This document shows, in pieces, positions 1 to 18,919 of a stretch of DNA of 18,919 nt. How positions within the stretch are numbered: the first letter of the stretch is position 1; the number at the start of each line of letters is the position of its first letter. The notes beneath the pieces are model-generated. The model worked only from the letters and a program-made list of their open reading frames with translations, was not told the DNA's origin and searched no databases. The position numbers were made by a program, and so were the translations under genes. Source of the DNA: a virus (taxonomy: Duplodnaviria > Heunggongvirae > Uroviricota > Caudoviricetes); the IMG/VR virus record IMGVR_UViG_2563366942_000019. The stretch is one strand, 5' to 3'.

Positions 1-471
1 GTGTTATTGGCATTTAGTCAGTTAACGAAGCCGATTGATCATTTGTATCGGGAATTGCAATTTGCACTGCGTGAAGCGGTAGGTACGCGTACGCTGGATG
101 AGTTGCTGGAAGATAAACAAGTCATTGATGACGTTGTCAGCGAACAGGTGAAATCGCGTATGTTGCCATTTGGTATGGAGATTGCTTCATTAGGGGTGAA
201 AGATATCGTCCTGCCTGGCGATATGAAAAATATCCTTGCGCAGCTGGTTGAGGCGGAGAAATCCGCGCAGGCCAATGTGATTCGTCGACGTGAAGAAACG
301 GCAGCGACGCGTTCGTTACTCAATACCGCTAAAGTCATGGAAAACAACCCGGTGGCGTTACGCTTAAAAGAACTGGAAACGCTGGAGAGAGTGGCTGAGC
401 GGATCGATAACATCTCTGTATTTGGTGGTCTGGATCAGGTTCTGCACGGGTTAGTGAATATCAAAGGATGA
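1..471 (+). CDS. SPFH/band-7 (stomatin/prohibitin-like) domain protein, C-terminal part; 5' end lies outside the window
   Basis: ORF runs to the window edge. The translation has the alpha-helical, Glu/Ala/Arg-rich C-terminal region typical of SPFH proteins (EAEKSAQANVIRRREETAATRSLLNTAKV...ALRLKELETLERVAERI). Its stop overlaps the next start (ATGA at 468-471). Confidence 0.6.
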   Translation: MLLAFSQLTKPIDHLYRELQFALREAVGTRTLDELLEDKQVIDDVVSEQVKSRMLPFGMEIASLGVKDIVLPGDMKNILAQLVEAEKSAQANVIRRREETAATRSLLNTAKVMENNPVALRLKELETLERVAERIDNISVFGGLDQVLHGLVNIKG

Positions 472-1268
472 GTCAAATGCCATTAAATGGAGTCAGTGCT
501 GCGATGCGCGAACGGGTATCGCAGCAGTTAAAAGAAATAGAACGTCGCTATGGCGTGAAAGTGCTGTACGCCTGCGAATCAGGCAGCCGCGGCTGGGGAT
601 TTGCCTCGCCCGATAGCGACTACGATGTACGGTTTTTGTATGTCCATCCGCTGGAATGGTATCTGCGTGTAGAGTCACCGCGCGATGTTATCGAGCTGCC
701 CATCGACGACGAATTAGATGTTTCCGGTTGGGAGTGGCGTAAGGCGCTGGGATTATTGAAAGGCGCGAATCCGACGCTGATAGAATGGCTGGATTCTCCG
801 GTGGTCTATCAACAAGATGAAGAAACGATAACGGCGCTTAAGGCAATGGTCCCAATGTGGTTTTCTTCGTTGCGTGCACGCTGGCATTACTATTCGATGG
901 CGCAGAAAAACTTCCGCGGCTATTTGCAGGGCGATGAAGTTCGACTGAAAAAATACTTTTACGTGCTGCGCCCGCTGCTGGCCGTGCGCTGGGTCGAAGC
1001 GGGTAAAGGCGTGCCGCCAATGCGCTTTGCTGAGTTACTGGCAGGAAGCGAGCTTGATGCGCCGTTACGCGAAGAGATTGACGAACTGCTGGAGCGTAAA
1101 CAGCGAGCGGGGGAGGCGGAATATGGTCCGCGCCGTCCTTTGTTACATGCGTTTATTCGCGCGGAGCTGGCGCGTGGGGAAATTCCACCGATTTTACCGG
1201 ACAGTCGAGATGGAGATGTTCGGGAGCTAGATAATTTGCTGTATCAAACGGTAATGCGCCGGGCATAA
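468..1268 (+). CDS. Predicted Pol-beta-superfamily nucleotidyltransferase (minimal NTase fold with C-terminal helical domain)
   Basis: 266 aa ORF. N-terminal motif ESGSRGWGFASPDSDYDVRF matches the G[SG]...[DE]h[DE]h signature of Pol-beta-type nucleotidyltransferases. ATGA overlap with the upstream SPFH gene indicates one operon. Substrate is unknown. Confidence 0.5.
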   Translation: MSQMPLNGVSAAMRERVSQQLKEIERRYGVKVLYACESGSRGWGFASPDSDYDVRFLYVHPLEWYLRVESPRDVIELPIDDELDVSGWEWRKALGLLKGANPTLIEWLDSPVVYQQDEETITALKAMVPMWFSSLRARWHYYSMAQKNFRGYLQGDEVRLKKYFYVLRPLLAVRWVEAGKGVPPMRFAELLAGSELDAPLREEIDELLERKQRAGEAEYGPRRPLLHAFIRAELARGEIPPILPDSRDGDVRELDNLLYQTVMRRA

Positions 1269-1285
1269 AGCCCGGCGTGATTTAT
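1254..1285 (+). terminator. Stem-loop overlapping the nucleotidyltransferase stop codon, between two convergent genes; possible terminator
   Basis: cgccgggc-ataaa-gcccggcg inverted repeat followed by tgatttatt on the plus strand. The U-tract is only moderate. Confidence 0.3.
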
Positions 1286-1737
1286 TGCTGGTATTGCCAA
1301 CTGCTGACTAAAGCGTACAAGTGATTTGGAGAATAGCGCCAGCTTTCCTTCAGTTGCAGAAATTCAGCACAAAATTCACTGCAAAACAGGCGATCGCGCT
1401 GTTCTTTATTACCGATAATAATTCCTAATGCTCCGCGCCAGTCATATTTTTTGCCATCATGTTTACGGAAAAAAGTTTCCACATCCTGAAGGCTGGCCTG
1501 GAGCGGCAGCATATCCCACTTATCCGCTGGCAATGGCATTATTTTTCCGCGTACACCGCGATCGCGCAGTGATGCGGAGTAACAAAGGTAACTCTTTTCA
1601 CCATGCTTAATGGCTAATTCACAGTGGGAATAATGACCACGTGTGATTTTACGGGTAAGCCAGTCAGCCAGTCGGGCAATACCACGGTGCTCTGTTCGGC
1701 CCTTATAACAAGCGAGCCAGACAGTGGTTTTACTCAT
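1282..1737 (-). CDS. Hypothetical protein, last gene of the tail operon; weak resemblance to permuted papain-like (YaeF/YiiX, NlpC/P60-superfamily) hydrolases
   Basis: 151 aa ORF whose ATG overlaps the stop of the fibre chaperone gene (ATGA at 1734-1737). Contains His-containing motif GHYSHCELAIKHG and, C-terminal to it, CSEFCAEF, reminiscent of the His-then-Cys order and CSE motif of permuted NlpC/P60 enzymes. Assignment is from memory of motifs only. Confidence 0.45.
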   Translation of the reverse strand: MSKTTVWLACYKGRTEHRGIARLADWLTRKITRGHYSHCELAIKHGEKSYLCYSASLRDRGVRGKIMPLPADKWDMLPLQASLQDVETFFRKHDGKKYDWRGALGIIIGNKEQRDRLFCSEFCAEFLQLKESWRYSPNHLYALVSSWQYQQ

Positions 1738-2441
1738 GGTTGCCAGCCTGTTGAATAATCGTAGTCGAGCACCGCCTGAATATCGTCCAGTGCTTCCACC
1801 GCCGCGATATGGTGCTGGGCGTTTGCGAACAAGCGCATATCGTGATCCATGGTGACCGATTCAAACTGGGCAGCGATTTCGTTGGTTAACTCAATCAGAC
1901 CATTATTTTTAGTTTTCCACATTAACCCTGGCGGAATTTTTTTCTCCGCTCCCATTTTTGTGAGTGAAAGCTGTTGGATACGGCTATTTGTATCACTGTG
2001 GAAGTGATGGTTGTTGATGATGATGTAATCGGTTGTGATGGCATCGCGTTGATTTTTGATTGCAGAGTATTTCGCCTCTTTAGCATCGGTTATAGATGGT
2101 TGCCATTTTTCACCATCCCAACGTTCAAAAGAACCTGTCGGGGAAATGACTGTTACATTTTCAGGTAATTGGCCCAATTCTTGAATAATAAGCTGGCTAC
2201 CATCAACTTTGTTATAAACAGTTTGGCCTCGATGATCTTCAATAAGTCTCCATGTTTCATTCTCCCACACTGGAGTAAAACCAGGAACCTTTTCGGGAGG
2301 TGAAATTAATGTGCAATAATTTGGCAAGCCTGTATTAGGTGCAATGTATGCATCAGACTCACCGATATATTCTTGGGAGTCTTGTGAAAAATTATATACA
2401 GTTAGTATTTGAGCTTCATCGGAAAAGGTAAAAGTATTCAT
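1734..2441 (-). CDS. Tail fibre assembly chaperone (Tfa-like)
   Basis: 235 aa ORF immediately downstream of the tail fibre gene and coupled to it by an ATGA overlap (2438-2441). N-terminal region has Tfa-like features (aromatic then Gly/Pro-rich, ...[11 protein letters not shown]...). Position matches Mu U / P2 G. Confidence 0.6.
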
Positions 2442-4078
2442 GCTAGCCTCACAATATAGTTGAATGCGATATTTTTGACGGTGTTTTCGGTGTTGCCGGT
2501 ATTATTAATGGTTAGGGAGTGATTATGGGAACCAAGGGCAATTGAATGCGAATGGGTGCCAATTGAAAGTTCATGTGTATGGCTACCCAATGCGATAGTA
2601 TGTGCATGGGTACCAATGGCTGTAGTATGAGAGTGATCACCTACAGTATCGGTATTAACGTAGTCATAACGAGAGTCACCTATAGAATCAGCGGTTAGTG
2701 CATTGCCACCGTAATCAGCATCACCTTTACATGTTATTTGATGTGAATGGCCCCCTGTGCTGGTCGACGATTTACTTCCGTGATTGAACGACGATGTTGT
2801 CTTAGAACCAAGATCAGAGGCAGATGTCGTTTTGTGTCCAAAATCAAAAGATGATGTTGCCTTTGTCCCTAAATCAGTACTCGAAATACTGCCCGTATGG
2901 TTATGTGATTTAATTCCATCCAGTTCAGTAGATAATATAGCTCGCCCACTGGATGGTTTTCCTTTAATTATCCATCCGCGCATGTCAGGAATAACACCAG
3001 ATGGATATGCAATTCCCAGTTTGGGATAGGAGGCTTTATTAAATGTCTGACCTGTCATCAGAGCGTAGCCTGAAGGTATAGAATCAGATGGCCAAGGAAT
3101 AGGCATCCCTACAGGACAGCTTTCCGCAGCAATAGCCTTATCCATCGCTGCCTTAACAGCGTTCGGCGTTGCAGCTTCCGTCGTACTGGTGCTGTTGGTC
3201 GCATTATTAAGTTTCACGACCCCTTTTTGCGTCAGCGTACCGTCGGGGATACCTGTTATTTGCCCCCAGGCATGGGTATGGCTGGACGGTGCCGCAGCAA
3301 TAGCCTTATCCATCGCTGCCTTAACCGCACTTGGTGTTGCAGCTTCCGTCGTACTGGTGCTATTTGTTGTATTGTTAAGCTTAACGACTCCTTTCTGCGT
3401 CAGTGTACCATCAGGGATACCAGTAATCTGATTCCAGGCATGATTATGACTGGTGGCAGCTTTGCTATTTGCCAGGTCATATGCCGTTTTTACCGCTTTT
3501 GGCGTGGCCGCTTTGGTTTCATCATCGCTATTAGTCGCATTACTCAGCTGCGTAAAACCTTTTTGTGTCAGCGTCGCATCAGGATGATTTCGTGATTGCT
3601 GATGTGTTTTCAACGCGTCATCGACATATTCCCTGGTTGCCACAACGACTGAAGGGTCGATCAAAAGCGTCACCGCATCTGCATTGGTGACTTCCATGAC
3701 CGCGCGTATAACGATTTGCTTACTGGCCCCCGCAGGTAATCGTGGCTTATAGGTTTCCGGGAATTTACCAATAGCGACCAGCGTGCCGTCGGTATCCAGT
3801 AACCCAACTTCGCGTACATACCAGCCTCCGACTTGTTCGGGAATAATCGCTTCTGCGATAACCCAGGCCGGATTATCTGGCGCAATTTTTAATGTATTGA
3901 GCTGACCACGCCAGACCTCATGGACTACTTTGGTCTGACTTTCTGTCGGTTCGATATATTTACCATTACCGTCGCCAACTACCATAGTTTGCAGACGGAT
4001 CTGTTTTTGCTCGGCCAGTGCTGAGGCAATTTTGGCTTTGCCTGCAGCAGTTAATATTGTAAAAAATTCACTTGCCAT
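2438..4078 (-). CDS. Tail fibre protein (Mu S / P2 H-like) with internal 56-aa repeats and His-x-His C-terminal tip
   Basis: Start chosen at the internal ATG (4078-4076) giving [39 protein letters not shown], the conserved N-terminus of Mu/P2-type fibres. The track ORF extends to 4201 but would overlap the upstream gene by about 120 nt. Contains tandem fibre-repeat units ([32 protein letters not shown]) and a C-terminal HxH repeat array. Confidence 0.85.
2500..2650. repeat. Short-period coding repeat encoding five His-x-His units at the fibre C-terminus
   Basis: Translation [44 protein letters not shown], with matching nucleotide periodicity around 2520-2640. Confidence 0.6.
3128..3600. repeat. 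About 2.5 tandem copies of a 168-nt unit inside the tail fibre gene
   Basis: aatagccttatccatcgctgccttaac... recurs at 3131 and 3299 (period 168 nt = 56 codons), with a third degenerate partial copy near 3464-3600. The copies encode the repeated fibre motif. Confidence 0.7.
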
Positions 4079-4080
4079 TA

Positions 4081-4812
4081 TTACTCCGGATATACAGACA
4101 TAATTTCGGTGCTCCAGTATCCTGTGCCGACCTTCATCGGTTGGGATTGTGTTAGTCGATCGGGTTGATAAGGTAGTAGTTGAATATATTCCTCCACACA
4201 ATAACCTGTCGCTAAAAATATTCCAGATGACTGGCTGAGGCTTTCTGCAACAGGAGGCAATACTGTAATGACTTCCCCTCCTTGCATGGCACTGCCAATA
4301 ACTGGTATTGGGCTTCGATTAATAAGCCAAATAACAATGCTTTCCAGCTTTGATCGGACATTTTTATATTCATGAATTAATGTGATAAGTGCATTGAATT
4401 CATCTTCATTTAATCCTTTTTCCTCTAGTGTAATATCAACCTTAAAAAAGTAAGCCTTTCCCCCATATTCAAACCATTCTGAAATAGTTCCTGGTAGCGA
4501 AAGTATTTCCAGTACCCGCCGTACCGCCCAAATCGTTCCTTTATATTTATGCAGCTCAATGGCTTGCTTAATTAACTCGCGCTTCTCCCGCTCATCGGTG
4601 GTAAATAACCAACCTTCCAGCCCCTGAACGTGAAATTGTTCTGCAAGGGCTGGTAATGCCGAAGCATCAACCAGGTCGACCAGATAAACCATCAACGCCG
4701 TCAGATCGAGTTGGGCAAAACGCTCGGCGGCGATGTTTGCCAGAATCGAAAAACGCTCATCGCTGGCAAGCGGCGGCGGTGGCAGCAATTTATCCATCGC
4801 TGACTCCGGCAA
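4081..4812 (-). CDS. Baseplate protein, P2 gpI / Mu gp48-like
   Basis: 243 aa; N-terminal [24 protein letters not shown] matches the LLPP..S...R signature of gpI-family tail proteins. Lies between the gpJ-like and fibre genes as in Mu/P2. Start may instead be at Met6; either way it overlaps the gpJ-like stop. Confidence 0.75.
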
Positions 4813-5905
4813 TCGTGACGTCTATTGCGGTGCATTCCGCCCACTCATGCGCCTGCAAAATACGTTTTGTAGGCATATTCAGCGCAACGTCATAGACGCC
4901 ATCGACCTGTAACACTTTGATTATCTGGTTTGGTACAATGTCCTGCCCCAGATGTTTCTGCCGCTGTTGCGTCCAGAGGCTAATCGCTTTACGCGCCGCA
5001 GCCAGCGTTGTCTCCTGATCGGCGGTGGTAAACAGCGTTAGCTGCGCACGGATCTCATACGGCACTCGAAGAGCGCATTTCGCACTCACTTTGTCGGTCA
5101 GCGGTCGTTTTTTCTCCTTGCTGACTTCTTGTTCAATCTGCGCCAGCAACTCCGTGCCGGGTAGACCATTCAGGGTTAGCGGGTAGATCTCCACGCAGCC
5201 TTCTGGCAATCCCTCGTCCGGCCCCAGTACTGCAACGTCAATAATCGACTGGCTAACAGAAAGCGTATGAAAGCGGTATGCGCCATAGCTGCCCGCATTA
5301 CTAAAGCTTTCTGGTGCCAGTTGGATACGCTGGCGCAATGCGTCATCGCTCTCTTCACCGCAGCCGCCCGTTGACGCAGTCAGGTTGGTTACGTTGATGT
5401 CATAATGACCAATCCTGTCGACCAGTGCGCTAATTTGTGCAGGCTGCCAGCCGTTGCCCTGTTCACCTGCTGCGAGGCTGGTGGCAGGAACGGCGATATG
5501 CAAACTCCTGGCCGGAAGCAGAACATCTTCATCGGTGGCGAACATCACGCTATCAGAGGCACTGGCCCGCGTCCCCTGGGGAATCAGGATATTGCTGGTA
5601 TACGCACTGACGACCGAAAACTGCAACGTCGTTTTTGCCGGTTGTGCAGGCAAACGGTGAACGCCCACCAGCTCCCCTAAATAATCCAGCATTGGCGCGC
5701 GGGAATACGCGACCAGGTTCTGTTTCGCCGCTTCCTGAATGGCGATGCGTACAAGGTTTTCACGATAGGCAAACAGGTCGATGAGCAACCGCTCAGCCTG
5801 TGCCGGATAGAGTTTTTTACCGCTGGCATCTTCATATTGCGCAATCATCTCACTGGTAATTTGCGCAGGATCGCGGTCAATAAAATTGGGTTCGGCTATC
5901 GCCAT
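4790..5905 (-). CDS. Baseplate wedge protein, P2 gpJ / Mu gp47 / T4 gp6-like
   Basis: 371 aa; size, position downstream of the gpW-like gene and overlap with neighbours are typical of baseplate J proteins. Confidence 0.75.
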   Translation of the reverse strand: MAIAEPNFIDRDPAQITSEMIAQYEDASGKKLYPAQAERLLIDLFAYRENLVRIAIQEAAKQNLVAYSRAPMLDYLGELVGVHRLPAQPAKTTLQFSVVSAYTSNILIPQGTRASASDSVMFATDEDVLLPARSLHIAVPATSLAAGEQGNGWQPAQISALVDRIGHYDINVTNLTASTGGCGEESDDALRQRIQLAPESFSNAGSYGAYRFHTLSVSQSIIDVAVLGPDEGLPEGCVEIYPLTLNGLPGTELLAQIEQEVSKEKKRPLTDKVSAKCALRVPYEIRAQLTLFTTADQETTLAAARKAISLWTQQRQKHLGQDIVPNQIIKVLQVDGVYDVALNMPTKRILQAHEWAECTAIDVTIAGVSDG

Positions 5906-6255
5906 AACACCTCCGTTGAGTTGATAACGCCGTCAGCGGCGCGCCATTGCACACGTAACGTCAGATGTTCACCGTCGATTACTGGTGTCACCTTCAGCAA
6001 CCGACAGCGCGGTTCCCACTGGCGGATGGCTTCCACCGACTCCCGTACCACATGCGGGATTGCCCGCTCGATGGGGTAATCGATGTAGTGCCACAAGTTG
6101 CTGCCAAACAGCGGTCTGTGAGGATCACTGCCGCGCGGTGTGCGCAGAATGATGTGTATCGCCTGGTGAATATCATCCAGCCCGCAGACGTATTCTTCAG
6201 GCCGCTGCAAGGCCGGTTGCCAGTGCAGCGTTGAGGGGCGTGTTTTTGTTTTCAT
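5896..6255 (-). CDS. Baseplate protein, P2 gpW / Mu gp46 / T4 gp25-like
   Basis: 119 aa; small gp25/gpW-sized protein immediately upstream of the gpJ-like gene with a 10-nt overlap. Confidence 0.7.
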   Translation of the reverse strand: MKTKTRPSTLHWQPALQRPEEYVCGLDDIHQAIHIILRTPRGSDPHRPLFGSNLWHYIDYPIERAIPHVVRESVEAIRQWEPRCRLLKVTPVIDGEHLTLRVQWRAADGVINSTEVLWR

Positions 6256-6316
6256 GAGGGTATTTTCGCCCTGAACGGGCTGTGGAGATATTAAAGCGAT
6301 TTAGAAAACTGATTGA

Positions 6317-6348
6317 TTAAAAAGAGAAAACCCGCCATCAGGCGGGTT
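6317..6348 (-). terminator. Rho-independent terminator-like hairpin between the spike (V-like) and W-like genes
   Basis: Minus-strand RNA would read aacccgcc-ugau-ggcggguu followed by UUCUCUUUUUAAUC, starting 6 nt after the V-like stop (6356-6354). It sits in a 98-nt gap inside an otherwise tightly packed gene string. Confidence 0.45.
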
Positions 6349-6353
6349 AAAAG

Positions 6354-7055
6354 TCAGTGTGAATGGTGGTTGGAGTTGCCACCGCTGTCCTGCAATGCGC
6401 CGCTGGCCTGAACGTTGCCGATCACGTTGACATTGCCGGTTATCGTGGCTGCGTTACCGATGCCTCCACTTCCTGCCATCCCGCCAAGCCAGGTGAGTTT
6501 TTTCATTACCGTGACGTTGCCAGTAAAGGTGCTCATGGGCGCATCTACCGTCACTGCTGCTGCTTTAACCTCGACCTTAGTGGCGTCGATGCTGACATCG
6601 GTCGCTTTAACATCGACGGTATCGGAAGTCACGGTGACCTGTTGGGCTTTAATCTCAACGTTGGGCGATGTCAGGCAGGTACCGTTGATAACCTCAATCA
6701 CGATTTTCTCGATACCGCCGTTGATCGTCAGCTGGTGCGTGCTGCGGTCATATTCAAACGCTGCGCCATCAGAAAACTGGACGTAACGTTTGTCGCGCGA
6801 GGCTACAGGCGCGGTGTCAACCGTAGAATAAACTGCGCCCAGCACCACGCCATCTTCACCGTTATTGTCCAGCAGAACTTCCACTTGCTCGCCCATATCC
6901 GGTAGCCAGTAGTCTTTATTGTCCTGGGAATTGTGTTGAAGTACCGCAAGCCAGTTGCTCTTCAGATTGTCACACTCTGGAAGCGTGACTCGCACCCGAA
7001 CGCTGGTTTCGTCAATATCGCTGATAATCCCCGTTTGACGGGTTACTCCTTTCAT
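6354..7055 (-). CDS. Baseplate central spike, P2 gpV / Mu gp45-like
   Basis: 233 aa; N-terminal OB-like region followed by a Val/Thr-rich beta-repeat stretch (VTVTSDTVDVKATDVSIDATKVEVKAAAVTVDA), a Gly-rich segment and a terminal ...NSNHHSH, consistent with a spike and its apex. Confidence 0.75.
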   Translation of the reverse strand: MKGVTRQTGIISDIDETSVRVRVTLPECDNLKSNWLAVLQHNSQDNKDYWLPDMGEQVEVLLDNNGEDGVVLGAVYSTVDTAPVASRDKRYVQFSDGAAFEYDRSTHQLTINGGIEKIVIEVINGTCLTSPNVEIKAQQVTVTSDTVDVKATDVSIDATKVEVKAAAVTVDAPMSTFTGNVTVMKKLTWLGGMAGSGGIGNAATITGNVNVIGNVQASGALQDSGGNSNHHSH

Positions 7056-7064
7056 ATTTCCTCC

Positions 7065-8105
7065 TTACTGGCTGGTCGCTGGCCCGCGTGACACGTCGAT
7101 TTCAGTGGTATAGCCGCTGCGCACAAAACTGTGAGTAGATTTATCAATCAGCCACTGACCGGAAATCACGCCAAAATCGGTCAGTTCAATTTTATTGCCC
7201 GCCGTCAGTTCCGGGCAGCCCATCATTGTGAGCGTTCCGGTTTGCTGATATTCGTTGTGGCTGTCGAGTGCAGCGTTGGCCTTTGCCTGTGCTGCGCCAA
7301 CGTCCGTCGCCCGACTGTTCAGTTTTAGCGTGTCGGCACTGGTGCCGACTCCACGGGCAAACGGTTTTTGCTGGCTGTCGTGGGTGTAGATAACCAGTTC
7401 TTTTTTCTTACTATTTTGATGCTGTACGGTGGCGTTTTTGTAGATACGGTTAATGGTATCTTTGAAGGTGAAATGCGAAACGTCTTTGCGGTCGATCTTT
7501 TTCACAGGTGCCAGGCAGCGCAGCGTGGGTAAATGTGAAAAAATCAGCTCTTTCGTCGTCACTTTTACGGCATAACCATATTCACTGGCCAGACGTTTGA
7601 GAAATCCAACATCGGTTTCGCCGTACTGTGTCACCCGGTCAATTGTCAGAGGCTCGATTTTGCCCACCAGCTTTAGGCCGTGAGTTTGTGCGATACGGCT
7701 GGCGATAGCCGAAAGCGTCGTTTCTTCAAAGCCCTGGCTGTTACGGGTGCGCAGCGCCTGATTGACGGAAGTGGCGATGCCATCAATATTTACCGTAGAA
7801 GGTGGCGCTGAAATATCAATTTTATCAATAATATACTGACCACAATCGAGCAGCTTTTCTCCCTGATACCCCATATGCAGCGCCAGCGTATCGCCTTTGC
7901 CGGGATACCACTCTTTTATCCAGCGTCCATCTGTGTCATCCAGTGTAATTGCGATGGTATCCGACTCGTTTTTGATGCTGTCGTGGTAACTGATGCTGGT
8001 GACATAGGGTGTGATGTCATAAGTGATATCTTTATGCCCATACCAGAGGGTAAAAATGGGCGTGAGTGTGGCAAAGACGCCACCAGTTACGCTTATCTCA
8101 GCCAT
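7065..8105 (-). CDS. Baseplate hub protein, P2 gpD / Mu gp44 / T4 gp27-like
   Basis: 346 aa; position between the X-like and V-like genes and size match the gpD/late-control-D family. Confidence 0.75.
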   Translation of the reverse strand: MAEISVTGGVFATLTPIFTLWYGHKDITYDITPYVTSISYHDSIKNESDTIAITLDDTDGRWIKEWYPGKGDTLALHMGYQGEKLLDCGQYIIDKIDISAPPSTVNIDGIATSVNQALRTRNSQGFEETTLSAIASRIAQTHGLKLVGKIEPLTIDRVTQYGETDVGFLKRLASEYGYAVKVTTKELIFSHLPTLRCLAPVKKIDRKDVSHFTFKDTINRIYKNATVQHQNSKKKELVIYTHDSQQKPFARGVGTSADTLKLNSRATDVGAAQAKANAALDSHNEYQQTGTLTMMGCPELTAGNKIELTDFGVISGQWLIDKSTHSFVRSGYTTEIDVSRGPATSQ

Positions 8106-8302
8106 GGTGGGATCTCCGATAAGGTTTTATTAACGGAAATGACCGGAATAATGAGCTGAATACCGGAAGGCAGTACCGGGTAAATGGCTACATGTGGATT
8201 GGCGGCGATTATGCGTTCATAAGCCAGTGCATCACCGTAGTAATGCCATGCCAGGTTATCCCAGCGTTCGCCATCGGTGGTGATATGTTCAAGGTATCGC
8301 AT
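8093..8302 (-). CDS. Tail protein X-like (LysM-like fold)
   Basis: 69 aa; GERWDNLAWHYYGDALAYERIIAANPHVAIYPVLPSGIQLIIP fits the gpX pattern G.tld.i..ryYG......e.vl.aNP.l......LP.G..v.lP. Confidence 0.7.
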   Translation of the reverse strand: MRYLEHITTDGERWDNLAWHYYGDALAYERIIAANPHVAIYPVLPSGIQLIIPVISVNKTLSEIPPWLR

Positions 8303-9255
8303 TACCAGCTCCTGGTAATGGTTACGGCAGCAAGCTGGCTCACTGCGGGAGTGGTTTGTTGTACCGTTGTACGTGCCTGCTCAACCAACGACGTGGCTTT
8401 ATCGAACGTCGCTTCGGCGATGTCGCTGGTAATGTCGTCGAAAAGCGCCTGAGCATGGTCAACCAGCGTACTGGCGTCATTGGCGCAGTCCCGGATACCT
8501 GGCATGTTACCCAGTAAAGCTTTAATCTGCGCCGACAACGCTTTTGGTAGGCCTGCCAGCGTTTGCAGATCCATTGGCTGTTTAAACAGGGTTTCGATGG
8601 CGTCGATTGTCTTTTTCAATGACGTAATTATCTTTTCACACTTTTCTTTTAACGCTTTGGCCTCTTTAATCATTGCTTTCACTTTTGCCACCGTTTTTTT
8701 AATATCTTCAATGGATTGTGTCAGTTCATCCAGCATCTCTTTGGCCTTACGCATACCTTCTTCAATGGCGTTTAATATCTGATCAAACCAGGACTCCACC
8801 TTGTCGGGAAAATCGCTCGCCTTTTCCTCGATGTTGGGCTCCTGGGTGGTAATCGCCGGAGGTAAAAGTGGATTTTTAGGATCGCCGGTGTACTCCTGGA
8901 GCGACATCGTTCCGTTTTGGGCAATCACATTGCCCCAGGGATCGGTGTGCTGGTGGGTGGCGGTTAGCTCCGTAATCACAAACCAGCCGCGATAATCGCC
9001 ATTGCCAAATACCAGTGCCATCGCCTTGTGAGCAAGCATGGCTTCACGCAGTCGGTTCAGCTCTGTTGTGGGCTGGCAAAACTGGCTGTGCAGGGAAAAT
9101 TCCAGCGCCAGCATATCCAGCTTATCGCCAATAAACTGCACGCCGGGTTTGCCTTCTATACGGGCATGTGTGGCGTAATCCACGCCCATTGTGCTTTTAA
9201 AGCCGTCCCAGAATGTGACAACCTTAAATTCAATCTCTCCTAAAACGGCATACAT
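8302..9255 (-). CDS. Tail protein with gpU-like N-terminal domain and Lys/Glu-rich coiled-coil C-terminal extension (Mu gp43/N-like)
   Basis: 317 aa; N-terminus MYAVLGEIEFKVV... resembles P2 gpU. The C-terminal ~180 aa are heptad-like and K/E/A-rich (EEGMRKAKEMLDELTQSIEDIKKTVAKVKAMIKEAKALKEKCEKIITSLKK...). ATGA overlap with the tape-measure stop at 9255. Confidence 0.55.
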   Translation of the reverse strand: MYAVLGEIEFKVVTFWDGFKSTMGVDYATHARIEGKPGVQFIGDKLDMLALEFSLHSQFCQPTTELNRLREAMLAHKAMALVFGNGDYRGWFVITELTATHQHTDPWGNVIAQNGTMSLQEYTGDPKNPLLPPAITTQEPNIEEKASDFPDKVESWFDQILNAIEEGMRKAKEMLDELTQSIEDIKKTVAKVKAMIKEAKALKEKCEKIITSLKKTIDAIETLFKQPMDLQTLAGLPKALSAQIKALLGNMPGIRDCANDASTLVDHAQALFDDITSDIAEATFDKATSLVEQARTTVQQTTPAVSQLAAVTITRSW

Positions 9256-11630
9256 CAGGCATACCCCCGGCGCTGTTGTTGCGCCATTACGTCGTTAATC
9301 ATTCTTTCCAGTTCGCGTTTACTCATCGTCAACACGTTCTGAATCTCTTTAGTGGTGTTTTGTCCGTTTCCCTGCACGGTAATCTGTGGCGAAAAATTTA
9401 CCTGGACTTTTCCTGAGGAACGGGAGGGTAGCGTCGCCGGTTTGGTTACGGATTTACCAGGTAAAGAGGCAGATACGGGTTTGGCGGCTGTATTTTTTGC
9501 CGCTGGCGCCGATGACGGCGTAGCCGTTTTGCCGGATGGCGCGAGTTGTTTGCCCACCGGCGGCGTTAAAATCGCACCGGCAACGCCTGGAACAACGGTC
9601 GCGGGGGAGACGGATGCGGTATTAGTCGTGCTTGTAATAGCTGTAGCCGATCCTTCTGTACTAATACCCATCGTGGTTTTTAGCCAGTCTGGGATGGCGT
9701 TTTTTACCTGATCAATAATGCCTTTCAGAGCGGGGAAGGCATTCATTATGCCGTCAACCAGACTGCCCAGAAGATTGCTGCCGAACTCGCTAAAACTTGC
9801 AGGCATCTCGACACCAAACCAATTCATCACACTGGAAAAGGCGCTATAGAACAACTCCAGCGGTGACCAGTCGAGAATCAACCGACAAATTCCTGCAATG
9901 CCGCCGTCAAAGGCCGTGGTGATACGTTGCCAGATGGTCGAAAAGAACCTGGAGATAGGCTCCCAGTTGCGACAAATCAGATAAGCAGCGCCCGCAATCG
10001 CAGTGATGACCAGACCAATGGGATTCATCAATAAAACCCTACCCAACCAGAAGACGGTCTGACCTACCTGTTTCAGTGCGCCAATCAGGCCACGACCAAG
10101 CAGTTGCATTAGCCATTTTGCGCTGCCACCCAATGACTTAACCGCTGATAGCATCTTACTTGCCCCGCCTGTGAGCGCCAGACTTGCCTTGACTTTCAGG
10201 AAGATATCGACCAGACGAATAAACGGCGAGGTGATGAGGTTCGCGCCCAGCTTTAAAACATTCAGCGCGCCGTTAAACAGCCAAACCGCCCCGACGATTT
10301 TCGCAATGTTTTGCACCAGCGCCGGATGTTCGCGTAGCCAGGCGCTGAACTGGCGAATAACCGGCGTAAGGCTTTGTGCCAGCTCGCCAATCGCCGGCAT
10401 AAGCTGCAAACCAATGCTGAGCCATAAATCATTTAATGCCAGCTGTAACGCTTTAGTCTGTTCAATGGGCGAGGCCATTTGCGCAGAAAAGTCAGCGTTA
10501 ATCAGATTCTTGCTGGTGGCTTGCATGGCAGAGGCTTTTAACTGGCGATATTCCTCCATATTCGCCAGCATAGGTGCCAGGAATTCCACCGTTTGCGCAT
10601 CGCCGAACATTTCGCCCAGATTAAATTGCGTTACCATCGATTGCAGCGCATTGCTGCGAGCAGATAAATCTTCAATCTGCATAGTGCGTTTGAAGGTGTC
10701 GAGGATCGCCGGATTCATCTTCTCAAGCTGCATTTGTACGATATGAGTCATGGCTTCGCTAACACCCATACCGTTTTGCTGATGTTCAAGCAGAGAGCCT
10801 TGCAGATCGACGCCCTGGCTGGCGAACCAGCTATCGGTTTTTTTCGAAAAGGTGGTTTGCAGAAAGTGGTCGAAATTCTCCGCCGCCGCACTGGCGCTGG
10901 CCCCGTTTTTCATGGCGATCTGCATGGTGGCGCTCAGTTCAGCCATACCTTCCAGACCCTGAGCGCCGGTTTTACCTGCAAATTTCTCTATCCACTGCGT
11001 TTGTTCAGCAATGGCAGGCCCACCGCTTTTGCTAATGCCGTACATCATGTTTTGCGCGGCGTGGAAATTTTCCAGGGCAATATTCAGTCGATCATGGGTT
11101 GCGAGCGCGGCATTCGCCCATGTTTCAGCACTTTCGCGCGTGGCGGTGGCAGCTTTGGCGATCTCCGGCATATAACGGTTGAGATCCTGTATCGACGACA
11201 AATTGCCTTCGATCAGCGTTTGGGCTGCGTTCTGTAAGGTGGTCTGCTGCTGGTTAAAATCCATGCTCCAGTCGCGCAGATTAAGGCTGAGCGTCTCGCG
11301 GGTTGTAGCATTCATCCCACCTTTGGTCGCCATATTGACCATGTTGTCCTGAAACTCATACGGCAACTTCCAGTCGGGGGCTTCAACATTGAATACTTTG
11401 CTAAATTGCCCGGCAAATGTTTGGGTTTTCTCCATCAGATTAGCGCGGCTGCGGCTATTTTCCTCCAGGCGGAGAGCGGAATCGGCAAGCTGCTGCGTTA
11501 GTTTGATAACTGTCGCCTGCTGAGTAGAGAGAGTTAACAATGTTCTGGCGTTGAGTGAGCCGTAACGGGCTATTGCCTGCGTCAACGTCTCATTACGCGC
11601 CTGAAGCTGGGTAATAATATCGTTGGCCAA
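9255..11630 (-). CDS. Tail tape measure protein
   Basis: 791 aa; largest ORF; helical Ala/Gln/Leu-rich body with hydrophobic segments and a Ser/Thr/Pro/Ala-rich low-complexity C-terminus. Located after the tube and chaperone genes as in all contractile tails. Confidence 0.85.
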   Translation of the reverse strand: MANDIITQLQARNETLTQAIARYGSLNARTLLTLSTQQATVIKLTQQLADSALRLEENSRSRANLMEKTQTFAGQFSKVFNVEAPDWKLPYEFQDNMVNMATKGGMNATTRETLSLNLRDWSMDFNQQQTTLQNAAQTLIEGNLSSIQDLNRYMPEIAKAATATRESAETWANAALATHDRLNIALENFHAAQNMMYGISKSGGPAIAEQTQWIEKFAGKTGAQGLEGMAELSATMQIAMKNGASASAAAENFDHFLQTTFSKKTDSWFASQGVDLQGSLLEHQQNGMGVSEAMTHIVQMQLEKMNPAILDTFKRTMQIEDLSARSNALQSMVTQFNLGEMFGDAQTVEFLAPMLANMEEYRQLKASAMQATSKNLINADFSAQMASPIEQTKALQLALNDLWLSIGLQLMPAIGELAQSLTPVIRQFSAWLREHPALVQNIAKIVGAVWLFNGALNVLKLGANLITSPFIRLVDIFLKVKASLALTGGASKMLSAVKSLGGSAKWLMQLLGRGLIGALKQVGQTVFWLGRVLLMNPIGLVITAIAGAAYLICRNWEPISRFFSTIWQRITTAFDGGIAGICRLILDWSPLELFYSAFSSVMNWFGVEMPASFSEFGSNLLGSLVDGIMNAFPALKGIIDQVKNAIPDWLKTTMGISTEGSATAITSTTNTASVSPATVVPGVAGAILTPPVGKQLAPSGKTATPSSAPAAKNTAAKPVSASLPGKSVTKPATLPSRSSGKVQVNFSPQITVQGNGQNTTKEIQNVLTMSKRELERMINDVMAQQQRRGYA

Positions 11631-11819
11631 AATTGTTTCTCTTTAAATATTGATAATGGCCCGCTGGTTATTTTTCTAAAAAAAGGGGCAGGGAAGAAAT
11701 AAACCTGACGGGCTTGGGAAACTCGCAGACATCAGGTCTGCGAGTCATATTCGATTTTTATTTGGGCGCTGGCTTCATCCAGCCAGTTGCTAAAGTCATC
11801 GACGGTAAGGGCGTCTATC

Positions 11820-12137
11820 TCACTGGGTGGAAAGCGAAACCATCTCGCCAGTAACGCCATCGCTTGCCATAACAGTGGCGGATTCTGTAGCCACGCTAAG
11901 CATGGATTGAAATCGTTTCTGCAATGCCTGGTAATCCAGCAAATCCATTTCAGCTAAATCTTCTGGCACCAGTCCGGTCATTGCCGCCATTAGCGGTTCA
12001 TCCCACTCTTCAGGTTTTTCGCTGATCCGGCGCGCGTTGCGCATATCTTTTACTTTCAGGCGACGTAATTGCAGAGTGTTAATTACGTCTCCCGCCGCTG
12101 AAGTAAACGGGAACTGTAAGATATAATGTTCTTTCAT
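11820..12137 (-). CDS. Tail assembly chaperone (P2 gpE / Mu gp41-like)
   Basis: 105 aa acidic protein between the tube and tape-measure genes, the conserved slot for the tape-measure chaperone. The -1 frame stays open for about 33 codons past its stop. Confidence 0.55.
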   Translation of the reverse strand: MKEHYILQFPFTSAAGDVINTLQLRRLKVKDMRNARRISEKPEEWDEPLMAAMTGLVPEDLAEMDLLDYQALQKRFQSMLSVATESATVMASDGVTGEMVSLSTQ

Positions 12138-12162
12138 TTTGTGTCCTTATTTATTTTGCAAA

Positions 12163-12182
12163 GTTCGGGGCCGTAGCCCCGA
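12163..12182 (-). other. Stem-loop directly after the tail tube gene stop (possible attenuator or RNA-stabilising hairpin)
   Basis: ttcggggc-cgta-gccccgaa perfect 8-bp GC-rich stem between the tube stop (12188) and chaperone start (12137). No clear U-tract on the minus strand. Confidence 0.4.
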
Positions 12183-12187
12183 ATAAC

Positions 12188-12712
12188 TTAGCCACCGATG
12201 TTATTGCGATAGGTACTTAATTGATCCACACCATTAACCCGGAAAATATTGGCCATATAATCAAGTTCAAGCAGCGTTTCACCATCAACTACTTGTTTAA
12301 TATAAGTGCAACCAAAGGCGCTGCTGAATTCCGGGTTTTCATTCTGTTTAAATGTGCCCAGTGGATTCTTTTTAAACATCACGGTTAAATGTGTCACTAG
12401 CGCTAATTGATTCGCTTTCCCCTGGGAGTTATAGCAATCAATACTGGAGCGGCACTGTAATGCAACCGCCTGCCACGGGTTTGCCGTTTTACGCATTACG
12501 TCCTGATAGAAGGAGTTCCATTTAATTTCGCCCTCCAGTTTATCGAAACCCGCCGGGAGTTCGATTTTACCCACCATGCCCAGTGCTTTATGCTCCTGCA
12601 TAATTAAACTGACATCCGGCAATTTAATTTCGGTTGCACGACCTAAAAGGTTATTACCATCGAGATAAATATTGGCGTTGGTAATACGGTTAATTTGAAT
12701 TTTTCCAGCCAT
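12188..12712 (-). CDS. Tail tube protein (P2 FII / Mu M-like)
   Basis: 174 aa; size and position immediately downstream of the sheath gene (1-nt overlap at 12712). Confidence 0.8.
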   Translation of the reverse strand: MAGKIQINRITNANIYLDGNNLLGRATEIKLPDVSLIMQEHKALGMVGKIELPAGFDKLEGEIKWNSFYQDVMRKTANPWQAVALQCRSSIDCYNSQGKANQLALVTHLTVMFKKNPLGTFKQNENPEFSSAFGCTYIKQVVDGETLLELDYMANIFRVNGVDQLSTYRNNIGG

Positions 12713-14142
12713 TAGCTATTGCTCTCCAGAGAGACTAAATATTCAGAAGTAATTTCAGTTTCAAACGTCAGACGTTCCAGCGGCGGCGGCGGGGTGAATT
12801 TATAGCTCAGCAATAAATGCCCAGCGCTGAGTTCAGTCGGTGAATTTCGCGCCGGATCGTACCAGCATTCAAAGCCAAGCAGTGCGCCGTCGGCAATCAG
12901 CTTACGGCCCCAGGTATTTACCGATTCGGTCAGGGCATCAATCAGCGCCTGATTAATCGGCATATCAATATACTGCTGACTGAAATAACGGATTGACTCA
13001 TTAATTACATCGCCTGTCCGGCGGACGTTTTCAAAGTTACGCATATGGGTCACGGTAGGCCACGCTGCAGTGCGGTTGCCCCACAAGCGCAGACCAGAGC
13101 CGTAACTATTGAAAATAGTGGTAATGCCGTTTTCGTTTAGCTGATTCACTTCGCTTTGTGGATCATCAATCATTGCGGAAAGCGAACGTTCAATACCGGT
13201 AATACCCTGAATTTCTTGGTTTGAGTTGCTCCACCAGAAACCTTTTTCGAGGTCTACTTTGGCACGTAGCCCGGCAGCGCGCGAAGAGAGCGGTTCGAGA
13301 ACTTCTTGGTTAGTGATGCCATCGTAAACTTTGACGTGTGGGTAACATAAACGCGCACGATCAGAGCTGGTGTTGAAGTTGATAGCCCCTTGCGAACCGC
13401 GTCCTGCCAATACCTGCTGGAATGTCGTCCCAATCGGGGCATCAATGTAGGTAATCGCACCAAGTTTTTCCGCTTGTGCAATCAGCTCTGTAGTTACTGA
13501 TTTTTGCGTACAGAACACGGGAGCAAGCAGGATTTTGGCGTAGAAACCATACAGGTTATAGGTGTCCTGTAGCAGTTCCATCCCCGTGCGATCGCCTGCG
13601 GTATTAACGGCACCGATAATATCGGCTGCGGTGACCTTTGTAGGGTCGCACCAGGAATAATAGGCGCAAACTTTCGCACCAGGAGGAATGTCGGCTCCTG
13701 TACGGGTAATTATGCCTGTTTGTTCATCTACGCTAAATGCTGCGGTGTTATAGGTTGATGAATTTGATGAAGAGGGCTTTAGAACCACGTTACGCACATT
13801 GCGGTGAGTGAGTTTCGCCTGGTTGTTAGCATCAAAAGTGATACTTTCATTGCTGATGTTGGAGCCATGTTTTGCCGGATCCAGCACGTTAATCACCACC
13901 ACCGTACCGGCACCGTGGTCATAAATCGCCTTCAGTGCCTGTGGGATCGTAAAGTTAGTCTGAGTCGAACCAAACTGCGCAGCATCGCTTTCAGAAAGGC
14001 ATAATGTTGGTTTATTTACCGGACCACAGGGGGCCGTACCGATTAAAGCGATGACGGCGGATTTTACCGCTTTAACCGGACGCGGGCCGGTTTCAATTTC
14101 AATGGTTTCTACACCGTGCAGATAATTAGCTGCCATGTACAA
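12712..14142 (-). CDS. Contractile tail sheath protein (P2 FI / Mu L-like)
   Basis: 476 aa; N-terminus ...NYLHGVETIEIETGPRPV resembles the conserved sheath N-terminus; size and position are typical. Confidence 0.85.
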   Translation of the reverse strand: MYMAANYLHGVETIEIETGPRPVKAVKSAVIALIGTAPCGPVNKPTLCLSESDAAQFGSTQTNFTIPQALKAIYDHGAGTVVVINVLDPAKHGSNISNESITFDANNQAKLTHRNVRNVVLKPSSSNSSTYNTAAFSVDEQTGIITRTGADIPPGAKVCAYYSWCDPTKVTAADIIGAVNTAGDRTGMELLQDTYNLYGFYAKILLAPVFCTQKSVTTELIAQAEKLGAITYIDAPIGTTFQQVLAGRGSQGAINFNTSSDRARLCYPHVKVYDGITNQEVLEPLSSRAAGLRAKVDLEKGFWWSNSNQEIQGITGIERSLSAMIDDPQSEVNQLNENGITTIFNSYGSGLRLWGNRTAAWPTVTHMRNFENVRRTGDVINESIRYFSQQYIDMPINQALIDALTESVNTWGRKLIADGALLGFECWYDPARNSPTELSAGHLLLSYKFTPPPPLERLTFETEITSEYLVSLESNS

Positions 14143-14323
14143 TTTCCTCTCCGTTATTTTGTTCTTCCTGAGTGATGACAGGAGTCAGATGATTGCGGGC
14201 AATCATGGTCATGACCCACTCGTTGTCTTCTGGCAGATCAATTTCACTGTTCGGCCACAATAAGATTTCTTGTCCGTCGGCAAGGGTGACGCCGCTTGCC
14301 GGGCCGTTGTAGATGTATTTCAT
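14126..14323 (-). CDS. Small tail-associated protein (Mu gp37-like)
   Basis: 65 aa ORF overlapping the sheath start by 17 nt and the upstream gene by 4 nt, in the position of Mu gp37 just upstream of the sheath gene. Confidence 0.45.
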   Translation of the reverse strand: MKYIYNGPASGVTLADGQEILLWPNSEIDLPEDNEWVMTMIARNHLTPVITQEEQNNGEEIVHGS

Positions 14324-14775
14324 TCAGTTTCCTCGTAATTAACTTCAGTAAGCAGGGTAAGGTCCGTGCTTTCCCGTTTCGCGATAAACAGCGAGCTGGT
14401 CGCCATTTCCAGGATGTAGCGGCAGAAACCGCCGCTCTCACCTGTATTAATTTCTTTTTCAAGCCAAAGCAGACGATCGCAATCAGGAAGCTGAAGGCCA
14501 CCCAATGCGCTGCGTATGTGATCAAGTGCGTTTAACGCGTCACAATTTTTGCCAACAATAACGGTGGCGGTTAAGCGAAGTATTTGCTGTTGCACGATGG
14601 CATCACTGCTTTCGGGCGTGGTAAAGACAGAACCGCTATAATTAACAATCACCGCAACTTGTTGTGTCTGTGGAATATATTTCTGGGCATCCGTAGATGA
14701 AATAAATACGTCCATTTCGGGGTTGTGCTCACGTAATCTTGTCACGACACAATTCATTACAGATAAAATTTCCAT
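14320..14775 (-). CDS. Tail completion/terminator-type protein (Mu gp36-like)
   Basis: 151 aa, first gene after the intergenic region and terminator, in the position of Mu gp36 upstream of gp37 and the sheath gene. Confidence 0.45.
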   Translation of the reverse strand: MEILSVMNCVVTRLREHNPEMDVFISSTDAQKYIPQTQQVAVIVNYSGSVFTTPESSDAIVQQQILRLTATVIVGKNCDALNALDHIRSALGGLQLPDCDRLLWLEKEINTGESGGFCRYILEMATSSLFIAKRESTDLTLLTEVNYEETE

Positions 14776-14882
14776 ATAGGCTGTACCTTAATTACCGCTC
14801 ACTTCGTTATCGTTGAGATATATTCTGAAGCAGTGAAGGTGAAGAATCTTTTAATGTGATTTAGAGAAAAAATTGAATGGTT
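14776..14882 (-). promoter_or_regulatory. Putative promoter region for the tail operon (possibly activator-dependent)
   Basis: 107-nt AT-rich gap between the terminator and the first tail gene. No convincing sigma70 -35/-10 pair was found by eye, as would be expected for a Mor/C-dependent late promoter. Confidence 0.3.
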
Positions 14883-14920
14883 AAAAAAATCCCCACCCTT
14901 ACATAAGGGTGGGGATTTTT
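14883..14920 (-). terminator. Rho-independent (bidirectional) terminator after the lysis cassette
   Basis: ccccaccct-tacata-agggtgggg 9-bp stem flanked by aaaaaaa (14883-14889) and attttt (14915-14920). On the minus strand the stem is followed by a U7 tract. Abuts the stop of the 14920-15234 gene. Confidence 0.7.
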
Positions 14921-15234
14921 CAATAACTGCCACGTTGTAACAGCTCGATTTTGCTATATAAGGCATCCAGCTTCGCTTCTAATACTGCTTGCCCACGAAG
15001 ATAATCTTCTCTGCGGACATAATGCAGCGGAAGCTCGGCACGAAATTCGAGAAATTCTCTTTCCAGTTTCGACCAACTTGTTTCTGATTCCCTGCGGGCA
15101 TTTTCCAGAGACTCAAAACGCTCATTAAGTCGTTTTTCAATTTGTGCTAACAGCAGTTTTCCGGCAGCAAACATTAATCCAACGAAGGAAAGCATAAGGG
15201 AGATCACTTCCCAAAAATCGATACTGAGTTTCAT
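14920..15234 (-). CDS. Lysis-cassette membrane protein: N-terminal transmembrane helix plus coiled-coil (i-spanin-like, or Mu gp25 releasin-like)
   Basis: 104 aa; hydrophobic segment WEVISLMLSFVGLMFAAGKLLLA followed by a charged heptad region (EKRLNERFESLENARRESETSWSKLEREFLEFRAEL). Good RBS (agagggg) upstream; lies 12 nt after the transglycosylase stop. Confidence 0.45.
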   Translation of the reverse strand: MKLSIDFWEVISLMLSFVGLMFAAGKLLLAQIEKRLNERFESLENARRESETSWSKLEREFLEFRAELPLHYVRREDYLRGQAVLEAKLDALYSKIELLQRGSY

Positions 15235-15246
15235 CGGCCCCTCTGA

Positions 15247-15852
15247 TTAATGAAGACAGCTTGCCTGTCCCCAGAGTAAATAGCGGGCGGCATGTTGATA
15301 GAGGATCATCTTTGGATAGCGACGATTTTCTCGCCAGTTCGTGGCGCTGCGCCCGGCGTTGACTTGCTCAACATGACCAAACCAGCTAGTGGCATCTAAC
15401 CCTTTGGATGCAGCCAGTTTTTTATCCCGGTTAACCCACCCCTGACCGCCGTTATAGGCGCTTAGGGTAAACGCCATACGCTGACAATCATTTTTCGCAG
15501 AGATGTTTTTCCACAAATGCTGGTCATATTGCACCAGCGCGCGAATCGCCCAGGTTGGGTTATACGGTTTGTTTTCACGCAATTGTGGATACAACTGGCT
15601 TATCCATGTCGCTGTAGCAGGCATAAATTGCGCCATACCTTGTGCGCCAACGGGGGAACGTACCATTGGCTGCCAGGCGGACTCCTGGTGTAATTGCCCG
15701 GCAAAGTCGGCCACTGGAGCATTCAGCCCCCAGACTTCTCGAGCTGTACGAATTAGTTCGTTTCGCCATGCCAGAGAGGCTCGCGGCGGTTCAGAGGCGT
15801 TAAGCGGGAAAAGAACGAAAATAATCATAGACGCGATATATTTCAGCCACAT
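15247..15852 (-). CDS. Lytic transglycosylase (SLT domain) with N-terminal signal/SAR-like sequence; putative endolysin
   Basis: Start chosen at the internal ATG (15852-15850) giving MWLKYIASMIIFVLFPLNA. SLT family-1 motifs are present: HQESAW, GAQGMAQFMP, AYNGGQGW. The track ORF starting at 15930 would overlap the upstream gene by 76 nt. Confidence 0.75.
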   Translation of the reverse strand: MWLKYIASMIIFVLFPLNASEPPRASLAWRNELIRTAREVWGLNAPVADFAGQLHQESAWQPMVRSPVGAQGMAQFMPATATWISQLYPQLRENKPYNPTWAIRALVQYDQHLWKNISAKNDCQRMAFTLSAYNGGQGWVNRDKKLAASKGLDATSWFGHVEQVNAGRSATNWRENRRYPKMILYQHAARYLLWGQASCLH

Positions 15853-15854
15853 CA

Positions 15855-16142
15855 CTATAGCCCTAAGGCGACGGAAAGACAGACGGCGGCAACGATGATG
15901 GCGCGGCGAATCATTGCCGCCGCGCAGCAACGAGGTTCCTTCCAGGGGCTAAAAGAGTCAGGCCGTGCCCAGGGGAACAAACTGCGATCGAGCCAGTATC
16001 CCAGCACCGCGGAAAGCGAAACCAGGCTTAGTTTATAAATGACGACCGGGATCTGTGCTGAAGAGGTCCAGCCGATCACGACAAACAGCGCGACGGAAGC
16101 GACCAGCCAACCGGAAAGCCGGGGAAGAGTGACTTTTTTCAT
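15855..16142 (-). CDS. Small membrane protein with 2-3 hydrophobic segments (putative holin or pinholin)
   Basis: 95 aa; hydrophobic stretches LSGWLVASVALFVVIGW, LSLVSLSAVLGYWL and AIIVAAVCLSVALGL. Strong RBS (caggagataccgtATG). Directly precedes the transglycosylase gene. Confidence 0.45.
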   Translation of the reverse strand: MKKVTLPRLSGWLVASVALFVVIGWTSSAQIPVVIYKLSLVSLSAVLGYWLDRSLFPWARPDSFSPWKEPRCCAAAMIRRAIIVAAVCLSVALGL

Positions 16143-16437
16143 ACGGTATCTCCTGATAAGTGAGCGTTTAGTGTCGCCAGAACCCGCCAGTGAAGAATGA
16201 AAAAAGCTTTAATAAATAAGTTTAAAAAATAGATTCTCTATAAATGAACATGCCCGCTAATAAATCCACTCAGCAATTAAAGAGCAAAAGGTGACCTCGC
16301 GAATAAGCGCGTCATTATGCAGGGAAAAGATGATGGTGAATCGTAGGAATAGTCAGTAGTTATTTGATTTTTAAAGTTTGTTTAAGAAAGTCAGCGACTG
16401 TGAGGGAAACGATCTTTTTACACTACAGGTAAAAATA
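16143..16437 (-). promoter_or_regulatory. AT-rich region upstream of the lysis cassette, interrupted at its distal end by the IS
   Basis: 295-nt AT-rich non-coding stretch between the IS left end and the first lysis gene; presumed lysis/late promoter region. Confidence 0.3.
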
Positions 16438-16480
16438 ATACTGTATGTGCATGGGTCTTCCCCGATCATGGTGGGAAGAC

Positions 16481-17701
16481 TCAGTACGCCATATTCAGTT
16501 TCCCATAGTGGAACATAACTCCCAGTTTAAAGCGTTCCCGGTTTCGGTATCCCCTGGCCTTTATCCTCAGCAGTCTGATCTTGCTGTTCAGCGCCTCCGC
16601 ATTTCCATTCGAGACGCGATGACGCATTGCATTCAGTATTCCGTATAACCGTTTTTTAATGGTTTTCGCTGCGTTTTTCATCATCGGCACATCACATTCA
16701 GACGCCAGCGATATCCACTGCAACCAGTCATTCCTGCGTTCTGTGCTCCAGGGGCGATCCCAGATATTTTTTGCCAGCTCTTTCAGTGTCCAGCACTGGC
16801 TTGTCTGTTGCATCTGTTCCCGCAACCACATCAGCTTTTCCTGCCGGGACTCAGTCATCCATTTGTCGCTGTACTGCCACAGGAAGCGGGTACCTTTGGC
16901 CTGACGACGACTTTCAACAGGGAGGTGCGGATGTTCATTCTGGCGGGTTTTATCAACCACTTCGCCCAGTTGCTTCGCCACATGGAAGCGATCGAAGGCG
17001 ATTTTCTCGACCGCATTGGGTAAATGGATACGCGCTGCTCTTATATAGCCCGCATTCATGTCCATCGACAGTGTTTTGATGGCCAACAACTGACTGTCAG
17101 TAAGCGAACGGAGATAGCTGGCAAGACTCTCTGTGCCACGATCATCGGTTAATGCCAGTGCCCGCCCGTCGCGATCAGATACCACGGTTATATACCTATG
17201 CCCTTTTTTAAAGGCGACTTCGTCTACATTCATATGACGCACTGATAAAGGCTTTTTAATCCGCGACAGGCCTCGCTTAACCGCGCGGGTCATGATGCCG
17301 TCAACGGCATTCCAGCTAAGTTTAAGTTGTTTTCTGACCGCATCAACGGTGCTGATTTTAAGCCATGAGAGCACGAACGATTCGAACAGCAGAGTGTACC
17401 GACTGCCGGAACCTGCCCACGGTACAGGCAGAGTCTGGCAGCCATGCTCCGGGCACATAACGCGGGGAACATCGGCTTCTACTAATGTCATGAACTGGCA
17501 GGTATCAAGGTGGCGCCATTTACGATGTCGGTGATCGTGAACAGAACAGGATTTCCTGCAGGTCGGACAGGTTAACTGAGTATTTTCAGCAATTCCGACT
17601 GTAACAGTAACGGAACCTGCATTTTCATCGAGGGTAAGGGATTTAACCTGCCATGGTGCAGTCAGGTTAAGGATATGGGCATAGAGGGATTTTTCGTCCA
17701 T
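16481..17701 (-). CDS. ISL3-family transposase
   Basis: 406 aa; N-terminal zinc-finger-like CPTCRKSC...CPEHGC, then the DDE region with the ISL3-type motif NVDEVAFKKGHRYITVVSD. Confidence 0.85.
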   Translation of the reverse strand: MDEKSLYAHILNLTAPWQVKSLTLDENAGSVTVTVGIAENTQLTCPTCRKSCSVHDHRHRKWRHLDTCQFMTLVEADVPRVMCPEHGCQTLPVPWAGSGSRYTLLFESFVLSWLKISTVDAVRKQLKLSWNAVDGIMTRAVKRGLSRIKKPLSVRHMNVDEVAFKKGHRYITVVSDRDGRALALTDDRGTESLASYLRSLTDSQLLAIKTLSMDMNAGYIRAARIHLPNAVEKIAFDRFHVAKQLGEVVDKTRQNEHPHLPVESRRQAKGTRFLWQYSDKWMTESRQEKLMWLREQMQQTSQCWTLKELAKNIWDRPWSTERRNDWLQWISLASECDVPMMKNAAKTIKKRLYGILNAMRHRVSNGNAEALNSKIRLLRIKARGYRNRERFKLGVMFHYGKLNMAY

Positions 17702-17719
17702 ATAATTTCATTCTGAAGC

Positions 17720-18238
17720 TTACTTTAAACTGATATTATTATTTTTTGCCCACTTTCTTAATCTTCCATTAGCGTTGGCGTAAGGCGAAGATGTGTTAAA
17801 TGAGATCATTCTCCCCATCGTCCATTTTGTGTACCATGGTCTTCCATACAAAATATCATCGGTACGATCATTAATAAGGTTCACAATCTCATTTTTTACA
17901 GTATGAAGTTCAGCTACTAACAACTCATAACTTAACTCACTGTAATCTGAGTAAAATTTTTGAGCAAGAAGGCCAAGCTGATTCCATTTATAGCCAGTTT
18001 CCGGAAAATCGACAGGCAGACCTTTAGCATCAGAAGCGATCCACTTTACAACAAGAGCATTCCATCCAAGCAGATACGAAACGAGATCACGAACACTCAT
18101 CTCCGTTCCTTTGGCGTGTCCGTCCATTGATTTATCTGAAGTAATTTCTGGTGGGATTGTGTTGAGGTAACTAATTAATTTACTAAAATTTTTATCAATA
18201 GCTAAAAGCAGTTCAGCTTTTGTTTGCGGCACACTCAT
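17720..18238 (-). CDS. ClbS/DfsB-family (DUF1706) four-helix-bundle protein; passenger gene within the IS
   Basis: 172 aa; motifs DGHAKGTEMSVRDLVSYLLGW, FPETGYKWNQLG and RPWYTKWTMGRMISFNTSSPY recalled as characteristic of the ClbS/DfsB family. Good RBS (gaggga). Located inside the IS inverted repeats, upstream of and co-oriented with the transposase. Confidence 0.6.
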   Translation of the reverse strand: MSVPQTKAELLLAIDKNFSKLISYLNTIPPEITSDKSMDGHAKGTEMSVRDLVSYLLGWNALVVKWIASDAKGLPVDFPETGYKWNQLGLLAQKFYSDYSELSYELLVAELHTVKNEIVNLINDRTDDILYGRPWYTKWTMGRMISFNTSSPYANANGRLRKWAKNNNISLK

Positions 18239-18352
18239 AAGAATTCCCTCTCATGTAAAAAGAGACACCATAAAGGTACTGTGTGGTGTTTGAAAATCAC
18301 TCAATTATGTACCACCCACCACAACAGGGGAAGACCCATGTGCATACAGTAT

Positions 18353-18571
18353 CGTGTAAAATGATACTCCTGTTGATAAGAAACATAACGCAAACAATAT
18401 ATTTATTTAGTGAATTTATGCGTTCATTAATATTAATAATTTATATTTTTGTTAATTGTTTATTTGTTTGTTGAATGTATTGAGTAGCAGTAATGACAAC
18501 TGCTTAGCGTATATCCGTGGTTTTACACGCATCGGGTCTTATTCAGGATGCAAGATATATGGAGATGAAAA
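18353..18571 (+). promoter_or_regulatory. AT-rich upstream region of the Mor-family gene
   Basis: About 220 nt, strongly AT-rich with repeated ttaat/tttat tracts (cattaatattaataatttatatttttgttaattgtttatttg); GGAG RBS 7 nt before the ATG at 18572. Confidence 0.3.
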
Positions 18572-18919
18572 ATGATACGAAAATCAAAAGAGATGGCCCG
18601 GACACCGGAGATCATTAACGACCTGGCTTTTCATGCATCGCAAGTTCTGATTGAAAGCATCAATCTCGACAGTTCATCGGCAGAAAATGTGGGCTTTGCC
18701 ATTGCCGACCGAATGATGCGTAACTGGGGCGGACAAAGCATTTATTTCCCTAAGGGGATCTCCGGACGAGCATCGGAGCGTGACTACCAAATCTATAGCG
18801 AGTGCGATGGGCGCAACTACGCCGAATTAGCGAAGAAATATAATCTGACGCTGCAATGGATTTATAAGATTGTGAAACGCGTACATGCGGAAAAGCAACA
18901 GCGCCGCAGTAATTCGTAA
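18572..18919 (+). CDS. Mor/C-family transcriptional activator (Mu middle/late operon regulator-like)
   Basis: 115 aa complete ORF (stop at 18917-18919). C-terminal ...ERDYQIYSECDGRNYAELAKKYNLTLQWIYKIVKR is the helix-turn-helix region characteristic of the Mor/C activator family. Confidence 0.75.
   Translation: MIRKSKEMARTPEIINDLAFHASQVLIESINLDSSSAENVGFAIADRMMRNWGGQSIYFPKGISGRASERDYQIYSECDGRNYAELAKKYNLTLQWIYKIVKRVHAEKQQRRSNS

Follow-up and report, generated by a model that had tools for sequence, protein, structure and literature searches.

A slipin-rlaP gene pair beside a phage tail cluster in Escherichia: a probable reduced Rtc-type RNA-repair module

Two genes at the left edge of an 18,919-nucleotide stretch of DNA (virus record IMGVR_UViG_2563366942_000019; hereafter the window) abut the end of a phage tail operon. 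Their position raises the question of what the pair does and whether it belongs to the tail element or to the chromosome beside it. An earlier note, made from the letters of the window, had described an SPFH gene and a Pol-beta-type nucleotidyltransferase gene that are translationally coupled through an ATGA overlap and converge on the tail operon across a hairpin. Pfam searches bore out both gene identities. The plus-strand ORF that runs from position 1 to a TGA at 469-471 matches Band_7/SPFH, and the plus-strand ORF from 468 or 477 to 1268 encodes a member of the Pol-beta nucleotidyltransferase superfamily that matches PF10127 (RlaP) over profile positions 1-248 of 249. The convergence was also found as described: the gene that follows (1282-1737) is read from the minus strand, and a G+C-rich hairpin lies between the two converging operons. 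The features of the locus are as follows, negative numbers being window coordinates left of position 1.

Near -1093 to -1059: enhancer-like repeats.
-971 to -956 (L001 19029-19044), plus strand: predicted sigma-54 promoter, TGGCACGcttcTCGCA, from a motif match.
-945 to -786 (L001 19055-19214), plus strand: tRNA-like leader RNA, from a covariance-model match.
1 to 471, plus strand: 3' fragment of the slipin gene, codons 220-375 and the TGA stop (Pfam Band_7, E 1.8e-11).
462 to 467, plus strand: Shine-Dalgarno sequence AAAGGA for rlaP, inside the last slipin codons, 9 nt before ATG 477.
468 to 471, plus strand: ATGA formed by ATG 468 and the slipin stop TGA 469-471; taken as incidental.
477 to 1268, plus strand: rlaP, RNA-ligase-associated Pol-beta nucleotidyltransferase, 263 aa, intact (PF10127, E 2.9e-96).
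1255 to 1279, plus strand: predicted intrinsic terminator-like hairpin ending the slipin-rlaP transcript (10 pairs, 8 of them G-C, loop of 5, tail ATTTATTGCT).
1282 to 1737, minus strand: last gene of the tail operon, 151 aa, phage "moron" family (phrog_1128, E 2.4e-58); outside the module.

The SPFH ORF of the window is the last 156 codons of a 375-codon gene (L001 19344-20471) whose ATG lies at -656; the intact allele matches Band_7 (PF01145) with an E value of 3.9e-26. In the source strain the gene is a pseudogene, codon 215 being TAG in place of TGG (W215; L001 19986-19988, 12-14 nt left of the first base of the window). The same nonsense lesion is carried by an independent isolate, AF14. 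Left of position 1, where the earlier note had advised looking for partner genes, were found the promoter, the leader RNA and the rest of slipin; rtcR, rtcB and an NfeD gene are not there.

The ATGA overlap exists, and the two genes are co-directional and tightly linked; what did not stand is its role as the true start of the second gene. The AAAGGA sequence has a spacing of 9 nt to ATG 477 and directly abuts ATG 468 (0 nt), and the PGAP annotation starts rlaP at 477. In all close orthologues the upstream gene ends in ...AAAGGATAA, followed by 5 nt and an ATG, and this AAAGGA-stop-5 nt-ATG junction is kept whether slipin or rtcB precedes rlaP. Because the corresponding E. coli junction, AAAGGATGAgtcaaATG, fits this pattern, ATG 477 is taken as the conserved start. 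The Citrobacter, Klebsiella and Enterobacter orthologues have ATAA, without an ATG, at the bases equivalent to 468-471. Judging from these alignments, ATG 468 is probably not the start of the nucleotidyltransferase, and the ATGA arises incidentally where a TGA stop follows GGA. With a gap of only 5 nt, co-transcription of slipin and rlaP and some degree of coupling are still likely. Neither the overlap nor the terminator hairpin is statistically remarkable, since both are common in bacterial operons.

An E. coli slipin query yielded only near-identical E. coli proteins, and species-level loci together with an Ideonella-seeded search were used instead; the counts given here were tallied from the resulting table of 80 species-level loci of slipin orthologues. 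A divergent rtcR gene lies upstream of slipin in 52 of the 80 loci, rtcB directly follows slipin in 42, and rlaP, placed after rtcB or slipin, is found in 37. The order in relatives is rtcR, divergent, then tRNA-like RNA, slipin, rtcB and rlaP, and the linkage of slipin to these genes and to the tRNA-like RNA spans two proteobacterial classes. Slipin is followed directly by rlaP, with no rtcB between, in Escherichia, Citrobacter, Klebsiella, Mangrovibacter, Brenneria, Lonsdalea and Hafnia. A zeta-toxin-family kinase present in the commoner type of E. coli island was considered as a conserved partner and rejected, as it occurs only in Escherichia among the 80 loci.

An orthologous operon occupies the yjbD-lysC(-pgi) site in seven other enterobacterial genera, among them Citrobacter, Klebsiella, Enterobacter, Franconibacter, Siccibacter and Yokenella, with no tail cluster there. 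Strain K-12 lacks the pair and has a 252-bp gap at this site. In none of the Escherichia loci examined are rtcR and rtcB adjacent to the pair, yjbD standing in the place of rtcR; activation and ligation would therefore both have to come in trans. A separate rtcR-rtcB locus gave matches in 5,425 of 5,426 E. coli genomes (coverage of at least 80% in 4,839), its RtcR being only 61-63% identical to the slipin-adjacent RtcR proteins of other genera.

Upstream of slipin, the sigma-54 promoter motif TGGCACG-N4-TNGCA was found in 46 of the 80 loci. In the 41.8-kb region of the source strain it has a single match, at the expected place, against 0.04 expected by chance. A composite pattern, TTATC..GATAA..CGATA..AGATA, precedes the promoter by 122-145 nt in 30 loci, that of E. 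coli among them, and has no other occurrence in 2.08 Mb, the pattern having been derived from the same sequences in which it was counted. These enhancer-like repeats carry one SNP in the source strain and are only partly resembled by the region upstream of K-12 rtcBA. The literature consulted on RtcR yielded no published binding site for this activator.

Between promoter and slipin lies a conserved, covarying structured leader RNA that carries the T-loop GGTTCGATTCC. The tRNA T-arm motif GGTTCGANTCC is present upstream of slipin in 74 of the 80 loci and, like the promoter, occurs once in the 41.8-kb region, at the expected place (0.08 expected by chance). In a six-helix consensus 96% of cells pair, as compared to 36-50% when the partners are slid, and six pairs show compensatory changes. 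A covariance model built for the leader matches 32 loci, that of the source strain among them, each time once and immediately upstream of slipin. At the same position in distant loci, ARAGORN and Rfam score a tRNA (58.7 and 51.3 bits), and one distant locus gives a weak, sub-threshold match to YrlA. The element is degenerate in the E. coli group, its T-stem having 3-4 bp; neither ARAGORN nor Rfam (E up to 1) reported a tRNA or RNA family in the E. coli upstream region. The case for the leader RNA rests on the comparative data, because the E. coli sequence folded singly does no better than its shuffles (z -0.49). A candidate cloverleaf pairing of a 5' UGAR with YUCA after the T-arm competes with two helices, CUGA/UCAG and the hairpin after the T-arm, both of which have compensatory support. 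As a predicted structure, the leader is in keeping with the Band-7-associated tRNA that Burroughs and Aravind described in 2016, as cited in bioRxiv 10.1101/312249.

Known systems of related design can be compared. In P. aeruginosa, the SPFH gene PaFlo8 is embedded in the rtc locus (PMC13086221), where rtcR is divergent from PaFlo8, rtcB, rlaP and rtcA: the same two protein families occur in the same order as in Escherichia. Operons of this type also have the same type of sigma-54 promoter, and a predicted tRNA-like element precedes their SPFH gene. The Escherichia locus differs in having no rtcR, rtcB or rtcA in cis, a degenerate tRNA-like element and, in the source strain, an SPFH pseudogene. 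The sigma-54 -24/-12 promoter of K-12 rtcBA, itself divergent from rtcR, is near-identical to the slipin promoter (TTCTGGCACGacggTTGCAAT for slipin versus TTCTGGCACGcttcTCGCAAT for rtcBA). In Salmonella (rtcR, divergent from rsr-yrlBA-rtcBA), a scaffold protein and a tRNA-like RNA, Ro60 with YrlA, precede the repair enzymes, much as in the slipin operon. Unlike in these K-12 and Salmonella loci, the scaffold protein of the slipin locus would be an SPFH rather than a Ro60/TROVE protein and the enzyme is a nucleotidyltransferase rather than a ligase or cyclase. The K-12 rtc locus lies between malT and glpR rather than at yjbD-lysC, and the leader covariance model finds nothing there. RNA-repair operons that combine a Band-7 protein, a tRNA-like RNA, RtcB and RlaP are the subject of a prediction reportedly made by Burroughs and Aravind in 2016.

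Taken together, these data suggest, with a probability of roughly 0.8, that the pair is a reduced Rtc-type RNA-repair module within the chromosomal flank of the tail cluster. It would be the Escherichia remnant of a second, stress-induced Rtc operon of the Band-7 type, whose ancestral form at yjbD-lysC would have had rtcR, encoding the sigma-54 activator, divergent from a unit of sigma-54 promoter, tRNA-like RNA, slipin, rtcB and rlaP. In Escherichia, rtcR and rtcB would have been deleted from this site, with promoter, enhancer-like repeats, leader RNA, slipin, rlaP and terminator retained.

The pair might instead be a decaying relic, a promoter left without its activator after the loss of rtcR and rtcB, now leaving Escherichia and functionless at least in the source strain. 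Activator and ligase are indeed missing in cis, and the pair is present in only 1,630 of 5,426 complete E. coli genomes (about 30%), being absent from the other 3,796 as from K-12. To this can be added the nonsense codon shared by the source strain and AF14, and the frameshift of the neighbouring zeta-family gene in O145. Against wholesale decay, both genes show dN/dS values of 0.03-0.09 among deeply diverged Escherichia alleles (dS 0.2-0.8), all with the same architecture devoid of rtcR and rtcB in cis, which argues that the orphan pair is under strong purifying selection. In addition, promoter, leader RNA and rlaP are intact in the source strain itself, and in most E. coli RtcR and RtcB can be supplied in trans. 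Decay of the pair as a whole is thus rather unlikely; partial loss of function in the source strain is likely.

A different role would follow if the reduced Rtc module were a partner of the tail cluster, protecting or serving the producing cell when the tailocin-like cluster is induced. In favour of this, among E. coli genomes those with the tail cluster (196 at a coverage of at least 80%; 196-200 by the sheath and tube genes) equal in number those with the pair-tail junction (196). The same juxtaposition of rlaP, orf151, tail fibre and baseplate genes, with a homologous junction, is seen in Phytobacter massiliensis, and prophage induction in Salmonella can produce an RtcR-activating signal (PMC9879122). 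However, some 88% of the pair-bearing E. coli genomes have no tail cluster, and in 15 further species of Enterobacteriaceae-type bacteria from seven genera lysC directly follows rlaP. The constant adjacency would be explained if the tail cluster had inserted once between these two genes and had then spread through recombination in the flanks; the tail-linked slipin-rlaP alleles form a distinct group, at least 95% identical to the window as compared to 90-95% for the rest. The two units moreover converge, and the terminator between them is that of the rlaP unit. The G+C-rich stem of this hairpin (CGCCGGGC at 1257-1264, GCCCGGCG at 1270-1277; loop ATAAA) holds the rlaP stop codon TAA (1266-1268) in the loop and is scored as terminator-like on the plus strand only. 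SorX matches on this hairpin, the only ones returned by Rfam (E up to 1), were attributed to chance. The hairpin is kept in E. coli islands that have no tail cluster, and the sequence common to both island types stops just past it, near 1278-1280. On the other side, the start of the 1282-1737 gene overlaps the stop of a DUF4376 tail-fibre-assembly-like gene through an ATGA (minus strand, 1734-1737), and the 1282-1737 gene is missing from the approximately 1,430 E. coli genomes in which the pair occurs with no tail cluster. A functional partnership is therefore very improbable.

The earlier note had left it between an ordinary chromosomal flank and cargo of the tail element. The flank reading stands and the cargo (moron) reading falls: 1,630 genomes have the pair and about 196 the tail cluster, and the locus is syntenic with tail-less loci elsewhere. 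Conservation at this position in strains lacking the cluster, the check that had been proposed, was found both in relatives, at the same yjbD-lysC site, and in most pair-bearing E. coli. The pair is not a universal core component of the species, yet it is present irrespective of the tail element. It is an old chromosomal neighbour of the cluster, which makes its presence beside tail genes a mostly ordinary finding. The left edge of the window is ordinary chromosome, the tail element having its boundary at about 1280, just after the rlaP terminator.

Over its residues 13-259 the nucleotidyltransferase matches the RlaP profile with a score of 322.4 bits, the curated cut-off being 23, and it matches phrog_14344, "nucleotidyltransferase", with an E value of 4.7e-122. 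The Pol-beta signature GS ... DxD ... D is found in the protein, and all residues invariant in 24 RlaP orthologues are present, including G36, S37, D48, D50 and D81; by their position, D48, D50 and D81 would be the three catalytic aspartates. A sequence search matched RlaP to no solved structure, and NCBIfam has no family for slipin or RlaP. In the source strain, no rtcB or other ligase gene lies within 20 kb on either side of rlaP. Pol-beta nucleotidyltransferases are also the catalytic core of CBASS and MNT/HEPN modules, and the pair occupies a variable chromosomal spot adjoining phage-derived genes, so that an anti-phage or signalling module could be imagined, carried by the tail element as cargo, in which a CD-NTase or MNT-type enzyme works with an SPFH protein as its effector or sensor. 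The CBASS CD-NTases and the MNT/HEPN or KNTase-type enzymes do share the fold and signature of RlaP. The classification proposed in the earlier note, CD-NTase versus MNT/KNTase-like, nevertheless returned neither, Pfam giving RlaP only; by analogy, the acceptor in the RlaP family would be an RNA 3' end and not a second NTP, a protein or an antibiotic. PADLOC matched neither slipin nor RlaP, no HEPN, effector or cyclase-partner gene was found in the locus, orthologues sit inside rtc operons, and the pair is distributed independently of the tail cluster. The signalling or toxin-antitoxin role that had been raised for the enzyme is not upheld, and an anti-phage module is scarcely credible.

The AlphaFold model of slipin, of medium confidence (pLDDT 76, pTM 0.52), predicts a beta-rich N-terminal part, an SPFH domain and long C-terminal helices, a fold like that of the stomatin, HflK/C and prohibitin cages. 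Fold searches with this model matched these proteins and the major vault protein. With Foldseek, stomatin gave an E value of 8e-14 and the major vault protein 1e-9, with a query-normalised TM-score up to 0.42; the rmsd of the vault matches is large (15-18 A), and the SPFH "shoulder" and helix may account for most of the match. Slipin would resemble the vault particle (major vault protein with vault RNA) in being soluble and encoded beside a small structured RNA. The idea of a classical membrane slipin, a microdomain organiser or protease regulator with an unrelated nucleotidyltransferase downstream, has hardly any chance of being right, even though residues ~150-370 match stomatin, HflK/C and QmcA best in sequence and fold: no hydrophobic or transmembrane segment was found (best 19-residue Kyte-Doolittle mean 1.13), the neighbours are yjbD and rlaP and not an NfeD gene, the N-terminal ~150 residues form an extra beta-rich domain in the model, and the gene is linked to rtc genes across two classes. 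The same features set slipin apart from SPFH-NfeD operons such as E. coli QmcA-YbbJ, with which it shares the SPFH domain, and speak against the membrane-microdomain role suggested earlier.

How a reduced Rtc module might work can be outlined as follows. RNA damage would produce tRNA fragments with 2',3'-cyclic phosphate ends; RtcR is activated by such fragments (PMC7790460) and would be supplied by the separate rtcR-rtcBA locus of nearly all E. coli. Acting in trans, it would turn on the promoter located ~970 nt left of the window, giving a transcript of tRNA-like leader, slipin and rlaP that would end at the 1255-1279 hairpin. Two Pseudomonas RlaP enzymes, whose genes lie between rtcB and rtcA, add one or two NMP to RNA 3'-OH ends and both prefer damaged RNAs (bioRxiv 10.64898/2025.12.29.696909). 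By analogy, E. coli RlaP would extend the 3'-OH of trimmed RNA ends by 1-2 nt, after which a ligase, RtcB in trans, could rebuild a working tRNA. The authors of the RlaP study themselves point to the gap between the 3'-OH products of RlaP and the 3'-phosphate required by RtcB (bioRxiv 10.64898/2025.12.29.696909). The soluble slipin would assemble into a ring or cage like those of stomatin or the vault and hold the tRNA-like RNA there as its cofactor, by analogy with Ro60 and YrlA. In the source strain W215stop knocks out slipin, and RlaP alone could be made, its level probably being reduced by polarity from the slipin stop. The tail cluster would be a later insertion between rlaP and lysC and not a functional partner. 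We would put the odds at about even both that RtcR activates in trans and that slipin acts as a scaffold; RNA binding by slipin and the substrates presumed to be handled in vivo are likewise inferred.

It is conceivable, if doubtful, that the tRNA-like RNA, the soluble Band-7 protein and RlaP constitute a self-sufficient unit, a small vault-like RNP cage with a role of its own rather than a mere accessory of RtcB. The reason for considering such a cage is that the trio has long been kept under strong selection without ligase or activator in cis. If this were true, the cage might, for example, decoy or sense anticodon nucleases by mimicking tRNA, or restore nucleotides to trimmed tRNA ends, and in about 30% of E. 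coli strains, K-12 not among them, the RtcR response would include the trio in trans.

For E. coli at large, the finding means that about 30% of complete genomes, including those of O104:H4, O145 and ST648 and excluding K-12, have a predicted second Rtc-type sigma-54 promoter, which would drive a tRNA-like RNA, a soluble SPFH protein and RlaP. The present annotation of these genes reads only "slipin family protein" and "nucleotidyltransferase domain-containing protein". Pair-bearing E. coli would offer a tractable host in which to test the role of a Band-7 protein and its RNA.

The window matches the E. coli MS 21-1 chromosome at 100% identity. In the corresponding chromosomal region (L001, extended by 20 kb of flank), the order is rluF, yjbD, a Band-7/SPFH "slipin" gene, a nucleotidyltransferase (NTase) gene, a 16-kb phage-tail cluster on the opposite strand, lysC and pgi. 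The features in and next to the pair are as follows.

1-471, plus strand: 3' part of the slipin gene, open from base 1 to a TGA (Pfam Band_7/SPFH, E 1.8e-11)
468-1268, plus strand: rlaP ORF, 266 aa (PF10127 RlaP, E 2.9e-96, entire profile covered)
1255-1279, plus strand: terminator-scored hairpin of 10 pairs, 8 of them G-C, with the rlaP stop codon within the loop
1282-1737, minus strand: neighbouring gene of the phage "moron" family phrog_1128 (E 2e-58)

An earlier note had read the pair as SPFH and NTase genes coupled through an ATGA and converging with the tail genes across a hairpin. The families, the overlap (ATG 468 with the slipin TGA) and the hairpin are as described; the use of the ATGA as a start is not. 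The conserved rlaP start appears to be ATG 477, because orthologue junctions show a stop codon, 5 nt and an ATG: in every close orthologue the slipin or RtcB gene ends in AAAGGATAA and the rlaP ATG follows after 5 nt. The E. coli junction reads AAAGGATGAgtcaaATG. ATG 477, also the PGAP start, lies 9 nt from an AAAGGA Shine-Dalgarno sequence, which ATG 468 abuts. With ATG 477 as start the slipin-rlaP spacing is 5 nt, and the ATGA arises incidentally from slipin's TGA stop. A 124-aa minus-strand ORF at 39-413, antisense in slipin, appeared conserved by tblastn against all loci; it was rejected as a gene, its apparent conservation being a by-product of the conserved sense-strand slipin.

The slipin gene of L001 has 375 codons and is annotated as an interrupted pseudogene: at codon 215 an internal TAG replaces TGG. 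As this TAG lies 12-14 nt to the left of base 1, the window shows only the 3' part, which looks intact although the gene is broken. The same lesion is present in an unrelated UK blood isolate and so is not an assembly error. The nonsense codon is a recent lesion; promoter, leader and rlaP are intact by sequence in this strain. For this strain the pair could plausibly be a silent relic in decay, but for the species selection data count against such a reading. Five Escherichia alleles, all lacking rtcR (sigma-54 activator) and rtcB (RNA ligase) in cis, gave dN/dS values of 0.03-0.09 in slipin and 0.05-0.08 in rlaP (dS 0.06-0.8); strong purifying selection has therefore acted on the pair since its reduction. 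Synonymous divergence of the two genes is very high, 0.2-0.5 within E. coli and up to 0.8 relative to Escherichia sp. (window 1-1268 against L002, L003, L004 and L006), and tail-linked alleles fall into a separate identity class, suggesting old allelic lineages or recombinational import.

To place the pair in context, 80 loci carrying slipin orthologues (45-97% identity) were fetched, one per species; rtc genes were found by tblastn and counted from the resulting table. A divergent rtcR lies just upstream of slipin in 52 loci, rtcB directly 3' of it in 42, and rlaP is present in 37. The rlaP gene usually follows rtcB in Enterobacter, Phytobacter, Franconibacter, Providencia, Erwinia and Burkholderia, and directly follows slipin in Citrobacter, Klebsiella, Hafnia and Brenneria; among the 80 loci, only Escherichia has slipin-rlaP without either rtcR or rtcB. 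In P. aeruginosa, the SPFH gene PaFlo8 sits inside the rtc locus (PMC13086221). Citrobacter, Klebsiella, Enterobacter, Franconibacter, Phytobacter ursingii, Siccibacter and Yokenella have the operon at the E. coli position, flanked by yjbD and lysC-pgi. The pair in E. coli thus descends, in reduced form, from an ancestral enterobacterial locus and was not brought by the tail element. Slipin and RtcB share a C-terminal ...(I/V)KG-stop encoded by the same DNA (window 455-480; L010, L013 and L015-L021 near 8340-8370); with identical DNA at both gene ends, a deletion between these short repeats that removed rtcB could have produced the slipin-rlaP order.

Among 5,426 complete E. coli genomes, the pair was matched in 1,630 (1,621 at a coverage of at least 80%), the pair-tail junction in 196, and the sheath and tube genes in 196-200. 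In K-12, yjbD and lysC are just 252 bp apart. The majority island type (e.g., O104:H4, O145) carries, between rlaP and lysC in place of the tail cluster, a gene for a zeta-toxin-family P-loop kinase, convergent to rlaP (L002, from O104:H4, 7304-8230; 308 aa; PF06414, E 1e-40). This gene, found beside slipin in Escherichia only among the 80 loci, is also present in L003 and L006 and is frameshifted in O145. The rtcR-rtcBA genes at the malT-glpR locus were matched in 5,425 of the 5,426 genomes (4,839 at a coverage of at least 80%). The pair is therefore not universal core, being confined to 1,630 genomes, although it is present irrespective of the tail element.

Some evidence favours a functional link to the tail cluster: in E. 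coli the cluster is apparently always found beside the pair, and Phytobacter massiliensis shows the same juxtaposition. More weight attaches to the contrary evidence: about 88% of genomes with the pair lack the cluster, and syntenic loci occur without tail genes. The earlier suggestion that the pair is cargo of the tail element fails on the same figure, while its alternative, ordinary chromosomal flank, is borne out by the yjbD-lysC site in tail-less genera and by the excess of pair genomes over junctions. Sequence common to both E. coli island types stops right past the hairpin, near 1278-1280. The 1282-1737 gene overlaps the preceding tail-fibre-assembly-like gene by an ATGA on the minus strand and so belongs to the tail operon. 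The cluster continues from tail-fibre genes to baseplate, tape measure, tube and sheath genes, then to lysis genes and, at its far end, the Mor activator gene; between these two, 16481-18238 holds an IS element with an ISL3-family ISEc53 transposase gene, and a ClbS/DfsB-family gene. A tail-fibre ORF of 546/587 aa is open at 2438-4201, where PGAP annotates two incomplete "phage tail protein" pseudogenes in the same genome; the ST648 counterpart is an intact 536-aa gene. In P. massiliensis (L010 9205-13119), homologues of orf151, tail fibre, gpI, gpJ and gpW (56-93% identity) follow rlaP in the order and orientation of the window, and the intergenic hairpin carries a REP-like insertion.

A signalling, defence or toxin-antitoxin role for the NTase is contradicted by its match to RlaP over the whole PF10127 profile, a family entitled "RNA repair pathway DNA polymerase beta family". 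The protein is full length and keeps all residues invariant in 24 orthologues, including G36 S37, D48, D50 and D81. Two RlaP enzymes from Pseudomonas, whose genes lie between rtcB and rtcA, add 1-2 NMP to RNA 3'-OH ends, favour damaged RNAs and were proposed to replace nucleotides lost to ribotoxins that trim after cleavage; their authors note that the 3'-OH product is ill-suited to RtcB, which needs a 3'-phosphate, and call for an undiscovered RNA 3'-kinase (bioRxiv 10.64898/2025.12.29.696909). The membrane role envisaged for the SPFH protein is contradicted as well, no hydrophobic segment being found along slipin. Its AlphaFold model (pLDDT 76, pTM 0.52) combines a beta-rich N-terminal part with an SPFH domain and long helices at the C-terminal end. 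Foldseek matched it to stomatin, HflK/C and prohibitin (E 1e-13 to 1e-10) and to major vault protein (E 1e-9, query-normalised TM-score up to 0.42). Since all of these build large rings or cages, slipin may reasonably be taken to form a soluble cage.

To the left of the window, a putative sigma-54 promoter, TGGCACGcttcTCGCA (L001 19029-19044), is the sole match in 41.8 kb (0.04 expected); the motif is conserved in 46 of the 80 loci and nearly identical to the K-12 rtcBA promoter. Composite repeats (TTATC..GATAA..CGATA..AGATA), with one SNP in this strain, lie 122-145 nt 5' of it and abut the rtcR start codon in other genera. Thirty loci carry them, with no further occurrence in 2.08 Mb; as the pattern was derived from these loci, the specificity alone is informative. 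The leader between promoter and slipin, about 290 nt long, contains a tRNA T-loop, GGTTCGATTCC (single match in 41.8 kb, 0.08 expected; motif in 74 of 80 loci). Its first 160 nt form six helices in an alignment of 15 Enterobacteriaceae, with 96% of cells able to pair against 36-50% with slid partners, and compensatory changes in six pairs. A covariance model built from this alignment gave one match per locus, always just 5' of slipin, in 32 loci, this strain's among them, and none in the window or the K-12 rtc locus. The E. coli tRNA-like element is degenerate (T-stem of 3-4 bp), and neither ARAGORN nor Rfam recognised a tRNA in the leader. At the equivalent position in distant loci, ARAGORN calls tRNAs with odd or unreadable anticodons, and Rfam finds tRNA at 41-59 bits and one sub-threshold YrlA match. 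The latter (Lampropedia, L052 5591-5717; Y RNA-like, 32.7 bits, E 0.003) overlaps a tRNA match of 41.5 bits, which hints at kinship between YrlA and the Band-7-associated RNA. Several distant beta- and gammaproteobacterial loci carry, besides the odd element, arrays of 3-13 ordinary-looking tRNA genes 5' of slipin (L056 1855-5637; L062 2607-4653; L083 4199-5600; L071 5178-5633). These findings agree with a description by Burroughs and Aravind (2016), as quoted by others, in which a Band-7 protein and a "band 7-associated tRNA" are encoded beside RtcB.

From the parts found at the sequence level, we infer that RtcR made elsewhere would switch on the sigma-54 promoter in trans, giving a transcript of tRNA-like RNA, slipin and rlaP that would terminate at 1255-1279. 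RlaP would then restore the trimmed 3' ends of its presumed substrates for ligation by RtcB, also in trans, and slipin, if it binds the RNA, may serve with it as scaffold and cofactor. The pair belongs to a known class of RNA-repair modules, described mostly by computation, and has an unusual, reduced form.

What the first reader, a model, noticed from the sequence alone, without database searches (positions are those of the whole stretch)
1282..16142. Head-less Mu-type contractile tail plus lysis cassette: candidate R-type tailocin or prophage remnant
Every component needed for a contractile tail particle is present in one co-oriented string, and the order (sheath, tube, chaperone, tape measure, U/X, hub, spike, W, J, I, fibre, Tfa) matches phage Mu rather than P2. 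The lysis cassette is followed by a clean terminator and then directly by the gp36/gp37-like and sheath genes; in Mu the whole head module lies between these. No portal, terminase, protease/scaffold, capsid, integrase or replication gene is visible. Together with a Mor-type activator next door, this is the architecture of a tailocin locus. Reading frames appear intact and tightly coupled, arguing against a decaying remnant.
Basis: partly seen in the sequence, partly recalled or inferred. Interest (0 to 1): 0.75.

Follow-up and report, generated by a model that had tools for sequence, protein, structure and literature searches.

The report
Head-less phage-tail weapon cluster in E. coli
This stretch of an E. 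coli chromosome encodes a complete contractile phage tail and cell-lysis genes but no phage head. It is most likely an old, domesticated "tailocin" for killing rival bacteria, related to carotovoricin of plant pathogens and shared with Salmonella, and in this strain a jumping gene has split its DNA-damage switch.

Summary
Window 1282-16142 (minus strand) carries 19 intact, tightly packed genes: holin, SLT endolysin, a gp25-like membrane protein, tail terminator, sheath, tube, chaperone, tape measure, U, X, D, V, W, J, I, fibre, Tfa and a YiiX-like hydrolase. The window is E. coli MS 21-1. Core genes (yjbD/rluF on one side, lysC/pgi on the other) flank the island directly, and there are no head, terminase, integrase or transposase genes within 15 kb.

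- **Origin.** The tail is BcepMu-type rather than Mu proper. Its nearest characterised relative is carotovoricin of Pectobacterium (sheath 75-76% identical).
- **Age and selection.** The same island sits beside lysC in Salmonella (STM4198-4219), Superficieibacter and Phytobacter. All 20 genes are intact in both E. coli and Salmonella, with dN/dS of 0.04-0.27. This argues strongly against a decaying remnant.
- **Predicted circuit.** A conserved LexA box lies in front of mor. Three late promoters share a box also found in BcepMu-type phages, and the head-operon promoter was kept and now drives the tail genes.
- **Caveats.** In this strain ISEc53 sits in the centre of the LexA box. There are no spanins. 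Neither particles nor killing have been shown.

Verdict: a new member of a known kind, of moderate to high interest.

The parts
18572..18919 (+). Mor/C-family late transcription activator. It is a homologue of BcepMu gp01 (49% identical) and is transcribed away from the tail genes, as in BcepMu.
   Evidence: PF08765, E 7e-38. tblastn against BcepMu and KP12. 88-90% identical to Salmonella STM4219.
18346..18362 (+). Right half of the split LexA box (ACAGTA, 18346-18351), followed by the invariant GTGTAAAATGAT with a candidate -10 hexamer TAAAAT (18357-18362) for the mor promoter.
   Evidence: Alignment of IS-free E. coli and Salmonella intergenic regions. Box coordinates.
16453..18337 (-). ISEc53 (ISL3 family), 1885 bp. 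It carries the transposase (16481-17701) and a ClbS/DfsB DUF1706 passenger gene (17720-18238). An 8-bp target duplication ATGTGCAT lies at 16445-16452 and 18338-18345. The element is inserted in the centre of the LexA box.
   Evidence: Pfam. Comparison with IS-free strain 20. Junctions. Inverted repeats. This junction occurs in only 8 of 5426 genomes.
16439..16444 (+). Left half of the split LexA box (TACTGT).
   Evidence: The intact box TACTGTATGTG[C/T]ATACAGTA is present in IS-free strains.
16212..16225 (-). Late-promoter box (TTAAACTTATTTAT) about 70 nt upstream of the holin gene. Candidate Mor-dependent lysis promoter.
   Evidence: Motif scan. Conserved in Salmonella. Equivalent boxes lie upstream of the holin gene in BcepMu, KP12, PhiKM and carotovoricin loci.
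15855..16142 (-). Holin with three hydrophobic segments.
   Evidence: PF13272, E 4e-27. phrog_1528 holin. Hydropathy. dN/dS 0.079.
15247..15852 (-). Lytic transglycosylase endolysin with an N-terminal signal or signal-anchor-release-like segment.
   Evidence: PF01464 SLT. phrog_669 endolysin. 55-66% identical to BcepMu gp22 and the KP12 lysin.
14920..15234 (-). 104-aa membrane protein with an N-terminal transmembrane segment and a helical cytoplasmic domain. It is a homologue of BcepMu gp25 and occupies the position of the Mu gp25 'releasin'.
   Evidence: tblastn 46-49% to BcepMu gp25 and KP12_277. Hydropathy. Mu releasin paper PMC9239132. No DUF2730 HMM hit. dN/dS 0.051.
14883..14914 (-). Intrinsic terminator ending the lysis operon.
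   Evidence: Sequence. Coordinates. The plus-strand twin was reported by the scan.
14851..14864 (-). Late-promoter box (CTAAATCACATTAA, within TTTTTTCTCTAAATCACATTAAAAG) that drives the gp37-to-V operon. It is the retained head-operon late promoter of the ancestral phage.
   Evidence: A near-identical box lies between the G-like gene and the protease gene in phages KP12 and PhiKM, and a related box in BcepMu. The same box is present in carotovoricin loci.
14320..14775 (-). Tail terminator / collar protein (Gp37 family, homologue of STM4215 = PDB 2GJV).
14126..14323 (-). 65-aa gp38-like protein of unknown role. It is conserved next to the sheath gene in BcepMu-type phages.
   Evidence: phrog_895. 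tblastn to BcepMu gp38 and KP12_264.
12712..14136 (-). Tail sheath.
   Evidence: PF04984, PF17482. 71% identical to BcepMu gp39 and 74% to KP12. 75-76% identical to the Pectobacterium carotovoricin sheath. Matches the R2 pyocin sheath in PDB at E 2e-45.
12188..12712 (-). Tail tube.
   Evidence: PF04985, E 4e-56. Between E. coli alleles there are 24 synonymous and 0 non-synonymous changes.
11732..12137 (-). Tail assembly chaperone (11820-12137) plus an overlapping 42-codon GpE'-like ORF (11732-11860) in the +1 frame.
   Evidence: PF10109. Frame analysis. Weak PF06528 hit, E 1e-3, below the curated cut-off.
9255..11630 (-). Tape measure protein, 791 aa.
   Evidence: PF10145. Same length (788-791 aa) in Salmonella and in E. 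coli G3X16-2; 783 aa in E. coli A10, where annotated coordinates give a 24-nt-shorter gene.
7065..9255 (-). GpU-like protein (8302-9255), X (8093-8302) and GpD-type baseplate hub (7065-8105).
   Evidence: PF06995, PF05489, PF05954.
6354..7055 (-). V-type central spike.
   Evidence: PF04717.
6291..6348 (-). Intrinsic terminator after V (6329-6348), followed by the third late-promoter box (CTAAATCGCTTTAA, 6291-6304) upstream of W.
   Evidence: The same box (GCTTTAATATC) lies upstream of W in BcepMu, KP12 and PhiKM. In Salmonella the box is kept downstream of the gtrABC insertion.
4081..6255 (-). Baseplate wedge genes W (5896-6255), J (4790-5905) and I (4081-4797).
   Evidence: PF04965, PF04865, PF09684. 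dN/dS 0.04-0.10.
1734..4078 (-). Tail fibre (2438-4078, 546 aa) and fibre assembly chaperone (1734-2441). The fibre has an N-terminal collar-fibre domain, duplicated fibre repeats and a T4 gp37-like His-rich tip. This is the strain-variable cassette, and it has low G+C.
   Evidence: Pfam and PHROGs. The C-terminus aligns to the end of T4 gp37 and peduovirus fibres. Three fibre/Tfa variants exist among E. coli strains. G+C is 0.41-0.46. A 162-nt repeat lies within the fibre.
1282..1737 (-). 151-aa YiiX-like (permuted NlpC/P60) putative cysteine hydrolase, the last gene of the fibre operon. It is conserved even where the fibre and Tfa have been swapped.

Best explanation
This is a chromosomally fixed, head-less contractile-tail (R-type tailocin) gene cluster. 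It derives from a BcepMu-type transposable phage, is a sibling of the carotovoricin cluster of Pectobacterium, and sits between yjbD and lysC.

What is shown:
- It encodes every structural part that solved R-type tailocins contain: terminator/collar, sheath, tube, chaperone, tape measure, U, X, hub, spike, W, J, I, fibre and fibre chaperone. It also encodes a holin and a transglycosylase endolysin.
- It has no head, packaging, replication or integration genes.
- The same head-less island lies at the same locus in at least four genera and is under purifying selection.

Proposed mechanism (inferred from conserved sequence elements):
1. In the ancestral, IS-free form, LexA binds a near-consensus SOS box just upstream of the mor promoter.
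2. DNA damage removes LexA, and Mor is made.
3. Mor activates three late promoters that share a YTAAA-N5-TTAW box: holin-endolysin-gp25-like; terminator through spike; and W through the fibre, Tfa and the YiiX-like gene.
4. The middle promoter is the former head-operon promoter. It was retained while the head genes on both sides of it were deleted.
5. Tails roughly 120 nm long (from the 791-aa tape measure) assemble, are capped by the gp37 terminator, and are released by holin/endolysin lysis of the producer cell.
6. The strain-variable fibre, whose tip resembles T4 gp37, binds the surface of related enterobacteria. Sheath contraction then drives the tube through the envelope and kills the target.

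In the window's own strain, ISEc53 has split the LexA box and replaced the upstream half of the mor promoter. SOS control of this copy is therefore lost, and the copy may be silent or mis-regulated.
For: **Architecture and flanks.**

**BcepMu origin and the exact set of genes lost** (gp02-gp20, Rz/Rz1, gp26-gp36)..

**Terminator fold of gp37, including a match to the R2-pyocin and diffocin collars.**

**Orthologous island next to lysC.** Found in Salmonella, and in Superficieibacter and Phytobacter. Gp37 homologues at 86-87% identity are named from E. albertii, but that locus was not inspected.

**Purifying selection.**
- All 20 genes are intact in both E. coli and Salmonella.
- dN/dS is 0.04-0.27 in the 18 genes where it could be computed; dS was saturated for mor and orf151.
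- dS is 0.6-2.5, comparable to flanking lysC (1.19) and pgi (0.72).
- Within E. coli the concatenated dN/dS is 0.12. The tube gene, for example, has 24 synonymous and 0 non-synonymous changes.

**Population retention.** 203 of 5426 complete E. coli genomes carry the island. Of these, 191 have at least 80% of the 12-kb core in one place, mostly as a single gap-free piece.

**Relationship to carotovoricin.** Sheath 75-76% identical, same order, and the same terminator plus late box between the gp25-like gene and gp37.

**LexA box.** Conserved in E. coli, Salmonella, Superficieibacter and Phytobacter inside an otherwise diverged intergenic region. It is uninterrupted in 185 E. coli genomes.

**Late box.**
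- It occurs exactly three times in the window, all on the coding strand upstream of the three operons.
- It is present at the equivalent lysis, head and baseplate promoters of BcepMu, KP12 and PhiKM.

**Fibre.** It is complete to a T4 gp37-like C-terminus, and the fibre/Tfa cassette is exchanged between strains as in known tailocins (PMC13195805).
Against: - No experiment shows particles, induction or killing for this island in any species. Searches of the paper library found none.
- The lysis cassette has no spanin. No Rz homologue and no lipobox ORF were found, whereas carotovoricin keeps Rz.
- In this strain the LexA box and the mor promoter region are split by ISEc53.
- PGAP flags the fibre as a pseudogene.
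- Only 3.7% of complete E. coli genomes carry the island. A few carriers have it broken, for example by ISEcp1-blaCTX-M-15 in the tape measure gene of strain Ecol_881.
- The late-box count alone is only weakly significant: 3 observed against 0.93 expected, with 14 of 200 shuffles reaching 3. That Mor binds the box, and that LexA binds the SOS box, are inferences.
- The GpE'-like ORF is in the +1 frame rather than the usual -1 frame, so the chaperone frameshift product is uncertain.
Confidence: 0.72

Rival explanations
1. Inert prophage remnant. On this reading it is a BcepMu-like prophage that lost its head and early genes and is simply decaying, with no selected function.
For: - It is clearly phage-derived, and its head, early and spanin genes have been lost.
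- It is present in only 3.7% of complete E. coli genomes.
- IS elements have landed in it: ISEc53 in this strain and ISEcp1 in the tape measure gene of Ecol_881.
- PGAP calls the fibre a pseudogene.
- Salmonella literature and annotation treat the region as anonymous phage-tail or hypothetical genes. One example is STM4200, used only as a PCR marker.
Against: - All 20 genes are intact in E. coli and Salmonella despite saturated synonymous divergence, with dN/dS of 0.04-0.27.
- Within E. coli, dN/dS is 0.12.
- The 12-kb core is retained without gaps in about 190 genomes.
- The same head-less layout is kept in four genera.
- Non-coding regulatory elements (SOS box, three late boxes, two terminators) are conserved.
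- The deletion end-points fall exactly at the functional head/tail boundary and preserve a promoter.
Confidence: 0.12
2. The island family is a functional tailocin, but the copy in this window (the IAI39 / CE10 / MS 21-1 lineage) is regulatory-dead or mis-regulated. ISEc53 has destroyed the LexA operator and the upstream half of the mor promoter.
For: - The IS lies exactly in the centre of the box, with an 8-bp duplication, and no CTGT-N8-ACAG remains in the window.
- Only 8 genomes share this junction, against 185 with the uninterrupted region.
- The IS end replaces the DNA 17 bp upstream of the candidate -10 hexamer.
Against: - The candidate -10 hexamer, mor itself, the three late boxes and all ORFs are untouched.
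- IS ends can create outward or hybrid promoters.
- The lineage is too young (98.9-100% identity) for decay to show either way.
Confidence: 0.45
3. The cluster is a functional contractile particle or lysis module with a role other than killing related bacteria. Possibilities include an eCIS-like injector aimed at eukaryotic cells, tails supplied to a head-only satellite, or a programmed-lysis device for releasing DNA, vesicles or other cargo.
For: - Purifying selection shows that there is a function but not which one.
- A conserved YiiX-like hydrolase of unknown role ends the operon.
- In Salmonella an O-antigen glucosylation operon is embedded in the cluster.
Against: - There is no eCIS hallmark: no AAA+ ATPase and no toxin or effector genes. 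Every ORF is accounted for.
- The fibre tip is of the T4 gp37 / peduovirus type used on enterobacterial surfaces, and it is swapped between strains as in bacteriocin arms races.
- The closest characterised relative is a bactericidal tailocin.
- No head-only partner was seen within 15 kb.
Confidence: 0.08

Closest known systems
Carotovoricin Er (Ctv), the R-type tailocin of Pectobacterium (Yamada et al. 2006; PMC13195805)
   Same: - It has the same BcepMu-type ancestry and the same gene order: holin, SLT lysin, gp25-like, terminator plus late box, Gp37 terminator, gp38, sheath, tube, chaperone, TMP, U, X, D, V, W, J, I, fibre.
- Protein identities to the window are: sheath 75-76%, tube 76%, gp25-like 66%.
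- The late-box motif lies upstream of the holin gene, gp37 and W.
- It is a head-less, vertically inherited chromosomal locus with exchangeable fibres.
   Different: - Ctv lies between tolC_2 and ybiB, not at lysC.
- It keeps an Rz-like gene.
- No mor gene or LexA box was found within the 10 kb upstream in the Pectobacterium loci examined.
- Gp37 is only 34-38% identical and the TMP only 21-27%.
- Ctv activity is experimentally proven; activity of this island is not.
Burkholderia phage BcepMu and the enterobacterial Bcepmuviruses (Klebsiella KP12_2, Escherichia PhiKM)
   Same: - The tail module is collinear from gp37 to the fibre. The sheath is 71-74% identical and the tube 69-76%.
- They have the same holin, SLT endolysin and gp25-like proteins.
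- The Mor homologue lies at the far end on the opposite strand.
- The same late-promoter boxes are present.
   Different: These phages carry a transposase and early genes, Rz/Rz1, terminase, portal, protease, capsid and the gp36 adaptor. All of these are absent here.
Salmonella enterica STM4198-STM4219 'phage tail' region next to lysC (STM4215 = PDB 2GJV)
   Same: It is the orthologous island. It occupies the same chromosomal slot and has the same 20 genes in the same order, at 55-96% protein identity. It has the same LexA box, late boxes and terminators.
   Different: - It carries a gtrABC O-antigen glucosylation operon inserted between V and W.
- Its cargo on the yjbD side is different.
- Its fibre allele is different.
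- It has no IS in the operator.
R2 pyocin of Pseudomonas aeruginosa
   Same: - It has the same set of structural protein families: collar/terminator fold, sheath, tube, E-type chaperone, TMP, U, X, D, V, W, J, I, fibre and fibre chaperone. It also has a lysis cassette.
- It is SOS-inducible, which I state from established knowledge.
   Different: - It is P2-derived and has the P2 gene order, with the baseplate and fibre genes before sheath-tube-TMP-U-X-D.
- It is regulated through PrtR/PrtN rather than LexA and Mor (established knowledge).
- It has spanins.
R-type syringacin of Pseudomonas syringae (tailocin with a Mu/SfV-like tail; PMC4542187)
   Same: It is an independent example of a tailocin with a Mu-order tail that lost its head and replication genes.
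   Different: - It derives from a Mu/SfV-type tail, not a BcepMu-type tail.
- The Pseudomonas relatives of this window's sheath (61-63% identical) that turned up in the genome scan all still have head genes. They are prophages, not that tailocin.

Membership tests
R-type (contractile) tailocin | A complete set of contractile-tail structural genes: terminator/collar, sheath, tube, tape measure plus chaperone, hub, spike, wedge proteins, fibre plus chaperone. | tested here: met
   [not shown]
R-type (contractile) tailocin | No capsid, portal, terminase, replication or integration genes in or next to the cluster. | tested here: met
   15 kb on each side in the source genome contains only core genes. 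There are no tblastn hits to BcepMu TerL, portal, MCP, gp36 or transposase in the orthologous loci.
R-type (contractile) tailocin | A dedicated lysis cassette for release. | tested here: inconclusive
   A holin, an SLT endolysin and a gp25-like protein are present and under strong constraint. No spanin is present.
R-type (contractile) tailocin | Maintained by selection as a host locus: a stable position, intact across lineages, and a variable receptor-binding end. | tested here: met
   It lies at the same lysC-adjacent locus in four genera. dN/dS is 0.04-0.27 between genera and 0.12 within E. coli. 191 of 203 carriers keep the core. The fibre/Tfa cassette is exchanged between strains.
R-type (contractile) tailocin | Stress (SOS)-inducible expression. 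| tested here: inconclusive
   A near-consensus LexA box in front of mor is conserved in IS-free E. coli, Salmonella, Superficieibacter and Phytobacter. In the window itself the box is split by ISEc53. Binding and induction were not testable.
R-type (contractile) tailocin | Production of head-less particles with bactericidal activity. | not testable with these tools
   This needs induction, electron microscopy and spot-killing assays. No report was found in the paper library.
Carotovoricin-type (BcepMu-derived) tailocin cluster | Sequence relatedness and collinearity with the Pectobacterium ctv cluster, including the lysis cassette - terminator - late promoter - Gp37 junction. | tested here: met
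   Sheath 75-76%, tube 76%, gp25-like 66%. The L016 layout was checked by Pfam. The junction motif is shared.
Carotovoricin-type (BcepMu-derived) tailocin cluster | The tolC_2 / ybiB genomic location, and an Rz-type spanin in the lysis cassette. | tested here: not met
   The island lies between yjbD and lysC. It has no Rz homologue, whereas Rz is found at 35-46% identity to BcepMu Rz in the Pectobacterium, Brenneria and Samsonia loci. This makes it a sibling lineage, not the ctv locus itself.
Phage Mu (Muvirus) tail in the strict sense | Mu-type baseplate proteins, for example the gp43 DNA-circulation protein in place of U and X. | tested here: not met
   The P2-type families GpU (PF06995), X (PF05489) and GpD (PF05954) were found instead. 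The best phage matches are Bcepmuvirus. Only the gene order and the Mor activator are Mu-like.
Intact BcepMu-like transposable prophage | Transposase A/B, repressor, terminase, portal, protease/scaffold, major capsid protein, head-tail adaptor. | tested here: not met
   None of these is present in the window or its flanks.
Extracellular contractile injection system (Afp / PVC type) | An AAA+ ATPase, a cap or tail-length proteins of the Afp14/16 type, and cargo toxin genes. | tested here: not met
   No such domains occur in any ORF. Afp and PVC sheaths match only weakly, at E of about 3e-4 to 6e-4.

The most novel reading that the evidence does not exclude
The yjbD-lysC island is an anciently domesticated tailocin. 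By synonymous divergence (0.6-2.5, against 0.72 and 1.19 in the flanking pgi and lysC genes) it is at least about as old as the flanking core genes of Escherichia and Salmonella. It is shared by E. coli, Salmonella, Superficieibacter and Phytobacter, and is still functional.

On this reading it runs on a minimal two-step circuit that has not been described for any tailocin: a LexA box, then a Mor-type activator, then three late promoters, one of which is the recycled head-operon promoter.

It would also have:
- spanin-less lysis that uses a gp25 (releasin-position) protein;
- a conserved YiiX-like cysteine hydrolase as a new accessory component;
- in Salmonella, an embedded gtr operon that could serve as self-protection.

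If so, model organisms such as S. Typhimurium LT2 carry an overlooked bacteriocin weapon.
Probability: 0.4. Interest if true: 0.7.

Novelty: new member of a known kind. Interest (0 to 1): 0.58.

Why it matters
Among enterobacteria, tailocins are well studied in plant and insect pathogens (and in Pseudomonas beyond them). I found no paper in the library describing one for this locus in E. coli or Salmonella, where the genes are annotated only as anonymous phage-tail proteins.

If it is functional, it would be:
1. an unrecognised competition weapon in clinically important lineages, including E. coli IAI39 and CE10 and Salmonella serovars such as Typhimurium LT2;
2. a natural, genetically tractable chassis with T4-gp37-type, swappable fibres for engineered narrow-spectrum antibacterials;
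3. a clean case study of phage domestication, showing how head genes were removed on both sides of a late promoter that was kept, and how a LexA box was coupled to a phage late activator.

The IS-split operator in this strain is a natural regulatory mutant, which allows a direct comparison with intact strains. Every step of the proposed circuit can be tested with standard E. coli and Salmonella genetics.

Tried and rejected
- **ST131 'tailocin' (BMC Biol 2022, PMC9205054).** I checked whether it is this locus. It is a P2-like complete prophage elsewhere in the genome.
- **Salmonella locus tags.** Searches for STM4198-4219 found only marker, screen and table mentions, with no functional study.
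- **Tailocin with Salmonella, lysC, Mor or LexA.** These searches found nothing relevant.
- **gp25-like protein as a releasin.** I tested it against the DUF2730 releasin family by HMM and got no hit even at E of 5 or less. 'Releasin-like' therefore rests only on position, topology and homology to BcepMu gp25.
- **Spanins.** There is no lipobox ORF in any frame of the lysis region and no Rz homologue.
- **The 151-aa, 104-aa, 65-aa and flanking proteins.** NCBIfam and PADLOC gave nothing useful.
- **RNA families.** The Rfam scan of the window found none.
- **Pseudomonas loci.** Those with 61-63% sheath identity looked as if they might be the known Mu-like Pseudomonas tailocins. All have terminase and portal hits, so they are prophages.
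- **-1 chaperone frameshift.** I looked for a classical one, but the GpE'-like ORF is in the +1 frame, so this remains unresolved.
- **Sigma-70 scan.** The simple consensus scan gave fewer promoter-like hits than shuffled sequence and missed the minus-strand terminator. I did not rely on it.
- **Technical note.** Loci fetched in parallel calls reached the Python sandbox only after a later call. This cost.

Full report
**What is in the window.** Six-frame ORF listing with Pfam and PHROGs scans shows one co-oriented, minus-strand string of 19 genes from 16142 down to 1282. In order they are: holin (PF13272), SLT-domain endolysin, a 104-aa membrane protein, a Gp37-family protein, a 65-aa protein, sheath, tube, an E-type chaperone, a 791-aa tape measure, GpU-like, X, GpD hub, V spike, W, J, I, a 546-aa fibre, a Tfa-type chaperone and a 151-aa ORF. 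Thirteen of the 18 junctions overlap or leave 2 bases or fewer. The larger gaps hold regulatory signals, described below. To the right lie an ISL3 transposase, a DUF1706 (ClbS/DfsB) gene and, on the plus strand, a Mor-family activator. To the left are the 3' part of a slipin gene and an RlaP-type nucleotidyltransferase.

**Where it comes from and what flanks it.** The window is 100% identical to the chromosome of E. coli MS 21-1 and about 99% identical to IAI39 and CE10. With 15 kb added on each side, the island is bounded by rluF-yjbD on one side and lysC-pgi on the other. No portal, terminase, protease, capsid, integrase or transposase-A gene is present.

**Which phage it derives from.** The sheath is 71% identical to gp39 of Burkholderia phage BcepMu. 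It is 74% identical to the sheaths of the enterobacterial Bcepmuviruses Klebsiella KP12_2 and Escherichia PhiKM. The annotated BcepMu genome and tblastn of every island protein show strict collinearity from gp37 to the fibre. The holin, endolysin and 104-aa protein correspond to gp21, gp22 and gp25, and Mor corresponds to gp01, in the same relative orientation as in the phage. Three blocks are missing:
- gp02-gp20, the early and transposition genes;
- gp23/24, Rz and Rz1;
- gp26-gp36, covering TerS, TerL, portal, F, G, protease/scaffold, capsid, gp35 and the gp36 adaptor.

However, the proteins are P2-family U, X, D, V, W, J and I proteins rather than Mu's own, so 'BcepMu-type' is the accurate label.

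The head deletion therefore stops exactly at the functional head/tail boundary. It keeps the one neck-side protein that solved tailocins also keep.

**It is not a private remnant.** An orthologous island occupies the same yjbD-lysC slot in Salmonella enterica, as STM4198-STM4219 with lysC = STM4220. It has the same 20 genes in the same order, plus a gtrABC operon inserted between V and W. A scan of one genome per bacterial species found the same head-less, Rz-less, mor-containing island next to lysC in Superficieibacter electus, a second Superficieibacter species and Phytobacter massiliensis. Gp37 homologues of 86-87% identity are named from Escherichia albertii.

Evidence of selection:
- Between E. 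coli and Salmonella all 20 genes are intact. dN/dS is 0.04-0.27 in the 18 genes where it could be computed; dS was saturated for mor and orf151.
- Synonymous divergence (0.6-2.5) is comparable to that of the flanking lysC (1.19) and pgi (0.72).
- Between divergent E. coli alleles, all of them head-less and at this locus, the concatenated dN/dS is 0.12. The tube gene, for example, has 24 synonymous and 0 non-synonymous changes.
- 203 of 5426 complete E. coli genomes carry the island, always on the chromosome. Of these, 191 hold at least 80% of the 12-kb holin-to-I core in one place, mostly as a single piece of unchanged length.
- A few copies are broken, for example by ISEcp1-blaCTX-M-15 in the tape measure gene of strain Ecol_881.

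This pattern is what selection for function produces, not decay.

**Closest characterised system.** A second head-less group appeared in Pectobacterium, Samsonia, Brenneria and Lonsdalea, with sheaths 72-76% identical. In Pectobacterium aroidearum the cluster starts right after a TolC-like gene. It then reads holin, SLT lysin, Rz-like, gp25-like, Gp37 and sheath. This matches the published carotovoricin cluster, which is bounded by tolC_2 and ybiB, contains a holin and a lytic transglycosylase, and has four transcription units (PMC13195805). The island is therefore a sibling of a proven tailocin. It differs in location, in lacking Rz, and in having an adjacent mor gene and SOS box.

**Regulatory anatomy (inferred mechanism).** IS-free E. 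coli strains have a 537-bp divergent region between the holin gene and mor. Aligning it with the Salmonella region shows a near-consensus LexA box standing out from diverged flanks. The E. coli box is TACTGTATGTG[C/T]ATACAGTA and the Salmonella box is AACTGTATATATATACAGTA. Toward mor, the box is followed by an invariant GTGTAAAATGAT containing a good -10 hexamer. The box is also present at the same place in Superficieibacter and Phytobacter.

A second motif, YTAAA-N5-TTAW, occurs exactly three times in the 18.9-kb window. All three are on the coding strand, upstream of the holin gene (16212-16225), gp37 (14851-14864) and W (6291-6304). Chance expectation is 0.93. Four observations support its being a promoter element:
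- The three sites are conserved in Salmonella.
- The sites in front of gp37 and W follow intrinsic terminators (14883-14914 and 6329-6348).
- The same box lies upstream of the holin gene and of W in BcepMu, KP12 and PhiKM.
- It lies upstream of the holin gene, gp37 and W in carotovoricin loci.

The gp37 box is the most telling. In strain A10 it reads TTTTTTCTCTAAAGCAGATTAAAAG. This is almost identical to the box in the phages' intergenic region between the G-like gene and the protease/scaffold gene (KP12: TTTTTTCTAAAGCAGATTAAAAG). The head operon's late promoter was therefore kept while the head genes on both sides of it were removed, and it now drives terminator-sheath-tube...spike.

The most economical reading has four steps. 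LexA represses mor. DNA damage releases Mor. Mor, the only Mor/C-type activator in this phage family, switches on three late operons. Tails are then built and released by lysis. That LexA and Mor bind these elements is inference.

**Status of this particular copy.** In the window, an 1885-bp ISEc53 copy (16453-18337) carries the transposase and the ClbS/DfsB gene. It is flanked by an 8-bp duplication, ATGTGCAT, and sits in the exact centre of the LexA box. TACTGT remains at 16439-16444 and ACAGTA at 18346-18351, and no CTGT-N8-ACAG is left in the window. Only 8 genomes share this junction, including IAI39 and CE10. By contrast, 185 genomes have the uninterrupted region. SOS control is lost in this lineage. 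Whether mor is silent or driven from the IS end cannot be decided from sequence, and the ORFs show no decay yet.

**Lysis and the receptor-binding end.**
- No Rz homologue and no lipobox ORF exists in the lysis region. Outer-membrane disruption is therefore not encoded, and this loss is shared by all lysC-type islands.
- The 104-aa protein has an N-terminal transmembrane segment and a helical domain, and it sits where Mu has its gp25 releasin (PMC9239132). It does not match DUF2730, so that role is only a suggestion.
- PGAP marks the fibre as two pseudogene fragments. The ORF is nevertheless uninterrupted and contains a 162-nt duplicated fibre repeat. Its last 227 residues align to the very end of T4 gp37 and peduovirus fibres at 55-58% identity. 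I consider it intact.
- E. coli strains carry at least three different fibre/Tfa cassettes, with breakpoints in the I C-terminus and in Tfa. The local G+C is low, at 0.41-0.46. This is the diversification seen in known tailocins.

**Conclusion.** The evidence supports a domesticated, carotovoricin-family R-type tailocin locus with a predicted LexA-Mor-late-promoter circuit. In this strain the operator is damaged by an IS. The island is a new member of a known kind. Nothing in the searchable literature describes it as a tailocin in E. coli or Salmonella, though that library is incomplete. Particle formation and killing remain to be shown.

Noticed in passing
window 16453-18337 (TSD at 16445-16452 and 18338-18345): ISEc53 (ISL3 family) carries a ClbS/DfsB (DUF1706) passenger gene within its inverted repeats. 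It is inserted precisely in the centre of the palindromic LexA box, which may be a case of an IS targeting a palindrome. The junction occurs in only 8 of 5426 complete E. coli genomes, including IAI39 and CE10.
   Followed up: yes
[not shown]
   Followed up: partly
L006 7586-10421 (Salmonella SARB27; STM4204-4206): In Salmonella, a gtrABC O-antigen glucosylation operon is inserted between V and W, just upstream of the conserved W late-promoter box. It could act as self-protection against the particle or against phages. This was not tested.
   Followed up: no
window 1-1268 (+); L001 14344-16268: Between yjbD and the tail cluster, the E. coli island carries a slipin (SPFH) gene and an RlaP-type nucleotidyltransferase. 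The slipin gene is a pseudogene with an internal stop in this strain but is intact in strains 20, A10 and G3X16-2. Salmonella has unrelated cargo at this end. There were no PADLOC hits.
   Followed up: partly
L009 8904-12443 (E. coli Ecol_881): An ISEcp1-blaCTX-M-15 transposition unit, with further resistance genes beyond it, is inserted into the tape measure gene of the island. The locus thus serves as a chromosomal landing site for ESBL genes in some clinical strains.
   Followed up: no
window 11732-11860 (-): A 42-codon GpE'-like ORF overlaps the 3' end of the chaperone gene in the +1 frame, not the -1 frame classical for P2 E/E'. Whether it is made by frameshifting or translated on its own is unclear. 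Its Pfam GpE match is weak (E 1e-3, below the curated cut-off).
   Followed up: partly
window 16226-16438; alignment A1 columns about 313-369: Between the LexA box and the holin late box lie two further blocks conserved between E. coli and Salmonella: AAAAAGATCG-TT-CCTCAC and ACTTTAAAAATCAA. Their function is unknown, but they may be additional regulator sites.
   Followed up: no
phage-collection records OR845313, OR845696, OR851066, OR850896, OR850955, OR851449: Short (1.7-6 kb), unannotated records named 'Escherichia phage ECO95 1-6-1' and 'Salmonella phage S.Kent 1-2-1' match parts of the island at 75-88% DNA identity. One fragment is 97% identical in protein to the sheath C-terminus. Why fragments of a head-less cluster are deposited as phage is unexplained.
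   Followed up: no
L044-L053 (Chromobacterium spp.), L015 and L017 (Brenneria): Other apparently head-less variants exist. In the Chromobacterium contigs a mor homologue lies within 2-3 kb upstream of gp37/gp38/sheath, with no lysis or head hits. The Brenneria loci have mor plus a partial transposase hit next to a head-less cluster. The contigs are short, so the layouts are uncertain.
   Followed up: no
window 2438-4078 (-); L001 17840-19078: PGAP annotates the fibre as two partial pseudogenes, both in this strain and in strain 20, although the ORF is open and complete. The likely cause is its mosaic nature and the internal 162-nt duplication (3124-3285 and 3292-3453).
   Followed up: yes

Follow-up and report, generated by a model that had tools for sequence, protein, structure and literature searches.

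This locus raises the question of what protein is encoded directly behind a tail fibre and its assembly chaperone, and whether its function is tied to theirs. The window, which is the whole stretch of 18,919 nucleotides analysed here (IMG/VR virus record IMGVR_UViG_2563366942_000019, class Caudoviricetes), contains the following features at this site:

1255..1279, no strand assigned: GC-rich hairpin, a terminator-like match of 10 pairs, 8 of them G-C
1282..1737, minus strand: ORF151, the predicted enzyme gene, from ATG 1737 to TAA 1282 (151 codons)
1734..1737, minus strand: ATGA overlap between the Tfa TGA and the ORF151 ATG, ...CAACCATGAGT at 1737-1734
1734..2441, minus strand: Tfa, a Mu-U-type tail-fibre assembly chaperone (Pfam and PHROG tail-fibre assembly families)
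2438..2441, minus strand: ATGA overlap between the fibre TGA and the Tfa ATG, ...GCATGAATACT at 2441-2438
2438..4078, minus strand: tail-fibre gene (Pfam), start taken as ATG 4078

An earlier note on this sequence, which did not give the strand of ORF151, had linked fibre, Tfa and ORF151 by two ATGA overlaps, and both junctions read exactly so. For the fibre gene, the mechanical open reading frame reaches TTG 4201, and ATG 4078 was chosen as its start; its product has a Phage_tail_fib N-terminus, Phage_fiber_2 repeats, a Collar domain and a His-x-His-rich C-terminus. RefSeq records this gene as two pseudogene pieces, yet its reading frame is unbroken in the window. Tfa matches DUF4376 (E 2.5e-14) and Caudo_TAP (E 3.8e-7) in Pfam, the DUF4376 domain being its constant C-terminal part (aa 119-227, about nt 1761-2087). 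In such chaperones, the variable N-terminal half binds the fibre and the C-terminal DUF4376 domain is constant (PMC7882524, PMC9608196).

ORF151 is a genuine gene under strong purifying selection and no chance open reading frame: its dN/dS against other E. coli alleles is 0.04-0.14, all 15 of the 15 E. coli alleles examined are intact 151-codon frames, and the gene is present in 199 of 5426 complete E. coli genomes, as a single copy in each. One protein search returned 89 homologues, and STM4198 of Salmonella LT2 is the orthologue. The product (WP_000047948.1, labelled 'hypothetical protein'; about 17.8 kDa as computed) is a soluble protein, with neither a signal peptide nor a membrane segment and a maximal 19-residue hydropathy of 0.14. 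ORF151 is the last gene of the island in the window, and the hairpin, placed between it and a convergent nucleotidyltransferase gene, marks the end of both the tail operon and the island. In most relatives the start of the gene overlaps or abuts the Tfa stop, so it would be made from the late fibre transcript, presumably through translational coupling with Tfa.

Fold and candidate catalytic residues

The fold of ORF151 is that of a circularly permuted NlpC/P60 papain of the YaeF/YiiX type. The earlier note had guessed this from a His-containing motif followed by a C-terminal CSEF motif, and both are present in the protein (Y36-S-H38-C-E40 and F118-C119-S-E-F122). An AlphaFold model (pLDDT 82, pTM 0.81) has a single significant Foldseek match in the PDB, 3kw0 (E 7.7e-4), which is BcPPNE of B. 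cereus, a YaeF/YiiX-like 'cysteine peptidase'. The predicted structure contains the five-stranded antiparallel sheet packed on a Cys-bearing helix that defines the core fold, with His38 on a beta-strand and Cys119 at the N-terminus of helix 119-126. Against PDB sequences, the single ORF151 sequence gave only a weak match to 3kw0 (E 0.45), so that a family profile was needed; this profile matched 3kw0 at E 2.8e-5 and E. coli YiiX (2if6) at E 5.8e-3.

No Pfam or NCBIfam model reaches its threshold in ORF151, and the protein does not match Pfam PF05708 (Peptidase_C92) at E <= 1. Weak PF05708 matches occur in 2 of 83 and 3 of 144 relatives (best E 0.0053 and 1.6e-4, respectively). Because no sequences bridging to PF05708 were present among the matches listed in our exhaustive representative search, which are strong family members only, we built a YiiX alignment from the same strain's own yiiX gene and compared it with the ORF151 family by hhalign, which gave a probability of 95.6% and an E-value of 1.3e-8. 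Judged by score, ORF151 is not a PF05708 member; the profile-profile comparison nonetheless indicates significant homology. We also considered and rejected a canonical NlpC/P60 or CHAP cell-wall endopeptidase: such enzymes have the Cys before the His, an export signal and a peptidoglycan-type S1 site, whereas ORF151 has the opposite residue order and no signal peptide.

Three residues of the putative active site could be placed on the window:

1624..1626, minus strand: CAC codon of His38, the putative catalytic His (motif YSHCE; invariant; aligned)
1444..1446, minus strand: TAT codon of Tyr98, the NlpC/P60 signature Tyr (motif KKYDW; invariant; aligned)
1381..1383, minus strand: TGC codon of Cys119, the putative nucleophile (motif FCSEF; invariant; aligned; helix start)

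His38 and Cys119 are invariant in 83 of 83 and 144 of 144 homologues, and H38, W74, Y98 and C119 are the sole invariant columns in the 144 diverse representatives (29-53% identity). The earlier note would have given up its proposal had these residues varied or had no significant profile or structural similarity been found, and neither was the case. In profile alignments (hhalign for YiiX), His38 aligns with His49 of both YiiX and BcPPNE, and Cys119 with YiiX Cys128 and BcPPNE Cys154; thus, the His lies N-terminal to the Cys, in the permuted order. Tyr98 aligns with YiiX Tyr115, inside GKPYD, and is by family signature the predicted oxyanion/P1-carbonyl residue, the equivalent of papain Gln19 (PMC3142127, from which the catalytic residues of YiiX and BcPPNE and their numbering are also taken). 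The third member of the triad (Glu64 of YiiX and BcPPNE, on the strand after the His strand) has no conserved counterpart in the ORF151 family: its position falls on Tyr53 (hhalign, and hmmsearch against 2if6) or on Ala55 (hmmsearch against 3kw0), where the family has Y in 63 of 83 sequences at position 53, and S in 64 and A in 19 of 83 at position 55. Glu40, two residues after the His, is invariant instead and may stand in for the missing residue, which is dispensable in the active relatives LRAT and PPPDE1 (PMC3142127). The BcPPNE S1' residues Ser48, His49 and Asp68 correspond to Ser37, His38 and Asp59 of ORF151, with Ser37 and Asp59 also invariant in the 83-homologue alignment.

YiiX and BcPPNE are the closest known proteins, with the same order of His, Tyr and Cys and the motifs YSH, G-K-x-YD and CSE in common with the ORF151 family; BcPPNE also shares the D-x-G-V-R motif that includes its lysine-binding Asp68. 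The identity to both is only about 18-21%, and the differences are clear. They are 190-200 aa long, whereas the ORF151 family is smaller (about 150 aa); the 'GD' motif of their strand 1 is replaced by Y-K-G; proteins of the YiiX type are often exported or lipid-anchored (PMC3142127), whereas ORF151 has no signal peptide; and their genes lie in chromosomal housekeeping contexts, in contrast to the phage tail-fibre operons of the ORF151 family.

Distribution and gene neighbourhood

The ORF151 family is very large and is either unannotated or mis-annotated: an exhaustive profile search found 4447 cluster representatives at E <= 1e-3 (clusters at 50% identity). The module occurs in phages of Enterobacteriaceae, Pasteurellaceae, Neisseriaceae and Moraxellaceae, it is found across myo-, sipho- and tailocin-like clusters, and a headless tail cluster with the module is common to E. 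coli and Salmonella (Def4). A paper on an E. coli ST131 'tailocin' deals with R2-pyocin-like regions. Our literature search found no functional study of the family. Its longer members present no informative domain fusions, and their extensions resemble mis-called starts or frameshifts.

The earlier note had asked whether homologous tail clusters carry a gene in this slot. Using a narrower family alignment, we scanned 84 viral loci and 75 species genomes, and an upstream ORF of at least 100 aa adjoins the gene in 77 of 84 and 65 of 75 of them, respectively. This upstream ORF overlaps the start of the enzyme gene by 1-14 nt in 72 of 84 viral loci and 45 of 75 species genomes, and the identical 4-nt ATGA-type overlap is present in 58 and 21 of them. 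The upstream partner contains DUF4376 in 39 of 62 and 33 of 65 cases and matches phrog_2837 in 55 of 62. The gene preceding the chaperone is a tail fibre of varied architecture. Across hundreds of phages the enzyme gene lies directly behind the chaperone, which is of the Mu-U type (DUF4376) in nearly all places, and in most cases the Tfa stop codon overlaps its start codon. The same gene order occurs in SuMu, Pm86, Mcat7, pAN, AP1 and relatives at 35-41% identity. What the earlier note took for an unusual accessory of this operon is a widely conserved module and no oddity of this cluster.

The upstream genes correspond to S and U (TfaMu) of phage Mu, which form the same pair of fibre and DUF4376 chaperone, and the division of Tfa into variable and constant parts matches the variable N-domain and constant C-domain of TfaMu. 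In Mu itself, the genes after U are the inverted S'U', gin and com/mom, and an enzyme gene is absent; unlike Mu, the window, SuMu, Pm86, the Mcat phages, pAN and AP1 append a third, predicted enzymatic gene. The slot after the chaperone, which the earlier note had likened to that of gin/mom, fits in this respect: SuMu, which is Mu-like, has its homologue between Tfa and com/mom-like genes. Between this locus and that of E. coli D6, identity is 96% for the enzyme and 89% for the C-terminal 118 aa of Tfa, whereas the N-terminus of Tfa and the C-terminus of the fibre are unrelated. By this comparison, exchange of the receptor-specific cassette leaves the enzyme gene linked to the constant half of Tfa, with which it is inherited. 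New in our study are the size of the family, its near-constant partnership with Mu-U-type Tfa and its co-inheritance with the constant half of that chaperone.

Proposed chemistry and competing explanations

As a whole, we consider that ORF151 is best explained as a YiiX-type thiol enzyme of the fibre/Tfa module, with acyl chemistry and a fibre-linked role, a reading to which we give a probability of roughly 60%. By analogy, it would most likely hydrolyse or transfer acyl groups by thiol chemistry, in connection with fibre biogenesis. Cys119, activated by His38, would attack a carbonyl to form an acyl-thioester, and the acyl group would then be taken up by water, as in a hydrolase, or by an amine or hydroxyl, as in an acyltransferase. 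A fatty acyl chain is favoured by analogy with all the characterised permuted relatives, namely YiiX with its bound fatty acid, LRAT/PLAAT, LnsA, RID and Tox-Act1/TseH (lipid chemistry in PMC3142127, PMC12994826 and PMC7387801). The BcPPNE residues that hold a lysine or amine in S1' are kept as Ser37, His38 and Asp59, which suggests an acyl-amide bond and an amino-acid-like partner. It should be noted that LRAT/PLAAT (HRASLS), S. aureus LnsA, Vibrio RID, and the T6SS proteins TseH and Tox-Act1 stand further away in structure than YiiX, comprise secreted toxins and membrane-anchored or eukaryotic enzymes, and in no case are tied to virion assembly genes. Likewise, poxvirus G6R and the picornavirus 2A proteins (H-box/NC, e.g. 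Aichivirus 2A, PDB 7zv6) come from eukaryotic viruses, belong to a different clade (2A is LRAT-like) and have nothing to do with tails or attachment organelles.

The role is the least certain part of our proposal. The enzyme would work late in infection, inside the producing cell, and its target would be shared by all fibres of the module instead of being one particular receptor; the absence of a signal peptide and the inheritance with the constant chaperone half make the receptor-specific action considered in the earlier note less likely. The best candidate targets would be the fibre-Tfa complex, through the constant DUF4376 part, or a generic membrane lipid or lipoprotein, and the outcome could be a tuning of fibre maturation, of chaperone-cap release or of the membrane affinity of the fibre tip. 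In a bolder and quite improbable form, the enzyme would be a dedicated partner of DUF4376 chaperones that either acylates or de-acylates the fibre-chaperone complex, or rides the chaperone cap into the phage or tailocin particle and hydrolyses an acyl bond of the target outer membrane (lipid A, lipoprotein or phospholipid) at adsorption. If the former were true, this would be the first case of a tail fibre undergoing lipid modification by an enzyme; if the latter, the packaged enzyme would parallel the receptor-modifying esterases and depolymerases of tailspikes, but with lipid as its target. The SuMu homologue is not listed in a mass spectrometry study of a precipitated phage preparation, in which only 20 proteins were identified.

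Two counterpoints to a fibre-linked role have to be considered: the gene may stand next to Tfa simply because the end of a late operon favours insertion, and phage Mu and numerous other DUF4376 chaperones function in its absence. Both would fit the view that ORF151 is cargo (a moron, exclusion or host-fitness factor) at a tolerated 3' site and unrelated to fibres, which would benefit the lysogen or infected cell, for instance by remodelling membrane lipids or lipoproteins so as to block superinfection or aid lysis. The position after Tfa is a known cargo hot spot, as with Z/fun in P2 and gin/mom in Mu. In addition, PHROGs places the family in 'moron, auxiliary metabolic gene and host takeover', the gene is kept in an old headless remnant that also retains gtrABC cargo (Salmonella Def4), lysis genes come next after the homologue in AP1, pAN and L088, and the homologue is solitary in the Ralstonia jumbo phage FLC1-1B. 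A typical moron, however, comes with its own promoter and terminator, whereas in most loci here the start codon overlaps the Tfa stop codon. A consensus scan, which is weak evidence, found no sigma-70-like site on the minus strand within the Tfa gene. Both observations argue against a moron in the strict sense, with its own promoter and expression in the lysogen; the earlier note had named a moron as one option. The same neighbour is also kept in relatives with as little as 35% identity and in myo-, sipho- and tailocin-like clusters alike, and no known defence protein was matched (0 PADLOC families at E <= 0.01). On balance we regard cargo as unlikely, while giving it real weight.

A cysteine peptidase that cuts the fibre or Tfa, either to remove the cap or to trim the fibre C-terminus, would keep the fibre link and replace the fatty-acyl bond with a peptide bond. 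Such an enzyme would suit the papain-like fold with its Cys/His/Tyr site, the deposition of 3kw0 as a 'cysteine peptidase', the co-inheritance with the constant DUF4376 domain, and the fact that DUF4376 chaperones remain on the fibre tip as proposed transient caps (PMC10579305, PMC7882524). We find it doubtful, more so than cargo or a dedicated chaperone partner, given that among permuted NlpC/P60 proteins protease activity on proteins has been shown only for the more distant PPPDE/DeSI group, and that the S1 pocket of the closest structures is narrow, hydrophobic and judged unfit for peptides (PMC3142127). An inactive scaffold or metal-binding adaptor, in which the papain fold would be retained, the conserved Cys and His would hold a metal or steady the fold, and the protein would serve as a second assembly factor, is very improbable. 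It could draw on three further highly conserved cysteines (C39 in 82, C52 in 76 and C123 in 72 of 83), on weak, chance-level matches to metallothionein and FCS zinc-finger models, on the PDB title of 2if6, which names YiiX a 'metalloprotein', and on the missing third triad residue; yet these cysteines are replaceable, whereas the invariant columns coincide precisely with the superfamily's catalytic His, Tyr and Cys, Ser37 and Asp59 of S1' do not vary either, and the active LRAT and PPPDE1 tolerate the same loss. As for the enoyl-CoA hydratase or carnitine racemase-like enzyme of GenBank records and PHROG 1128, only a propagated name speaks for it (SuMu gp51, Pm86 ORF70, several Pasteurellaceae proteins and phrog_1128). 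Pfam returns no crotonase/ECH match at E <= 1, 151 aa are far below the crotonase domain (about 250 aa), no crotonase appears among the fold matches and the conserved set is a papain-type Cys/His/Tyr, so that the name is wrong, being refuted by the fold and profile results, and the activity can practically be dismissed.

Meaning for tail-fibre modules

Tail-fibre modules are the main host-range determinants of phages and tailocins and are being engineered for therapy. They are usually treated as having two parts, fibre and chaperone, and here a third, predicted enzymatic component is added. At a minimum, our study retires the mistaken 'enoyl-CoA hydratase' label in favour of a name that can be tested, and gives candidate catalytic residues for it. 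Should the YiiX-type enzyme proposed here modify fibre, chaperone or envelope, engineered fibres and tailocins could be affected in their yield or activity, and the module would then offer a tractable biological read-out for the poorly understood bacterial YaeF/YiiX branch. These results point to an enzymatic step linked to tail fibres that has so far remained unstudied.

Gene structure and conservation

The putative enzyme studied here is encoded on the minus strand, behind the gene for Tfa, the tail-fibre assembly chaperone, and the following features were identified:

1282-1737, minus strand: ORF of the putative enzyme (ATG at 1737, TAA at 1282; 151 aa)
1255-1279: GC-rich hairpin between this ORF and the convergent nucleotidyltransferase gene

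The earlier note described a chain of fibre gene, Tfa gene and ORF linked by ATGA overlaps, and both can be read in the sequence: the ATG of the ORF overlaps the TGA of the upstream 235-aa Tfa gene at a junction that reads CAACCATGAGT, and the Tfa ATG overlaps the fibre-gene TGA at one that reads GCATGAATACT. The identities it gave to the two upstream genes agree with their Pfam domains, which are Phage_tail_fib, Phage_fiber_2 and Collar in the fibre and DUF4376, with a weak Caudo_TAP match, in Tfa. A promoter scan found no sigma-70-like site on the minus strand within the Tfa gene.

The window is 100% identical to the chromosome of E. coli MS 21-1, where the protein is recorded as a 'hypothetical protein' (WP_000047948.1). 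Our study found its gene, always in single copy, in 199 of 5426 complete E. coli genomes; a word-indexed protein search returned 89 homologues, and an exhaustive profile search of representatives from clusters at 50% identity returned 4447 at E <= 1e-3 and 1905 at E <= 1e-10. The 151-codon frame is intact in all 15 E. coli alleles examined, and dN/dS against other E. coli alleles is 0.04-0.14. The ORF is thus a real gene, under strong purifying selection. Its product has a pI of 9.4 and carries no export signal; since it has no hydrophobic segment (maximum 19-residue hydropathy of 0.14), it should reside in the cytoplasm, unless the particle carries it out of the cell.

Fold and catalytic residues

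Scans of the protein's own sequence against Pfam and NCBIfam gave no match, and it scores below the threshold of PF05708 (Peptidase_C92). The earlier guess of a permuted NlpC/P60 hydrolase was nevertheless borne out by profile and structure comparisons. A profile of 83 homologues matched PDB 3kw0 at E 2.8e-5, aligning both the His and the Cys motif; this entry is BcPPNE, the YaeF/YiiX-like 'cysteine peptidase' of B. cereus. The match to 2if6 (E. coli YiiX) was weak. With 144 more diverse members the values were 2.9e-4 for 3kw0 and 5.8e-3 for 2if6, the latter in a single stretch spanning His, Tyr and Cys. When a YiiX family alignment was built from yiiX of the same strain and its collected relatives, hhalign related the two families with 95.6% probability (E 1.3e-8). 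An AlphaFold2 model made from the alignment (pLDDT 82, pTM 0.81) had 3kw0 as its sole Foldseek match in the PDB (E 7.7e-4); among predicted viral structures, the best matches were uncharacterised phage proteins and one 'permuted papain-like amidase, YaeF/YiiX, C92 family'. The protein therefore very probably adopts the permuted YaeF/YiiX-type NlpC/P60 fold.

Permuted enzymes of this type use four catalytic residues, a Cys/His dyad, a signature Tyr and a third polar residue, which are Cys128, His49, Tyr115 and Glu64 in YiiX and Cys154, His49, Tyr127 and Glu64 in BcPPNE (Xu et al., PMC3142127). In the hhalign match and the single-stretch 2if6 match, His38, Tyr98 and Cys119 align with YiiX His49, Tyr115 and Cys128, and together with W74 they form the only invariant columns among 144 representatives (29-53% identity to the query); as aligned, the invariant His/Tyr/Cys set occupies the predicted catalytic positions. 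The motifs first noticed, one containing His and a C-terminal CSEF, are YSHCE (residues 36-40) and FCSEF (118-122), and their candidate His and Cys are unchanged throughout this set. Ser37 and Asp59, invariant in the 83-sequence alignment, are counterparts of BcPPNE Ser48 and Asp68, which with His49 bind lysine in the S1' site (PMC3142127); conservation of this Ser/His/Asp set suggests an amine-bearing, amino-acid-like partner in the substrate. The third residue, Glu64, falls opposite Tyr53 or Ala55, neither of them conserved, and the invariant Glu40, two residues after His38, is a candidate replacement. Three more cysteines are strongly, if not absolutely, conserved in the 83 sequences (C39 in 82, C52 in 76, C123 in 72), which accounts for chance matches to metallothionein and FCS zinc-finger models; they possibly form a buried cluster or a metal site.

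The protein is thus homologous to the YaeF/YiiX branch at superfamily level, yet it belongs to a distinct phage clade, being smaller, without a signal peptide, altered in the third residue and in a fixed genomic partnership with Tfa. The kind is already known, since some phage proteins are annotated as C92-family.

The tail cluster and its mosaic structure

Positions 1282-18919 form a headless Mu/P2-type contractile-tail cluster with genes for a Mor activator, holin, lytic transglycosylase, sheath, tube, tape measure, baseplate, fibre, Tfa and the putative enzyme; capsid, terminase, integrase and transposase genes are absent from it, apart from an inserted ISEc53 transposase gene. The island lies between yjbD and lysC, as does the same cluster in E. 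coli D6 and Salmonella (the 'Def4' remnant STM4198-4219 in LT2), and it could be a domesticated R-type tailocin common to both genera.

Several features of the island were also recorded. In MS 21-1, the holin gene and the divergently oriented Mor gene are separated at window ~16481-18238 (31481-33238 of locus sequence L001) by a gene for the ISL3-like ISEc53 transposase and one of the ClbS/DfsB family, at a place where the spacer in D6 is just 537 nt long; the insertion may disconnect the activator from the late operon. The ClbS/DfsB family has the colibactin self-protection fold. The fibre gene (2438-4201) is given in RefSeq as two pseudogene fragments, and its frame, read from the ATG at 4078, is uninterrupted for 546 aa; the C-terminal part contains a series of His-x-His repeats that recall the metal-binding ones at the tips of T4 gp37-type fibres. 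The flank (1-1268) holds two genes, one of the slipin/SPFH family, which is intact in D6 and a pseudogene, with an internal stop, in MS 21-1, and one for an RlaP-family nucleotidyltransferase (PF10127, E 2.9e-96); their stop and start overlap by 4 nt (468-471) in a mechanical ORF call, the RefSeq start being 9 nt further in. In MS 21-1 and D6, the two E. coli strains examined, the tail cluster is separated from yjbD by this pair, which has no PADLOC match.

Comparison with the same island in D6 reveals a mosaic. The putative enzyme is 96% identical; Tfa is 89% identical over its last 118 residues and unrelated in its N-terminal part; in the fibre, the N-terminal two thirds share 63% identity and the C-terminal third is unrelated. 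Among the matches listed, the weaker E. coli ones cover only the enzyme gene and the 3' part of the Tfa gene (query 6-775) at ~93% nucleotide identity, and 48 E. coli genomes fall in the 90-95% band. By these alignments, the gene is co-inherited with the DUF4376 half of Tfa. The host-range cassette that is swapped consists of the fibre C-terminus and the Tfa N-terminus, with the enzyme in the constant part, so a substrate tied to one receptor or fibre tip is unlikely.

Partnership with Tfa and proposed role

The earlier suggestion that homologous tail clusters might carry a gene in this slot was examined in 84 loci from IMG/VR and GenBank phages and in a separate, independent set that took a single genome from each species (75 assessable loci). 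An upstream ORF of at least 100 aa abuts the gene in 77 of the 84, with the same 4-nt ATGA overlap in 58 and an overlap of 1-11 nt in 72; in the second set an ORF abuts in 65/75 and overlaps in 45/75. Among non-identical upstream proteins, DUF4376 was found in 39/62 and 33/65, Caudo_TAP in 10 and 13, respectively, and phrog_2837 was matched in 55/62. In most relatives, then, the start overlaps or abuts the Tfa stop. Tfa is preceded by a tail-fibre gene whose product varies in its architecture (Phage_fiber_2 in 26/51, Collar in 24/51, Gp53-like_C in 10, besides Gly-rich, gp37 and collagen types). The order fibre-Tfa-enzyme is kept in Mu-like myovirus SuMu, Pasteurella phage Pm86, Moraxella Mcat phages, Pseudomonas pAN and Acidovorax AP1, and in relatives of 35-41% identity, one of them a P2-type tail cluster. 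In TfaMu, encoded by Mu gene U, DUF4376 is the conserved trimerisation domain at the C-terminus; the variable domain at the N-terminus binds to the tip of the fibre, and the chaperone remains attached there (PMC7882524, PMC9608196). A role as transient fibre 'caps' has been put forward for chaperones of this sort (PMC10579305).

The permuted members that have been characterised target ester or amide bonds of fatty acyl groups (PMC3142127, PMC12994826, PMC7387801). In YiiX crystals the hydrophobic S1 pocket holds a fatty acid, and the activity suggested was that of an amidase on lipid-peptide bonds (PMC3142127); LRAT/PLAAT are acyltransferases and phospholipases, and LnsA participates in lipoprotein N-acylation (PMC7387801); Tox-Act1 and TseH act as phospholipases, DUF4105/Lnb as a lipoprotein N-acyltransferase (PMC12994826). 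Judging from the family, the protein would be a thiol enzyme forming an acyl-thioester on Cys119. It is probably catalytically active, and a lipid-acyl substrate is about an even bet.

The alternative of greatest weight, itself unlikely, is that the gene is unrelated cargo at a permissive site behind Tfa. An intact, selected gene in a reduced cluster fits retained cargo as well as a tail or fibre role. The cluster does accept cargo within the tail operon, as in Salmonella Infantis SARB27, where baseplate genes V and W are separated by a gtrABC operon for O-antigen glucosylation (L093 12748-15583). Ralstonia jumbo phage FLC1-1B gp184 (L174 3495-3932; 31% identity), the sole exception found, is solitary, with no adjoining Tfa, and lies on the strand opposite to its neighbours, so the enzyme can exist outside a fibre module. 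A peptidase cleaving the fibre or Tfa protein seems rather improbable, and an inactive or metal-binding adaptor, to which the cysteines would be relevant, considerably more so. As for the database label, PHROGs assigns the protein to phrog_1128, 'enoyl-CoA hydratase/carnithine racemase-like', and GenBank gives the name to SuMu gp51 (L002 3944-4465), Pm86 ORF70 (L003 4001-4456) and several Pasteurellaceae proteins. This is a propagated mis-annotation and almost certainly wrong as an identity, because the protein has neither a crotonase domain nor a crotonase fold and is only 151 aa long.

We give the whole proposal, a permuted fold, an active enzyme, a lipid-acyl substrate and a fibre-linked role together, a probability of roughly 60%; the fibre-linked role, its weakest step, could fall either way. 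The conserved genomic partnership with Tfa, of which we found no description in the literature searched, is the main new result, and the function we favour is one in the fibre-chaperone module, where the protein would act either on the fibre-Tfa complex or on a generic lipid that matters for how fibres work.

Follow-up and report, generated by a model that had tools for sequence, protein, structure and literature searches.

The DNA analysed here, a stretch of 18,919 nucleotides that we refer to as the window, carries on its minus strand an uninterrupted open reading frame of 546 codons plus stop, running from an ATG at 4078 to a TGA at 2440-2438. A GGAG ribosome-binding site lies upstream of the ATG, and the stop overlaps the start of the next gene as ATGA. 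An initial annotation, made from the letters alone, had called this gene a tail fibre and placed it at 2438-4078; the coordinates are correct, and the call agrees with matches to Pfam (PF12571, PF03406 three times and PF07484) and to PHROG tail-fibre families. We considered a TTG at 4201 as an alternative start and rejected it in favour of the ATG, as the extended frame would overlap the gpI gene and every homologue starts with MASEFF or MDNEFY. The fibre gene, its parts and its neighbours are as follows.

1282..1737, minus strand: orf151, 151 residues, function unassigned by homology; found together with the gp37-like tip and a chaperone of the DUF4376 type
1734..2441, minus strand: tail-fibre assembly chaperone, 235 residues, Caudo_TAP and DUF4376 domains; phrog_105 (tail fiber assembly), E 2.9e-44
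2438..4078, minus strand: tail-fibre coding sequence, 546 residues plus stop; start set by homologue starts
2441-2491, minus strand: second part of the collar, residues 530-546 (2XGF alignment)
2507..2641, minus strand: returning stem strand, five consecutive nine-residue GxHxHxxxx units, residues 480-524
2541..2880, minus strand: putative allelic specificity cassette, residues ~404-513, about 340 nt (allele comparison)
2654..2740, minus strand: predicted distal tip subdomain, residues 447-475, equivalent to T4 gp37 residues 932-959 (2XGF alignment)
2741..2908, minus strand: outgoing stem strand, residues 391-446, five ten-residue units, HxH at residues 392 and 444
2909..3124, minus strand: first part of the collar, residues 319-390, equivalent to T4 gp37 D10 residues 811-881 (PF07484, 2XGF alignment)
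3122..3244, minus strand: shaft unit 3, residues 279-319, stopping after 41 residues at the start of the collar; 38/40 residues and ~84% of nucleotides shared with unit 2
3245..3412, minus strand: shaft unit 2, residues 223-278, Phage_fiber_2 plus linker SHTHAW; HxH at residues 267-269 (window 3272-3280)
3413..3580, minus strand: shaft unit 1, residues 167-222, Phage_fiber_2 plus linker SHNHAW; HxH at residues 211-213 (window 3440-3448)
3632..4078, minus strand: Phage_tail_fib (PF12571), N-terminal baseplate-attachment domain, residues 1-149 (Pfam E 1.8e-59)
4081..4797, minus strand: gpI-type baseplate protein, directly upstream of the fibre

The gene downstream of the fibre is classed from its sequence as a putative Tfa/gp38-type assembly chaperone (Caudo_TAP, Pfam E 3.8e-7). 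The adjacent orf151 is present in L009-L012 and L016 and absent from E. albertii L014, whose tip is of another kind; the dN/dS of orf151 is 0.10. PDB sequence searches gave nothing significant for either the chaperone or orf151. Between orf151 and a convergent nucleotidyltransferase gene lies a strong bidirectional hairpin (1255-1279), the only feature above background in a promoter and terminator scan of positions 1000-5000, and an Rfam scan of the window returned no matches. PGAP labels the window's own fibre copy as two pseudogene fragments, and such labels are found on the fibre in MS 21-1, AR_0013 and NCTC9699, while CE10 and MS6198 have other alleles (81-85% protein identity) that the annotation gives as intact genes. 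The fibre at 2438-4078 is real and intact and is probably functional; the pseudogene labels of PGAP are here a mis-annotation of an intact mosaic gene.

The N-terminal domain is 96-100% conserved among E. coli alleles. Beyond it the shaft has a protein period of 56 residues, with units beginning at residues 167, 223 and 279 (window 3580, 3412 and 3244) and 2.73 periods in total; Pfam finds Phage_fiber_2 (PF03406) in three stretches (E 9.8e-52, 172.7 bits against a cut-off of 22). At the nucleotide level TRF reports a period of 168 at 3124-3453 with 2.0 copies and 83% matches, and a repeat search gave 162-nt copies spaced 168 nt apart with 84% identity. The repeats had been described as about 2.5 near-identical copies. 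This holds for units 2 and 3 as protein only, since their nucleotide sequences have a longest exact run of 34 nt, a dS of 0.72 and a dN of 0.033, and it does not hold for unit 1, which shares just 35/56 residues (62%) and 61% of its nucleotides with unit 2.

A PDB sequence search matched residues 317-546 to the receptor-binding tip of T4 gp37 (2XGF chain 25-242) with an E value of 2.8e-72, and Pfam places a Collar domain (PF07484) at residues 324-370 (E 2.1e-9). Domain limits for the collar were taken from the published work on T4 gp37 (PMC6957217). The five consecutive HxH units of the initial annotation lie at residues 480-524, and four further motifs that it had missed begin at residues 392 and 444 in the tip and at 211 and 267 in the shaft linkers. 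The nine motifs together hold 18 of the 23 histidines in the protein; the mean in shuffled proteins was 0.92 and the maximum in 20,000 shuffles was seven, so the count is far beyond chance. The likeness of the array to T4 gp37 proved stronger than had been claimed, with six of the seven T4 iron-site motifs conserved in position, one lost (FNH, residues 431-433, on the outgoing strand) and one extra. Four of the five array units align with the T4 iron sites H966/968, H980/982, H989/991 and H998/1000, while the unit with HxH at residues 491-493 has no T4 counterpart. H444/H446 correspond at an offset of +784 to H929/H931, an iron site that is essential for function in T4 (PMC6957217).

In 78 homologues (52-70% identity) five HxH motifs keep their histidines without exception, and a sixth keeps them almost always. 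Iron sites of this type are documented in gp37, in R1/R2 pyocin fibres and in the P2 gpV spike (PMC6116203), and by homology we predict that the present fibre is a metal-binding trimer. On the model of T4 gp37, the threefold axis would carry seven iron ions in the needle, one at each HxH motif there, and each HxHxW linker between shaft units is probably a buried octahedral metal site formed by six histidines, two per chain. The irons would serve to fold and stiffen the fibre and not to recognise a target. An AlphaFold2 monomer model of residues 317-546, built on the 78-sequence alignment, was too poor for a fold search (pLDDT 60.6, pTM 0.22), as one would expect when an obligate intertwined trimer is modelled as a single chain.

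The C-terminal HxH tip had been proposed to set host range, and comparison of alleles moves this role inwards. Variation is confined to an internal cassette that covers the tip insertion at residues 447-475, as placed by gp37 homology, together with three HxH units. Outside it lie the other two units, which come last in the array, and the C-terminal 22 residues, all of them conserved scaffold. Nor is the C-terminus itself the tip, since by the same homology the chain folds back to the collar and the distal tip is the insertion at 447-475. This insertion is the most variable part among alleles and, by analogy with the mapping and mutagenesis of the T4 tip (PMC6957217), is the probable receptor-contact surface. 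Cassettes of E. coli alleles range from about 280 to 355 nt, with lengths of roughly 340, 325 or 280 nt among the alleles compared, and fall into at least three types, which leave seven, six or five HxH motifs in the tip. Four alleles were compared for their flanks: three show 97-100% identity there, and in the fourth (NCTC9699) the 5' flank has 96.6% and the 3' flank 89%.

The window's cassette occurs in six of 5,426 complete genomes. Mosaic combinations are found in ECE313, which joins an MS6198-type backbone to a CE10-type cassette, and in the divergent L009 backbone, which bears the window's cassette; the chaperone is not swapped along with it. No near-identical donor of this cassette was found in the phage collection, the best match being about 70% at the nucleotide level. 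Recombination near conserved motifs is described for T-even adhesins (PMC3157838). Two other ways of diversifying a tip were considered and rejected, their components being absent. For an invertible segment of the Mu G, P1 C or carotovoricin kind there was no invertase among the open reading frames and no alternative tip, and the single inverted repeat (19 nt, 84%, at 1344/4242) is not usable as a switch; for a diversity-generating retroelement there was no reverse transcriptase domain and no second direct-repeat family in 1200-4900.

The fibre belongs to a cluster with a complete contractile-tail set (sheath, tube, chaperone, TMP, U, X, D, V, W, J, I, fibre and Tfa), a lysis cassette of holin, SLT transglycosylase and lipoprotein, and a Mor-type activator; no Rz/Rz1 pair was recognised in the cluster. 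Capsid, packaging, replication and integration genes were all absent from the island between yjbD and lysC. The cluster is colinear with BcepMu minus gp02-gp20 and gp26-gp36, and in both E. coli and E. albertii it occupies the same chromosomal site, at the rluF-yjbD flank. In the strain of the window an ISEc53 copy stands between holin and Mor, separating the activator from the operon, and may affect expression of the cluster. A literature search found no description of particles from this cluster, and the published "ST131 tailocin" was rejected as a candidate, being a different and complete P2-like prophage (PMC9205054).

We read the fibre as the receptor-binding homotrimer of a BcepMu-type contractile tail, built from known modules, and the head-less cluster as a candidate R-type tailocin with specificity encoded in the cassette, and assign this a probability of about 0.72. 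The cluster would have retained lysis and tail genes and lost those for head, packaging and transposition. Of four modules in the fibre, the N-terminal domain would dock on the gpI/gpJ baseplate wedge, followed by a shaft of three 56-residue Phage_fiber_2 units, a gp12/gp37-type collar and a gp37-type needle in which the chain follows the stem outwards, makes the tip at residues 447-475 and comes back through the five GxHxH units to the collar. Target specificity would reside in the cassette at residues ~404-513 and be swapped by recombination between conserved flanks while the Tfa-type chaperone stays constant. Contact with a receptor is proposed by analogy with known fibres, and production of tail particles is predicted from gene content. 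A bolder version seems to us somewhat less than an even bet: that this is a vertically maintained, undescribed Escherichia R-type tailocin derived from a BcepMu-like transposable phage, whose killing is diversified by cassette exchange and whose reach is tuned by the number of 56-residue units, each adding an HxH motif.

The same cluster could be what is left of a BcepMu-like prophage in decay, functionless today, its motifs and repeats being inherited anatomy only. The pseudogene labels and the insertion of ISEc53 fit such decay, as do a gpI frameshift in two strains, an IS1 in the fibre of one strain, an in-frame deletion of 75 residues in one allele and the presence of the gene in merely 149 of 5,426 complete genomes. 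However, the reading frame here is uninterrupted, with its ribosome-binding site and coupled neighbours, and the CE10 and MS6198 alleles are intact even by annotation. Every tail gene, the fibre, tfa and orf151 have dN/dS values of 0.02-0.24 against a lineage at dS 0.1-0.4, which indicates purifying selection. The losses comprise exactly the head and early modules, with lysis, tail and Mor genes kept, and the same locus is occupied in two species. We consider simple decay unlikely. As for the metal sites, HxH-bound iron might itself be the recognition element, mimicking a ferric siderophore for a TonB-dependent receptor as a "Trojan horse", so that the array sets specificity. The array is prominent and conserved, and such mimicry is discussed for HxH-bearing fibres (PMC11705849). 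In solved fibres, however, the iron lies buried along the axis of the trimer, where it is assigned a role in folding or stiffness (PMC6116203), and the T4 contacts map to the tip subdomain, binding LPS and OmpC (PMC6957217). Furthermore, alleles with wholly different cassettes share the last two HxH units with little or no change, and invariant motifs cannot explain allele-specific targeting; we regard siderophore mimicry as highly improbable.

The 168-nt repeats had been put forward as a substrate for length change, an idea against which an invariant number across many strains would speak. Between species it finds support: relatives carry from one to six shaft units, with five in E. fergusonii, four in E. 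ruysiae and four or six at the orthologous loci of E. albertii, where the inner copies are 93-98% identical in nucleotides. Within E. coli the number is invariant, at three units in each of the 149 complete genomes that have the gene. A stronger proposal, that the repeats are an active contingency locus in which unequal recombination often alters fibre length among strains, could draw on these species differences and on two-unit E. coli versions in Logan and ENA assemblies, whose junctions fall inside the longest exact runs. These versions (P0006, P0010, P0013 and P0118) were downgraded as real copy-number variants, since they are confined to short-read assemblies and absent from complete genomes. 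Samples with two-unit contigs are SRR13823722, SRR29303244, SRR30123950 and SRR31920467. The P0010 junction, the only one measured at the nucleotide level, spans an exact run of 31 nt, which we take to be the k-mer size used by Logan; many NCBI short-read contigs break inside the fibre gene, and one two-unit source (P0118) is a scaffold whose copy of the gene contains Ns. Together these points point to assembly collapse. Strain WB61, with a repeat region that looked longer, was the sole apparent exception to three units, and the added length is a defect of the assembly, which has Ns there. The dS of 0.72 between units 2 and 3 exceeds that between lineages and there is no homogenisation, and a literature search on copy-number variation of Phage_fiber_2 found nothing relevant. 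An active contingency locus is thus doubtful, though we would rate it slightly above prophage decay; under the tailocin reading, whole 168-nt units would only rarely be added to the shaft or lost from it, the number staying at three in E. coli and having risen in E. albertii.

A head-less tail cluster is conserved in E. coli lineages that include the extraintestinal pathogens IAI39 and CE10, as well as in E. albertii. If active, it would give E. coli a tailocin whose specificity cassettes can be exchanged in nature. The analysis gives a residue-level map that separates likely specificity (residues ~404-513, with the tip loop at 447-475) from the conserved metal scaffold, which is what the design of chimeric fibres needs.

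Among known systems, Bcepmuvirus (Burkholderia phage BcepMu, Escherichia phage PhiKM and Klebsiella phage KP12) shares the Mor-type activator and the order holin-SLT-lipoprotein followed by gp37-gp38-sheath-tube-chaperone-TMP-U-X-D-V-W-J-I-fibre, with a sheath 71-74% identical (71% to BcepMu gp39). It differs in having the early and transposition genes gp02-gp20 and the packaging and head genes gp26-gp36, and the BcepMu fibre gp52 is a different protein of 785 residues with no Tfa annotated in the BcepMu record. The shaft repeat matches residues 99-158 of the Mu fibre S (gp49) in a PDB search with an E value of about 2e-6, and S and other PF03406 fibres (PDB 5YVQ, 8JU3) have likewise a repeat of about 40 residues in variable number and a Tfa chaperone downstream. 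The aligned stretch of S is without HxH, whereas the linkers here carry it, and Mu swaps its tip by inversion of the G segment, for which the window has neither invertase nor alternative tip.

The R1/R2 pyocins of Pseudomonas aeruginosa (PDB 6CL5/6CL6; PMC6116203) are similar in being chromosomal head-less contractile tails whose receptor-binding fibre has a dedicated chaperone gene downstream, specificity in its C-terminal part and HxH as a buried octahedral iron site in a trimeric shaft, the last seen in the pyocin structures and predicted here. The PDB search detected no sequence match to them, their tail is P2/CTX-like and not BcepMu-like, and they have one iron site and a lectin-fold foot in place of the nine HxH motifs and gp37-type needle seen here. 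The closest likeness in the tip is to T4 gp37 (residues 811-1026, 2XGF), which is homologous over the whole collar-stem-tip-stem-collar module, with an identical C-terminal stretch of 18 residues, a conserved GGN core of the tip loop (G457 G458 N459, in T4 G942 G943 N944) and a Tfa/gp38-type chaperone gene directly downstream. In contrast to the T4 fibre of 1,026 residues, the module here sits on a BcepMu/P2-type fibre of 316 residues, and no gp57A-like gene was seen in the window. The second T4 motif (H915/H917) is degenerate, and the stem would seem to be longer than in T4, given the extra HxH unit and an outgoing strand with 20 more residues. The receptor-critical T4 positions N937, G938, G940, S947 and Y949 are all altered, so the receptor probably differs from that of T4. 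The fibre is nothing new in kind, every module and the HxH-iron principle being already documented; it is assembled from well-known modules that join a repeat shaft to a tip homologous to the iron-binding needle of T4.

The minus-strand ORF at window 2438-4078, which the initial annotation had read as a tail fibre gene, is intact: its 546 codons run from an ATG at 4078, with GGAG upstream, to a TGA at 2438-2440, and the stop overlaps the start of the Tfa-type chaperone gene as ATGA. Consistent with this reading, Pfam identifies an N-terminal tail-collar-fibre domain (PF12571, aa 1-149, E 1.8e-59), three copies of Phage_fiber_2 (PF03406, E 9.8e-52) and a Collar domain (aa 324-370). In a PDB search aa 317-546 match the T4 gp37 receptor-binding tip (2XGF) along the whole length with E 2.8e-72, and this match, the decisive result, shows homology rather than analogy, so that the likeness to gp37 proposed from the histidine array is stronger than was claimed. 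All components come from known families: PF12571, PF03406 and a collar and needle of gp37 type make up the fibre, and its chaperone is of the Tfa family. Structure prediction of aa 317-546 as a monomer gave a poor model. The gp37 domain limits (collar 811-881 and 1010-1026, stem 882-931 and 960-1009, tip subdomain 932-959; PMC6957217) were transferred by alignment. T4 numbering is the 2XGF chain residue plus 784, which was checked on H929/H931 (chain H145/H147) of the same paper.

Fibre domains by alignment to T4 gp37 (fibre residues, minus strand)
aa 319-390 and 530-546: collar
aa 391-446: outgoing stem
aa 447-475: predicted tip subdomain
aa 476-529: returning stem

T4 gp37 HxH motifs and the aligned fibre residues
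H883/885: 392/394
H915/917: F431-N-H433, degenerate
H929/931: 444/446
H966/968: 482/484
H980/982: 500/502
H989/991: 509/511
H998/1000: 518/520

The outgoing stem strand (window 2741-2908, aa 391-446) is made of 10-residue units. The five consecutive HxH units reported initially are present, each of 9 residues (aa 480-524, window 2507-2641), and four further motifs lie in the tip (aa 392 and 444) and the shaft linkers (aa 211 and 267). Together the nine motifs account for 18 of the 23 fibre histidines, while shuffled sequences gave a mean of 0.92 motifs and a maximum of 7 (n=20,000). Among 78 aligned homologues with 52-70% identity to the fibre, the histidines are invariant in five HxH motifs and nearly so in a sixth; since their consensus also has five returning units, the five-unit array is the family norm and not a peculiarity of this fibre. 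In the T4 gp37 needle seven iron ions are bound, one per HxH motif, with three chains contributing (PMC6957217). Six of these seven motifs are in register with the fibre, which adds one at 491/493 to bring the total again to seven. Buried octahedral iron sites formed by HxH motifs are found in gp37, R1 and R2 pyocin fibres and the P2 gpV spike, where a role in folding or stiffness has been assigned to them (PMC6116203), and homology strongly indicates that the fibre motifs would also bind metal.

Of the 5,426 complete genomes of E. coli searched, 149 carry the fibre gene, in whole or for no less than the first three-quarters of its length. In 60-nt windows the alleles are mostly 95-100% identical across the N-terminal domain, shaft, collar, last two HxH units, C-terminal 22 residues, chaperone gene and orf151 (a 151-aa ORF), and they are wholly unlike in sequence and length within a sharply bounded block at approximately window 2541-2880 (aa ~404-513). 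Three E. coli types have cassettes of roughly 340, 325 or 280 nt, and tips with 7, 6 or 5 HxH motifs. Compared with the MS6198 type, the window's type is longer by one unit on each strand (10 aa outgoing, 9 aa returning), which suggests a stem with one more layer; the two needle strands appear to have been lengthened together. ECE313 carries a CE10-type cassette on an MS6198-type backbone, the L009 locus carries the window's cassette on a backbone that is ~10% divergent, and as read from these alleles the cassette moves between backbones. The window's own cassette occurs in only 6 of the 5,426 complete genomes, and no close relative of it was found in the phage collection. It holds the predicted tip subdomain, with a conserved GGN core, and at the positions critical for the receptor in T4 gp37 (N937, G938, G940, S947 and Y949) the fibre residues all differ. 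The initial annotation had placed host range at a C-terminal HxH tip. Allele comparison and the T4 map retain specificity within the gp37-like part, but they point to the HxH array as scaffold and to a true tip internal to the sequence.

The shaft had been described as about 2.5 near-identical 56-codon repeats, a substrate for changes in length. The 168-nt period is real; its units start at aa 167, 223 and 279 and, as unit 3 ends after 41 residues, amount to 2.73 periods. Near-identity, however, holds only between units 2 and 3 and only at the protein level (38/40 residues; ~84% of nucleotides, longest exact run 34 nt), while units 1 and 2 share 62% of residues. Units 2 and 3 differ with dS 0.72 and dN 0.033, and because dS between the lineages compared is 0.1-0.4 their duplication is older than the lineage split and has not been homogenised.

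Comparison of repeat number across strains went against variation within E. coli: in all 149 complete genomes the repeat region is fully covered, and each of the matches inspected is one piece of 601 nt, the length of three units. WB61, the one outlier in copy number, is an assembly defect containing Ns. Versions with two units come solely from short-read assemblies (Logan and ENA) and are probably assembly collapses. In contigs of the protein variant P0010 compared with NCTC9699, the only junction measured at the nucleotide level, the two-unit junction spans an exact run of 31 nt, the k-mer size of the Logan assemblies; one two-unit sequence comes from a scaffold whose fibre gene contains Ns, and the fibre gene is where many short-read contigs at NCBI break off. 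Between species the proposed length change does stand. At the same site the complete E. albertii genomes CP117620 and CP099877 have, respectively, four units with a gp37-like tip and six units with an unrelated tip and different chaperone. E. fergusonii has five and E. ruysiae four, and counts range from 1 to 6 across 120 relatives. The inner E. albertii units are 93-98% identical in nucleotides, which marks recent tandem amplification. In Escherichia fibres the shaft HxH count equals the number of units minus one, with one HxHxW linker per added unit. Unit gain and loss is thus real over evolutionary time at a locus that is not hypervariable within E. coli. In locus L014 (10001-12194), from CP099877.1, the fibre ends after its six shaft units in a non-gp37 domain; the Caudo_TAP chaperone has 172 aa, and a glycosyltransferase gene lies downstream. 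The replacement seems to have taken tip and chaperone together, as a single block.

Orf151 (window 1282-1737, minus strand) has no Pfam or PDB match and a single match to phrog_1128, a 'moron' family. It occurs with a DUF4376-type chaperone and gp37-like tip, is missing where the E. albertii fibre carries another kind of tip, has a dN/dS of 0.10 and may be a putative second assembly factor.

PGAP/RefSeq annotates the MS 21-1 fibre as two 'incomplete' pseudogene fragments (window 2840-3124 and 3179-4078), and treats AR_0013 and NCTC9699 likewise; CE10 and MS6198 have other alleles of the gene, which are listed as intact CDSs. With the ORF uninterrupted, the split looks like an annotation artefact caused by the gene's mosaic make-up. 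All tail genes, both fibre halves, the chaperone and orf151 have dN/dS values of 0.02-0.24 in comparison with the divergent L009 lineage, which argues for maintained function of fibre and cluster. Other strains carry occasional lesions: gpI is frameshifted (loci L006/L007, 2783-3498), IS1 has inserted into the part of the fibre gene that encodes the collar region (L008, from NZ_OZ501657.1, 4536-5233), and protein variant P0016 has lost 75 aa of the tip in frame, between two 'TFN/SFN' sites.

The window matches the chromosome of E. coli MS 21-1 at 100% identity and IAI39 and CE10 at ~99%, and holds most of a ~20 kb island between yjbD and lysC.

Island genes
Minus strand, start: holin, SLT-type transglycosylase, small lipoprotein
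Minus strand, then: Gp37-family protein, small protein, sheath, tube, tail chaperone, tape measure
Minus strand, then: gpU, X, D, V, W, J and I equivalents
Minus strand, last: fibre, Tfa-type chaperone, 151-aa ORF
16481-17701 and 17720-18238: ISEc53 (ISL3-family) copy and ClbS/DfsB-family (DUF1706) gene, beyond the holin gene, between it and the Mor-type activator
18572-18919, divergent: Mor-type late activator

The lysis cassette (14920-15852) comprises the holin, the SLT transglycosylase and a 104-aa lipoprotein/membrane protein, with no recognisable Rz/Rz1 spanin pair where BcepMu has gp23/gp24. At the far end of the island (1-1268) are a slipin (SPFH/Band 7) pseudogene, interrupted by an internal stop, and the gene of an RlaP-family nucleotidyltransferase; they run towards the tail operon, from which a strong hairpin at 1255-1279 divides them. 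In MS 21-1 ISEc53 may uncouple the operon from the activator and could impair operon expression. Some strains, including strain 20, match the window only up to 16449, and since this is just before the transposase gene at 16481 they may lack ISEc53.

The sheath is 71% identical to BcepMu gp39 and the gene order is colinear with BcepMu, except that counterparts are lacking for the early and transposition genes gp02-gp20 and for the terminase, portal and head genes gp26-gp36. This leaves a head-less lysis-plus-tail cluster. This layout is the usual R-type tailocin architecture. The cluster, BcepMu-derived on gene content and under purifying selection on dN/dS, occupies one and the same place in the chromosomes of E. 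coli and E. albertii. We consider the whole cluster a candidate, apparently undescribed Escherichia R-type tailocin; with exchangeable cassettes included, this reading has a probability of about 0.4. A search of the available literature found no paper on particles from this cluster, and the published "ST131 tailocin" is a different entity, a complete P2-like prophage.

The initial observation holds and was for the most part interpreted correctly. To it the analysis adds proven homology to gp37 and a domain map at residue level, the boundaries of the specificity cassette and the context of a selectively maintained tail cluster. It also corrects two points: the HxH array is scaffold, and the repeats, although amplified in E. 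albertii, are old in E. coli and stable there. Both the HxH-iron principle and the exchange of fibre tips in mosaic fashion belong to textbook phage biology, and Tetart et al. (1996/1998) reportedly named GxHxH motifs "His boxes" in the context of adhesin exchange. T-even adhesins have a hypervariable segment flanked by conserved motifs, with exchange at or near these motifs (PMC3157838), and the pattern of the fibre cassette matches this description.

Follow-up and report, generated by a model that had tools for sequence, protein, structure and literature searches.

The stretch of DNA analysed here, below called the window, has a length of 18,919 nucleotides and is 99.8–100% identical to the chromosome of E. 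coli MS 21-1, CE10 and IAI39. In IAI39 the gene cluster that it carries is located between yjbD and lysC. The cluster is present in about 195–197 of 5426 complete E. coli genomes (about 3.6%), and Salmonella has an orthologous cluster in the same chromosomal position (STM4198–STM4219). All the tail genes of the window are on the minus strand, and from high to low coordinates their order is holin, lytic transglycosylase and membrane protein, followed by gp37, a small ORF, sheath, tube, chaperone, tape measure, U, X, D and V, and finally W, J, I, fibre, fibre-assembly protein and one further ORF. On the plus strand, adjoining lysC, there is a gene for a Mor-family activator, separated from the holin gene by a copy of ISEc53 and a ClbS-like gene. 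Genes for head proteins, a transposase or a repressor were not found in the window, and it was therefore regarded as a head-less, tailocin-like cluster. By classification its nearest complete phage relatives belong to Bcepmuvirus, e.g. Escherichia phage PhiKM, which encodes one Mor/C homologue; the Mor-family protein of the window is 44% identical to this "late transcription protein C". In the searchable literature, where older phage papers are poorly covered, no account was found that treats the E. coli/Salmonella cluster as a tailocin, and the paper on an "ST131 tailocin" concerns a different, P2-like prophage. There was no evidence of SOS control from a LexA-box scan of the window (CTGT-N8-ACAG, one mismatch allowed), which gave 3 matches as compared to 5.2 expected, none of them near the regulatory regions. 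The three genes of most concern here are:

18572..18919, plus strand: Mor-family transcription activator gene, annotated (WP_000619864 in IAI39), Pfam Mor PF08765 with 129 bits; the window ends 2 nt short of the gene end
6354..7055, minus strand: spike gene V (baseplate assembly protein V), an ORF with a RefSeq annotation at the identical E. coli locus and Pfam Phage_base_V; last gene of the proposed upstream unit
5896..6255, minus strand: W (GPW/gp25 wedge protein), an ORF supported by RefSeq annotation and Pfam; first gene of the proposed downstream unit

Between the stop codon of V (TGA, 6354–6356) and the ATG of W (6255–6253), positions 6256–6353 are non-coding, and no small ORF fits into these 98 nt. 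As the original prediction had it, the gap after the spike gene holds a GC-rich hairpin followed by a U-tract, both on the coding strand:

6329..6348, minus strand: terminator hairpin AACCCGCC-TGAT-GGCGGGTT, a stem of 8 bp, 6 of them G-C, with a loop of 4 nt, starting 5 nt past the V stop
6319..6328, minus strand: U/T-tract TTCTCTTTTT, directly 3' of the hairpin; the T-tract is kept in Superficieibacter

With the UU that closes the stem included, the tract reads GGGUUUUCUCUUUUU in RNA from the minus (coding) strand, and on the plus strand no T-tract accompanies the hairpin at 6329–6348. The folding energy is −15.3 kcal/mol (z −5.2), none of 200 shuffled sequences was equally stable, and the site came out as the top minus-strand terminator-like site in a terminator scan. 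With a loose terminator pattern the window shows no enrichment (26 matches as compared to 21 expected). With strict criteria, that is at least 8 pairs, at least 6 G-C pairs and a T-rich tail, only three loci are found in the whole 18.9-kb window (1255–1279, 6329–6348 and 14884–14921), where simulations gave a mean of 0.34. All three are situated at gene-block boundaries, and together with their number this implies that the V|W hairpin is more than a chance structure. The junction is at least 96% identical across 195 E. coli genomes. In seven E. coli variants spanning that range the hairpin and the T-tract, as well as the dyad and the hexamer described further down, are identical, and the substitutions in the gap are confined to the stretch between dyad and hexamer. 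No known Rfam family was recognised in the gap; a scan of 6000–6600 gave only RyhB, at chance level (18.9 bits against a threshold of 55, E = 0.67). Taken by itself, and judged by its form, the V|W terminator appears ordinary, a standard intrinsic terminator. A terminating ribosome close to a hairpin could lower the termination efficiency, and since this hairpin starts so near the stop codon of V, termination may be only partial.

According to the original prediction, all other gene junctions from sheath to fibre are overlaps or gaps of 0–13 nt. This does not agree with the gene map, where a gap of 50 nt with a hairpin lies between tube and chaperone, and where the 189 nt between chaperone and tape measure consist of a coding frameshift extension, another hairpin and about 100 non-coding nt. 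Besides the one at V|W, these hairpins are:

12158..12192, minus strand: hairpin without U-tract in the gap after the tube gene, −20.2 kcal/mol, z −4.8
11720..11746, minus strand: hairpin where the chaperone frameshift extension ends, −20.6 kcal/mol, with a weak U-tract and about 100 non-coding nt to the tape-measure start
14884..14921, bidirectional in shape: second terminator AAAAATCCCCACCC-TTATGTAA-GGGTGGGGATTTTTTT, −26.9 kcal/mol

A gap with a stable hairpin is thus found elsewhere as well, and what remains of the idea that V|W is the only such place is the proper U-tract, which in the tail gene string is present at the V|W hairpin and not at the tube and chaperone hairpins. It was also proposed that the V|W hairpin could be an attenuator that sets stoichiometry, and for this we found no specific support at the junction. 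V and W are both low-copy parts of the baseplate, as known from P2 and Mu, and such an attenuator is more plausibly sought in the hairpin that follows the tube gene, whose product is a high-copy part.

The tube and chaperone hairpins also indicate that stable structures without good U-tracts are used inside the tail gene string. It is conceivable that the V|W hairpin, being so close to a stop codon, is one more of these, i.e. a partial attenuator or a 3'-end or mRNA-stabilising structure in one long operon, and that W is expressed by read-through with no internal promoter. Most relatives do not have a terminator at V|W, so read-through must occur there. We regard this explanation as improbable. 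A stoichiometric step between two proteins of similar copy number would have no obvious purpose, and the sequence immediately upstream of W, which is described below, does not fit easily with a single operon.

To compare the junction, 80 loci encoding relatives of W were taken from species-representative genomes, and the gene order U-X-D-V-W-J-I is kept in all of them. An identical hairpin is found in one locus only (L002), which is essentially E. coli. In two Superficieibacter species the stem is the same but the loop differs (ACCCGCC-GCAAC-GGCGGGT), and a T-tract is present in a gap of 97–99 nt. Phytobacter and Dryocola have only the 5' half of the Superficieibacter-type hairpin, followed by inserts which in our reading resemble REP or ERIC sequences. 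In most other lineages, among them Xenorhabdus, Photorhabdus, Pectobacterium, Pantoea, Burkholderia and Pseudomonas, the V|W gap is 45–63 nt long and holds a putative promoter block but no terminator, and in about a dozen lineages there are V|W inserts of 0.35–1.6 kb. From this distribution the hairpin appears to be a recent, lineage-specific addition in the E. coli/Superficieibacter clade, and its absence in most relatives implies that it was added late, can be dispensed with and does not define the split.

The cargo in these inserts is always located between the V stop and the promoter block, never between the promoter block and W. In Salmonella the cargo is gtrABC, flanked by a repeated REP-like hairpin, and in other lineages it encodes a DpnII/MboI-type restriction endonuclease, AbiJ_NTD4, DUF4145 and CV_2116-like proteins. 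A likely reason why V|W repeatedly accepts cargo is that the junction is a natural boundary between transcription units. A hot spot for gtrABC and for restriction, Abi and DUF4145 genes, with REP-like or ERIC-like sequences at V|W in Phytobacter, Dryocola and Salmonella, could also suggest that the hairpin is a functionless relic of recombination or of a mobile element, e.g. a palindrome of the REP kind or a scar left by cargo that has been lost, and V is indeed far more diverged than W between close relatives (74–78% identity as compared to 91–95%). Such a relic would, on the other hand, have to explain why stem and T-tract are invariant in the seven aligned E. coli variants, why Superficieibacter keeps the stem with a changed loop, and why the U-tract is on the coding strand only. 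Furthermore, the arrangement of a terminator followed by a promoter is not unique to V|W. It is also found upstream of gp37, where the 14884–14921 terminator comes after the lysis genes and immediately upstream of a promoter-like site, and where the pairing of the hairpin is preserved by compensatory changes in Salmonella; in PhiKM a smaller hairpin lies immediately ahead of the promoter site of chaperone E. With all this against it, a mere relic is very unlikely.

The promoter block next to W has a much wider distribution than the hairpin. The last 50–55 nt or so before the W ATG are conserved in about 77 of the 80 loci (71 labelled and 6 unlabelled), in gamma- and beta-proteobacteria (Enterobacterales, Burkholderiales, Pseudomonas, Chromobacterium and others), and about 55 nt could be aligned almost without gaps over 59 distinct sequences. 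In the consensus of the block, yTAAA-N4-TTTAA-TAT(C) is followed by about 20 variable nt and then by a hexamer flanked by two complementary GC-rich arms, the second of which leads up to the ATG. The hexamer is found as GATACT, AATACT, GAAAAT, GACACT or CACGAT, and in Pseudomonas the half-sites of the dyad have the variant ATTAAAAG. In the window the block contains:

6287..6304, minus strand: dyad CTAAA-TCGC-TTTAA (6304..6291) followed by TATC (6290..6287), the proposed site of the Mor-family activator
6262..6267, minus strand: −10-like hexamer GAAAAT, with 6 nt between its end and the W ATG, invariant in the E. coli variants
6257..6272, minus strand: weak inverted repeat AGGG (6272..6269) and CCCT (6260..6257), which brackets the hexamer

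The A in position 2 of the hexamer (−11) and the T in position 6 (−7) are invariant columns in the 59 distinct sequences, and in a sigma-70 −10 element it is these two bases that are most important. There is no −35 hexamer in the gap, where the −35 region reads TATCTC. An ordinary constitutive promoter could be ruled out because a scan with the sigma-70 consensus found no −35/−10 pair in the gap. The −35 region is instead overlapped by the dyad, whose centre is 30.5 nt upstream of the hexamer, or at about −42.5 if the predicted +1 is A6255. Late promoters of the P2 Ogr type have a TGT-N12-ACA dyad near −55, and a P2-like, Ogr-dependent promoter was ruled out by the minus-strand sequence of the gap, which contains no TGT. 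The late promoters of Mu have a −10 hexamer, no typical −35 element, and an imperfect dyad of 16 bp, centred at −43.5, which binds a dimer of C (PMC2582627 and a bioRxiv preprint). The block upstream of W fits this Mor/C promoter class in every feature that can be tested on sequence, the absolute position of the dyad being predicted from the presumed start. We found no description of a late promoter or motif of the BcepMu type in the searchable literature, which is weak support for novelty since many older phage papers fall outside it.

If the block is a promoter, the same motif could be expected at other late operons. A weight matrix was made from the W-upstream regions of 53 sequences, with the window and its five closest relatives left out, and the scores were compared rank by rank with those of 200 first-order Markov simulations. 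The top three matches in the window are upstream of W, gp37 and the holin gene. The W-upstream region scored 30.1 bits, as compared to a maximum of 17.1 in the simulated windows. The other two sites are:

about 14822..14865, minus strand: gp37-upstream promoter-like site, CTAAA-TCAC-ATTAA (14864..14851) and CAGAAT (14827..14822), with the spacing of the W site
about 16170..16213, minus strand: holin-upstream promoter-like site, TTAAA-GCTT-TTTTC (16212..16199) and GACACT (16175..16170), with the spacing of the W site but weaker

The gp37-upstream site, rank 2 with 7.4 bits, has a score that was reached at this rank in none of the 200 simulations, and no other place in the window matches the W-upstream region as well without gaps. 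The holin-upstream site scored −3.4 bits as the third match and is not significant over the whole window. Between E. coli and Salmonella, the half-sites and hexamers of all three sites are kept (CAGAAT/CAAAAT at gp37, GACACT/GATACT at holin), while the 4-nt spacer of the dyad and the region from −31 to −13 diverge. The Mor-family protein of the window is a candidate activator of all three. In PhiKM, where both strands were scanned, the five best matches are all intergenic and on the coding strand, and at each rank none of the 200 simulations reached the score:

PhiKM, coding strand, upstream of W: 43.7 bits
PhiKM, coding strand, upstream of the first lysis gene: 32.1 bits
PhiKM, coding strand, upstream of the tail chaperone E: 29.1 bits
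PhiKM, coding strand, upstream of the DNA adenine methylase (dam): 19.9 bits
PhiKM, coding strand, upstream of the head protease/scaffold gene: 14.4 bits

A second site upstream of the chaperone gene recurs in many other related loci. Taken together, these matches appear to define a late-promoter motif of Bcepmuvirus-like phages. The division into two transcription units, as originally predicted, thereby gains support from the comparison, mainly through a conserved, probable activator-type promoter directly downstream of the hairpin that had not been seen earlier; the terminator, missing in most relatives, does not hold as its defining feature.

In nearly all relatives, exactly 6 nt separate the end of the hexamer from the W ATG. 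With the hexamer as −10 element, transcription would be expected to start at the A of the ATG (6255), and the mRNA of W would probably be leaderless. In agreement with such a start, a Shine-Dalgarno core (at least 4 nt, between −16 and −4) is absent upstream of W in 58 of the 59 relatives. The W of E. coli has no Shine-Dalgarno sequence and a weak anti-SD duplex, but the energy of this duplex over 22 nt (−3.7 kcal/mol) hardly differs from that of the transglycosylase gene (−3.4) or gp37 (−3.9) and was dropped as a W-specific signal, which is why the positional test of the core was adopted. The loci that lack the motif, L076 and L078 (Arsenophonus and a Plautia symbiont), have a V-W gap of 20 nt with GGGAGG. 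It is only at W that the hexamer abuts the start codon. The other sites in PhiKM are 25–54 nt before the ATG, and in the window the distance from hexamer to start is 46 nt for gp37 and 27 nt for the holin gene. The dRNA-seq tables of B. cenocepacia J2315 (PMC4603805, supplementary file 3) contain no late-gene start sites in the BcepMu prophage and are uninformative on late starts because this prophage is silent.

These observations also bear on the possibility of one long operon with W expressed by read-through. A W gene that has no Shine-Dalgarno sequence except in the two motif-less relatives would be poorly served by such an arrangement, and the invariant A and T of the hexamer, the dyad, and the recurrence of both at four other late operons of PhiKM are hard to explain without a promoter.

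The hexamer is placed between two GC-rich arms which are complementary in most relatives, for instance GGGGGC-GATACT-GCCCCC. In the window this stem has 4 bp, whereas in most relatives it has 6–7 bp and an energy of −10 to −14 kcal/mol. It is possible to regard the block before W as an RNA element, a hairpin whose loop is conserved and which lies immediately 5' of the AUG, that controls the translation of W on a polycistronic RNA, e.g. via a binding protein, and not as a promoter; the structured initiation region of T4 gene 25 and the control of Mu mom by Com are loose parallels. The region folds better than shuffled sequences in 46 of 59 relatives (mean z −2.45), and the covariation of the stem is 0.296 as compared to 0.144 in shuffled or slid controls, with none of 500 shuffles as high, although the Pectobacterium group is one column out of register and GC-rich arms pair readily by chance. 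Covariation of this kind is unexpected for a plain promoter and hints at a role on the RNA level. Since the support from covariation is moderate and part of the alignment is out of register, we have not treated the stem as a demonstrated RNA structure. The only invariant positions in the "loop" are 2 and 6, which is the signature of a sigma-70 −10 element, and the dyad and hexamer are present at other operons that have leaders of 19–48 nt and no stem. An RNA element would also leave the dyad, 30 nt upstream, unaccounted for. The stem of the window is short, with a rival hairpin, GCCC-GUUCA-GGGC, predicted in its place, and in the Pseudomonas, Chromobacterium and Lysobacter lineages the stem is weak or absent. 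That the block is an RNA element instead of a promoter is for these reasons highly improbable. The two models are compatible, however. A transcript that starts at the ATG would not include the stem, which would then be present in read-through RNA only, and it is on this RNA that the stem could act.

The interpretation that we find likely, with a probability of about 0.72, is that the gap consists of an intrinsic terminator and an activator-dependent promoter that divide two late units of a head-less tail cluster derived from a Bcepmuvirus, and that the mRNA of W is probably leaderless. The hairpin and U-tract (6348..6319, minus strand) would end, at least in part, the transcript of gp37, sheath, tube, tape measure, U, X, D and V. 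The remaining 50 nt would function as an activator-dependent sigma-70 promoter of the type found in phage Mu under Mor/C control. A dimer of the Mor-family protein would bind CTAAA-N4-TTTAA near −43 and replace the −35 element, and the RNA polymerase would use GAAAAT as −10 element and start on the A of the W ATG or a neighbouring base, giving a probably leaderless transcript of W, J, I, fibre and chaperone. The terminator would shield the W promoter from read-through, and insulation of an activator-dependent promoter from upstream transcription seems a reasonable function for it.

A more far-reaching version, which is tentative and which we consider rather doubtful, is that in the whole family of Bcepmuvirus-like phages and tail clusters W is translated only from a leaderless mRNA made from the Mor/C-type promoter, that the GC stem in read-through RNA silences the W start, which lacks a Shine-Dalgarno sequence, and that the terminator came later as an insulator. 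If true, the synthesis of W, and perhaps that of J via translational coupling, would be gated by the firing of the promoter and not by the abundance of the transcript. The terminator of E. coli and Superficieibacter would then remove a read-through that is useless and interfering.

The proposed division gives a regulatory map for a chromosomal tail cluster, with one Mor-family activator, three promoter-like sites and two internal terminators. It also predicts a leaderless mRNA for a structural gene, conserved across two classes of proteobacteria. The Mor-family gene and the three sites would be obvious handles for inducing or engineering these particles.

In comparison with known systems, the terminator is of a standard type. 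It resembles the canonical Rho-independent terminators of E. coli in its G+C-rich stem of 8 bp, its tetraloop, its U-rich tail, and its position just past a stop codon on the coding strand. It differs from them in that the U-tract is broken by two C residues and in that the hairpin is only 5 nt from the stop. As a place for cargo, V|W is similar to the moron sites of temperate phages, such as those with gtrABC cassettes for O-antigen modification in Salmonella prophages, since it likewise accepts autonomous cassettes while the tail genes stay intact. The site in the window differs in being empty, with terminator and promoter only.

The promoter appears to belong to the Mor/C class of Mu, with half-sites and a position of its own. 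The closest counterpart is the C-dependent PP of Mu, annotated at 27287–27353, which is also an internal late promoter within a string of tail and baseplate genes, and a gene of the Mor family likewise lies beside the cluster of the window. We read Mu PP as GTTA-N7-TAAC located 31 nt upstream of TATCCT, and by this reading the spacing between dyad and hexamer is the same as in the W site to within 0.5 bp. The half-sites are different, TTAAA-N4-TTTAA here as compared to GTTA-N7-TAAC in our reading of PP, and as they differ from the Mor/C sites of Mu, it is the family membership and the geometry that carry the assignment of the activator. Mu PP lies within gene N, with the spike gene two genes further downstream, while the W site comes after the spike gene. 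The wedge gene of Mu overlaps the spike gene and is provided with a ribosome binding site, whereas W here has no Shine-Dalgarno sequence. The hexamer of the W site, in contrast to that of PP, abuts the start codon, from which the leaderless mRNA is predicted.

In P2 the homologous tail genes are likewise split into separately promoted late units, the operons PV (V-W-J-I-H-G) and PF (FI-FII-E-T-U-D), both of which need the phage activator Ogr. The order in the window is the F-block, V and W, and the break therefore falls after V and not before it as in P2. The activator is also of another kind, the Mor/C family here as compared to the zinc-finger Ogr family in P2.

The junction between the spike gene V and the wedge gene W (GPW/gp25) is a hot spot for cargo. 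Loci of this kind among the related loci that were fetched, and the inverted repeat that lies before W, are:

L090 (Salmonella) 12455-15779, and L011, L018, L019, L025, L057, L058, L061 and L069: cargo at the V|W junction
window 6257-6272, columns 47-65 of the alignment of W-upstream regions: GC-rich inverted repeat around the -10-like hexamer upstream of W

In the cargo-bearing loci the predicted W promoter motif, a dyad with its -10-like hexamer, is always found downstream of the cargo. The inverted repeat at this hexamer is conserved in most relatives and shows some covariation. The cargo in Salmonella is gtrABC, with a repeated REP-like hairpin on its flanks, and in other genera it is a DpnII/MboI REase-domain gene, AbiJ_NTD4 genes, DUF4145 genes or a CV_2116-like gene. 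Of the terminator hairpin that follows V, Phytobacter and Dryocola retain the 5' half (L003 5824-6001, L004 5742-6001), and after it come inserts that by eye resemble REP and ERIC elements.

The tail and lysis genes form a head-less, Bcepmuvirus-like cluster (window 1282-18919; also in L001 and in L090/L091), and the E. coli cluster encodes its own Mor-family activator. It is located between yjbD on one side and lysC on the other. Among complete E. coli genomes about 3.6% carry it, and Salmonella STM4198-STM4219 is its ortholog at the same chromosomal site. No description of the cluster as a tailocin was found in the literature searched. Two features lie between holin and mor:

window 16481-18238: ISEc53 transposase gene and ClbS/DUF1706 gene, between the putative holin promoter region and mor (E. 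coli)
window 16371-16385, minus strand: palindrome TTAAA-CAAAC-TTTAA in the holin-mor intergenic region

Salmonella is without the transposase and ClbS/DUF1706 genes, and holin and mor are directly divergent there. The half-sites of the palindrome are of the late-promoter type, but the spacer is 5 nt. It is conserved in Salmonella and could serve Mor as a further binding site or as one for autoregulation.

Further hairpins were observed in the window:

14884-14921: strong, bidirectional, terminator-shaped hairpin between the lysis genes and gp37 (-26.9 kcal/mol)
12158-12192: stable hairpin, no good U-tract, 3' of the tube gene
11720-11746: stable hairpin, no good U-tract, 3' of the chaperone frameshift extension
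1255-1279: 10-bp G+C-rich hairpin between the last tail-cluster ORF and the convergent nucleotidyltransferase gene

Compensatory substitutions in Salmonella preserve the pairing of the first. The second and third may be mRNA-stabilising or attenuating structures behind high-copy genes. The last delimits the cluster distally; its T-tail is on the plus strand only. The tape-measure gene has an annotated TTG start with a poor SD, preceded by about 100 non-coding nt.

In the phage relatives the late-promoter motif occurs once more, in front of the gene for the tail chaperone:

L082 (phage PhiKM) 23675-23718; L015 4561-4604; about 50-175 in L016, L017, L021, L023 and L029-L037: motif copies upstream of the chaperone gene

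This copy is absent from the window and from Salmonella, where the 50-nt gap between tube and chaperone has only a hairpin. One predicted late-promoter site also precedes a DNA adenine methylase gene of PhiKM (L082 3815-3858), an arrangement reminiscent of the mom promoter of Mu, which depends on C.

Follow-up and report, generated by a model that had tools for sequence, protein, structure and literature searches.

The closest described relatives of the lysis genes considered here are those of BcepMu, whose cassette consists of gp21 (holin), gp22 (SLT), gp23/gp24 (Rz/Rz1) and gp25, and of B3, KS10, phiE255 and PhiKM, in which homologous genes stand in the same order. As in the present locus, the SLT endolysin of these relatives has a signal-like N-terminus and the regulatory background is Mor- or Mu-like. 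For the lysin of KS10, also of the BcepMu-type SLT kind, a signal peptide was predicted by SignalP and an analogy has already been drawn with Lys44 of the Oenococcus phage fOg44 (PMC2628397). Lys44 likewise bears a cleavable-looking signal, so that the holin serves timing or activation and not transport, but its host is Gram-positive and its catalytic fold is different, and cleavage of the SLT enzyme described below is a prediction. Mu has no holin (Chamblee et al., 2022, PMC9239132); unlike the enzyme studied here, its endolysin gp22 is a muramidase with a Gly/Ala-rich SAR domain, and it retains spanins. A protein of about 100 aa with N-out/C-in topology, the releasin gp25, is encoded downstream of the Mu lysis genes and, in the wider lineage, upstream of gp26 and the terminase (PMC9239132). 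An exported endolysin, a protein of this kind in this slot and a Mor-regulated, Mu-like background are the features that Mu and our locus share.

The R-type pyocins of Pseudomonas aeruginosa are produced from a tailocin cluster with its own holin and muralytic enzyme, which lyse the producer for release, as would be the case here; their tails are instead of the P2 type, their lytic enzyme is cytoplasmic and Rz/Rz1-like genes are kept. Carotovoricin has been described as a tailocin of Mu type, equipped with a holin and a lytic transglycosylase (PMC13195805, PMC13566846). Its cluster in Pectobacterium, like those of Samsonia and Lonsdalea, is headless and contains holin, SLT, gp25-like, Gp37, a 65-aa protein and sheath (72-76% identity), with a late-promoter-like box upstream of Gp37 that is shared with our locus. 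The carotovoricin-type loci differ in that they retain gp26 as well as Rz, within which a proline-rich Rz1 lipoprotein is encoded. Their chromosomal site is also different, the carotovoricin fibre locus adjoining ybiB (PMC13195805), and no match to lysC, pgi or Mor was found in them.

A headless tail cluster between lysC and yjbD

The window, by which we mean the whole stretch of 18,919 nucleotides that was analysed, is filed as a virus of the Caudoviricetes (IMGVR_UViG_2563366942_000019) and is 100% identical to the chromosome of E. coli MS 21-1, where the cluster lies between lysC and yjbD. RefSeq lists in the element Mor, a putative holin, a lytic transglycosylase, a membrane protein, Gp37, sheath, tube, tape measure, baseplate and fibre, and the fibre ORF is accompanied by a fibre-assembly gene. 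No capsid, terminase, portal, transposase or integrase gene appears in the RefSeq annotation of the full element, and a tblastn comparison of loci found no match to TerS, TerL or gp26 in the window. At the level of genes, this is the set of an R-type tailocin, with a contractile tail, a lysis cassette and a regulator but no capsid, portal, terminase, replication or integration genes. Our main reading, to which we assign a probability of about 0.7, is that the region 14920-16142 is the lysis operon of a domesticated, headless contractile-tail cluster of Mu/BcepMu type, that is, of a carotovoricin-like R-type tailocin (Table 1). Judged by its gene content, the cluster is not a phage, and it is fixed in the chromosome beside lysC, a point that the initial annotation missed. 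Gp37 directly follows the lysis operon, in the position that gp26, terminase and head genes occupy in intact relatives. Particle production and lysis by the E. coli and Salmonella clusters are predictions from these genes.

Table 1. Features of the lysis region and its surroundings, with positions in the window
Feature	Position	Strand	Basis
Gp37-family protein, first gene of the tail operon	14320..14775	-	Pfam PF09646, E=7e-34
Box TTTTTTCTCTAAATCACATTAAAAGA, related to that ahead of the holin; candidate late promoter of the tail operon	14847..14872	-	upstream of Gp37
Intrinsic terminator of the lysis operon	14883..14921	-	17-bp stem, 4-nt loop, U7 tail; stem begins inside the stop codon
BcepMu gp25-like membrane protein (phrog_462 family), 104 aa	14920..15234	-	46% identity to BcepMu gp25, E=2e-35; phrog_462, E=6e-34
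SLT-family lytic transglycosylase, cassette endolysin, 201 aa	15247..15852	-	Pfam SLT PF01464, E=1e-14; phrog_669 'endolysin', E=2e-61
N-terminal export signal of SLT, residues 1-19 MWLKYIASMIIFVLFPLNA, then SEPP	15796..15852	-	n-h-c layout, conserved cleavage column
Holin, 95 aa	15855..16142	-	Pfam PF13272 Holin_2-3, E=4e-27; phrog_1528 'holin', E=7e-35
Conserved box ATTTTTTAAACTTATTTATTAAAGC, candidate activator-dependent late promoter	16206..16230	-	about 65 nt upstream of the holin start
Mor-family transcription activator, presumed regulator	18572..18919	+	Pfam Mor PF08765, E=7e-38; divergent from the lysis operon

The element is present in 197 of 5426 complete E. coli genomes (3.6%), where it is chromosomal and essentially single-copy, and a cluster beside lysC is also found in Salmonella, in a deposited record that cross-references its genes to the LT2 tags STM4212-4219, and in three other genera. 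Five other species also have the order lysC-Mor-holin, and pgi-lysC-Mor-holin is common to five of the six other spanin-less loci described below. A search of the literature for the E. coli/Salmonella cluster (including the LT2 tags STM4196-4219) or for such tailocins returned incidental mentions and no characterising paper; Salmonella and E. coli phylogroups like that of IAI39/CE10 possess a Mu-type tailocin locus that is conserved and, it seems, has so far escaped study. The fibre gene is annotated by RefSeq as fragments of a pseudogene, yet its frame is open for 546 aa. A PADLOC scan of the flanking genes gave zero matches.

The absence of head, terminase, gp26 and spanin genes could also be due to erosion, the cassette being in this case a decaying prophage remnant without present function. 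The presence of the element in so few E. coli genomes and the pseudogene call on the fibre gene would agree with decay, as would an ISEc53 copy that, in this strain, lies 288 bp ahead of the holin and separates its promoter region from Mor; this insertion occurs, however, in only 8 of the 197 element-bearing genomes. The three ORFs are intact and conserved in length in six genera, they occupy the same chromosomal site in five of six other species, the deletions are clean, and ribosome-binding sites, terminator and promoter-like boxes are preserved. Moreover, carotovoricin, whose cluster is homologous, is a functional tailocin (PMC13195805, PMC11974492). Cassette dN/dS ranges from 0.04 to 0.14, as low as that of the sheath: against Salmonella, the values are 0.079 for the holin, 0.085 for SLT and 0.051 for the gp25-like gene, with 0.077 for the sheath, all of them approximate since dS is saturated (1.0-1.9), and the ORF lengths are the same or differ by at most one residue. 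The three lysis genes are under strong purifying selection, and a functionless remnant is improbable.

The lysis operon and its exported endolysin

The holin, SLT and 104-aa protein genes form a three-gene operon on the minus strand, from 16142 to 14920. The initial annotation had recognised here a lysis cassette composed of a multi-pass protein, an exported SLT enzyme and a protein with a TM segment and a coiled coil, and all three ORFs were found at the limits that it gave; the cassette is of a known and ordinary kind, with a modestly new layout. The terminator that closes the operon has a dG of -26.9 kcal/mol (z=-5.6), none of 200 shuffled sequences being as stable, and downstream of the orthologous gene both Salmonella and one Superficieibacter species have an equivalent hairpin with a T-run, whereas in a second Superficieibacter species the hairpin lacks a clear T-run. 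Despite divergence of the intergenic DNA around it, the box ahead of the holin is nearly identical in E. coli, Salmonella, Phytobacter, Dryocola and two Superficieibacter species; the one ahead of Gp37 is shared by E. coli, Salmonella, Phytobacter and Dryocola with Pectobacterium and Samsonia. We infer that both are late promoters; no sigma-70-like promoter was found in a scan of 14600-16600, which fits activator-dependent promoters, and a search around Mor and the holin turned up no LexA box.

The holin scores 94.9 bits against PF13272 (curated cut-off, 27), has three hydrophobic segments by hydropathy (about residues 9-28, 31-50 and 72-95) and is 61% identical to the BcepMu gp21 holin over the matched segment. 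It is a small multi-TMD protein adjoining the endolysin, its stop lying 2 nt ahead of the SLT start, and a role in the timed permeabilisation of the inner membrane is predicted. SLT scores 54.3 bits against PF01464 (cut-off, 21.3); the catalytic E478-S479 of E. coli Slt70 aligns with its E57-S58, in the motif HQES, and the downstream motifs GAQGMAQ and SAYNGG follow the GxxQ and AYNxG pattern. In alignments it is 51-58% identical to the endolysins, so designated by annotation, of PhiKM, BcepMu (gp22), B3 and Fc22, with 51% over the full length and 55% over the matched segment for BcepMu, and by tblastn 55-57% identical over the matched segment to endolysins of the B3/Fc22 type and of phiE255. 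Matches to the families at these levels lie well outside what chance would produce. Within the element and 20 kb to either side of it, the annotation shows no further muralytic gene, which bears out the view of the initial annotation that the cassette is built around an exported SLT endolysin and not around a canonical cytoplasmic enzyme.

A 227-aa form of SLT in the ORF list begins at a TTG upstream, within the holin gene. This start was rejected and the ATG at 15852 preferred, because the latter lies just after the holin stop and is the RefSeq start, and because the residues thereby dropped precede the signal sequence. The N-terminus so defined can be divided into n (MWLK), h (YIASMIIFVLF) and c (PLNA) parts, with a predicted cut before S. 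Its core comprises 12 uncharged residues with a G/A/S/T fraction of 0.17 and a mean Kyte-Doolittle value of 2.26, as compared with 17 residues, 0.59 and 1.19 for the SAR domain of Mu gp22. Ala is found at -1, the end of the L-N-A motif, in 52 of 66 homologues, the -3 position holds a small or aliphatic residue in 53 of 66, and the cleavage column is fixed at 35 aa ahead of HQES. The N-terminus therefore has the layout of a type I Sec signal (n-h-c, small or neutral residues at -3 and -1), and not that of a SAR domain, a weakly hydrophobic, membrane-spanning TMD without a signal-peptidase site. By these rule-based measures it looks like a cleavable Sec signal peptide more than a SAR domain, the case for which is weakened: export is well supported and cleavage probable. 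Thus the hydrophobic export sequence reported by the initial annotation was confirmed, but its SAR-like alternative is disfavoured by the short, strongly hydrophobic core and by the conserved AxA-type site.

Secondary loss of Rz/Rz1

No ORF of at least 20 aa with a lipobox, from any start codon, was found on either strand of 14700-16400, which agrees with the absence of an outer-membrane lipoprotein spanin noted by the initial annotation among longer ORFs. Whether strict or permissive, lipobox scans covering the cassette and the entire window gave only chance matches inside or antisense to other genes; the scans recovered the embedded Rz1 in B3, Ps60, PhiKM and the Pectobacterium, Serratia and Lonsdalea relatives but are not fully sensitive, since both missed the annotated Rz1 of BcepMu. 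On these scans a hidden o-spanin or u-spanin was rejected. Three Rz queries found no match in the window by tblastn, and the 12 nt between the SLT stop and the next start leave no room for a spanin.

A comparison of 86 loci encoding a gp25-like protein shows what has been lost. Prophages account for 61 of them, with the lysis genes (holin and SLT in 48 of 61), a gap of about 0.5-1.1 kb, the gp25-like gene, gp26 and TerS, and an Rz match falls in the gap between SLT and the gp25-like gene in 38 of 61. The carotovoricin-type loci of Pectobacterium, Samsonia and Lonsdalea (14/86) have holin, SLT, Rz, gp25-like, gp26, Gp37 and sheath. A third group of seven, comprising the window and loci of Salmonella, two Superficieibacter, Phytobacter, Dryocola and Lelliottia, is reduced to holin, SLT, gp25-like, Gp37 and sheath, with 10-24 nt from the SLT stop to the gp25-like start; the remaining four loci are truncated. 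In BcepMu, B3, PhiKM and 52 other loci, Rz coexists with the gp25-like gene, lying between it and SLT, and Rz1 was embedded in every case checked. Since BcepMu-type phages, prophages and carotovoricin loci carry Rz/Rz1, the clean absence of these genes and of gp26 here is, on this comparison, a secondary loss and not an ancestral strategy. Compared with BcepMu, the window lacks Rz/Rz1, gp26, terminase and head genes, so that the gp25-like gene is followed by the terminator and then by Gp37 and sheath. With its three genes, the cassette would be a compact model in which to study Gram-negative lysis without spanins.

The 104-aa protein and the releasin slot

The last protein of the operon has one TMD (residues 10-28) followed by a 76-aa coiled-coil domain, and its AF2 model (mean pLDDT 75.6) contains two helices (7-67 and 75-101), in agreement with the TM and coiled-coil protein initially described. 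The gp25-like family, of which 1003 cluster representatives were found and for which there is no Pfam model, has the invariant motif LPxxYVRREDYxRGQxxxEAKLDA, and in 129 of 130 members K/R residues on the C-terminal side of the TMD outnumber those on its N-terminal side. The predicted topology is thus N-out/C-in, with the coiled coil in the cytoplasm. From its sequence, the protein is the orthologue of BcepMu gp25 and not a spanin, and we propose for it an accessory function in lysis; its gene occupies the slot that in Mu belongs to the releasin gp25.

An N-terminal TMD, coiled-coil helices and a position directly after the endolysin gene are also what a short, Rz-like i-spanin would offer, alone or with an unrecognised partner, and the RefSeq row for a tblastn match mentions an 'Rz-like spanin', a label due to the fact that this match abuts BcepMu gp23. 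BcepMu gp25 is, however, encoded in addition to separate Rz/Rz1 genes in BcepMu and in the other loci listed above, the positive-inside rule places the coiled coil on the side of the membrane opposite to that of an i-spanin, the protein contains no Cys, and no o-spanin was found by the lipobox scans. As it is N-out/C-in and orthologous to gp25, not to the Rz protein gp23, the i-spanin identity was rejected on orthology and topology and is highly improbable.

A reliable sequence relationship to the releasins themselves was not found. The 104-aa protein did not match PF10805 (DUF2730) at E values up to 10, nor did any of 130 diverse gp25-like members at E up to 0.01, while Mu gp25 and Fc22 gp26 did match; BLASTP of the 104-aa protein against these two proteins was also negative. 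In profile-profile comparisons by hhalign the probability of a relation between the gp25-like family and DUF2730 was 0.6%, 4% and 30% as the alignments grew, and 0.1% against Fc22 gp26 alone, with 16-24 columns aligned (19 in the best case) and the conserved motifs never paired. Membership of DUF2730 as a sequence family was rejected, Pfam and BLASTP giving no match and the profile-profile comparisons no reliable similarity; slot and architecture alone are common. With the 104-aa protein as query, Foldseek against BFVD and a profile search of the PDB returned generic coiled coils only.

The layout, on the other hand, is releasin-like, with a size of about 100 aa, an N-out/C-in TMD, a cytoplasmic helical domain and a slot within a few genes downstream of the endolysin on a transposable-phage background, and this leaves room for a Mu-type mechanism, in which the SLT N-terminus would be an uncleaved SAR anchor tethering the enzyme to the inner membrane, the 104-aa protein a functional releasin and the holin responsible for timing only. 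Slot, size and topology are those of Mu gp25 (PMC9239132), and the two families replace each other in otherwise near-identical phages: Fc22 and Ps60 of Pseudomonas have the same holin, SLT and Rz genes, followed by a DUF2730 protein (PF10805, E=5e-9) in the former and by a gp25-like protein in the latter. In several phages, moreover, a DksA-like gene precedes either a DUF2730 or a gp25-like protein, homologous Pseudomonas SLT endolysins have been classed as SAR-type and paired with type II DUF2730 (Chamblee et al., PMC9239132), and the 104-aa gene is kept with holin and SLT despite the loss of spanins, gp26 and heads. The core of the SLT signal and the fixed AxA-type cleavage column described above argue against a tether, as does the failure of 130 members and of hhalign to reveal a reliable relation to DUF2730. 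Furthermore, gp25-like proteins also stand beside signal-less Amidase_2 endolysins and a weakly GH19-like one (below the Pfam cut-off), so that their role need not concern exported enzymes. We regard a fully Mu-type mechanism as rather unlikely. Of the resemblance to Mu proposed by the initial annotation, the Mu-like lineage holds (Mor activator, Gp37 and BcepMu-type tail genes), as do the slot and topology of gp25; the rest does not, as a holin is present, the spanins were lost secondarily, no sequence match to DUF2730 was found and SAR is disfavoured.

The 104-aa protein could instead be a membrane-anchored regulator or assembly factor, acting for example in tail assembly or export timing and riding on the lysis transcript. 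The function of the family is assigned by context only, its members are paired with many types of endolysin and in phages stand at the boundary of lysis and packaging, beside the DNA-binding gp26, and their survival in tail-only elements would allow a tail-related role. Against this, the strong terminator separates the gene from the tail operon and groups it with holin and SLT, and in Mu the occupant of this slot has been proven to act in lysis (PMC9239132); a packaging role, in particular, is excluded because the gene was kept while gp26 and all head genes were lost. A role outside lysis is an unlikely reading. In this respect the headless elements provide a natural deletion series, which shows that the gp25-slot protein of Mu-like phages serves neither the head nor packaging and is maintained by selection together with holin and endolysin, and they bear on a question left by the Mu releasin work, namely the role of the non-Mu proteins at the gp25 slot. 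Current views of phage lysis are not overturned.

Under our main reading, that of a tailocin lysis operon, the events would be as follows. The divergent Mor-family activator would turn on two activator-dependent promoters, those of the lysis and tail operons. The products of the lysis operon, as its sequence shows, are a three-TMD holin, the SLT lytic transglycosylase and the gp25-like membrane protein. SLT, with its short and strongly hydrophobic Sec signal probably cut by signal peptidase I after L-N-A, would reach the periplasm without holin holes; by analogy with other exported-endolysin systems, the holin would collapse the membrane potential, thereby timing lysis and unleashing the pre-exported enzyme. 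The 104-aa protein, N-out/C-in with a cytoplasmic coiled coil, would act as an accessory lysis factor. By the comparison of loci, Rz/Rz1 and gp26 were lost after the head, and without a spanin the rupture of the outer membrane would have to rely on turgor, shear or host factors. A bolder proposal, which we hold only tentatively and consider doubtful, is that the gp25-like family constitutes a second, sequence-unrelated class of releasin-type lysis factor, in which case holin, exported SLT and gp25-like protein would make up a self-sufficient spanin-free system kept by Enterobacteriaceae for tens of millions of years for tailocin release.

Finally, two database labels are corrected by this analysis: 'lipoprotein', which gp25-like proteins carry in PHROGs and RefSeq and which is misplaced on the Cys-less 104-aa protein, and 'Rz-like', which was assigned by proximity.

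Organisation of the lysis operon and its genomic setting

The cassette consists of three genes, all encoded on the minus strand at 14920-16142 (see the table): a holin with three hydrophobic segments, an SLT-domain lytic transglycosylase (SLT), which is the endolysin of the cassette, and a 104-aa protein related to BcepMu gp25 (gp25L). The initial annotation, which described an SLT enzyme with a small multi-pass membrane protein upstream and a transmembrane plus coiled-coil protein downstream, is accurate in this respect. SLT starts at an ATG at 15852, 2 bases past the holin stop; a 227-aa form present in the ORF list, with a TTG start within the holin gene, is not the form annotated in RefSeq and was rejected. 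In the alignment with E. coli Slt70, the catalytic Glu478 corresponds to E57 of SLT, in the motif HQES. The stop codon of gp25L lies in the 17-bp stem of a terminator hairpin followed by seven U (ΔG –26.9 kcal/mol, z = –5.6; 0 of 200 shuffled sequences equally stable), so that the three genes form a compact operon with an intrinsic terminator at its end.

The chromosome of E. coli MS 21-1 contains the window at 100% identity. In the surrounding 42 kb, the RefSeq gene order is lysC, a Mor-family activator, ISEc53 with a ClbS/DfsB gene, putative holin, lytic transglycosylase, membrane protein, Gp37, a 65-aa protein, tail sheath, tube, assembly protein, tape measure, baseplate genes, fibre, fibre-assembly protein, two unrelated genes, yjbD and rluF. 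Since the RefSeq annotation of these 42 kb contains no capsid, portal, terminase, transposase or integrase gene of the tail cluster's own, the element is not a phage genome but a contractile-tail cluster that lacks a head and brings along a regulator and lysis genes. The initial annotation missed that the element is of the tailocin type, that a holin is present and that the loss of spanins (see below) is secondary. Of 5426 complete E. coli genomes, 197 carry the tail cluster, which in them is chromosomal and essentially single-copy.

Some neighbouring genes deserve mention. ISEc53, of the ISL3 family, is inserted 288 bp upstream of the holin start and separates Mor from the promoter region of holin; only 8 of the 197 genomes having the tail cluster carry it there; the ISEc53 query matches 1843 of the 5426 genomes, mostly as a transposase-plus-ClbS unit, with 717 places on plasmids. 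The tail-fibre gene, which RefSeq gives as two pseudogene fragments, yet has a 546-aa open frame (Phage_tail_fib N-terminus, fibre repeats and Collar domain) and is probably mosaic rather than broken. Past the fibre end of the cluster, neither the slipin nor the nucleotidyltransferase gene was matched by PADLOC. The gene that leads the tail operon has a Pfam match to Gp37; the label "portal protein" of phrog_209, its best PHROG, is implausible for a protein of only 151 aa that is kept in a headless cluster.

Positions of the lysis genes, candidate promoters and neighbouring genes in the window
Feature	Position	Strand	Remarks
Holin	16142..15855	-	95 aa; Pfam Holin_2-3 E=4e-27; phrog_1528 "holin" E=7e-35
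SLT	15852..15247	-	201 aa; Pfam SLT E=1e-14; phrog_669 "endolysin" E=2e-61
gp25L	15234..14920	-	104 aa; one TMD, residues 10-28; two long helices
Holin box	16206-16230		~65 nt upstream of holin; TTTTTTAAAsTTATTTATTAAAG
Gp37 box	14847-14872		upstream of Gp37; TTTTTCTCTAAAnnnnATTAAAAG; also in Pectobacterium and Samsonia carotovoricin-type loci
Gp37 gene	14320-14775	-	
ISEc53	16430-18359		
ClbS/DfsB-family gene	17720-18238		passenger of ISEc53
Tail-fibre gene	2438-4078	-	
Fibre-assembly gene	1734-2441		DUF4376/Caudo_TAP
SPFH/slipin gene	within 1-1268	+	pseudogene with internal stop in this strain
RlaP-family nucleotidyltransferase	within 1-1268	+	PF10127 E=3e-96

Related loci, loss of spanins and maintenance of the cassette

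One of the closest known settings is that of the Burkholderia phage BcepMu, whose gp25 shares 46% identity with gp25L (E=2e-35) and whose gene order is holin gp21, SLT endolysin gp22, Rz gp23 with embedded Rz1 gp24, gp25, gp26 and small terminase. A relationship of gp25L to the Rz spanin gp23 was discarded, as gp23 merely adjoins the BcepMu match and is unrelated. The same order is found in Pseudomonas phage B3 and, up to the end of the partial record within the gp26-like region, in Escherichia phage PhiKM. A pattern scan with one genome per species gave 80 gp25L loci, and the layout was compared over 86 loci by placing reference proteins with tblastn on the scan and phage loci. Prophages account for 61 of the 86 and carry lysis genes, about 0.5-1.1 kb usually with an Rz match, gp25L, gp26 and small terminase. 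Another 14, in Pectobacterium, Samsonia and Lonsdalea, have the order holin, SLT, Rz, gp25L, gp26, Gp37, 65-aa protein and sheath, and correspond to the cluster of carotovoricin, a tailocin of Mu type for which a holin and a lytic transglycosylase have been described (PMC13195805, PMC13566846). In seven loci (the window, Salmonella, two Superficieibacter species, Phytobacter, Dryocola and Lelliottia) holin, SLT and gp25L are followed directly by Gp37 and sheath, with only 10-24 nt from the SLT stop to the gp25L start; the remaining four are truncated.

Rz1, the embedded proline-rich lipoprotein, was readily detected in the prophage and carotovoricin-type groups, while lipobox scans found none in the seven-locus group, nor any lipobox ORF of 20 aa or more in 14700-16400 of the window. 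The lack of an obvious outer-membrane lipoprotein spanin, noted initially, is thus borne out, also by the gap of 12 bases between SLT and gp25L in the window. Judged from this distribution, the lack of spanins is real and a secondary loss within the tail-only lineage, and gp26 was likewise lost. The cassette belongs to a known kind and differs in its layout; a cassette without spanins is unusual, not unprecedented, since 91 phages without an identifiable spanin were counted in a published census (PMC6139136).

The order pgi-lysC-Mor-holin recurs in all but one of the six other spanin-less loci, which argues for their descent from one ancient insertion. Purifying selection on the cassette genes is clear: identity to Salmonella is 86% for holin, 77% for SLT and 90% for gp25L, and the corresponding dN/dS values are 0.079, 0.085 and 0.051 (sheath 0.077), approximate as dS is saturated (1.0-1.9). 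The three ORFs have the same lengths in Salmonella, and in the other five loci no length departs by more than one residue. Downstream of gp25L, Salmonella and one Superficieibacter species have a hairpin with a T-run, and the second Superficieibacter species has the hairpin without a clear T-run.

Two related AT-rich boxes, one upstream of holin and one upstream of Gp37, are kept across five or six genera, while the neighbouring intergenic DNA has diverged. A promoter scan around the cassette (14600-16600) found no sigma-70-type promoter. Both boxes are candidate activator-dependent (Mor/C-type) late promoters, presumably driven by the Mor-family protein. No LexA box (CTGT-N8-ACAG, one mismatch permitted) was found near Mor or holin (18360-18571, 16143-16429); carotovoricin is reported to be SOS-regulated (PMC13566846).

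Export signal of the endolysin

The initial annotation of SLT as an exported enzyme is upheld by 66 aligned homologues, in which the end of the hydrophobic stretch falls in a fixed column, 35 residues ahead of HQES. Here, position –1 is Ala in 52 of 66, –3 carries a small or aliphatic residue in 53, and Ala or Asp comes next in 60; examples are MWLK-YIASMIIFVLF-PLNA followed by SEPP in the window, ...LPADA followed by AEPP in Salmonella and ...APVAA followed by QVP in BcepMu gp22. Homologous Pseudomonas enzymes have been classed as SAR-type (Chamblee et al., PMC9239132), which would make the N-terminus an uncleaved anchor; a conserved signal-peptidase motif at a fixed column would, however, be purposeless in such an anchor, and a cleavable Sec signal is favoured by roughly 2:1. 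The core in the window has 12 uncharged residues (G/A/S/T fraction 0.17, mean hydropathy 2.26), compared with 17 residues (0.59 and 1.19) in the SAR domain of Mu gp22. Under the Sec and SAR readings alike, SLT would be exported without need for holin holes. A SignalP-predicted signal peptide and the analogy with fOg44 have already been published for the BcepMu-type lysin of KS10 (PMC2628397).

The Pseudomonas SLT N-termini (MKRLLTLGLLGLLSAC...) include the lipobox-like LLSAC. A lipobox-like N-terminus replaces the AxA site in Pseudomonas phages Fc22 and Ps60 (LLSAC and LLTAC) and in Lelliottia (LVSC), at comparison loci L007 2426-3055, L008 2426-3055 and L013 about 5320-5976. Members of this endolysin family thus seem to differ in their export signal, some having a type I and others a lipoprotein-like form.

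The gp25-like protein and a possible course of lysis

The gp25L family is large (1003 cluster representatives, E up to 1e-3) and has the invariant motif LPxxYVRREDYxRGQ..EAKLDA, and Pfam has no model for it. Of 130 members, 129 have more Lys and Arg on the C-terminal side of the TMD than on its N-terminal side, and the short N-terminal tail is acidic, so that by the positive-inside rule the coiled coil is predicted to be cytoplasmic. This topology (N-out/C-in) is that of the Mu releasin gp25 and is opposite to that of an i-spanin. DUF2730 (PF10805) proteins, the family of releasin, occupy the same slot, after the lysis genes and before gp26 and terminase; the Pseudomonas phages Fc22 and Ps60, with common holin, SLT and Rz genes, have DUF2730 and a gp25-like protein there, respectively. 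Membership of gp25L in DUF2730 is rejected on sequence: PF10805 matches neither the window protein nor any of 130 family members, and BLASTP finds no similarity between gp25L and DUF2730 proteins. In profile-profile comparisons, hhalign gave 0.1-30% probability, with no more than 24 columns aligned and the conserved motifs unpaired. What had been read as a Mu-type strategy, with a SAR endolysin and a membrane partner, holds in part, for the Mu-like lineage, the exported SLT, the membrane partner and the lack of a spanin, but SAR is disfavoured and the partner is an orthologue of BcepMu gp25, not a DUF2730 protein.

Like DUF2730, gp25L accompanies several endolysin types, some signal-less: most commonly exported SLT, and also Phage_lysozyme with a SAR-like N-terminus, signal-less Amidase_2 and a GH19-like enzyme (matched weakly, 22.7 bits against the Pfam cut-off of 25.5). 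gp25L would act at the same place as releasin, and its mode of action may be similar. Selection has kept the protein, as part of the lysis transcript, through the loss of heads, gp26 and spanins alike; this retention excludes a packaging role and favours a role in lysis.

From the sequence can be read a holin, an exported SLT with an intact predicted active site, a membrane protein predicted to face the cytoplasm and one terminator-bounded operon with no spanin. In a possible course of events, the lysis and tail operons would be transcribed together in a Mor-dependent manner, and SLT would be exported via Sec and probably cleaved. Holin-triggered depolarisation would be the timing step that sets periplasmic SLT free to act, the 104-aa protein having an accessory role; with the wall degraded, the outer membrane would fail by turgor or shear and let the tail particles out. 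As a minimal system found in nature, the cassette is of value mainly for tests of what "gp25-slot" proteins do and of how lysis proceeds without spanins.

The label "lipoprotein" attached to PHROG 462 and to the RefSeq records of BcepMu gp25 and B3 ORF28 (comparison loci L002 2501-2839 and L006 2501-2890) looks like a propagated pattern-match error; gp25L of the window has zero cysteine. In several Mu-like phages, a DksA/TraR-type zinc-finger gene lies directly upstream of the gp25 slot, be it DUF2730 or gp25-like (L077 5729-6004; L027 5774-6004; L090 1278-1499; L092 1268-1483).

Follow-up and report, generated by a model that had tools for sequence, protein, structure and literature searches.

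An ISEc53 element with a ClbS-like passenger gene lies in the centre of a predicted LexA operator beside a tailocin-like gene cluster

Several insertion sequences are known that choose a particular kind of target. IS1397 and ISKpn1 target REP/BIME palindromes, IS30 targets a 24-bp symmetric hot-spot consensus, and TnGBS and ISLgar5 insert 15 to 17 bp upstream of sigma-A promoters. What these have in common with the element described here is a DDE transposase that picks a defined, recurrent and mostly intergenic motif, which offers many safe and conserved landing sites. The difference lies in the target, which here appears to be the operator of the global stress repressor LexA, so that each insertion would leave the neighbouring gene with its SOS control rewired or abolished. 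No report of LexA-operator targeting was found for any IS, ISEc53 and ISKox3 included, in the literature searched.

ISEc53 is the same element as the fimB::ISL3-like insertion of E. coli ST131 and as the "clbS-like transposon" of Maklin et al. (2025), who described a clbS-like gene beside a single ISL3 transposase as a transposon found on plasmids and chromosomes, and who still called for experiments on this gene (bioRxiv 10.1101/2025.11.17.686825). ISKox3 (ISL3 family, 1316 bp, common on IncX3 and IncF plasmids) is 84.5% identical to ISEc53 at the DNA level in the transposase region and shares its terminal sequence, an 8-bp target site duplication (TSD) and the target CTGT-N8-ACAG. It has no passenger; the similarity stops with the start codon of the transposase, beyond which ISEc53 carries a further 570 bp or so containing the ClbS-like gene. 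ClbS itself, the colibactin self-resistance protein of the pks island (PDB 6ANR), belongs to the same DUF1706 family as this passenger, which is instead carried by the IS, outside the pks island.

The DNA analysed here, referred to as the window, comprises 18,919 nt of the Caudoviricetes record IMGVR_UViG_2563366942_000019. Its features are as follows.

1282-16142, minus strand: tail-only cluster from Pfam matches, in the order (from 16142 down) holin, SLT transglycosylase, membrane protein, Gp37, sheath, tube, tape measure, baseplate, tail fibre, fibre assembly
16439-16444: left half of the split predicted LexA box, TACTGT; the reconstructed site fits CTGT-N8-ACAG
16440-16445, minus strand: -10-like hexamer TACAGT of a leftward promoter-like site, a consensus match in the intact locus L001
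16445-16452: left copy of the 8-bp TSD, ATGTGCAT, by direct reading
16453-18337, both genes on the minus strand: ISEc53, ISL3-family insertion sequence, 1885 bp, 99.9% identical to RefSeq-annotated copies
16453-16475: terminal inverted repeat IRR at the 3' end of the transposase gene, GGGTCTTCCCCGATCATGGTGGG, recurring in all other copies
16481-17701, minus strand: ISL3 transposase, 406 aa (Pfam DDE_Tnp_ISL3, HTH_Tnp_ISL3 and Zn_ribbon_ISL3)
17720-18238, minus strand: passenger, ClbS/DfsB-family (DUF1706) protein, 172 aa (Pfam PF08020, E = 4e-54)
18315-18337: terminal inverted repeat IRL on the passenger side, reverse complement GGGTCTTCCCCTGTTGTGGTGGG, matching IRR at 19/23 positions
18338-18345: right copy of the 8-bp TSD, ATGTGCAT, by direct reading
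18346-18351: right half of the split predicted LexA box, ACAGTA, from the reconstructed site; Salmonella has a box at the equivalent position
18355-18360, minus strand: -35-like hexamer TTTACA of the leftward promoter-like site, a consensus match now 1.9 kb from the -10
18572-18919, plus strand: Mor-family transcription activator gene, intact (Pfam Mor, E = 7e-38)

The full 1885 bp matched, at 99.9% identity, copies that carry the RefSeq label "ISL3-like element ISEc53 family transposase", and the name is used here by way of that annotation. The feature is a copy of the already catalogued ISEc53 with its known ClbS-like passenger, having the same length, the same two genes and the same ends and differing in one passenger residue. 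The transposase has a zinc ribbon and an HTH at its N-terminus and an ISL3-type DDE domain (PF01610, E = 1e-58; PF13542, E = 3e-12; PF14690, E = 3e-10), the domain set of the ISL3 family. At a coverage of at least 80%, ISEc53 was present in 657 of 5426 complete E. coli genomes and in 203 plasmids. Because it is essentially restricted to E. coli and enterobacterial plasmids, a scan of one genome per species for the IS end was of little use and matched a single locus.

The termini of ISEc53, taken as the points where other copies stop matching, are GGGTCTTCCCC and were identical in all copies retrieved with both ends. The terminal inverted repeat is 23 nt long, and the sequence common to other copies covers 16453-18337 only. 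A preliminary description of this DNA had recognized a discrete ISL3-family IS with two co-oriented genes between inverted repeats, and in this it was right: both genes lie on the minus strand and encode a DUF1706 protein and an ISL3 transposase, the inverted repeat ends recur at other copies, the element has an 8-bp TSD, and the search by IS ends that had been proposed retrieved copies both with the passenger (ISEc53) and without it (ISKox3). The 38-nt inverted repeat on which its boundaries were based is present (16438-16475 and 18315-18352, 84% complementary) but does not form the element end, as other copies share just the inner 23 nt of each arm. The boundaries had therefore been placed 15 nt too far out on each side, the outer 15 nt being the 8-bp TSD plus a target half, which resemble an inverted repeat because the target itself is palindromic.

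These 15-nt arms were resolved into the TSD and the palindrome halves aTACTGT and ACAGTAt. The octamer ATGTGCAT was present once in the empty site and twice around ISEc53, and removal of the IS with one TSD copy gave the sequence found intact in 186 E. coli genomes. The reconstructed site and the naturally intact site both read TACTGTATGTGCATACAGTA, that is, CTGT-N8-ACAG with TA flanks and an AT-rich spacer. ISEc53 sits in the exact centre of this 20-bp predicted LexA operator, TACTGT-ATGTGCAT-ACAGTA. A full LexA box is expected by chance about 0.03 times per comparable 5-kb locus, as judged from shuffles of locus L138. In the orthologous Salmonella cluster (STM4212-4219 equivalents), a perfect box (CTGTATATATATACAG / AACTGTATATATATACAGTA) was found at the equivalent position, with the motif GTGTAAAATGA conserved and the rest of the intergenic region diverged. 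In the intact locus L001, a minus-strand promoter-like site overlaps the box (TTTACA-16-TACAGT, 9/12 consensus positions, such matches being no commoner than in shuffles). The predicted box is considered probably functional, a perfect copy being conserved in the diverged Salmonella region; it also overlaps this promoter-like site. At the Mor/holin box of AR_0013 both TSD copies read ATGTACAT, compared with ATGTGCAT for both copies here. Strains bearing the allele with the IS include MS 21-1, CE10 and IAI39 besides AR_0013, and strain A10 is an example with this intergenic region intact.

Since the empty site is uninterrupted in 186 genomes, the event was a simple insertion, and the suggestion that it marks a rearrangement breakpoint is refuted by the contiguity of the flanks. 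The preliminary description had also placed the element in a divergent regulatory region; it does lie between mor and the lysis/tail operon, but the spot is not an arbitrary one, being the centre of a predicted LexA operator that had been missed. The insertion would abolish LexA control of this operator. By separating the -35 and -10 hexamers it would also uncouple the lysis/tail operon from SOS, after which transcription of the operon would probably cease or depend on read-through out of the transposase gene. The insertion may in addition uncouple Mor from its target promoters, as the preliminary description had suggested.

The operon concerned resembles those of R-type tailocins (e.g., R-pyocins), which are tail-only clusters with a lysis cassette, induced by DNA damage. 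The Pfam assignments revealed no head, packaging or replication genes in 1282-16142, and the cluster is flanked by host genes, with RlaP/SPFH at 1-1268 and, in related genomes, lysC beyond mor (annotation of L001). With contractile-tail genes next to a lysis cassette, host genes on either side and no head genes, the cluster has the gene complement of an R-type tailocin and may be called tailocin-like by gene content. Shared with R-type tailocins are the sheath, tube, baseplate, fibre, holin and transglycosylase genes, an activator, the lack of head and replication genes, and a DNA-damage operator, here the predicted LexA box. Control would differ from that of the R-pyocins, which use the PrtR/PrtN pair, in relying directly on a LexA box and a Mor-family activator; a further difference is that the predicted operator in this window has been destroyed by the IS. 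When the lysis/tail flank was used as the query against a phage collection, only a Salmonella contig and a 3.6-kb fragment were matched, both at 76% identity, and no described phage. Among the papers retrieved with the Salmonella locus tags, none dealt with these tail genes according to its title or abstract.

The target was then compared across junctions obtained from a metagenome scan in which the search pattern was the IS end only; all junction counts given here are among the matches listed. In 99 of the 121 distinct flanks of ISEc53, ISKox3 and relatives, CTGT occupied positions -12 to -9, precisely 8 nt out from the IS end, with one mismatch to CTGT in 14 others and two or more in the remaining 8. 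An earlier set of 91 flanks had CTGT at that offset in 73, with no other offset reaching more than one, and gave the target logo aaTACTGTATATATAT|IS. Among distinct complete insertions, CTGT and ACAG were both present in 22/32, and a perfect 8-bp TSD equal to N8 was present in 17/32. The first outward open reading frames at 58 non-redundant junctions included 13 of the UmuD/HumD type, 4 SbmC, 2 DinB and 1 PolB. Two outward reading frames among the matches listed begin like colicins by eye, with no family match.

Annotated E. coli copies of the element were found at sbmC, dinD, umuDC, an IS150-embedded box (which we take to be dinS) and a plasmid dinI-like/umuD operon, and ISKox3 was found upstream of an S24 peptidase gene on an IncX3 plasmid. 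The sbmC box holds insertions in both orientations, and one plasmid box has been hit by both ISKox3 and ISEc53. An orientation bias relative to the adjacent SOS gene (IRR-type end beside the gene at 19/26 junctions) was considered and rejected, as an ISKox3-like IRL, unlike that of ISEc53, escapes the search pattern, and both orientations occur at sbmC. These data show a strong preference of the ISEc53/ISKox3 group, with its GGGTCTTCCCC termini, for CTGT-N8-ACAG and to duplication of the N8. The preference is not absolute, because the fimB insertion of E. coli ST131 lies at GTGT + ATATATAT + CCAT, which is not a full LexA box. As a result of this preference the elements collect upstream of SOS genes, whether on chromosomes, on plasmids or in prophages.

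With regard to mechanism, insertion would proceed by cut-and-paste, DDE-type transposition with an 8-bp staggered cut in the operator centre, the transposase acting as a symmetric dimer that itself reads the palindrome. In the alternative view the transposase does not read the sequence but is recruited by operator-bound LexA and inserts between its two monomers, analogous to Ty3/TFIIIB or Tn7/TnsD. The logo does extend over the full LexA consensus, with its TA flanks and its core of alternating A and T, and nearly all identifiable neighbours are genuine SOS genes, as LexA tethering would predict. The fimB site, in contrast, with one near-cognate half and a poor second half, is not what would be expected of a LexA dimer, and yet it was used. 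A symmetric consensus abutting the staggered cut is typical of direct target reading by DDE transposases, and no LexA-interaction motif is known. A likeness between the transposase and LexA amounted to a single weak BLASTP match in one comparison (27% identity over 62 aa, E = 0.008) and was discounted as evidence. We therefore regard tethering to LexA as somewhat unlikely and favour direct recognition.

The passenger slot lies between the left inverted repeat and the transposase gene. An RBS-like GAGGG was found 8 to 9 nt 5' of the passenger ATG; no strong sigma-70 consensus promoter for the passenger was found inside ISEc53, and a LexA box within the IS, considered as a possible control of the passenger, was likewise not found there. 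Passenger residues 1-165 aligned to positions 1-166 of the 166-position DUF1706 profile (PF08020). The protein is identical at 171/172 residues to one with a solved structure, PDB 5COF, and differs from the known form in a single residue, H112 in place of Q. The exact variant is WP_016235458.1 and the common variant is WP_000115885, the RefSeq name being four-helix bundle protein. Over its full length it is 54% identical to ClbS (E = 2e-55), compared with E = 1e-18 to DfsB. Assignment to the ClbS family, as first described, is borne out by these matches, and the proposed alignment to ClbS found the catalytic Tyr55, the one active-site residue compared, to be conserved (DLVSYLLGW versus NLVSYLIGW). 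ClbS is a cyclopropane hydrolase in which Y55 is critical for activity (bioRxiv 10.1101/431098), and in the assays of Silpe et al. (2022; PMC8907063) all 10 ClbS-like proteins, at 25 to 80% identity, conferred protection from colibactin. One ClbS-like protein of that study, from E. albertii, is WP_000115842, a number adjoining that of the common passenger variant; the cluster listing did not show it as the same protein as the passenger.

By analogy with these homologues, the passenger would detoxify colibactin as ClbS does and serve as a ClbS-like defence in the cargo position of the IS. Another DUF1706 function, such as that of a DfsB-like sibling bacteriocin or of a defence against a different electrophilic genotoxin, has in its favour that the family also holds DfsB ("sibling bacteriocin," PDB 5CIV), that many DUF1706 proteins come from bacteria without known colibactin exposure, and that the colibactin assays so far concern homologues of the passenger rather than the exact protein. 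We consider it improbable, given that the passenger is far nearer to ClbS than to DfsB and keeps Tyr55, that 10 of 10 assayed ClbS-like proteins were protective (PMC8907063), and that carriage follows lineages competing with pks+ E. coli (bioRxiv 10.1101/2025.11.17.686825). A transposable colibactin-resistance determinant, as the preliminary description put it, is thus a reasonable reading of the putative function, but it is not new; the mobile clbS-like gene was that description's main point and, being already known, adds little. New here, as far as the papers searched go, are the site of insertion and the rule of target choice; ISEc53 and its passenger had been known before.

Two further explanations were weighed against the preference for LexA operators. 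A chance landing of a generic ISL3 element with a 38-nt inverted repeat in a divergent regulatory region, of interest for a new mobile colibactin-resistance gene and a possible breakpoint, would account for the presence of that repeat and of the ClbS-like passenger, but it is very improbable in view of the recurrence elsewhere of the inner 23 nt alone, the contiguous flanks in 186 genomes, which speak against any rearrangement, and the fact that ISEc53 and its passenger are already catalogued and published. Scarcely credible is random or merely AT-biased insertion followed by selection that enriched copies in SOS boxes: intergenic operators tolerate insertion and derepression of umuDC-like or sbmC genes may be advantageous, yet a cut placed with single-base-pair accuracy is beyond what selection can produce, and against this explanation stand the exact register (99/121 at -12 to -9, other offsets at most one in the 91-flank set), the TSD that equals the N8 spacer (perfect in 17/32 complete insertions), the use of one box in both orientations, and the position of the boxes before unrelated genes on plasmids, prophages and chromosomes alike.

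We consider it highly probable that the locus is an ISEc53 copy with a ClbS-like passenger, inserted at a predicted LexA operator by a group of elements that prefers such sites. The target rule explains where ISEc53 and ISKox3 are found, namely in front of umuD-like genes carried by IncF and IncX3 resistance plasmids, at sbmC, dinD and umuDC, and at prophage and tailocin operators. It predicts the landing sites of the clbS-like transposon and, strain by strain, which SOS genes lose LexA control, among them error-prone polymerases, the gyrase inhibitor SbmC and the tail/lysis operon described here. A target specificity of about 21 bits from a small, single-protein DDE system is of interest for its mechanism and as a possible site-directed insertion tool. 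The rule also suggests that DNA damage, transposition and a gene for defence against a DNA-damaging toxin may be connected, which can be put to the test. It is possible, though doubtful, that the LexA operator acts as a homing signal for the ISEc53/ISKox3 clade and that transposition is coupled to SOS, through either LexA recruitment or sites freed on LexA cleavage. If so, DNA damage would license an element to move whose cargo protects against a DNA-damaging toxin. With every hop one SOS promoter would lose its LexA control, and one of the two orientations would place the passenger and transposase genes behind that promoter. These elements would then be systematic rewirers of SOS regulons on chromosomes, on resistance plasmids and in prophages and tailocins.

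The window's element is ISEc53, an ISL3-family IS with a ClbS-like passenger gene. The preliminary description had taken a 38-nt inverted repeat as its ends. This repeat is present, and domain matches agreed with the reading that it encloses two co-oriented genes, both on the minus strand, encoding a DUF1706 protein and an ISL3 transposase. The features are as follows.

16438-16475 and 18315-18352: inverted-repeat arms, 38 nt, 84% complementary
16445-16452 and 18338-18345: 8-bp direct repeat ATGTGCAT, immediately flanking the IS on both sides
16453-18337: IS proper, 1885 bp, with GGGTCTTCCCC at both termini
16481-17701, minus strand: transposase ORF with DDE_Tnp_ISL3, HTH_Tnp_ISL3 and Zn_ribbon_ISL3 domains
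17720-18238, minus strand: full-length DUF1706 (ClbS/DfsB) ORF (E = 4e-54)

The two IS termini in the window agree at 19 of 23 positions. The direct repeat has the duplication size found throughout ISEc53's IS group (8 bp), and beyond its left and right copies come aTACTGT and ACAGTAt, respectively. Because this target-site duplication (TSD) and the half-boxes make up the outermost 15 nt of both arms, those stretches are target DNA rather than IS, and only the palindromic nature of the target lets them pair. The element is nevertheless a discrete IS, as its inner 1885 bp alone, and not the outer 15 nt, recur in the 7 other copies fetched with flanks. The 1885 bp are 99.9% identical to E. coli copies whose transposase and passenger are named in RefSeq "ISL3-like element ISEc53 family" and "ClbS/DfsB family four-helix bundle protein", respectively. 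ISEc53 itself is rated as already known, and at ≥80% coverage it was present in 657 of 5426 complete E. coli genomes and in 203 plasmids.

Removal in silico of the IS and one TSD copy restored the stretch ...AATAATACTGTATGTGCATACAGTATCGTG..., which is unbroken in 186 E. coli genomes. In one of these, strain A10, the holin gene is on one side of it and mor on the other, and lysC and pgi are neighbours of mor. The insertion therefore marks no rearrangement breakpoint, a possibility raised in the preliminary description. The site, TACTGTATGTGCATACAGTA, has a perfect CTGT-N8-ACAG core and fits the established gammaproteobacterial LexA-box consensus, TACTG(TA)5CAGTA. The orthologous Salmonella cluster (STM4212-STM4219 equivalents, lysC adjacent) has AACTGTATATATATACAGTA in the same position, followed by the same GTGTAAAATGA, the remaining intergenic region having diverged from that of E. 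coli. Eight E. coli genomes of the 5426 share the window's exact insertion, MS 21-1 (100% identical), CE10 and IAI39 among them, and the Mor/holin box is occupied also in AR_0013, CE10 and IAI39-type genomes (99.3% identity to the window junction). Both TSD copies read ATGTACAT in AR_0013 (locus L129) and ATGTGCAT in the window, and this SNP in both copies points to either separate insertions into two box alleles or later recombination or gene conversion.

The first copies fetched were located in the sbmC operator (TACTGT-TTTTATAT-ACAGTA) and, on F-type plasmids, ahead of a dinI-like/umuD operon (TACTGT-ATATACAT-ACAGCA), the TSD in both cases being the 8 central bases of the box. Metagenome contigs were scanned with a pattern for the IS end alone, giving at least 120 loci. 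Among the matches listed, CTGT was found at exactly -12 to -9 in 73 of 91 unique 24-nt flanks (about 1 in 256 being expected by chance at one fixed offset) and at every other offset in at most 1 of the 91; their junction logo was aaTACTGTATATATAT followed by the IS. With a fuzzier IS-end pattern and further E. coli copies, the set grew to 121 unique flanks among the matches listed, in which CTGT was exact in 99, had one mismatch in 14 and had more in 8. CTGT and ACAG were present on both sides of 22 of the 32 distinct complete insertions among the matches listed, and the TSD was perfect in 17. More annotated E. coli copies of ISEc53 were found at dinD, umuDC, a prophage, the Mor/holin box of AR_0013 and a box inside an IS150 remnant, which we take to be the dinS box, while ISKox3, a passenger-free relative, was found upstream of an S24 peptidase gene on an IncX3 NDM-5 plasmid; the TSD was perfect in all of these. 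Placement in LexA boxes is the rule for the ISEc53/ISKox3 group, and transposition cuts the box at its centre with an 8-bp stagger. Since the flanks are all similar, BLAST alignments of other copies to the window junction continue past the IS end by 18-23 nt.

The clear exception to the rule is the ST131-type fimB insertion (L002:281-300 and 2186-2205; also loci L060 and L084), where the site, aaaGTGT-ATATATAT-CCAT, offers a single near-cognate half. At its left junction, L002 and L084 are 3 nt shorter than L060. The fimB insertion of many clinical isolates is ISEc53 too.

At each of 58 non-redundant junctions among the matches listed, the first ORF reading outward was taken. These ORFs included 13 of the UmuD/HumD type, 4 SbmC, 2 DNA polymerase IV and 1 DNA polymerase II, and two more began colicin-like by eye, with no family hit. 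Judged by these adjoining ORFs, the targeted boxes are genuine SOS operators. Insertions in both orientations are known at the sbmC box, and one plasmid box has been the target of ISKox3 and ISEc53 alike. Complete copies lacking a TSD (L060:4982-6866, L030:70-1954, and those in L022, L024, L026 and L040) are flanked by a CTGT half-box and, opposite it, the ACAG half-box of a different operator; that of L060 combines the fimB left flank with the right flank of the IS150-embedded (dinS-like) box. This suggests that they arose by recombination or inversion between IS copies in different SOS boxes.

As to how the site is found, we favour a model in which the palindrome is read directly by what would be a symmetric transposase complex, since the cut sites adjoin the consensus and insertion took place even at fimB, which makes a poor LexA box. 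Operator-bound LexA might instead recruit the transposase, and the junction logo agrees with the full LexA consensus, but the use of fimB makes such recruitment rather unlikely. Selection after insertion, in place of targeting, is a highly improbable source of the enrichment in SOS boxes, the base-pair registration being beyond what it can explain. In a single BLASTP comparison, transposase residues 280-334 matched residues 2-63 of E. coli LexA (DNA-binding domain) with 27% identity (E = 0.008), a similarity that is relevant to operator recognition but probably noise. Among about 8 million open papers and preprints, no hit described this LexA-box target preference in its title or abstract, and with the open literature as scope, operator targeting is probably an unreported form of target-specific transposition.

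ISKox3 (1316 bp) shares 84.5% identity with ISEc53 across the transposase, the likeness ending at the transposase start. In ISEc53, the slot between the passenger-side end (IRL) and the transposase gene holds the ClbS-like gene. Relatives with the same ends and LexA-box target as ISEc53 lie in the following loci.

L100, 50-2301: slot holds a shikimate-dehydrogenase-like gene
L073, 6444-8658: slot encodes a 299-aa protein with no Pfam hit
L106, 567-3274: slot possibly holds an OspG-like kinase region
L038, 7021-8781 (L067 alike): about 445 extra bp, in which a clear gene was not seen

Assignment of the passenger to the ClbS family was borne out by alignment, the full-length DUF1706 protein being 54% identical to ClbS (6ANR; E = 2e-55). 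It retains Tyr55, a residue reported to be critical to the cyclopropane hydrolase activity of ClbS (bioRxiv 10.1101/431098). It is identical to PDB 5COF at 171 of 172 residues; residue 112 is His in the window (17720-18238) and Gln in 5COF. The His112 variant is WP_016235458.1, on just 2 contigs of the protein collection, and the fetched RefSeq copies are WP_000115885.1. All ClbS-like proteins assayed by Silpe et al. (2022), with 25-80% identity, gave colibactin protection (PMC8907063), and Maklin et al. described a clbS-like gene and the single ISL3 transposase beside it as a transposon of plasmids and chromosomes, hosted by ST131, ST69 and ST95, and called for experiments (bioRxiv 10.1101/2025.11.17.686825). 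The idea of a mobile genotoxin resistance is therefore sound, but already in print. The protective E. albertii protein of Silpe et al. is WP_000115842, and its genomic surroundings are ~90% identical to E. coli (PMC8907063). This accession is numerically near that of the ISEc53 passenger, WP_000115885, and the protein may be an ISEc53-type passenger; if so, their assay would in effect have tested the function of a near-identical protein.

The tail-only cluster (1282-16142 plus Mor at 18572-18919; also the intact locus L001 and the Salmonella locus L138) has no head or replication genes and is bounded by lysC on one side and RlaP/SPFH genes on the other. At the left end, an SPFH/Band 7 gene, of which the window has the 3' part, and a whole RlaP gene (RNA repair pathway DNA polymerase beta family) occupy positions 1-1268; both are presumably host genes that mark the edge of the cluster. 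The cluster was found in ~197 of 5426 E. coli genomes. Its Salmonella counterpart (STM4212-4219 equivalents) is at the same locus and has a perfect LexA box. The cluster resembles an R-type tailocin under SOS control; a search with the locus tags gave no paper on its genes by title or abstract. The features bearing on its expression are as follows.

18572-18919, plus strand: Mor-family activator gene, right of the IS, intact
Left of the IS, minus strand: holin, SLT transglycosylase, Gp37, sheath, tube, tape measure, baseplate and tail-fibre genes
16440-16445, minus strand: -10-like hexamer, in the left half of the split LexA box
18355-18360, minus strand: -35-like hexamer, 1.9 kb from the -10-like hexamer after insertion

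The sole promoter-like site of the intact locus, TTTACA-16-TACAGT on the minus strand (a consensus match only), has its -10 inside the left half of the LexA box and is directed toward the holin/lysis/tail operon. Because the IS splits this box, no full LexA box is left in the window. Neither a strong consensus promoter nor a LexA box was found inside the IS, and from the transposase gene to the holin gene the minus strand has no terminator-like site. The lysis/tail operon has probably been severed from SOS induction and would now depend on read-through out of the transposase gene.

Follow-up and report, generated by a model that had tools for sequence, protein, structure and literature searches.

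The opposite orientation of mor relative to the neighboring lysis and tail operons reflects, judging from genome comparisons, an arrangement that this domesticated phage-tail (tailocin) cluster has inherited. By its gene content, the island carrying these genes is best described as a carotovoricin-type R-tailocin cluster between yjbD and lysC that derives from a BcepMu-like transposable phage, lacks a head and is fixed in the chromosome; mor most likely switches on its lysis and tail operons after DNA damage. The whole model, in which a LexA-gated Mor would drive the lysis and tail operons of a head-less tailocin and in which ISEc53 would have broken the SOS link in the present strain, is considered rather probable. 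The window, i.e., the whole stretch of 18,919 nucleotides that was analyzed, is 100% identical to its source genome, E. coli MS 21-1, where the gene following mor is the convergent core gene lysC, as an inspection of the genes to the right of position 18919 revealed. The activator gene has the following features:

18572..18919, plus strand: mor, a complete, monocistronic gene for a 115-aa transcription activator of the Mor/C family (Pfam, PDB sequence and fold matches)
18561..18564, plus strand: GGAG ribosome-binding site of mor, inside the conserved ATATGGAGAT, invariant in eight lineages

A preliminary description had placed a Mor/C-family gene at 18353-18919 and let it read out of the window. 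The family assignment was borne out, whereas the boundaries have to be corrected: the gene proper begins with an ATG at 18572, positions 18353-18571 represent only its upstream region, and the TAA stop occupies 18917-18919, the final three bases of the window. Mor matches Pfam family PF08765 (Mor) over residues 10-112 with E = 7e-38 and 129.3 bits, the curated cut-off being 24.9 bits. Sequence matches in the PDB include Mu Mor (1rr7, E = 5e-8) and Mu C (E = 7e-5, residues 46-109, including the C-terminal helix-turn-helix). The seven top Foldseek matches of an AlphaFold model (pLDDT 82) are all Mu Mor or Mu C, with probabilities of 0.95-1.0, yet TM scores of merely 0.33-0.41. By both sequence and fold, Mor is thus a true member of the Mor/C family. 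The gene is under strong purifying selection, displaying a dN/dS of about 0.03-0.07 between genera at saturated synonymous sites, with pN between 0.02 and 0.13. RNAalifold found zero conserved pairs in the mor leader of about 210 nt, and an Rfam search of the regulatory region gave sub-threshold matches alone, all of them on the terminator hairpin listed below. Two apparent relatives of Mor were set aside, as P0032 is an assembly of this very locus riddled with frameshifts, and P0024 is an ordinary Mu-like prophage end with GemA-Mor next to mfd.

The genes that Mor is proposed to control are arranged as follows:

14920..16142, minus strand: lysis operon (Pfam; homology to BcepMu gp21, gp22 and gp25)
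15855-16142, minus strand: holin (Holin_2-3; Pfam)
15247-15852, minus strand: SLT lytic transglycosylase (Pfam)
14920-15234, minus strand: gp25-like membrane protein (homology to BcepMu gp25)
14884..14921, minus strand: intrinsic terminator downstream of the lysis genes, consisting of a 17-bp stem and a subsequent U run (dG -26.9 kcal/mol, z = -5.7)
1734..14775, minus strand: tail operon (Pfam; collinear with BcepMu gp37-gp51 and the carotovoricin cluster), encoding Gp37, a gp38-like protein, sheath, tube, chaperone, tape measure, U, X, D, V, W, J, I, fibre and fibre-assembly protein

Because the minus strand encodes the holin, the SLT lysin, the gp25-like protein and the entire tail module, the divergence of mor noticed earlier is real, as confirmed from the gene coordinates and Pfam. 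With a complete contractile-tail module, a lysis cassette of its own and a fixed locus, the island has the gene set of a tailocin; ORFs, Pfam and the annotation of the source genome revealed no head, DNA-packaging, replication, integration, transposase or repressor genes in it, and comparison with BcepMu revealed no homologue of the Rz/Rz1 spanins. The position of the terminator between the two operons is conserved in other genera.

Mor proteins are usually found in the lytic cascade of Mu-like transposable phages, and the island descends from one, though it is now devoid of transposase, repressor, replication and head genes. One of its close counterparts among the systems compared is BcepMu, in which all island genes between the holin and tail protein I, both included, have collinear homologues. 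Amino-acid identities, with mor counted in, range from 25 to 71%; BcepMu gp01, 49% identical to the island Mor, is likewise encoded opposite to the late genes. The expectation, taken from Mu, that mor and the late genes should be co-directional is therefore inapplicable to the BcepMu-type lineage. Unlike the island, BcepMu is a complete transposable phage, in which gp01 ends a long early operon under a phage repressor; in comparison, genes 2-20, Rz/Rz1 and the head module gp26-36 have been lost from the island, which has a LexA box instead. Another counterpart is the carotovoricin Er (Ctv) cluster of Pectobacterium, which we assigned by matching gene content and location to published descriptions. 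It shares the gene order holin, SLT, Gp37 through I and fibre, with 32-76% amino-acid identity, and like the island it is head-less and chromosomally fixed. Ctv differs in having no adjacent mor, a type I secretion operon upstream, a ferredoxin gene and extra lysis genes; no LexA-like box was found in the 20 kb of cluster sequence covered.

Position-weight-matrix and regular-expression scans of the promoter blocks, together with alignments, delimited two candidate late promoters:

16170..16230, minus strand: holin (lysis) promoter (alignments, register table)
16207-16230, minus strand: its UP-like AT block, with TAAAG at 16207-16211, followed by TTTTCATT at 16196-16203 (alignments)
16170-16175, minus strand: its -10, GACACT, preceded by a 20-nt spacer and without a -35 (register table)
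14822..14872, minus strand: tail-operon promoter (alignments; box common to BcepMu, BcepMu-like contigs and the carotovoricin cluster)
14867-14872, minus strand: its T-tract, followed by the 16-bp box TAAATCACATTAAAAG at 14848-14863 (alignments)
14822-14827, minus strand: its -10, CAGAAT, preceded by a 20-nt spacer and without a -35 (register table)

The regions 16143-16437 and 14776-14882 had been proposed as targets of an activator working in trans. Both hold a conserved activator-type promoter with a -10, no -35 and a conserved box upstream, which supports in silico the proposal that Mor acts in trans on the holin and tail promoters. The tail promoter has the layout of the BcepMu late promoters, TAAAG-N3-ATTAAAAG followed by 20 nt and a -10 with no -35, and in the window and seven orthologues the box and spacing are kept together with a -10 having A2 and T6. 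An initial choice of the tail -10, AATACn, was replaced by nAnAAT three bases upstream, where A2 and T6 are invariant and which also fits BcepMu and Ctv. A search of both regions for a shared dyad had been suggested as well; TAAAG occurs in the same register at both promoters, whereas the second half-site differs (TTTYC at the holin promoter, ATTAAAAG at the tail promoter) and the box resembles a direct repeat more than an inverted one. The tail box of the window has two mismatches, and with 0.21 matches of that quality expected it is not significant within the window alone. In BcepMu, the box TAAAGCNGATTAAAAGA occurs in exactly two copies, upstream of the holin and of gp32, versus 0.01 expected, and of 61 exact box matches in IMG/VR, about 42 fall within BcepMu-like elements, invariably ahead of late genes and on the strand that encodes them. 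The late-promoter box TAAAGCCGATTAAAAGA of BcepMu has the same 20-nt spacing to the -10. Likewise, the tail promoter of Ctv reads TTTTTTCTAAAACAGATTAAAAG, 20 nt, GATACT, and its holin promoter fits the same template. No sigma-70 promoter with -35/-10 consensus was detected in 14700-16460.

This architecture resembles that described for Mu, where the target promoters of Mor and C have a -10, no -35, a 16-bp upstream element and an AT-rich stretch just upstream (PMC4390567; PMC2582627). At Pm, a Mu Mor dimer binds the 16-bp element centred at -43.5, which replaces the -35, next to a proximal UP subsite (PMC4390567). By the chosen -10s, the 16-bp boxes of both island promoters are centred near -40.5, and their sequence differs from that of Mu. 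While Mu Mor (acting on Pm) and C (acting on the late promoters) share family and fold with the island Mor, their identity to it is about 24-27% over the structural alignment. Furthermore, Mu uses a two-step Mor-then-C cascade with all genes co-directional, whereas in the island one activator appears to serve all late promoters.

Upstream of mor, the following elements were identified:

16453..18337, minus strand: ISEc53 (ISL3 family, 1885 bp), between mor and the holin gene (Pfam, RefSeq annotation, inverted repeat)
16481-17701, minus strand: ISEc53 transposase (DDE_Tnp_ISL3, Pfam 1.3e-58)
17720-18238, minus strand: ISEc53 passenger gene ClbS/DfsB (DUF1706; Pfam, RefSeq annotation)
16439..16452, no strand assigned: left part of a split LexA operator (TACTGT plus ATGTGCAT), its last 8 bp being the left target-duplication copy (sequence; IS-free genomes)
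18338..18351, no strand assigned: right target-duplication copy (ATGTGCAT), followed by ACAGTA, the right-hand end of the LexA operator (sequence, inverted repeat)
18357..18362, plus strand: TAAAAT, candidate -10 of a rightward LexA-controlled mor promoter (GTGTAAAATG conserved in seven of eight lineages)
18355-18360, minus strand: TTTACA (TGTAAA on the plus strand, where it overlaps TAAAAT), the -35 of a leftward candidate promoter (promoter scan)
16364..16386, no strand assigned: conserved block 2, TTGATTTTTAAAGTTTGTTTAAG (alignments)

ISEc53, bounded by imperfect terminal inverted repeats and the 8-bp target duplication ATGTGCAT, has split a conserved LexA box, TACTGTATGTGCATACAGTA, precisely at its midpoint; this box lies about 225 nt upstream of mor. 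The reconstructed box fits the LexA consensus at 17 of 20 positions and is present intact in IS-free genomes. This palindrome, CTGT-N8-ACAG near TACTGTATATATATACAGTA, shows 17-19 consensus matches out of 20 in seven of eight lineages, the exception being L027, which has lost it; it is invariant where the flanks diverge, and lies 221-230 nt from the mor ATG in six of the seven. The strict LexA pattern occurs once in 37 kb, with 0.00 occurrences expected.

The box overlaps two mirror-image candidate promoters, CTGTAT-17-TAAAAT reading rightward (8/12) and TTTACA-16-TACAGT reading leftward (9/12). As the leftward one scores slightly higher, LexA might govern leftward transcription, either in place of that of mor or in addition to it. 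On such a reading, which we regard as unlikely though the most serious of the alternatives, the SOS box would drive a promoter towards the lysis genes, or both divergent promoters, with mor being transcribed from elsewhere. The leftward promoter is the sole consensus-grade sigma-70 promoter that the scan found in the intergenic region, its TTTACA is invariant in seven lineages, and divergent, overlapping early and repressor promoters are a feature of Mu-type phages. Against this, the holin operon has a strongly conserved activator-type promoter of its own about 230 nt further on, the stretch from the holin promoter to the box is unconserved and variable in length while the spacing between box and mor hardly varies, and SOS-induced lysis ahead of tail synthesis would be counter-productive. 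A conserved block about 80-130 nt upstream of the ATG is a possible other mor promoter under that alternative. Among further candidates, a TTTACA to the left of the SOS box proved to be confined to E. coli and unconserved. Block 2, read towards mor, fits the Mor-box template in part; as a third Mor-type promoter facing mor it was left aside, the fit being clean in Dryocola and Phytobacter only.

In the circuit that we favor, with the SOS box directed at mor, LexA would occupy the box in the undamaged cell, overlapping a promoter about 225 nt upstream of mor, and mor would be repressed. Upon DNA damage, LexA would be cleaved and Mor made. A Mor dimer would then bind the box upstream of the two promoters lacking a -35, in trans and indifferent to gene orientation, and recruit RNA polymerase as Mu Mor does at Pm. 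In this way the lysis operon (holin, SLT, gp25-like) would be turned on and, past the intrinsic terminator, the tail operon from Gp37 to the fibre, presumably leading to particle production. The logic is the same as that of the R-pyocins of P. aeruginosa, where DNA damage lifts the repression by PrtR of the small activator PrtN, which acts in trans on the tailocin and lysis promoters; PrtN, however, is not a Mor-family protein, and the repressor there is the dedicated, cleavable PrtR rather than LexA. In the present strain, ISEc53 would do away with both the LexA control of mor and the native -35 region of its promoter, and the cluster is therefore probably uncoupled from the SOS signal there. 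More tentatively, the lysC “remnant” might be a working SOS-inducible tailocin run by a single Mor activator directly under LexA, possibly with auto-amplification of Mor from block 2, which we regard as possible rather than probable.

Of the complete E. coli genomes, about 3.6% carry the island, IAI39, CE10 and ST648 strains among them, whereas K-12 lacks it; it lies beside lysC in Salmonella and other lineages of Enterobacteriaceae as well, i.e., at one chromosomal locus. In Salmonella Typhimurium, the orthologue of the island at lysC is Def4/BTP6 (STM4198-STM4219); its Mor is 90% identical, and it shares the SOS box and the promoters with the E. coli island. It differs in lacking an IS and in carrying a gtrABC operon for O-antigen modification, inserted between V and W. 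Def4 has been catalogued as a prophage remnant and not as a regulated tailocin (PMC5322425), which could mean that the whole island is inert, with mor and its orientation being functionless leftovers. In some strains the tape-measure gene contains stop codons or a fibre gene is annotated as partial, and the IS insertion is tolerated in 11 genomes, which points in the same direction. We nevertheless consider inertness improbable, since the low dN/dS of mor at saturated synonymous sites, the open reading frames of all tail genes in the window, and the conservation of promoter boxes, SOS box and terminator across genera at the lysC locus argue against it, and the homologous cluster that we matched to published descriptions of Ctv is a tailocin producer in the literature. 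Searches of the literature on STM42xx tags, on Def4 together with tailocins and on E. coli tailocins yielded nothing on regulation of the lysC island, and expression data were found neither for STM4219 nor for its E. coli orthologue.

RdgB, which together with RdgA regulates carotovoricin upon DNA damage in Pectobacterium, is a Mor-like activator induced by such damage and reportedly controls pectin lyase. Given this precedent, Mor could chiefly regulate unlinked host genes, the tail cluster being controlled otherwise. This is very improbable, as a late-promoter box precedes the tail operon in every orthologue and mor is the sole regulator gene in the island. RdgB was not recovered in the Mor profile search, there being no Pectobacterium protein among the best 120 matches.

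The last alternative, an inversion mediated by the IS that flipped mor relative to the late operons, had been raised at the outset. An IS does lie exactly between mor and the holin gene, but the inversion is refuted: the 8-bp target duplication of the IS is clean and its empty site simple, the orientation is the same in IS-free relatives, and BcepMu has the same relative orientation. When the IS-free junction was reconstructed from the window and aligned to 197 island-bearing E. coli genomes, it aligned without a break and with unchanged orientation in the 186 that lack ISEc53; the element is present in MS 21-1 and ten other sequenced E. coli, IAI39 and CE10 among them, whereas 2016C-3878 has the island free of the IS. 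In addition, the divergent layout of mor and holin beside lysC, with no IS, was found in six to seven lineages outside E. coli, including Salmonella, Dryocola, Phytobacter and Superficieibacter. The puzzle of orientation dissolves because the layout is that of the BcepMu ancestor and a diffusible activator is indifferent to the direction of its target genes.

The scheme from LexA via Mor to two promoters lacking a -35 would provide a compact regulatory model for a carotovoricin-like locus in Enterobacteriaceae, the same locus having so far been treated in Salmonella as a dead prophage remnant. The late-promoter box common to BcepMu-like phages, the carotovoricin cluster and the island could be used to annotate Mor-dependent promoters. 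Alleles with ISEc53 in the SOS box would represent natural operator knockouts, comparable with intact strains; if the model is true, a natural insertion into an operator would yield strains whose weapon production is no longer tied to DNA damage. Two elements considered as parallels turned out to be different: the “tailocin” of ST131 is a complete P2-like prophage, and BceTMilo is P2/KL3-like and uses Ogr rather than Mor.

The Mor-family gene (mor) at the right end of the window does stand divergent from the lysis and tail genes, as the preliminary description had held, and Pfam, structure matches and the strands of the open reading frames all bear this out. Its product matches the sequence of the solved Mu Mor (1rr7, 5e-8) and of Mu C, and the seven best PDB fold matches of its AlphaFold model (pLDDT 82) are Mor and C. 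From right to left, the features of the locus are:

18572-18919, plus strand: mor, 115 aa (Pfam Mor, 7e-38)
16453-18337: ISEc53 (ISL3 family), between mor and the holin gene, with a transposase gene and a ClbS/DfsB-like passenger gene
15855-16142, minus strand: holin (Pfam Holin_2-3)
15247-15852, minus strand: SLT lytic transglycosylase
14920-15234, minus strand: small membrane protein, third gene of the lysis operon, matching BcepMu gp25 and not Rz
14884-14921: intrinsic terminator at the end of the lysis operon (dG -26.9 kcal/mol, z = -5.7)
Tail module, minus strand, right to left: Gp37, a 65-aa protein, sheath, tube, tail chaperone, tape measure, gpU, X, D, V, W, J, I, tail fibre and fibre-assembly protein

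Head, packaging, replication, integration and repressor genes are absent from the genes of the window, and its lysis operon holds no Rz/Rz1 spanin homologue. The mor gene had been taken to read out of the window, but its TAA stop is the last codon there; the genes to the right of 18919, looked up in E. coli MS 21-1, to which the queried mor region is 100% identical, are the convergent core gene lysC, then pgi and yjbEFGH. Therefore, mor is monocistronic and lies at the right margin of an island (the head-less tail and lysis cluster and its orthologues beside lysC) lying between yjbD/slipin/nucleotidyltransferase and lysC. In comparisons of mor between genera, synonymous sites are saturated (pS 0.6-0.98), non-synonymous differences amount to 2-13%, and dN/dS, where calculable, is 0.03-0.07; the nearest Mor relatives outside the island family are only about 50% identical. 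The tail genes of the window all have intact reading frames, and some strains show lesions: in 2016C-3878 the tape-measure gene is interrupted by an internal stop, and the fibre gene of MS 21-1 is marked as partial. RefSeq gives this fibre gene as two partial pseudogenes, yet it is a single open frame in the window (2438-4201, minus strand), with a near-perfect internal duplication of about 50 aa. The left flank (window 1-1268, plus strand; L001 992-2916) carries a slipin (SPFH) gene and, after it, one with a nucleotidyltransferase domain; an internal stop breaks the slipin gene in MS 21-1, whereas in both IAI39 and 2016C-3878 it is intact.

An inversion linked to the IS, one of two explanations offered for the divergence, is wrong, as the same orientation is shared by IS-free genomes. 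ISEc53 is bounded by imperfect terminal inverted repeats and flanked by an 8-bp target duplication, ATGTGCAT. An IS-free junction, made in silico by deleting the element together with one duplication copy, was compared with all complete E. coli genomes. The island is present in 197 of these 5426 genomes, and in 186 of the 197 this junction aligns without a break, holin gene and mor being divergent as in the window; only 11 carry the IS, IAI39 and MS 21-1 among them. The same layout beside lysC is found in Salmonella (STM4198-STM4219), Dryocola, Phytobacter, two Superficieibacter species, one metagenomic lineage and one Enterobacter hormaechei-like lineage. The IS insertion is therefore a recent and simple event without inversion. 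Its passenger gene (17720-18238, minus strand) precedes the transposase gene on that strand and encodes a four-helix-bundle protein of the ClbS/DfsB (DUF1706) family, to which the colibactin self-resistance protein belongs.

Among complete phages, the island Mor has its closest relative in the Burkholderia phage BcepMu: gp01 (49% identity), whose gene ends a leftward early operon. The BcepMu late genes run rightward: holin gp21, SLT gp22, gp25, head genes, gp37, gp38, and sheath through fibre. Collinear BcepMu homologues (25-71% identity) exist for each island protein from Mor to tail protein I; the island lacks genes 2-20 (the early region) as well as Rz/Rz1 and the head module gp26-36. Thus, the divergent orientation of mor is a layout inherited from a BcepMu-type phage lineage, in which it is ordinary and no anomaly. 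The expectation that activator and late genes run in the same direction is right for Mu itself and fails in this lineage.

The strong terminator after the lysis operon means that the tail operon needs its own promoter, and the small membrane protein and Gp37 genes are 145 bp apart. A sigma-70 promoter with both hexamers was not found in 14700-16460 (2.3 expected). Upstream of Gp37, all orthologues have a candidate tail promoter consisting of a T-tract, a 16-bp box, a spacer and a -10, in that order. The box reads TAAAG-N3-ATTAAAAG (window copy TAAATCACATTAAAAG, 14848-14863), the spacer is exactly 20 nt (21 in one lineage), and the -10 is CAGAAT, CAAAAT, AAAAAT, GATAAT or AATAAT, with A2 and T6 invariant. 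Aligned on its conserved -10 GAYACT/CATACT (window 16170-16175), the candidate holin promoter shows TAAAG at the position it has in the tail promoter, then N3 and TTTYC; upstream, a UP-element-like 24-nt AT block, ATTTTTTAAAGTTATTTATTAAAG (window 16207-16230), is nearly invariant in most lineages. The Enterobacter hormaechei-like lineage, which is devoid of this block and of the SOS box treated below, still has the core TAAAG-N3-TTTTCATT, 20 nt, GAGACT. In the GC-rich BcepMu genome, the 17-mer TAAAGCCGATTAAAAGA occurs exactly twice (0.01 expected), upstream of the holin gene and of gp32, 20 nt before the -10-like CAAGAT and GATGAT, respectively. Within BcepMu 18829-18855, the annotated gp32 ATG (18850) overlaps the predicted -10 GATGAT, and the true start codon is probably further downstream. 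Exact box matches were found in 61 IMG/VR stretches, of which about 42 are BcepMu-like elements, always with the box on the late-gene strand: 9 upstream of the holin gene, 16 upstream of gp32, 10 in head-less holin-SLT-[box]-sheath clusters, 5 after the tube gene and 2 directly after mor. The carotovoricin (Ctv) tailocin cluster of Pectobacterium likewise shows TTTTTTCTAAAACAGATTAAAAG, 20 nt and GATACT ahead of its Gp37 gene; ahead of its holin gene stand TAAACTCCTTTAAAAT, 20 nt and CATAAT.

The predicted architecture is as described for Mu Pm, where the -35 is replaced by a 16-bp element that is centred at -43.5 and bound by a Mor dimer, and a proximal UP subsite directly precedes it (PMC4390567); by the register used here, the island box is centred near -40.5. 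Mu late promoters also have -10 hexamers and no -35 (PMC2582627). In both promoter regions of the island TAAAG stands in the same register, and the box looks more like a direct than an inverted repeat. A match with two mismatches is not significant within the window alone (0.21 expected), and the weight of the candidate box lies in its position, orientation and conservation. A predicted late-promoter box common to the island, BcepMu-like phages and the Ctv cluster is a new observation. The remaining explanation for the divergence, a predicted trans action of Mor on 16143-16437 and 14776-14882, is well supported by comparative evidence.

Alignment of the holin-mor intergenic region across eight lineages revealed an invariant palindrome in seven (consensus ACTGTATATGTATACAGT) between poorly conserved flanks, and 17-19 of its 20 positions agree with the LexA consensus TACTGTATATATATACAGTA. 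A scan of the 37-kb locus from an IS-free strain gave the strict LexA pattern once (0.00 expected). The minimal CTGT-N8-ACAG, with 1 found and 0.40 expected, would not be significant by itself. In the window, the central 8 bp of the palindrome, a predicted SOS box, are the duplication ATGTGCAT; therefore, the IS sits exactly in the middle of the operator, which is a new observation. Directly right of the box, a conserved GTGTAAAATG permits two promoter readings: rightward towards mor, with -10 TAAAAT in GTGTAAAATG and a weak -35 CTGTAT inside the box (8/12 matches), or leftward, with -35 TTTACA in GTGTAAAATG and -10 TACAGT inside the box (9/12), the only consensus-grade promoter from the scan. 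As both hexamers are conserved, the sequence cannot settle the direction. Control of mor is favoured because the box-to-mor spacing hardly varies (221-230 nt to the mor ATG in six of seven lineages, against 296-347 nt to the holin ATG), because the holin operon has its own conserved candidate promoter, because direct SOS induction of lysis before tail synthesis would be counter-productive, and because the analogous PrtR/PrtN and RdgA/RdgB circuits exert DNA-damage control through the activator gene.

Between the holin promoter and the SOS box, the conserved block 16364-16386 (TTGATTTTTAAAGTTTGTTTAAG), read towards mor, partially fits the Mor-box template, cleanly only in Dryocola and Phytobacter, and may serve as an autoregulatory promoter or bind another factor. 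A second conserved block (18470-18520; TTTATTCATTTTTTGAATGTATTGA...GCACCTGTTT in the alignment), 80-130 nt upstream of the mor ATG, showed no recognisable promoter, RNA structure or Rfam match, and the mor leader likewise gave no conserved RNA structure or Rfam match. In the Enterobacter hormaechei-like lineage (L027 6496-7000; species per one source; Mor 90% identical), the SOS box and the holin UP-like block have degenerated.

In the proposed circuit, LexA would repress the mor promoter, and DNA damage would remove LexA and allow Mor to be made; Mor would act in trans at the holin and tail promoters, so that gene orientation is irrelevant, and with both operons transcribed, tail particles would be freed by lysis. 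A single predicted Mor activator behind a canonical SOS box is a new observation. In the window strain, the IS destroys the predicted operator and replaces the -35 region of the candidate rightward promoter, and both ISEc53 genes point towards the holin operon, so the cluster is probably silent or expressed independently of SOS. The anatomy, ancestry and conservation of the island and the IS position are established.

Outside its own family, the island tube protein has its nearest match in Pectobacterium (76% identity). The locus of that Pectobacterium protein adjoins prtDEF-type type I secretion genes and includes a ferredoxin gene; both features match published descriptions of the Ctv cluster. 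Its gene order is as in the island, with 32-76% amino-acid identity, and two extra genes are kept there at the position of window 14920-15234. Carotovoricin is a characterised, DNA-damage-inducible R-type tailocin, and it is reportedly induced, like pectin lyase, via the cleavable repressor RdgA and the Mor-like activator RdgB. Judged by its genes, the island at lysC is a tailocin cluster of the carotovoricin/BcepMu type, which is a new observation. The orthologous S. Typhimurium island is catalogued as prophage remnant Def4/BTP6 (PMC5322425), and our literature search found no paper in which Def4/BTP6 or its E. coli counterpart is treated as a regulated tailocin. In three IMG/VR contigs (L034, L061, L070; GC 0.66-0.68), the holin-SLT-[box]-sheath clusters leave too little space for head genes, and the DNA examined contains no mor gene; these clusters may be independent BcepMu-derived tailocins in Burkholderia-like hosts. 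In Salmonella, as seen in Salmonella Infantis SARB27 (L004 6451-9286), a gtrABC operon for O-antigen glucosylation has been inserted into the orthologous island, where it separates the baseplate genes W and V.
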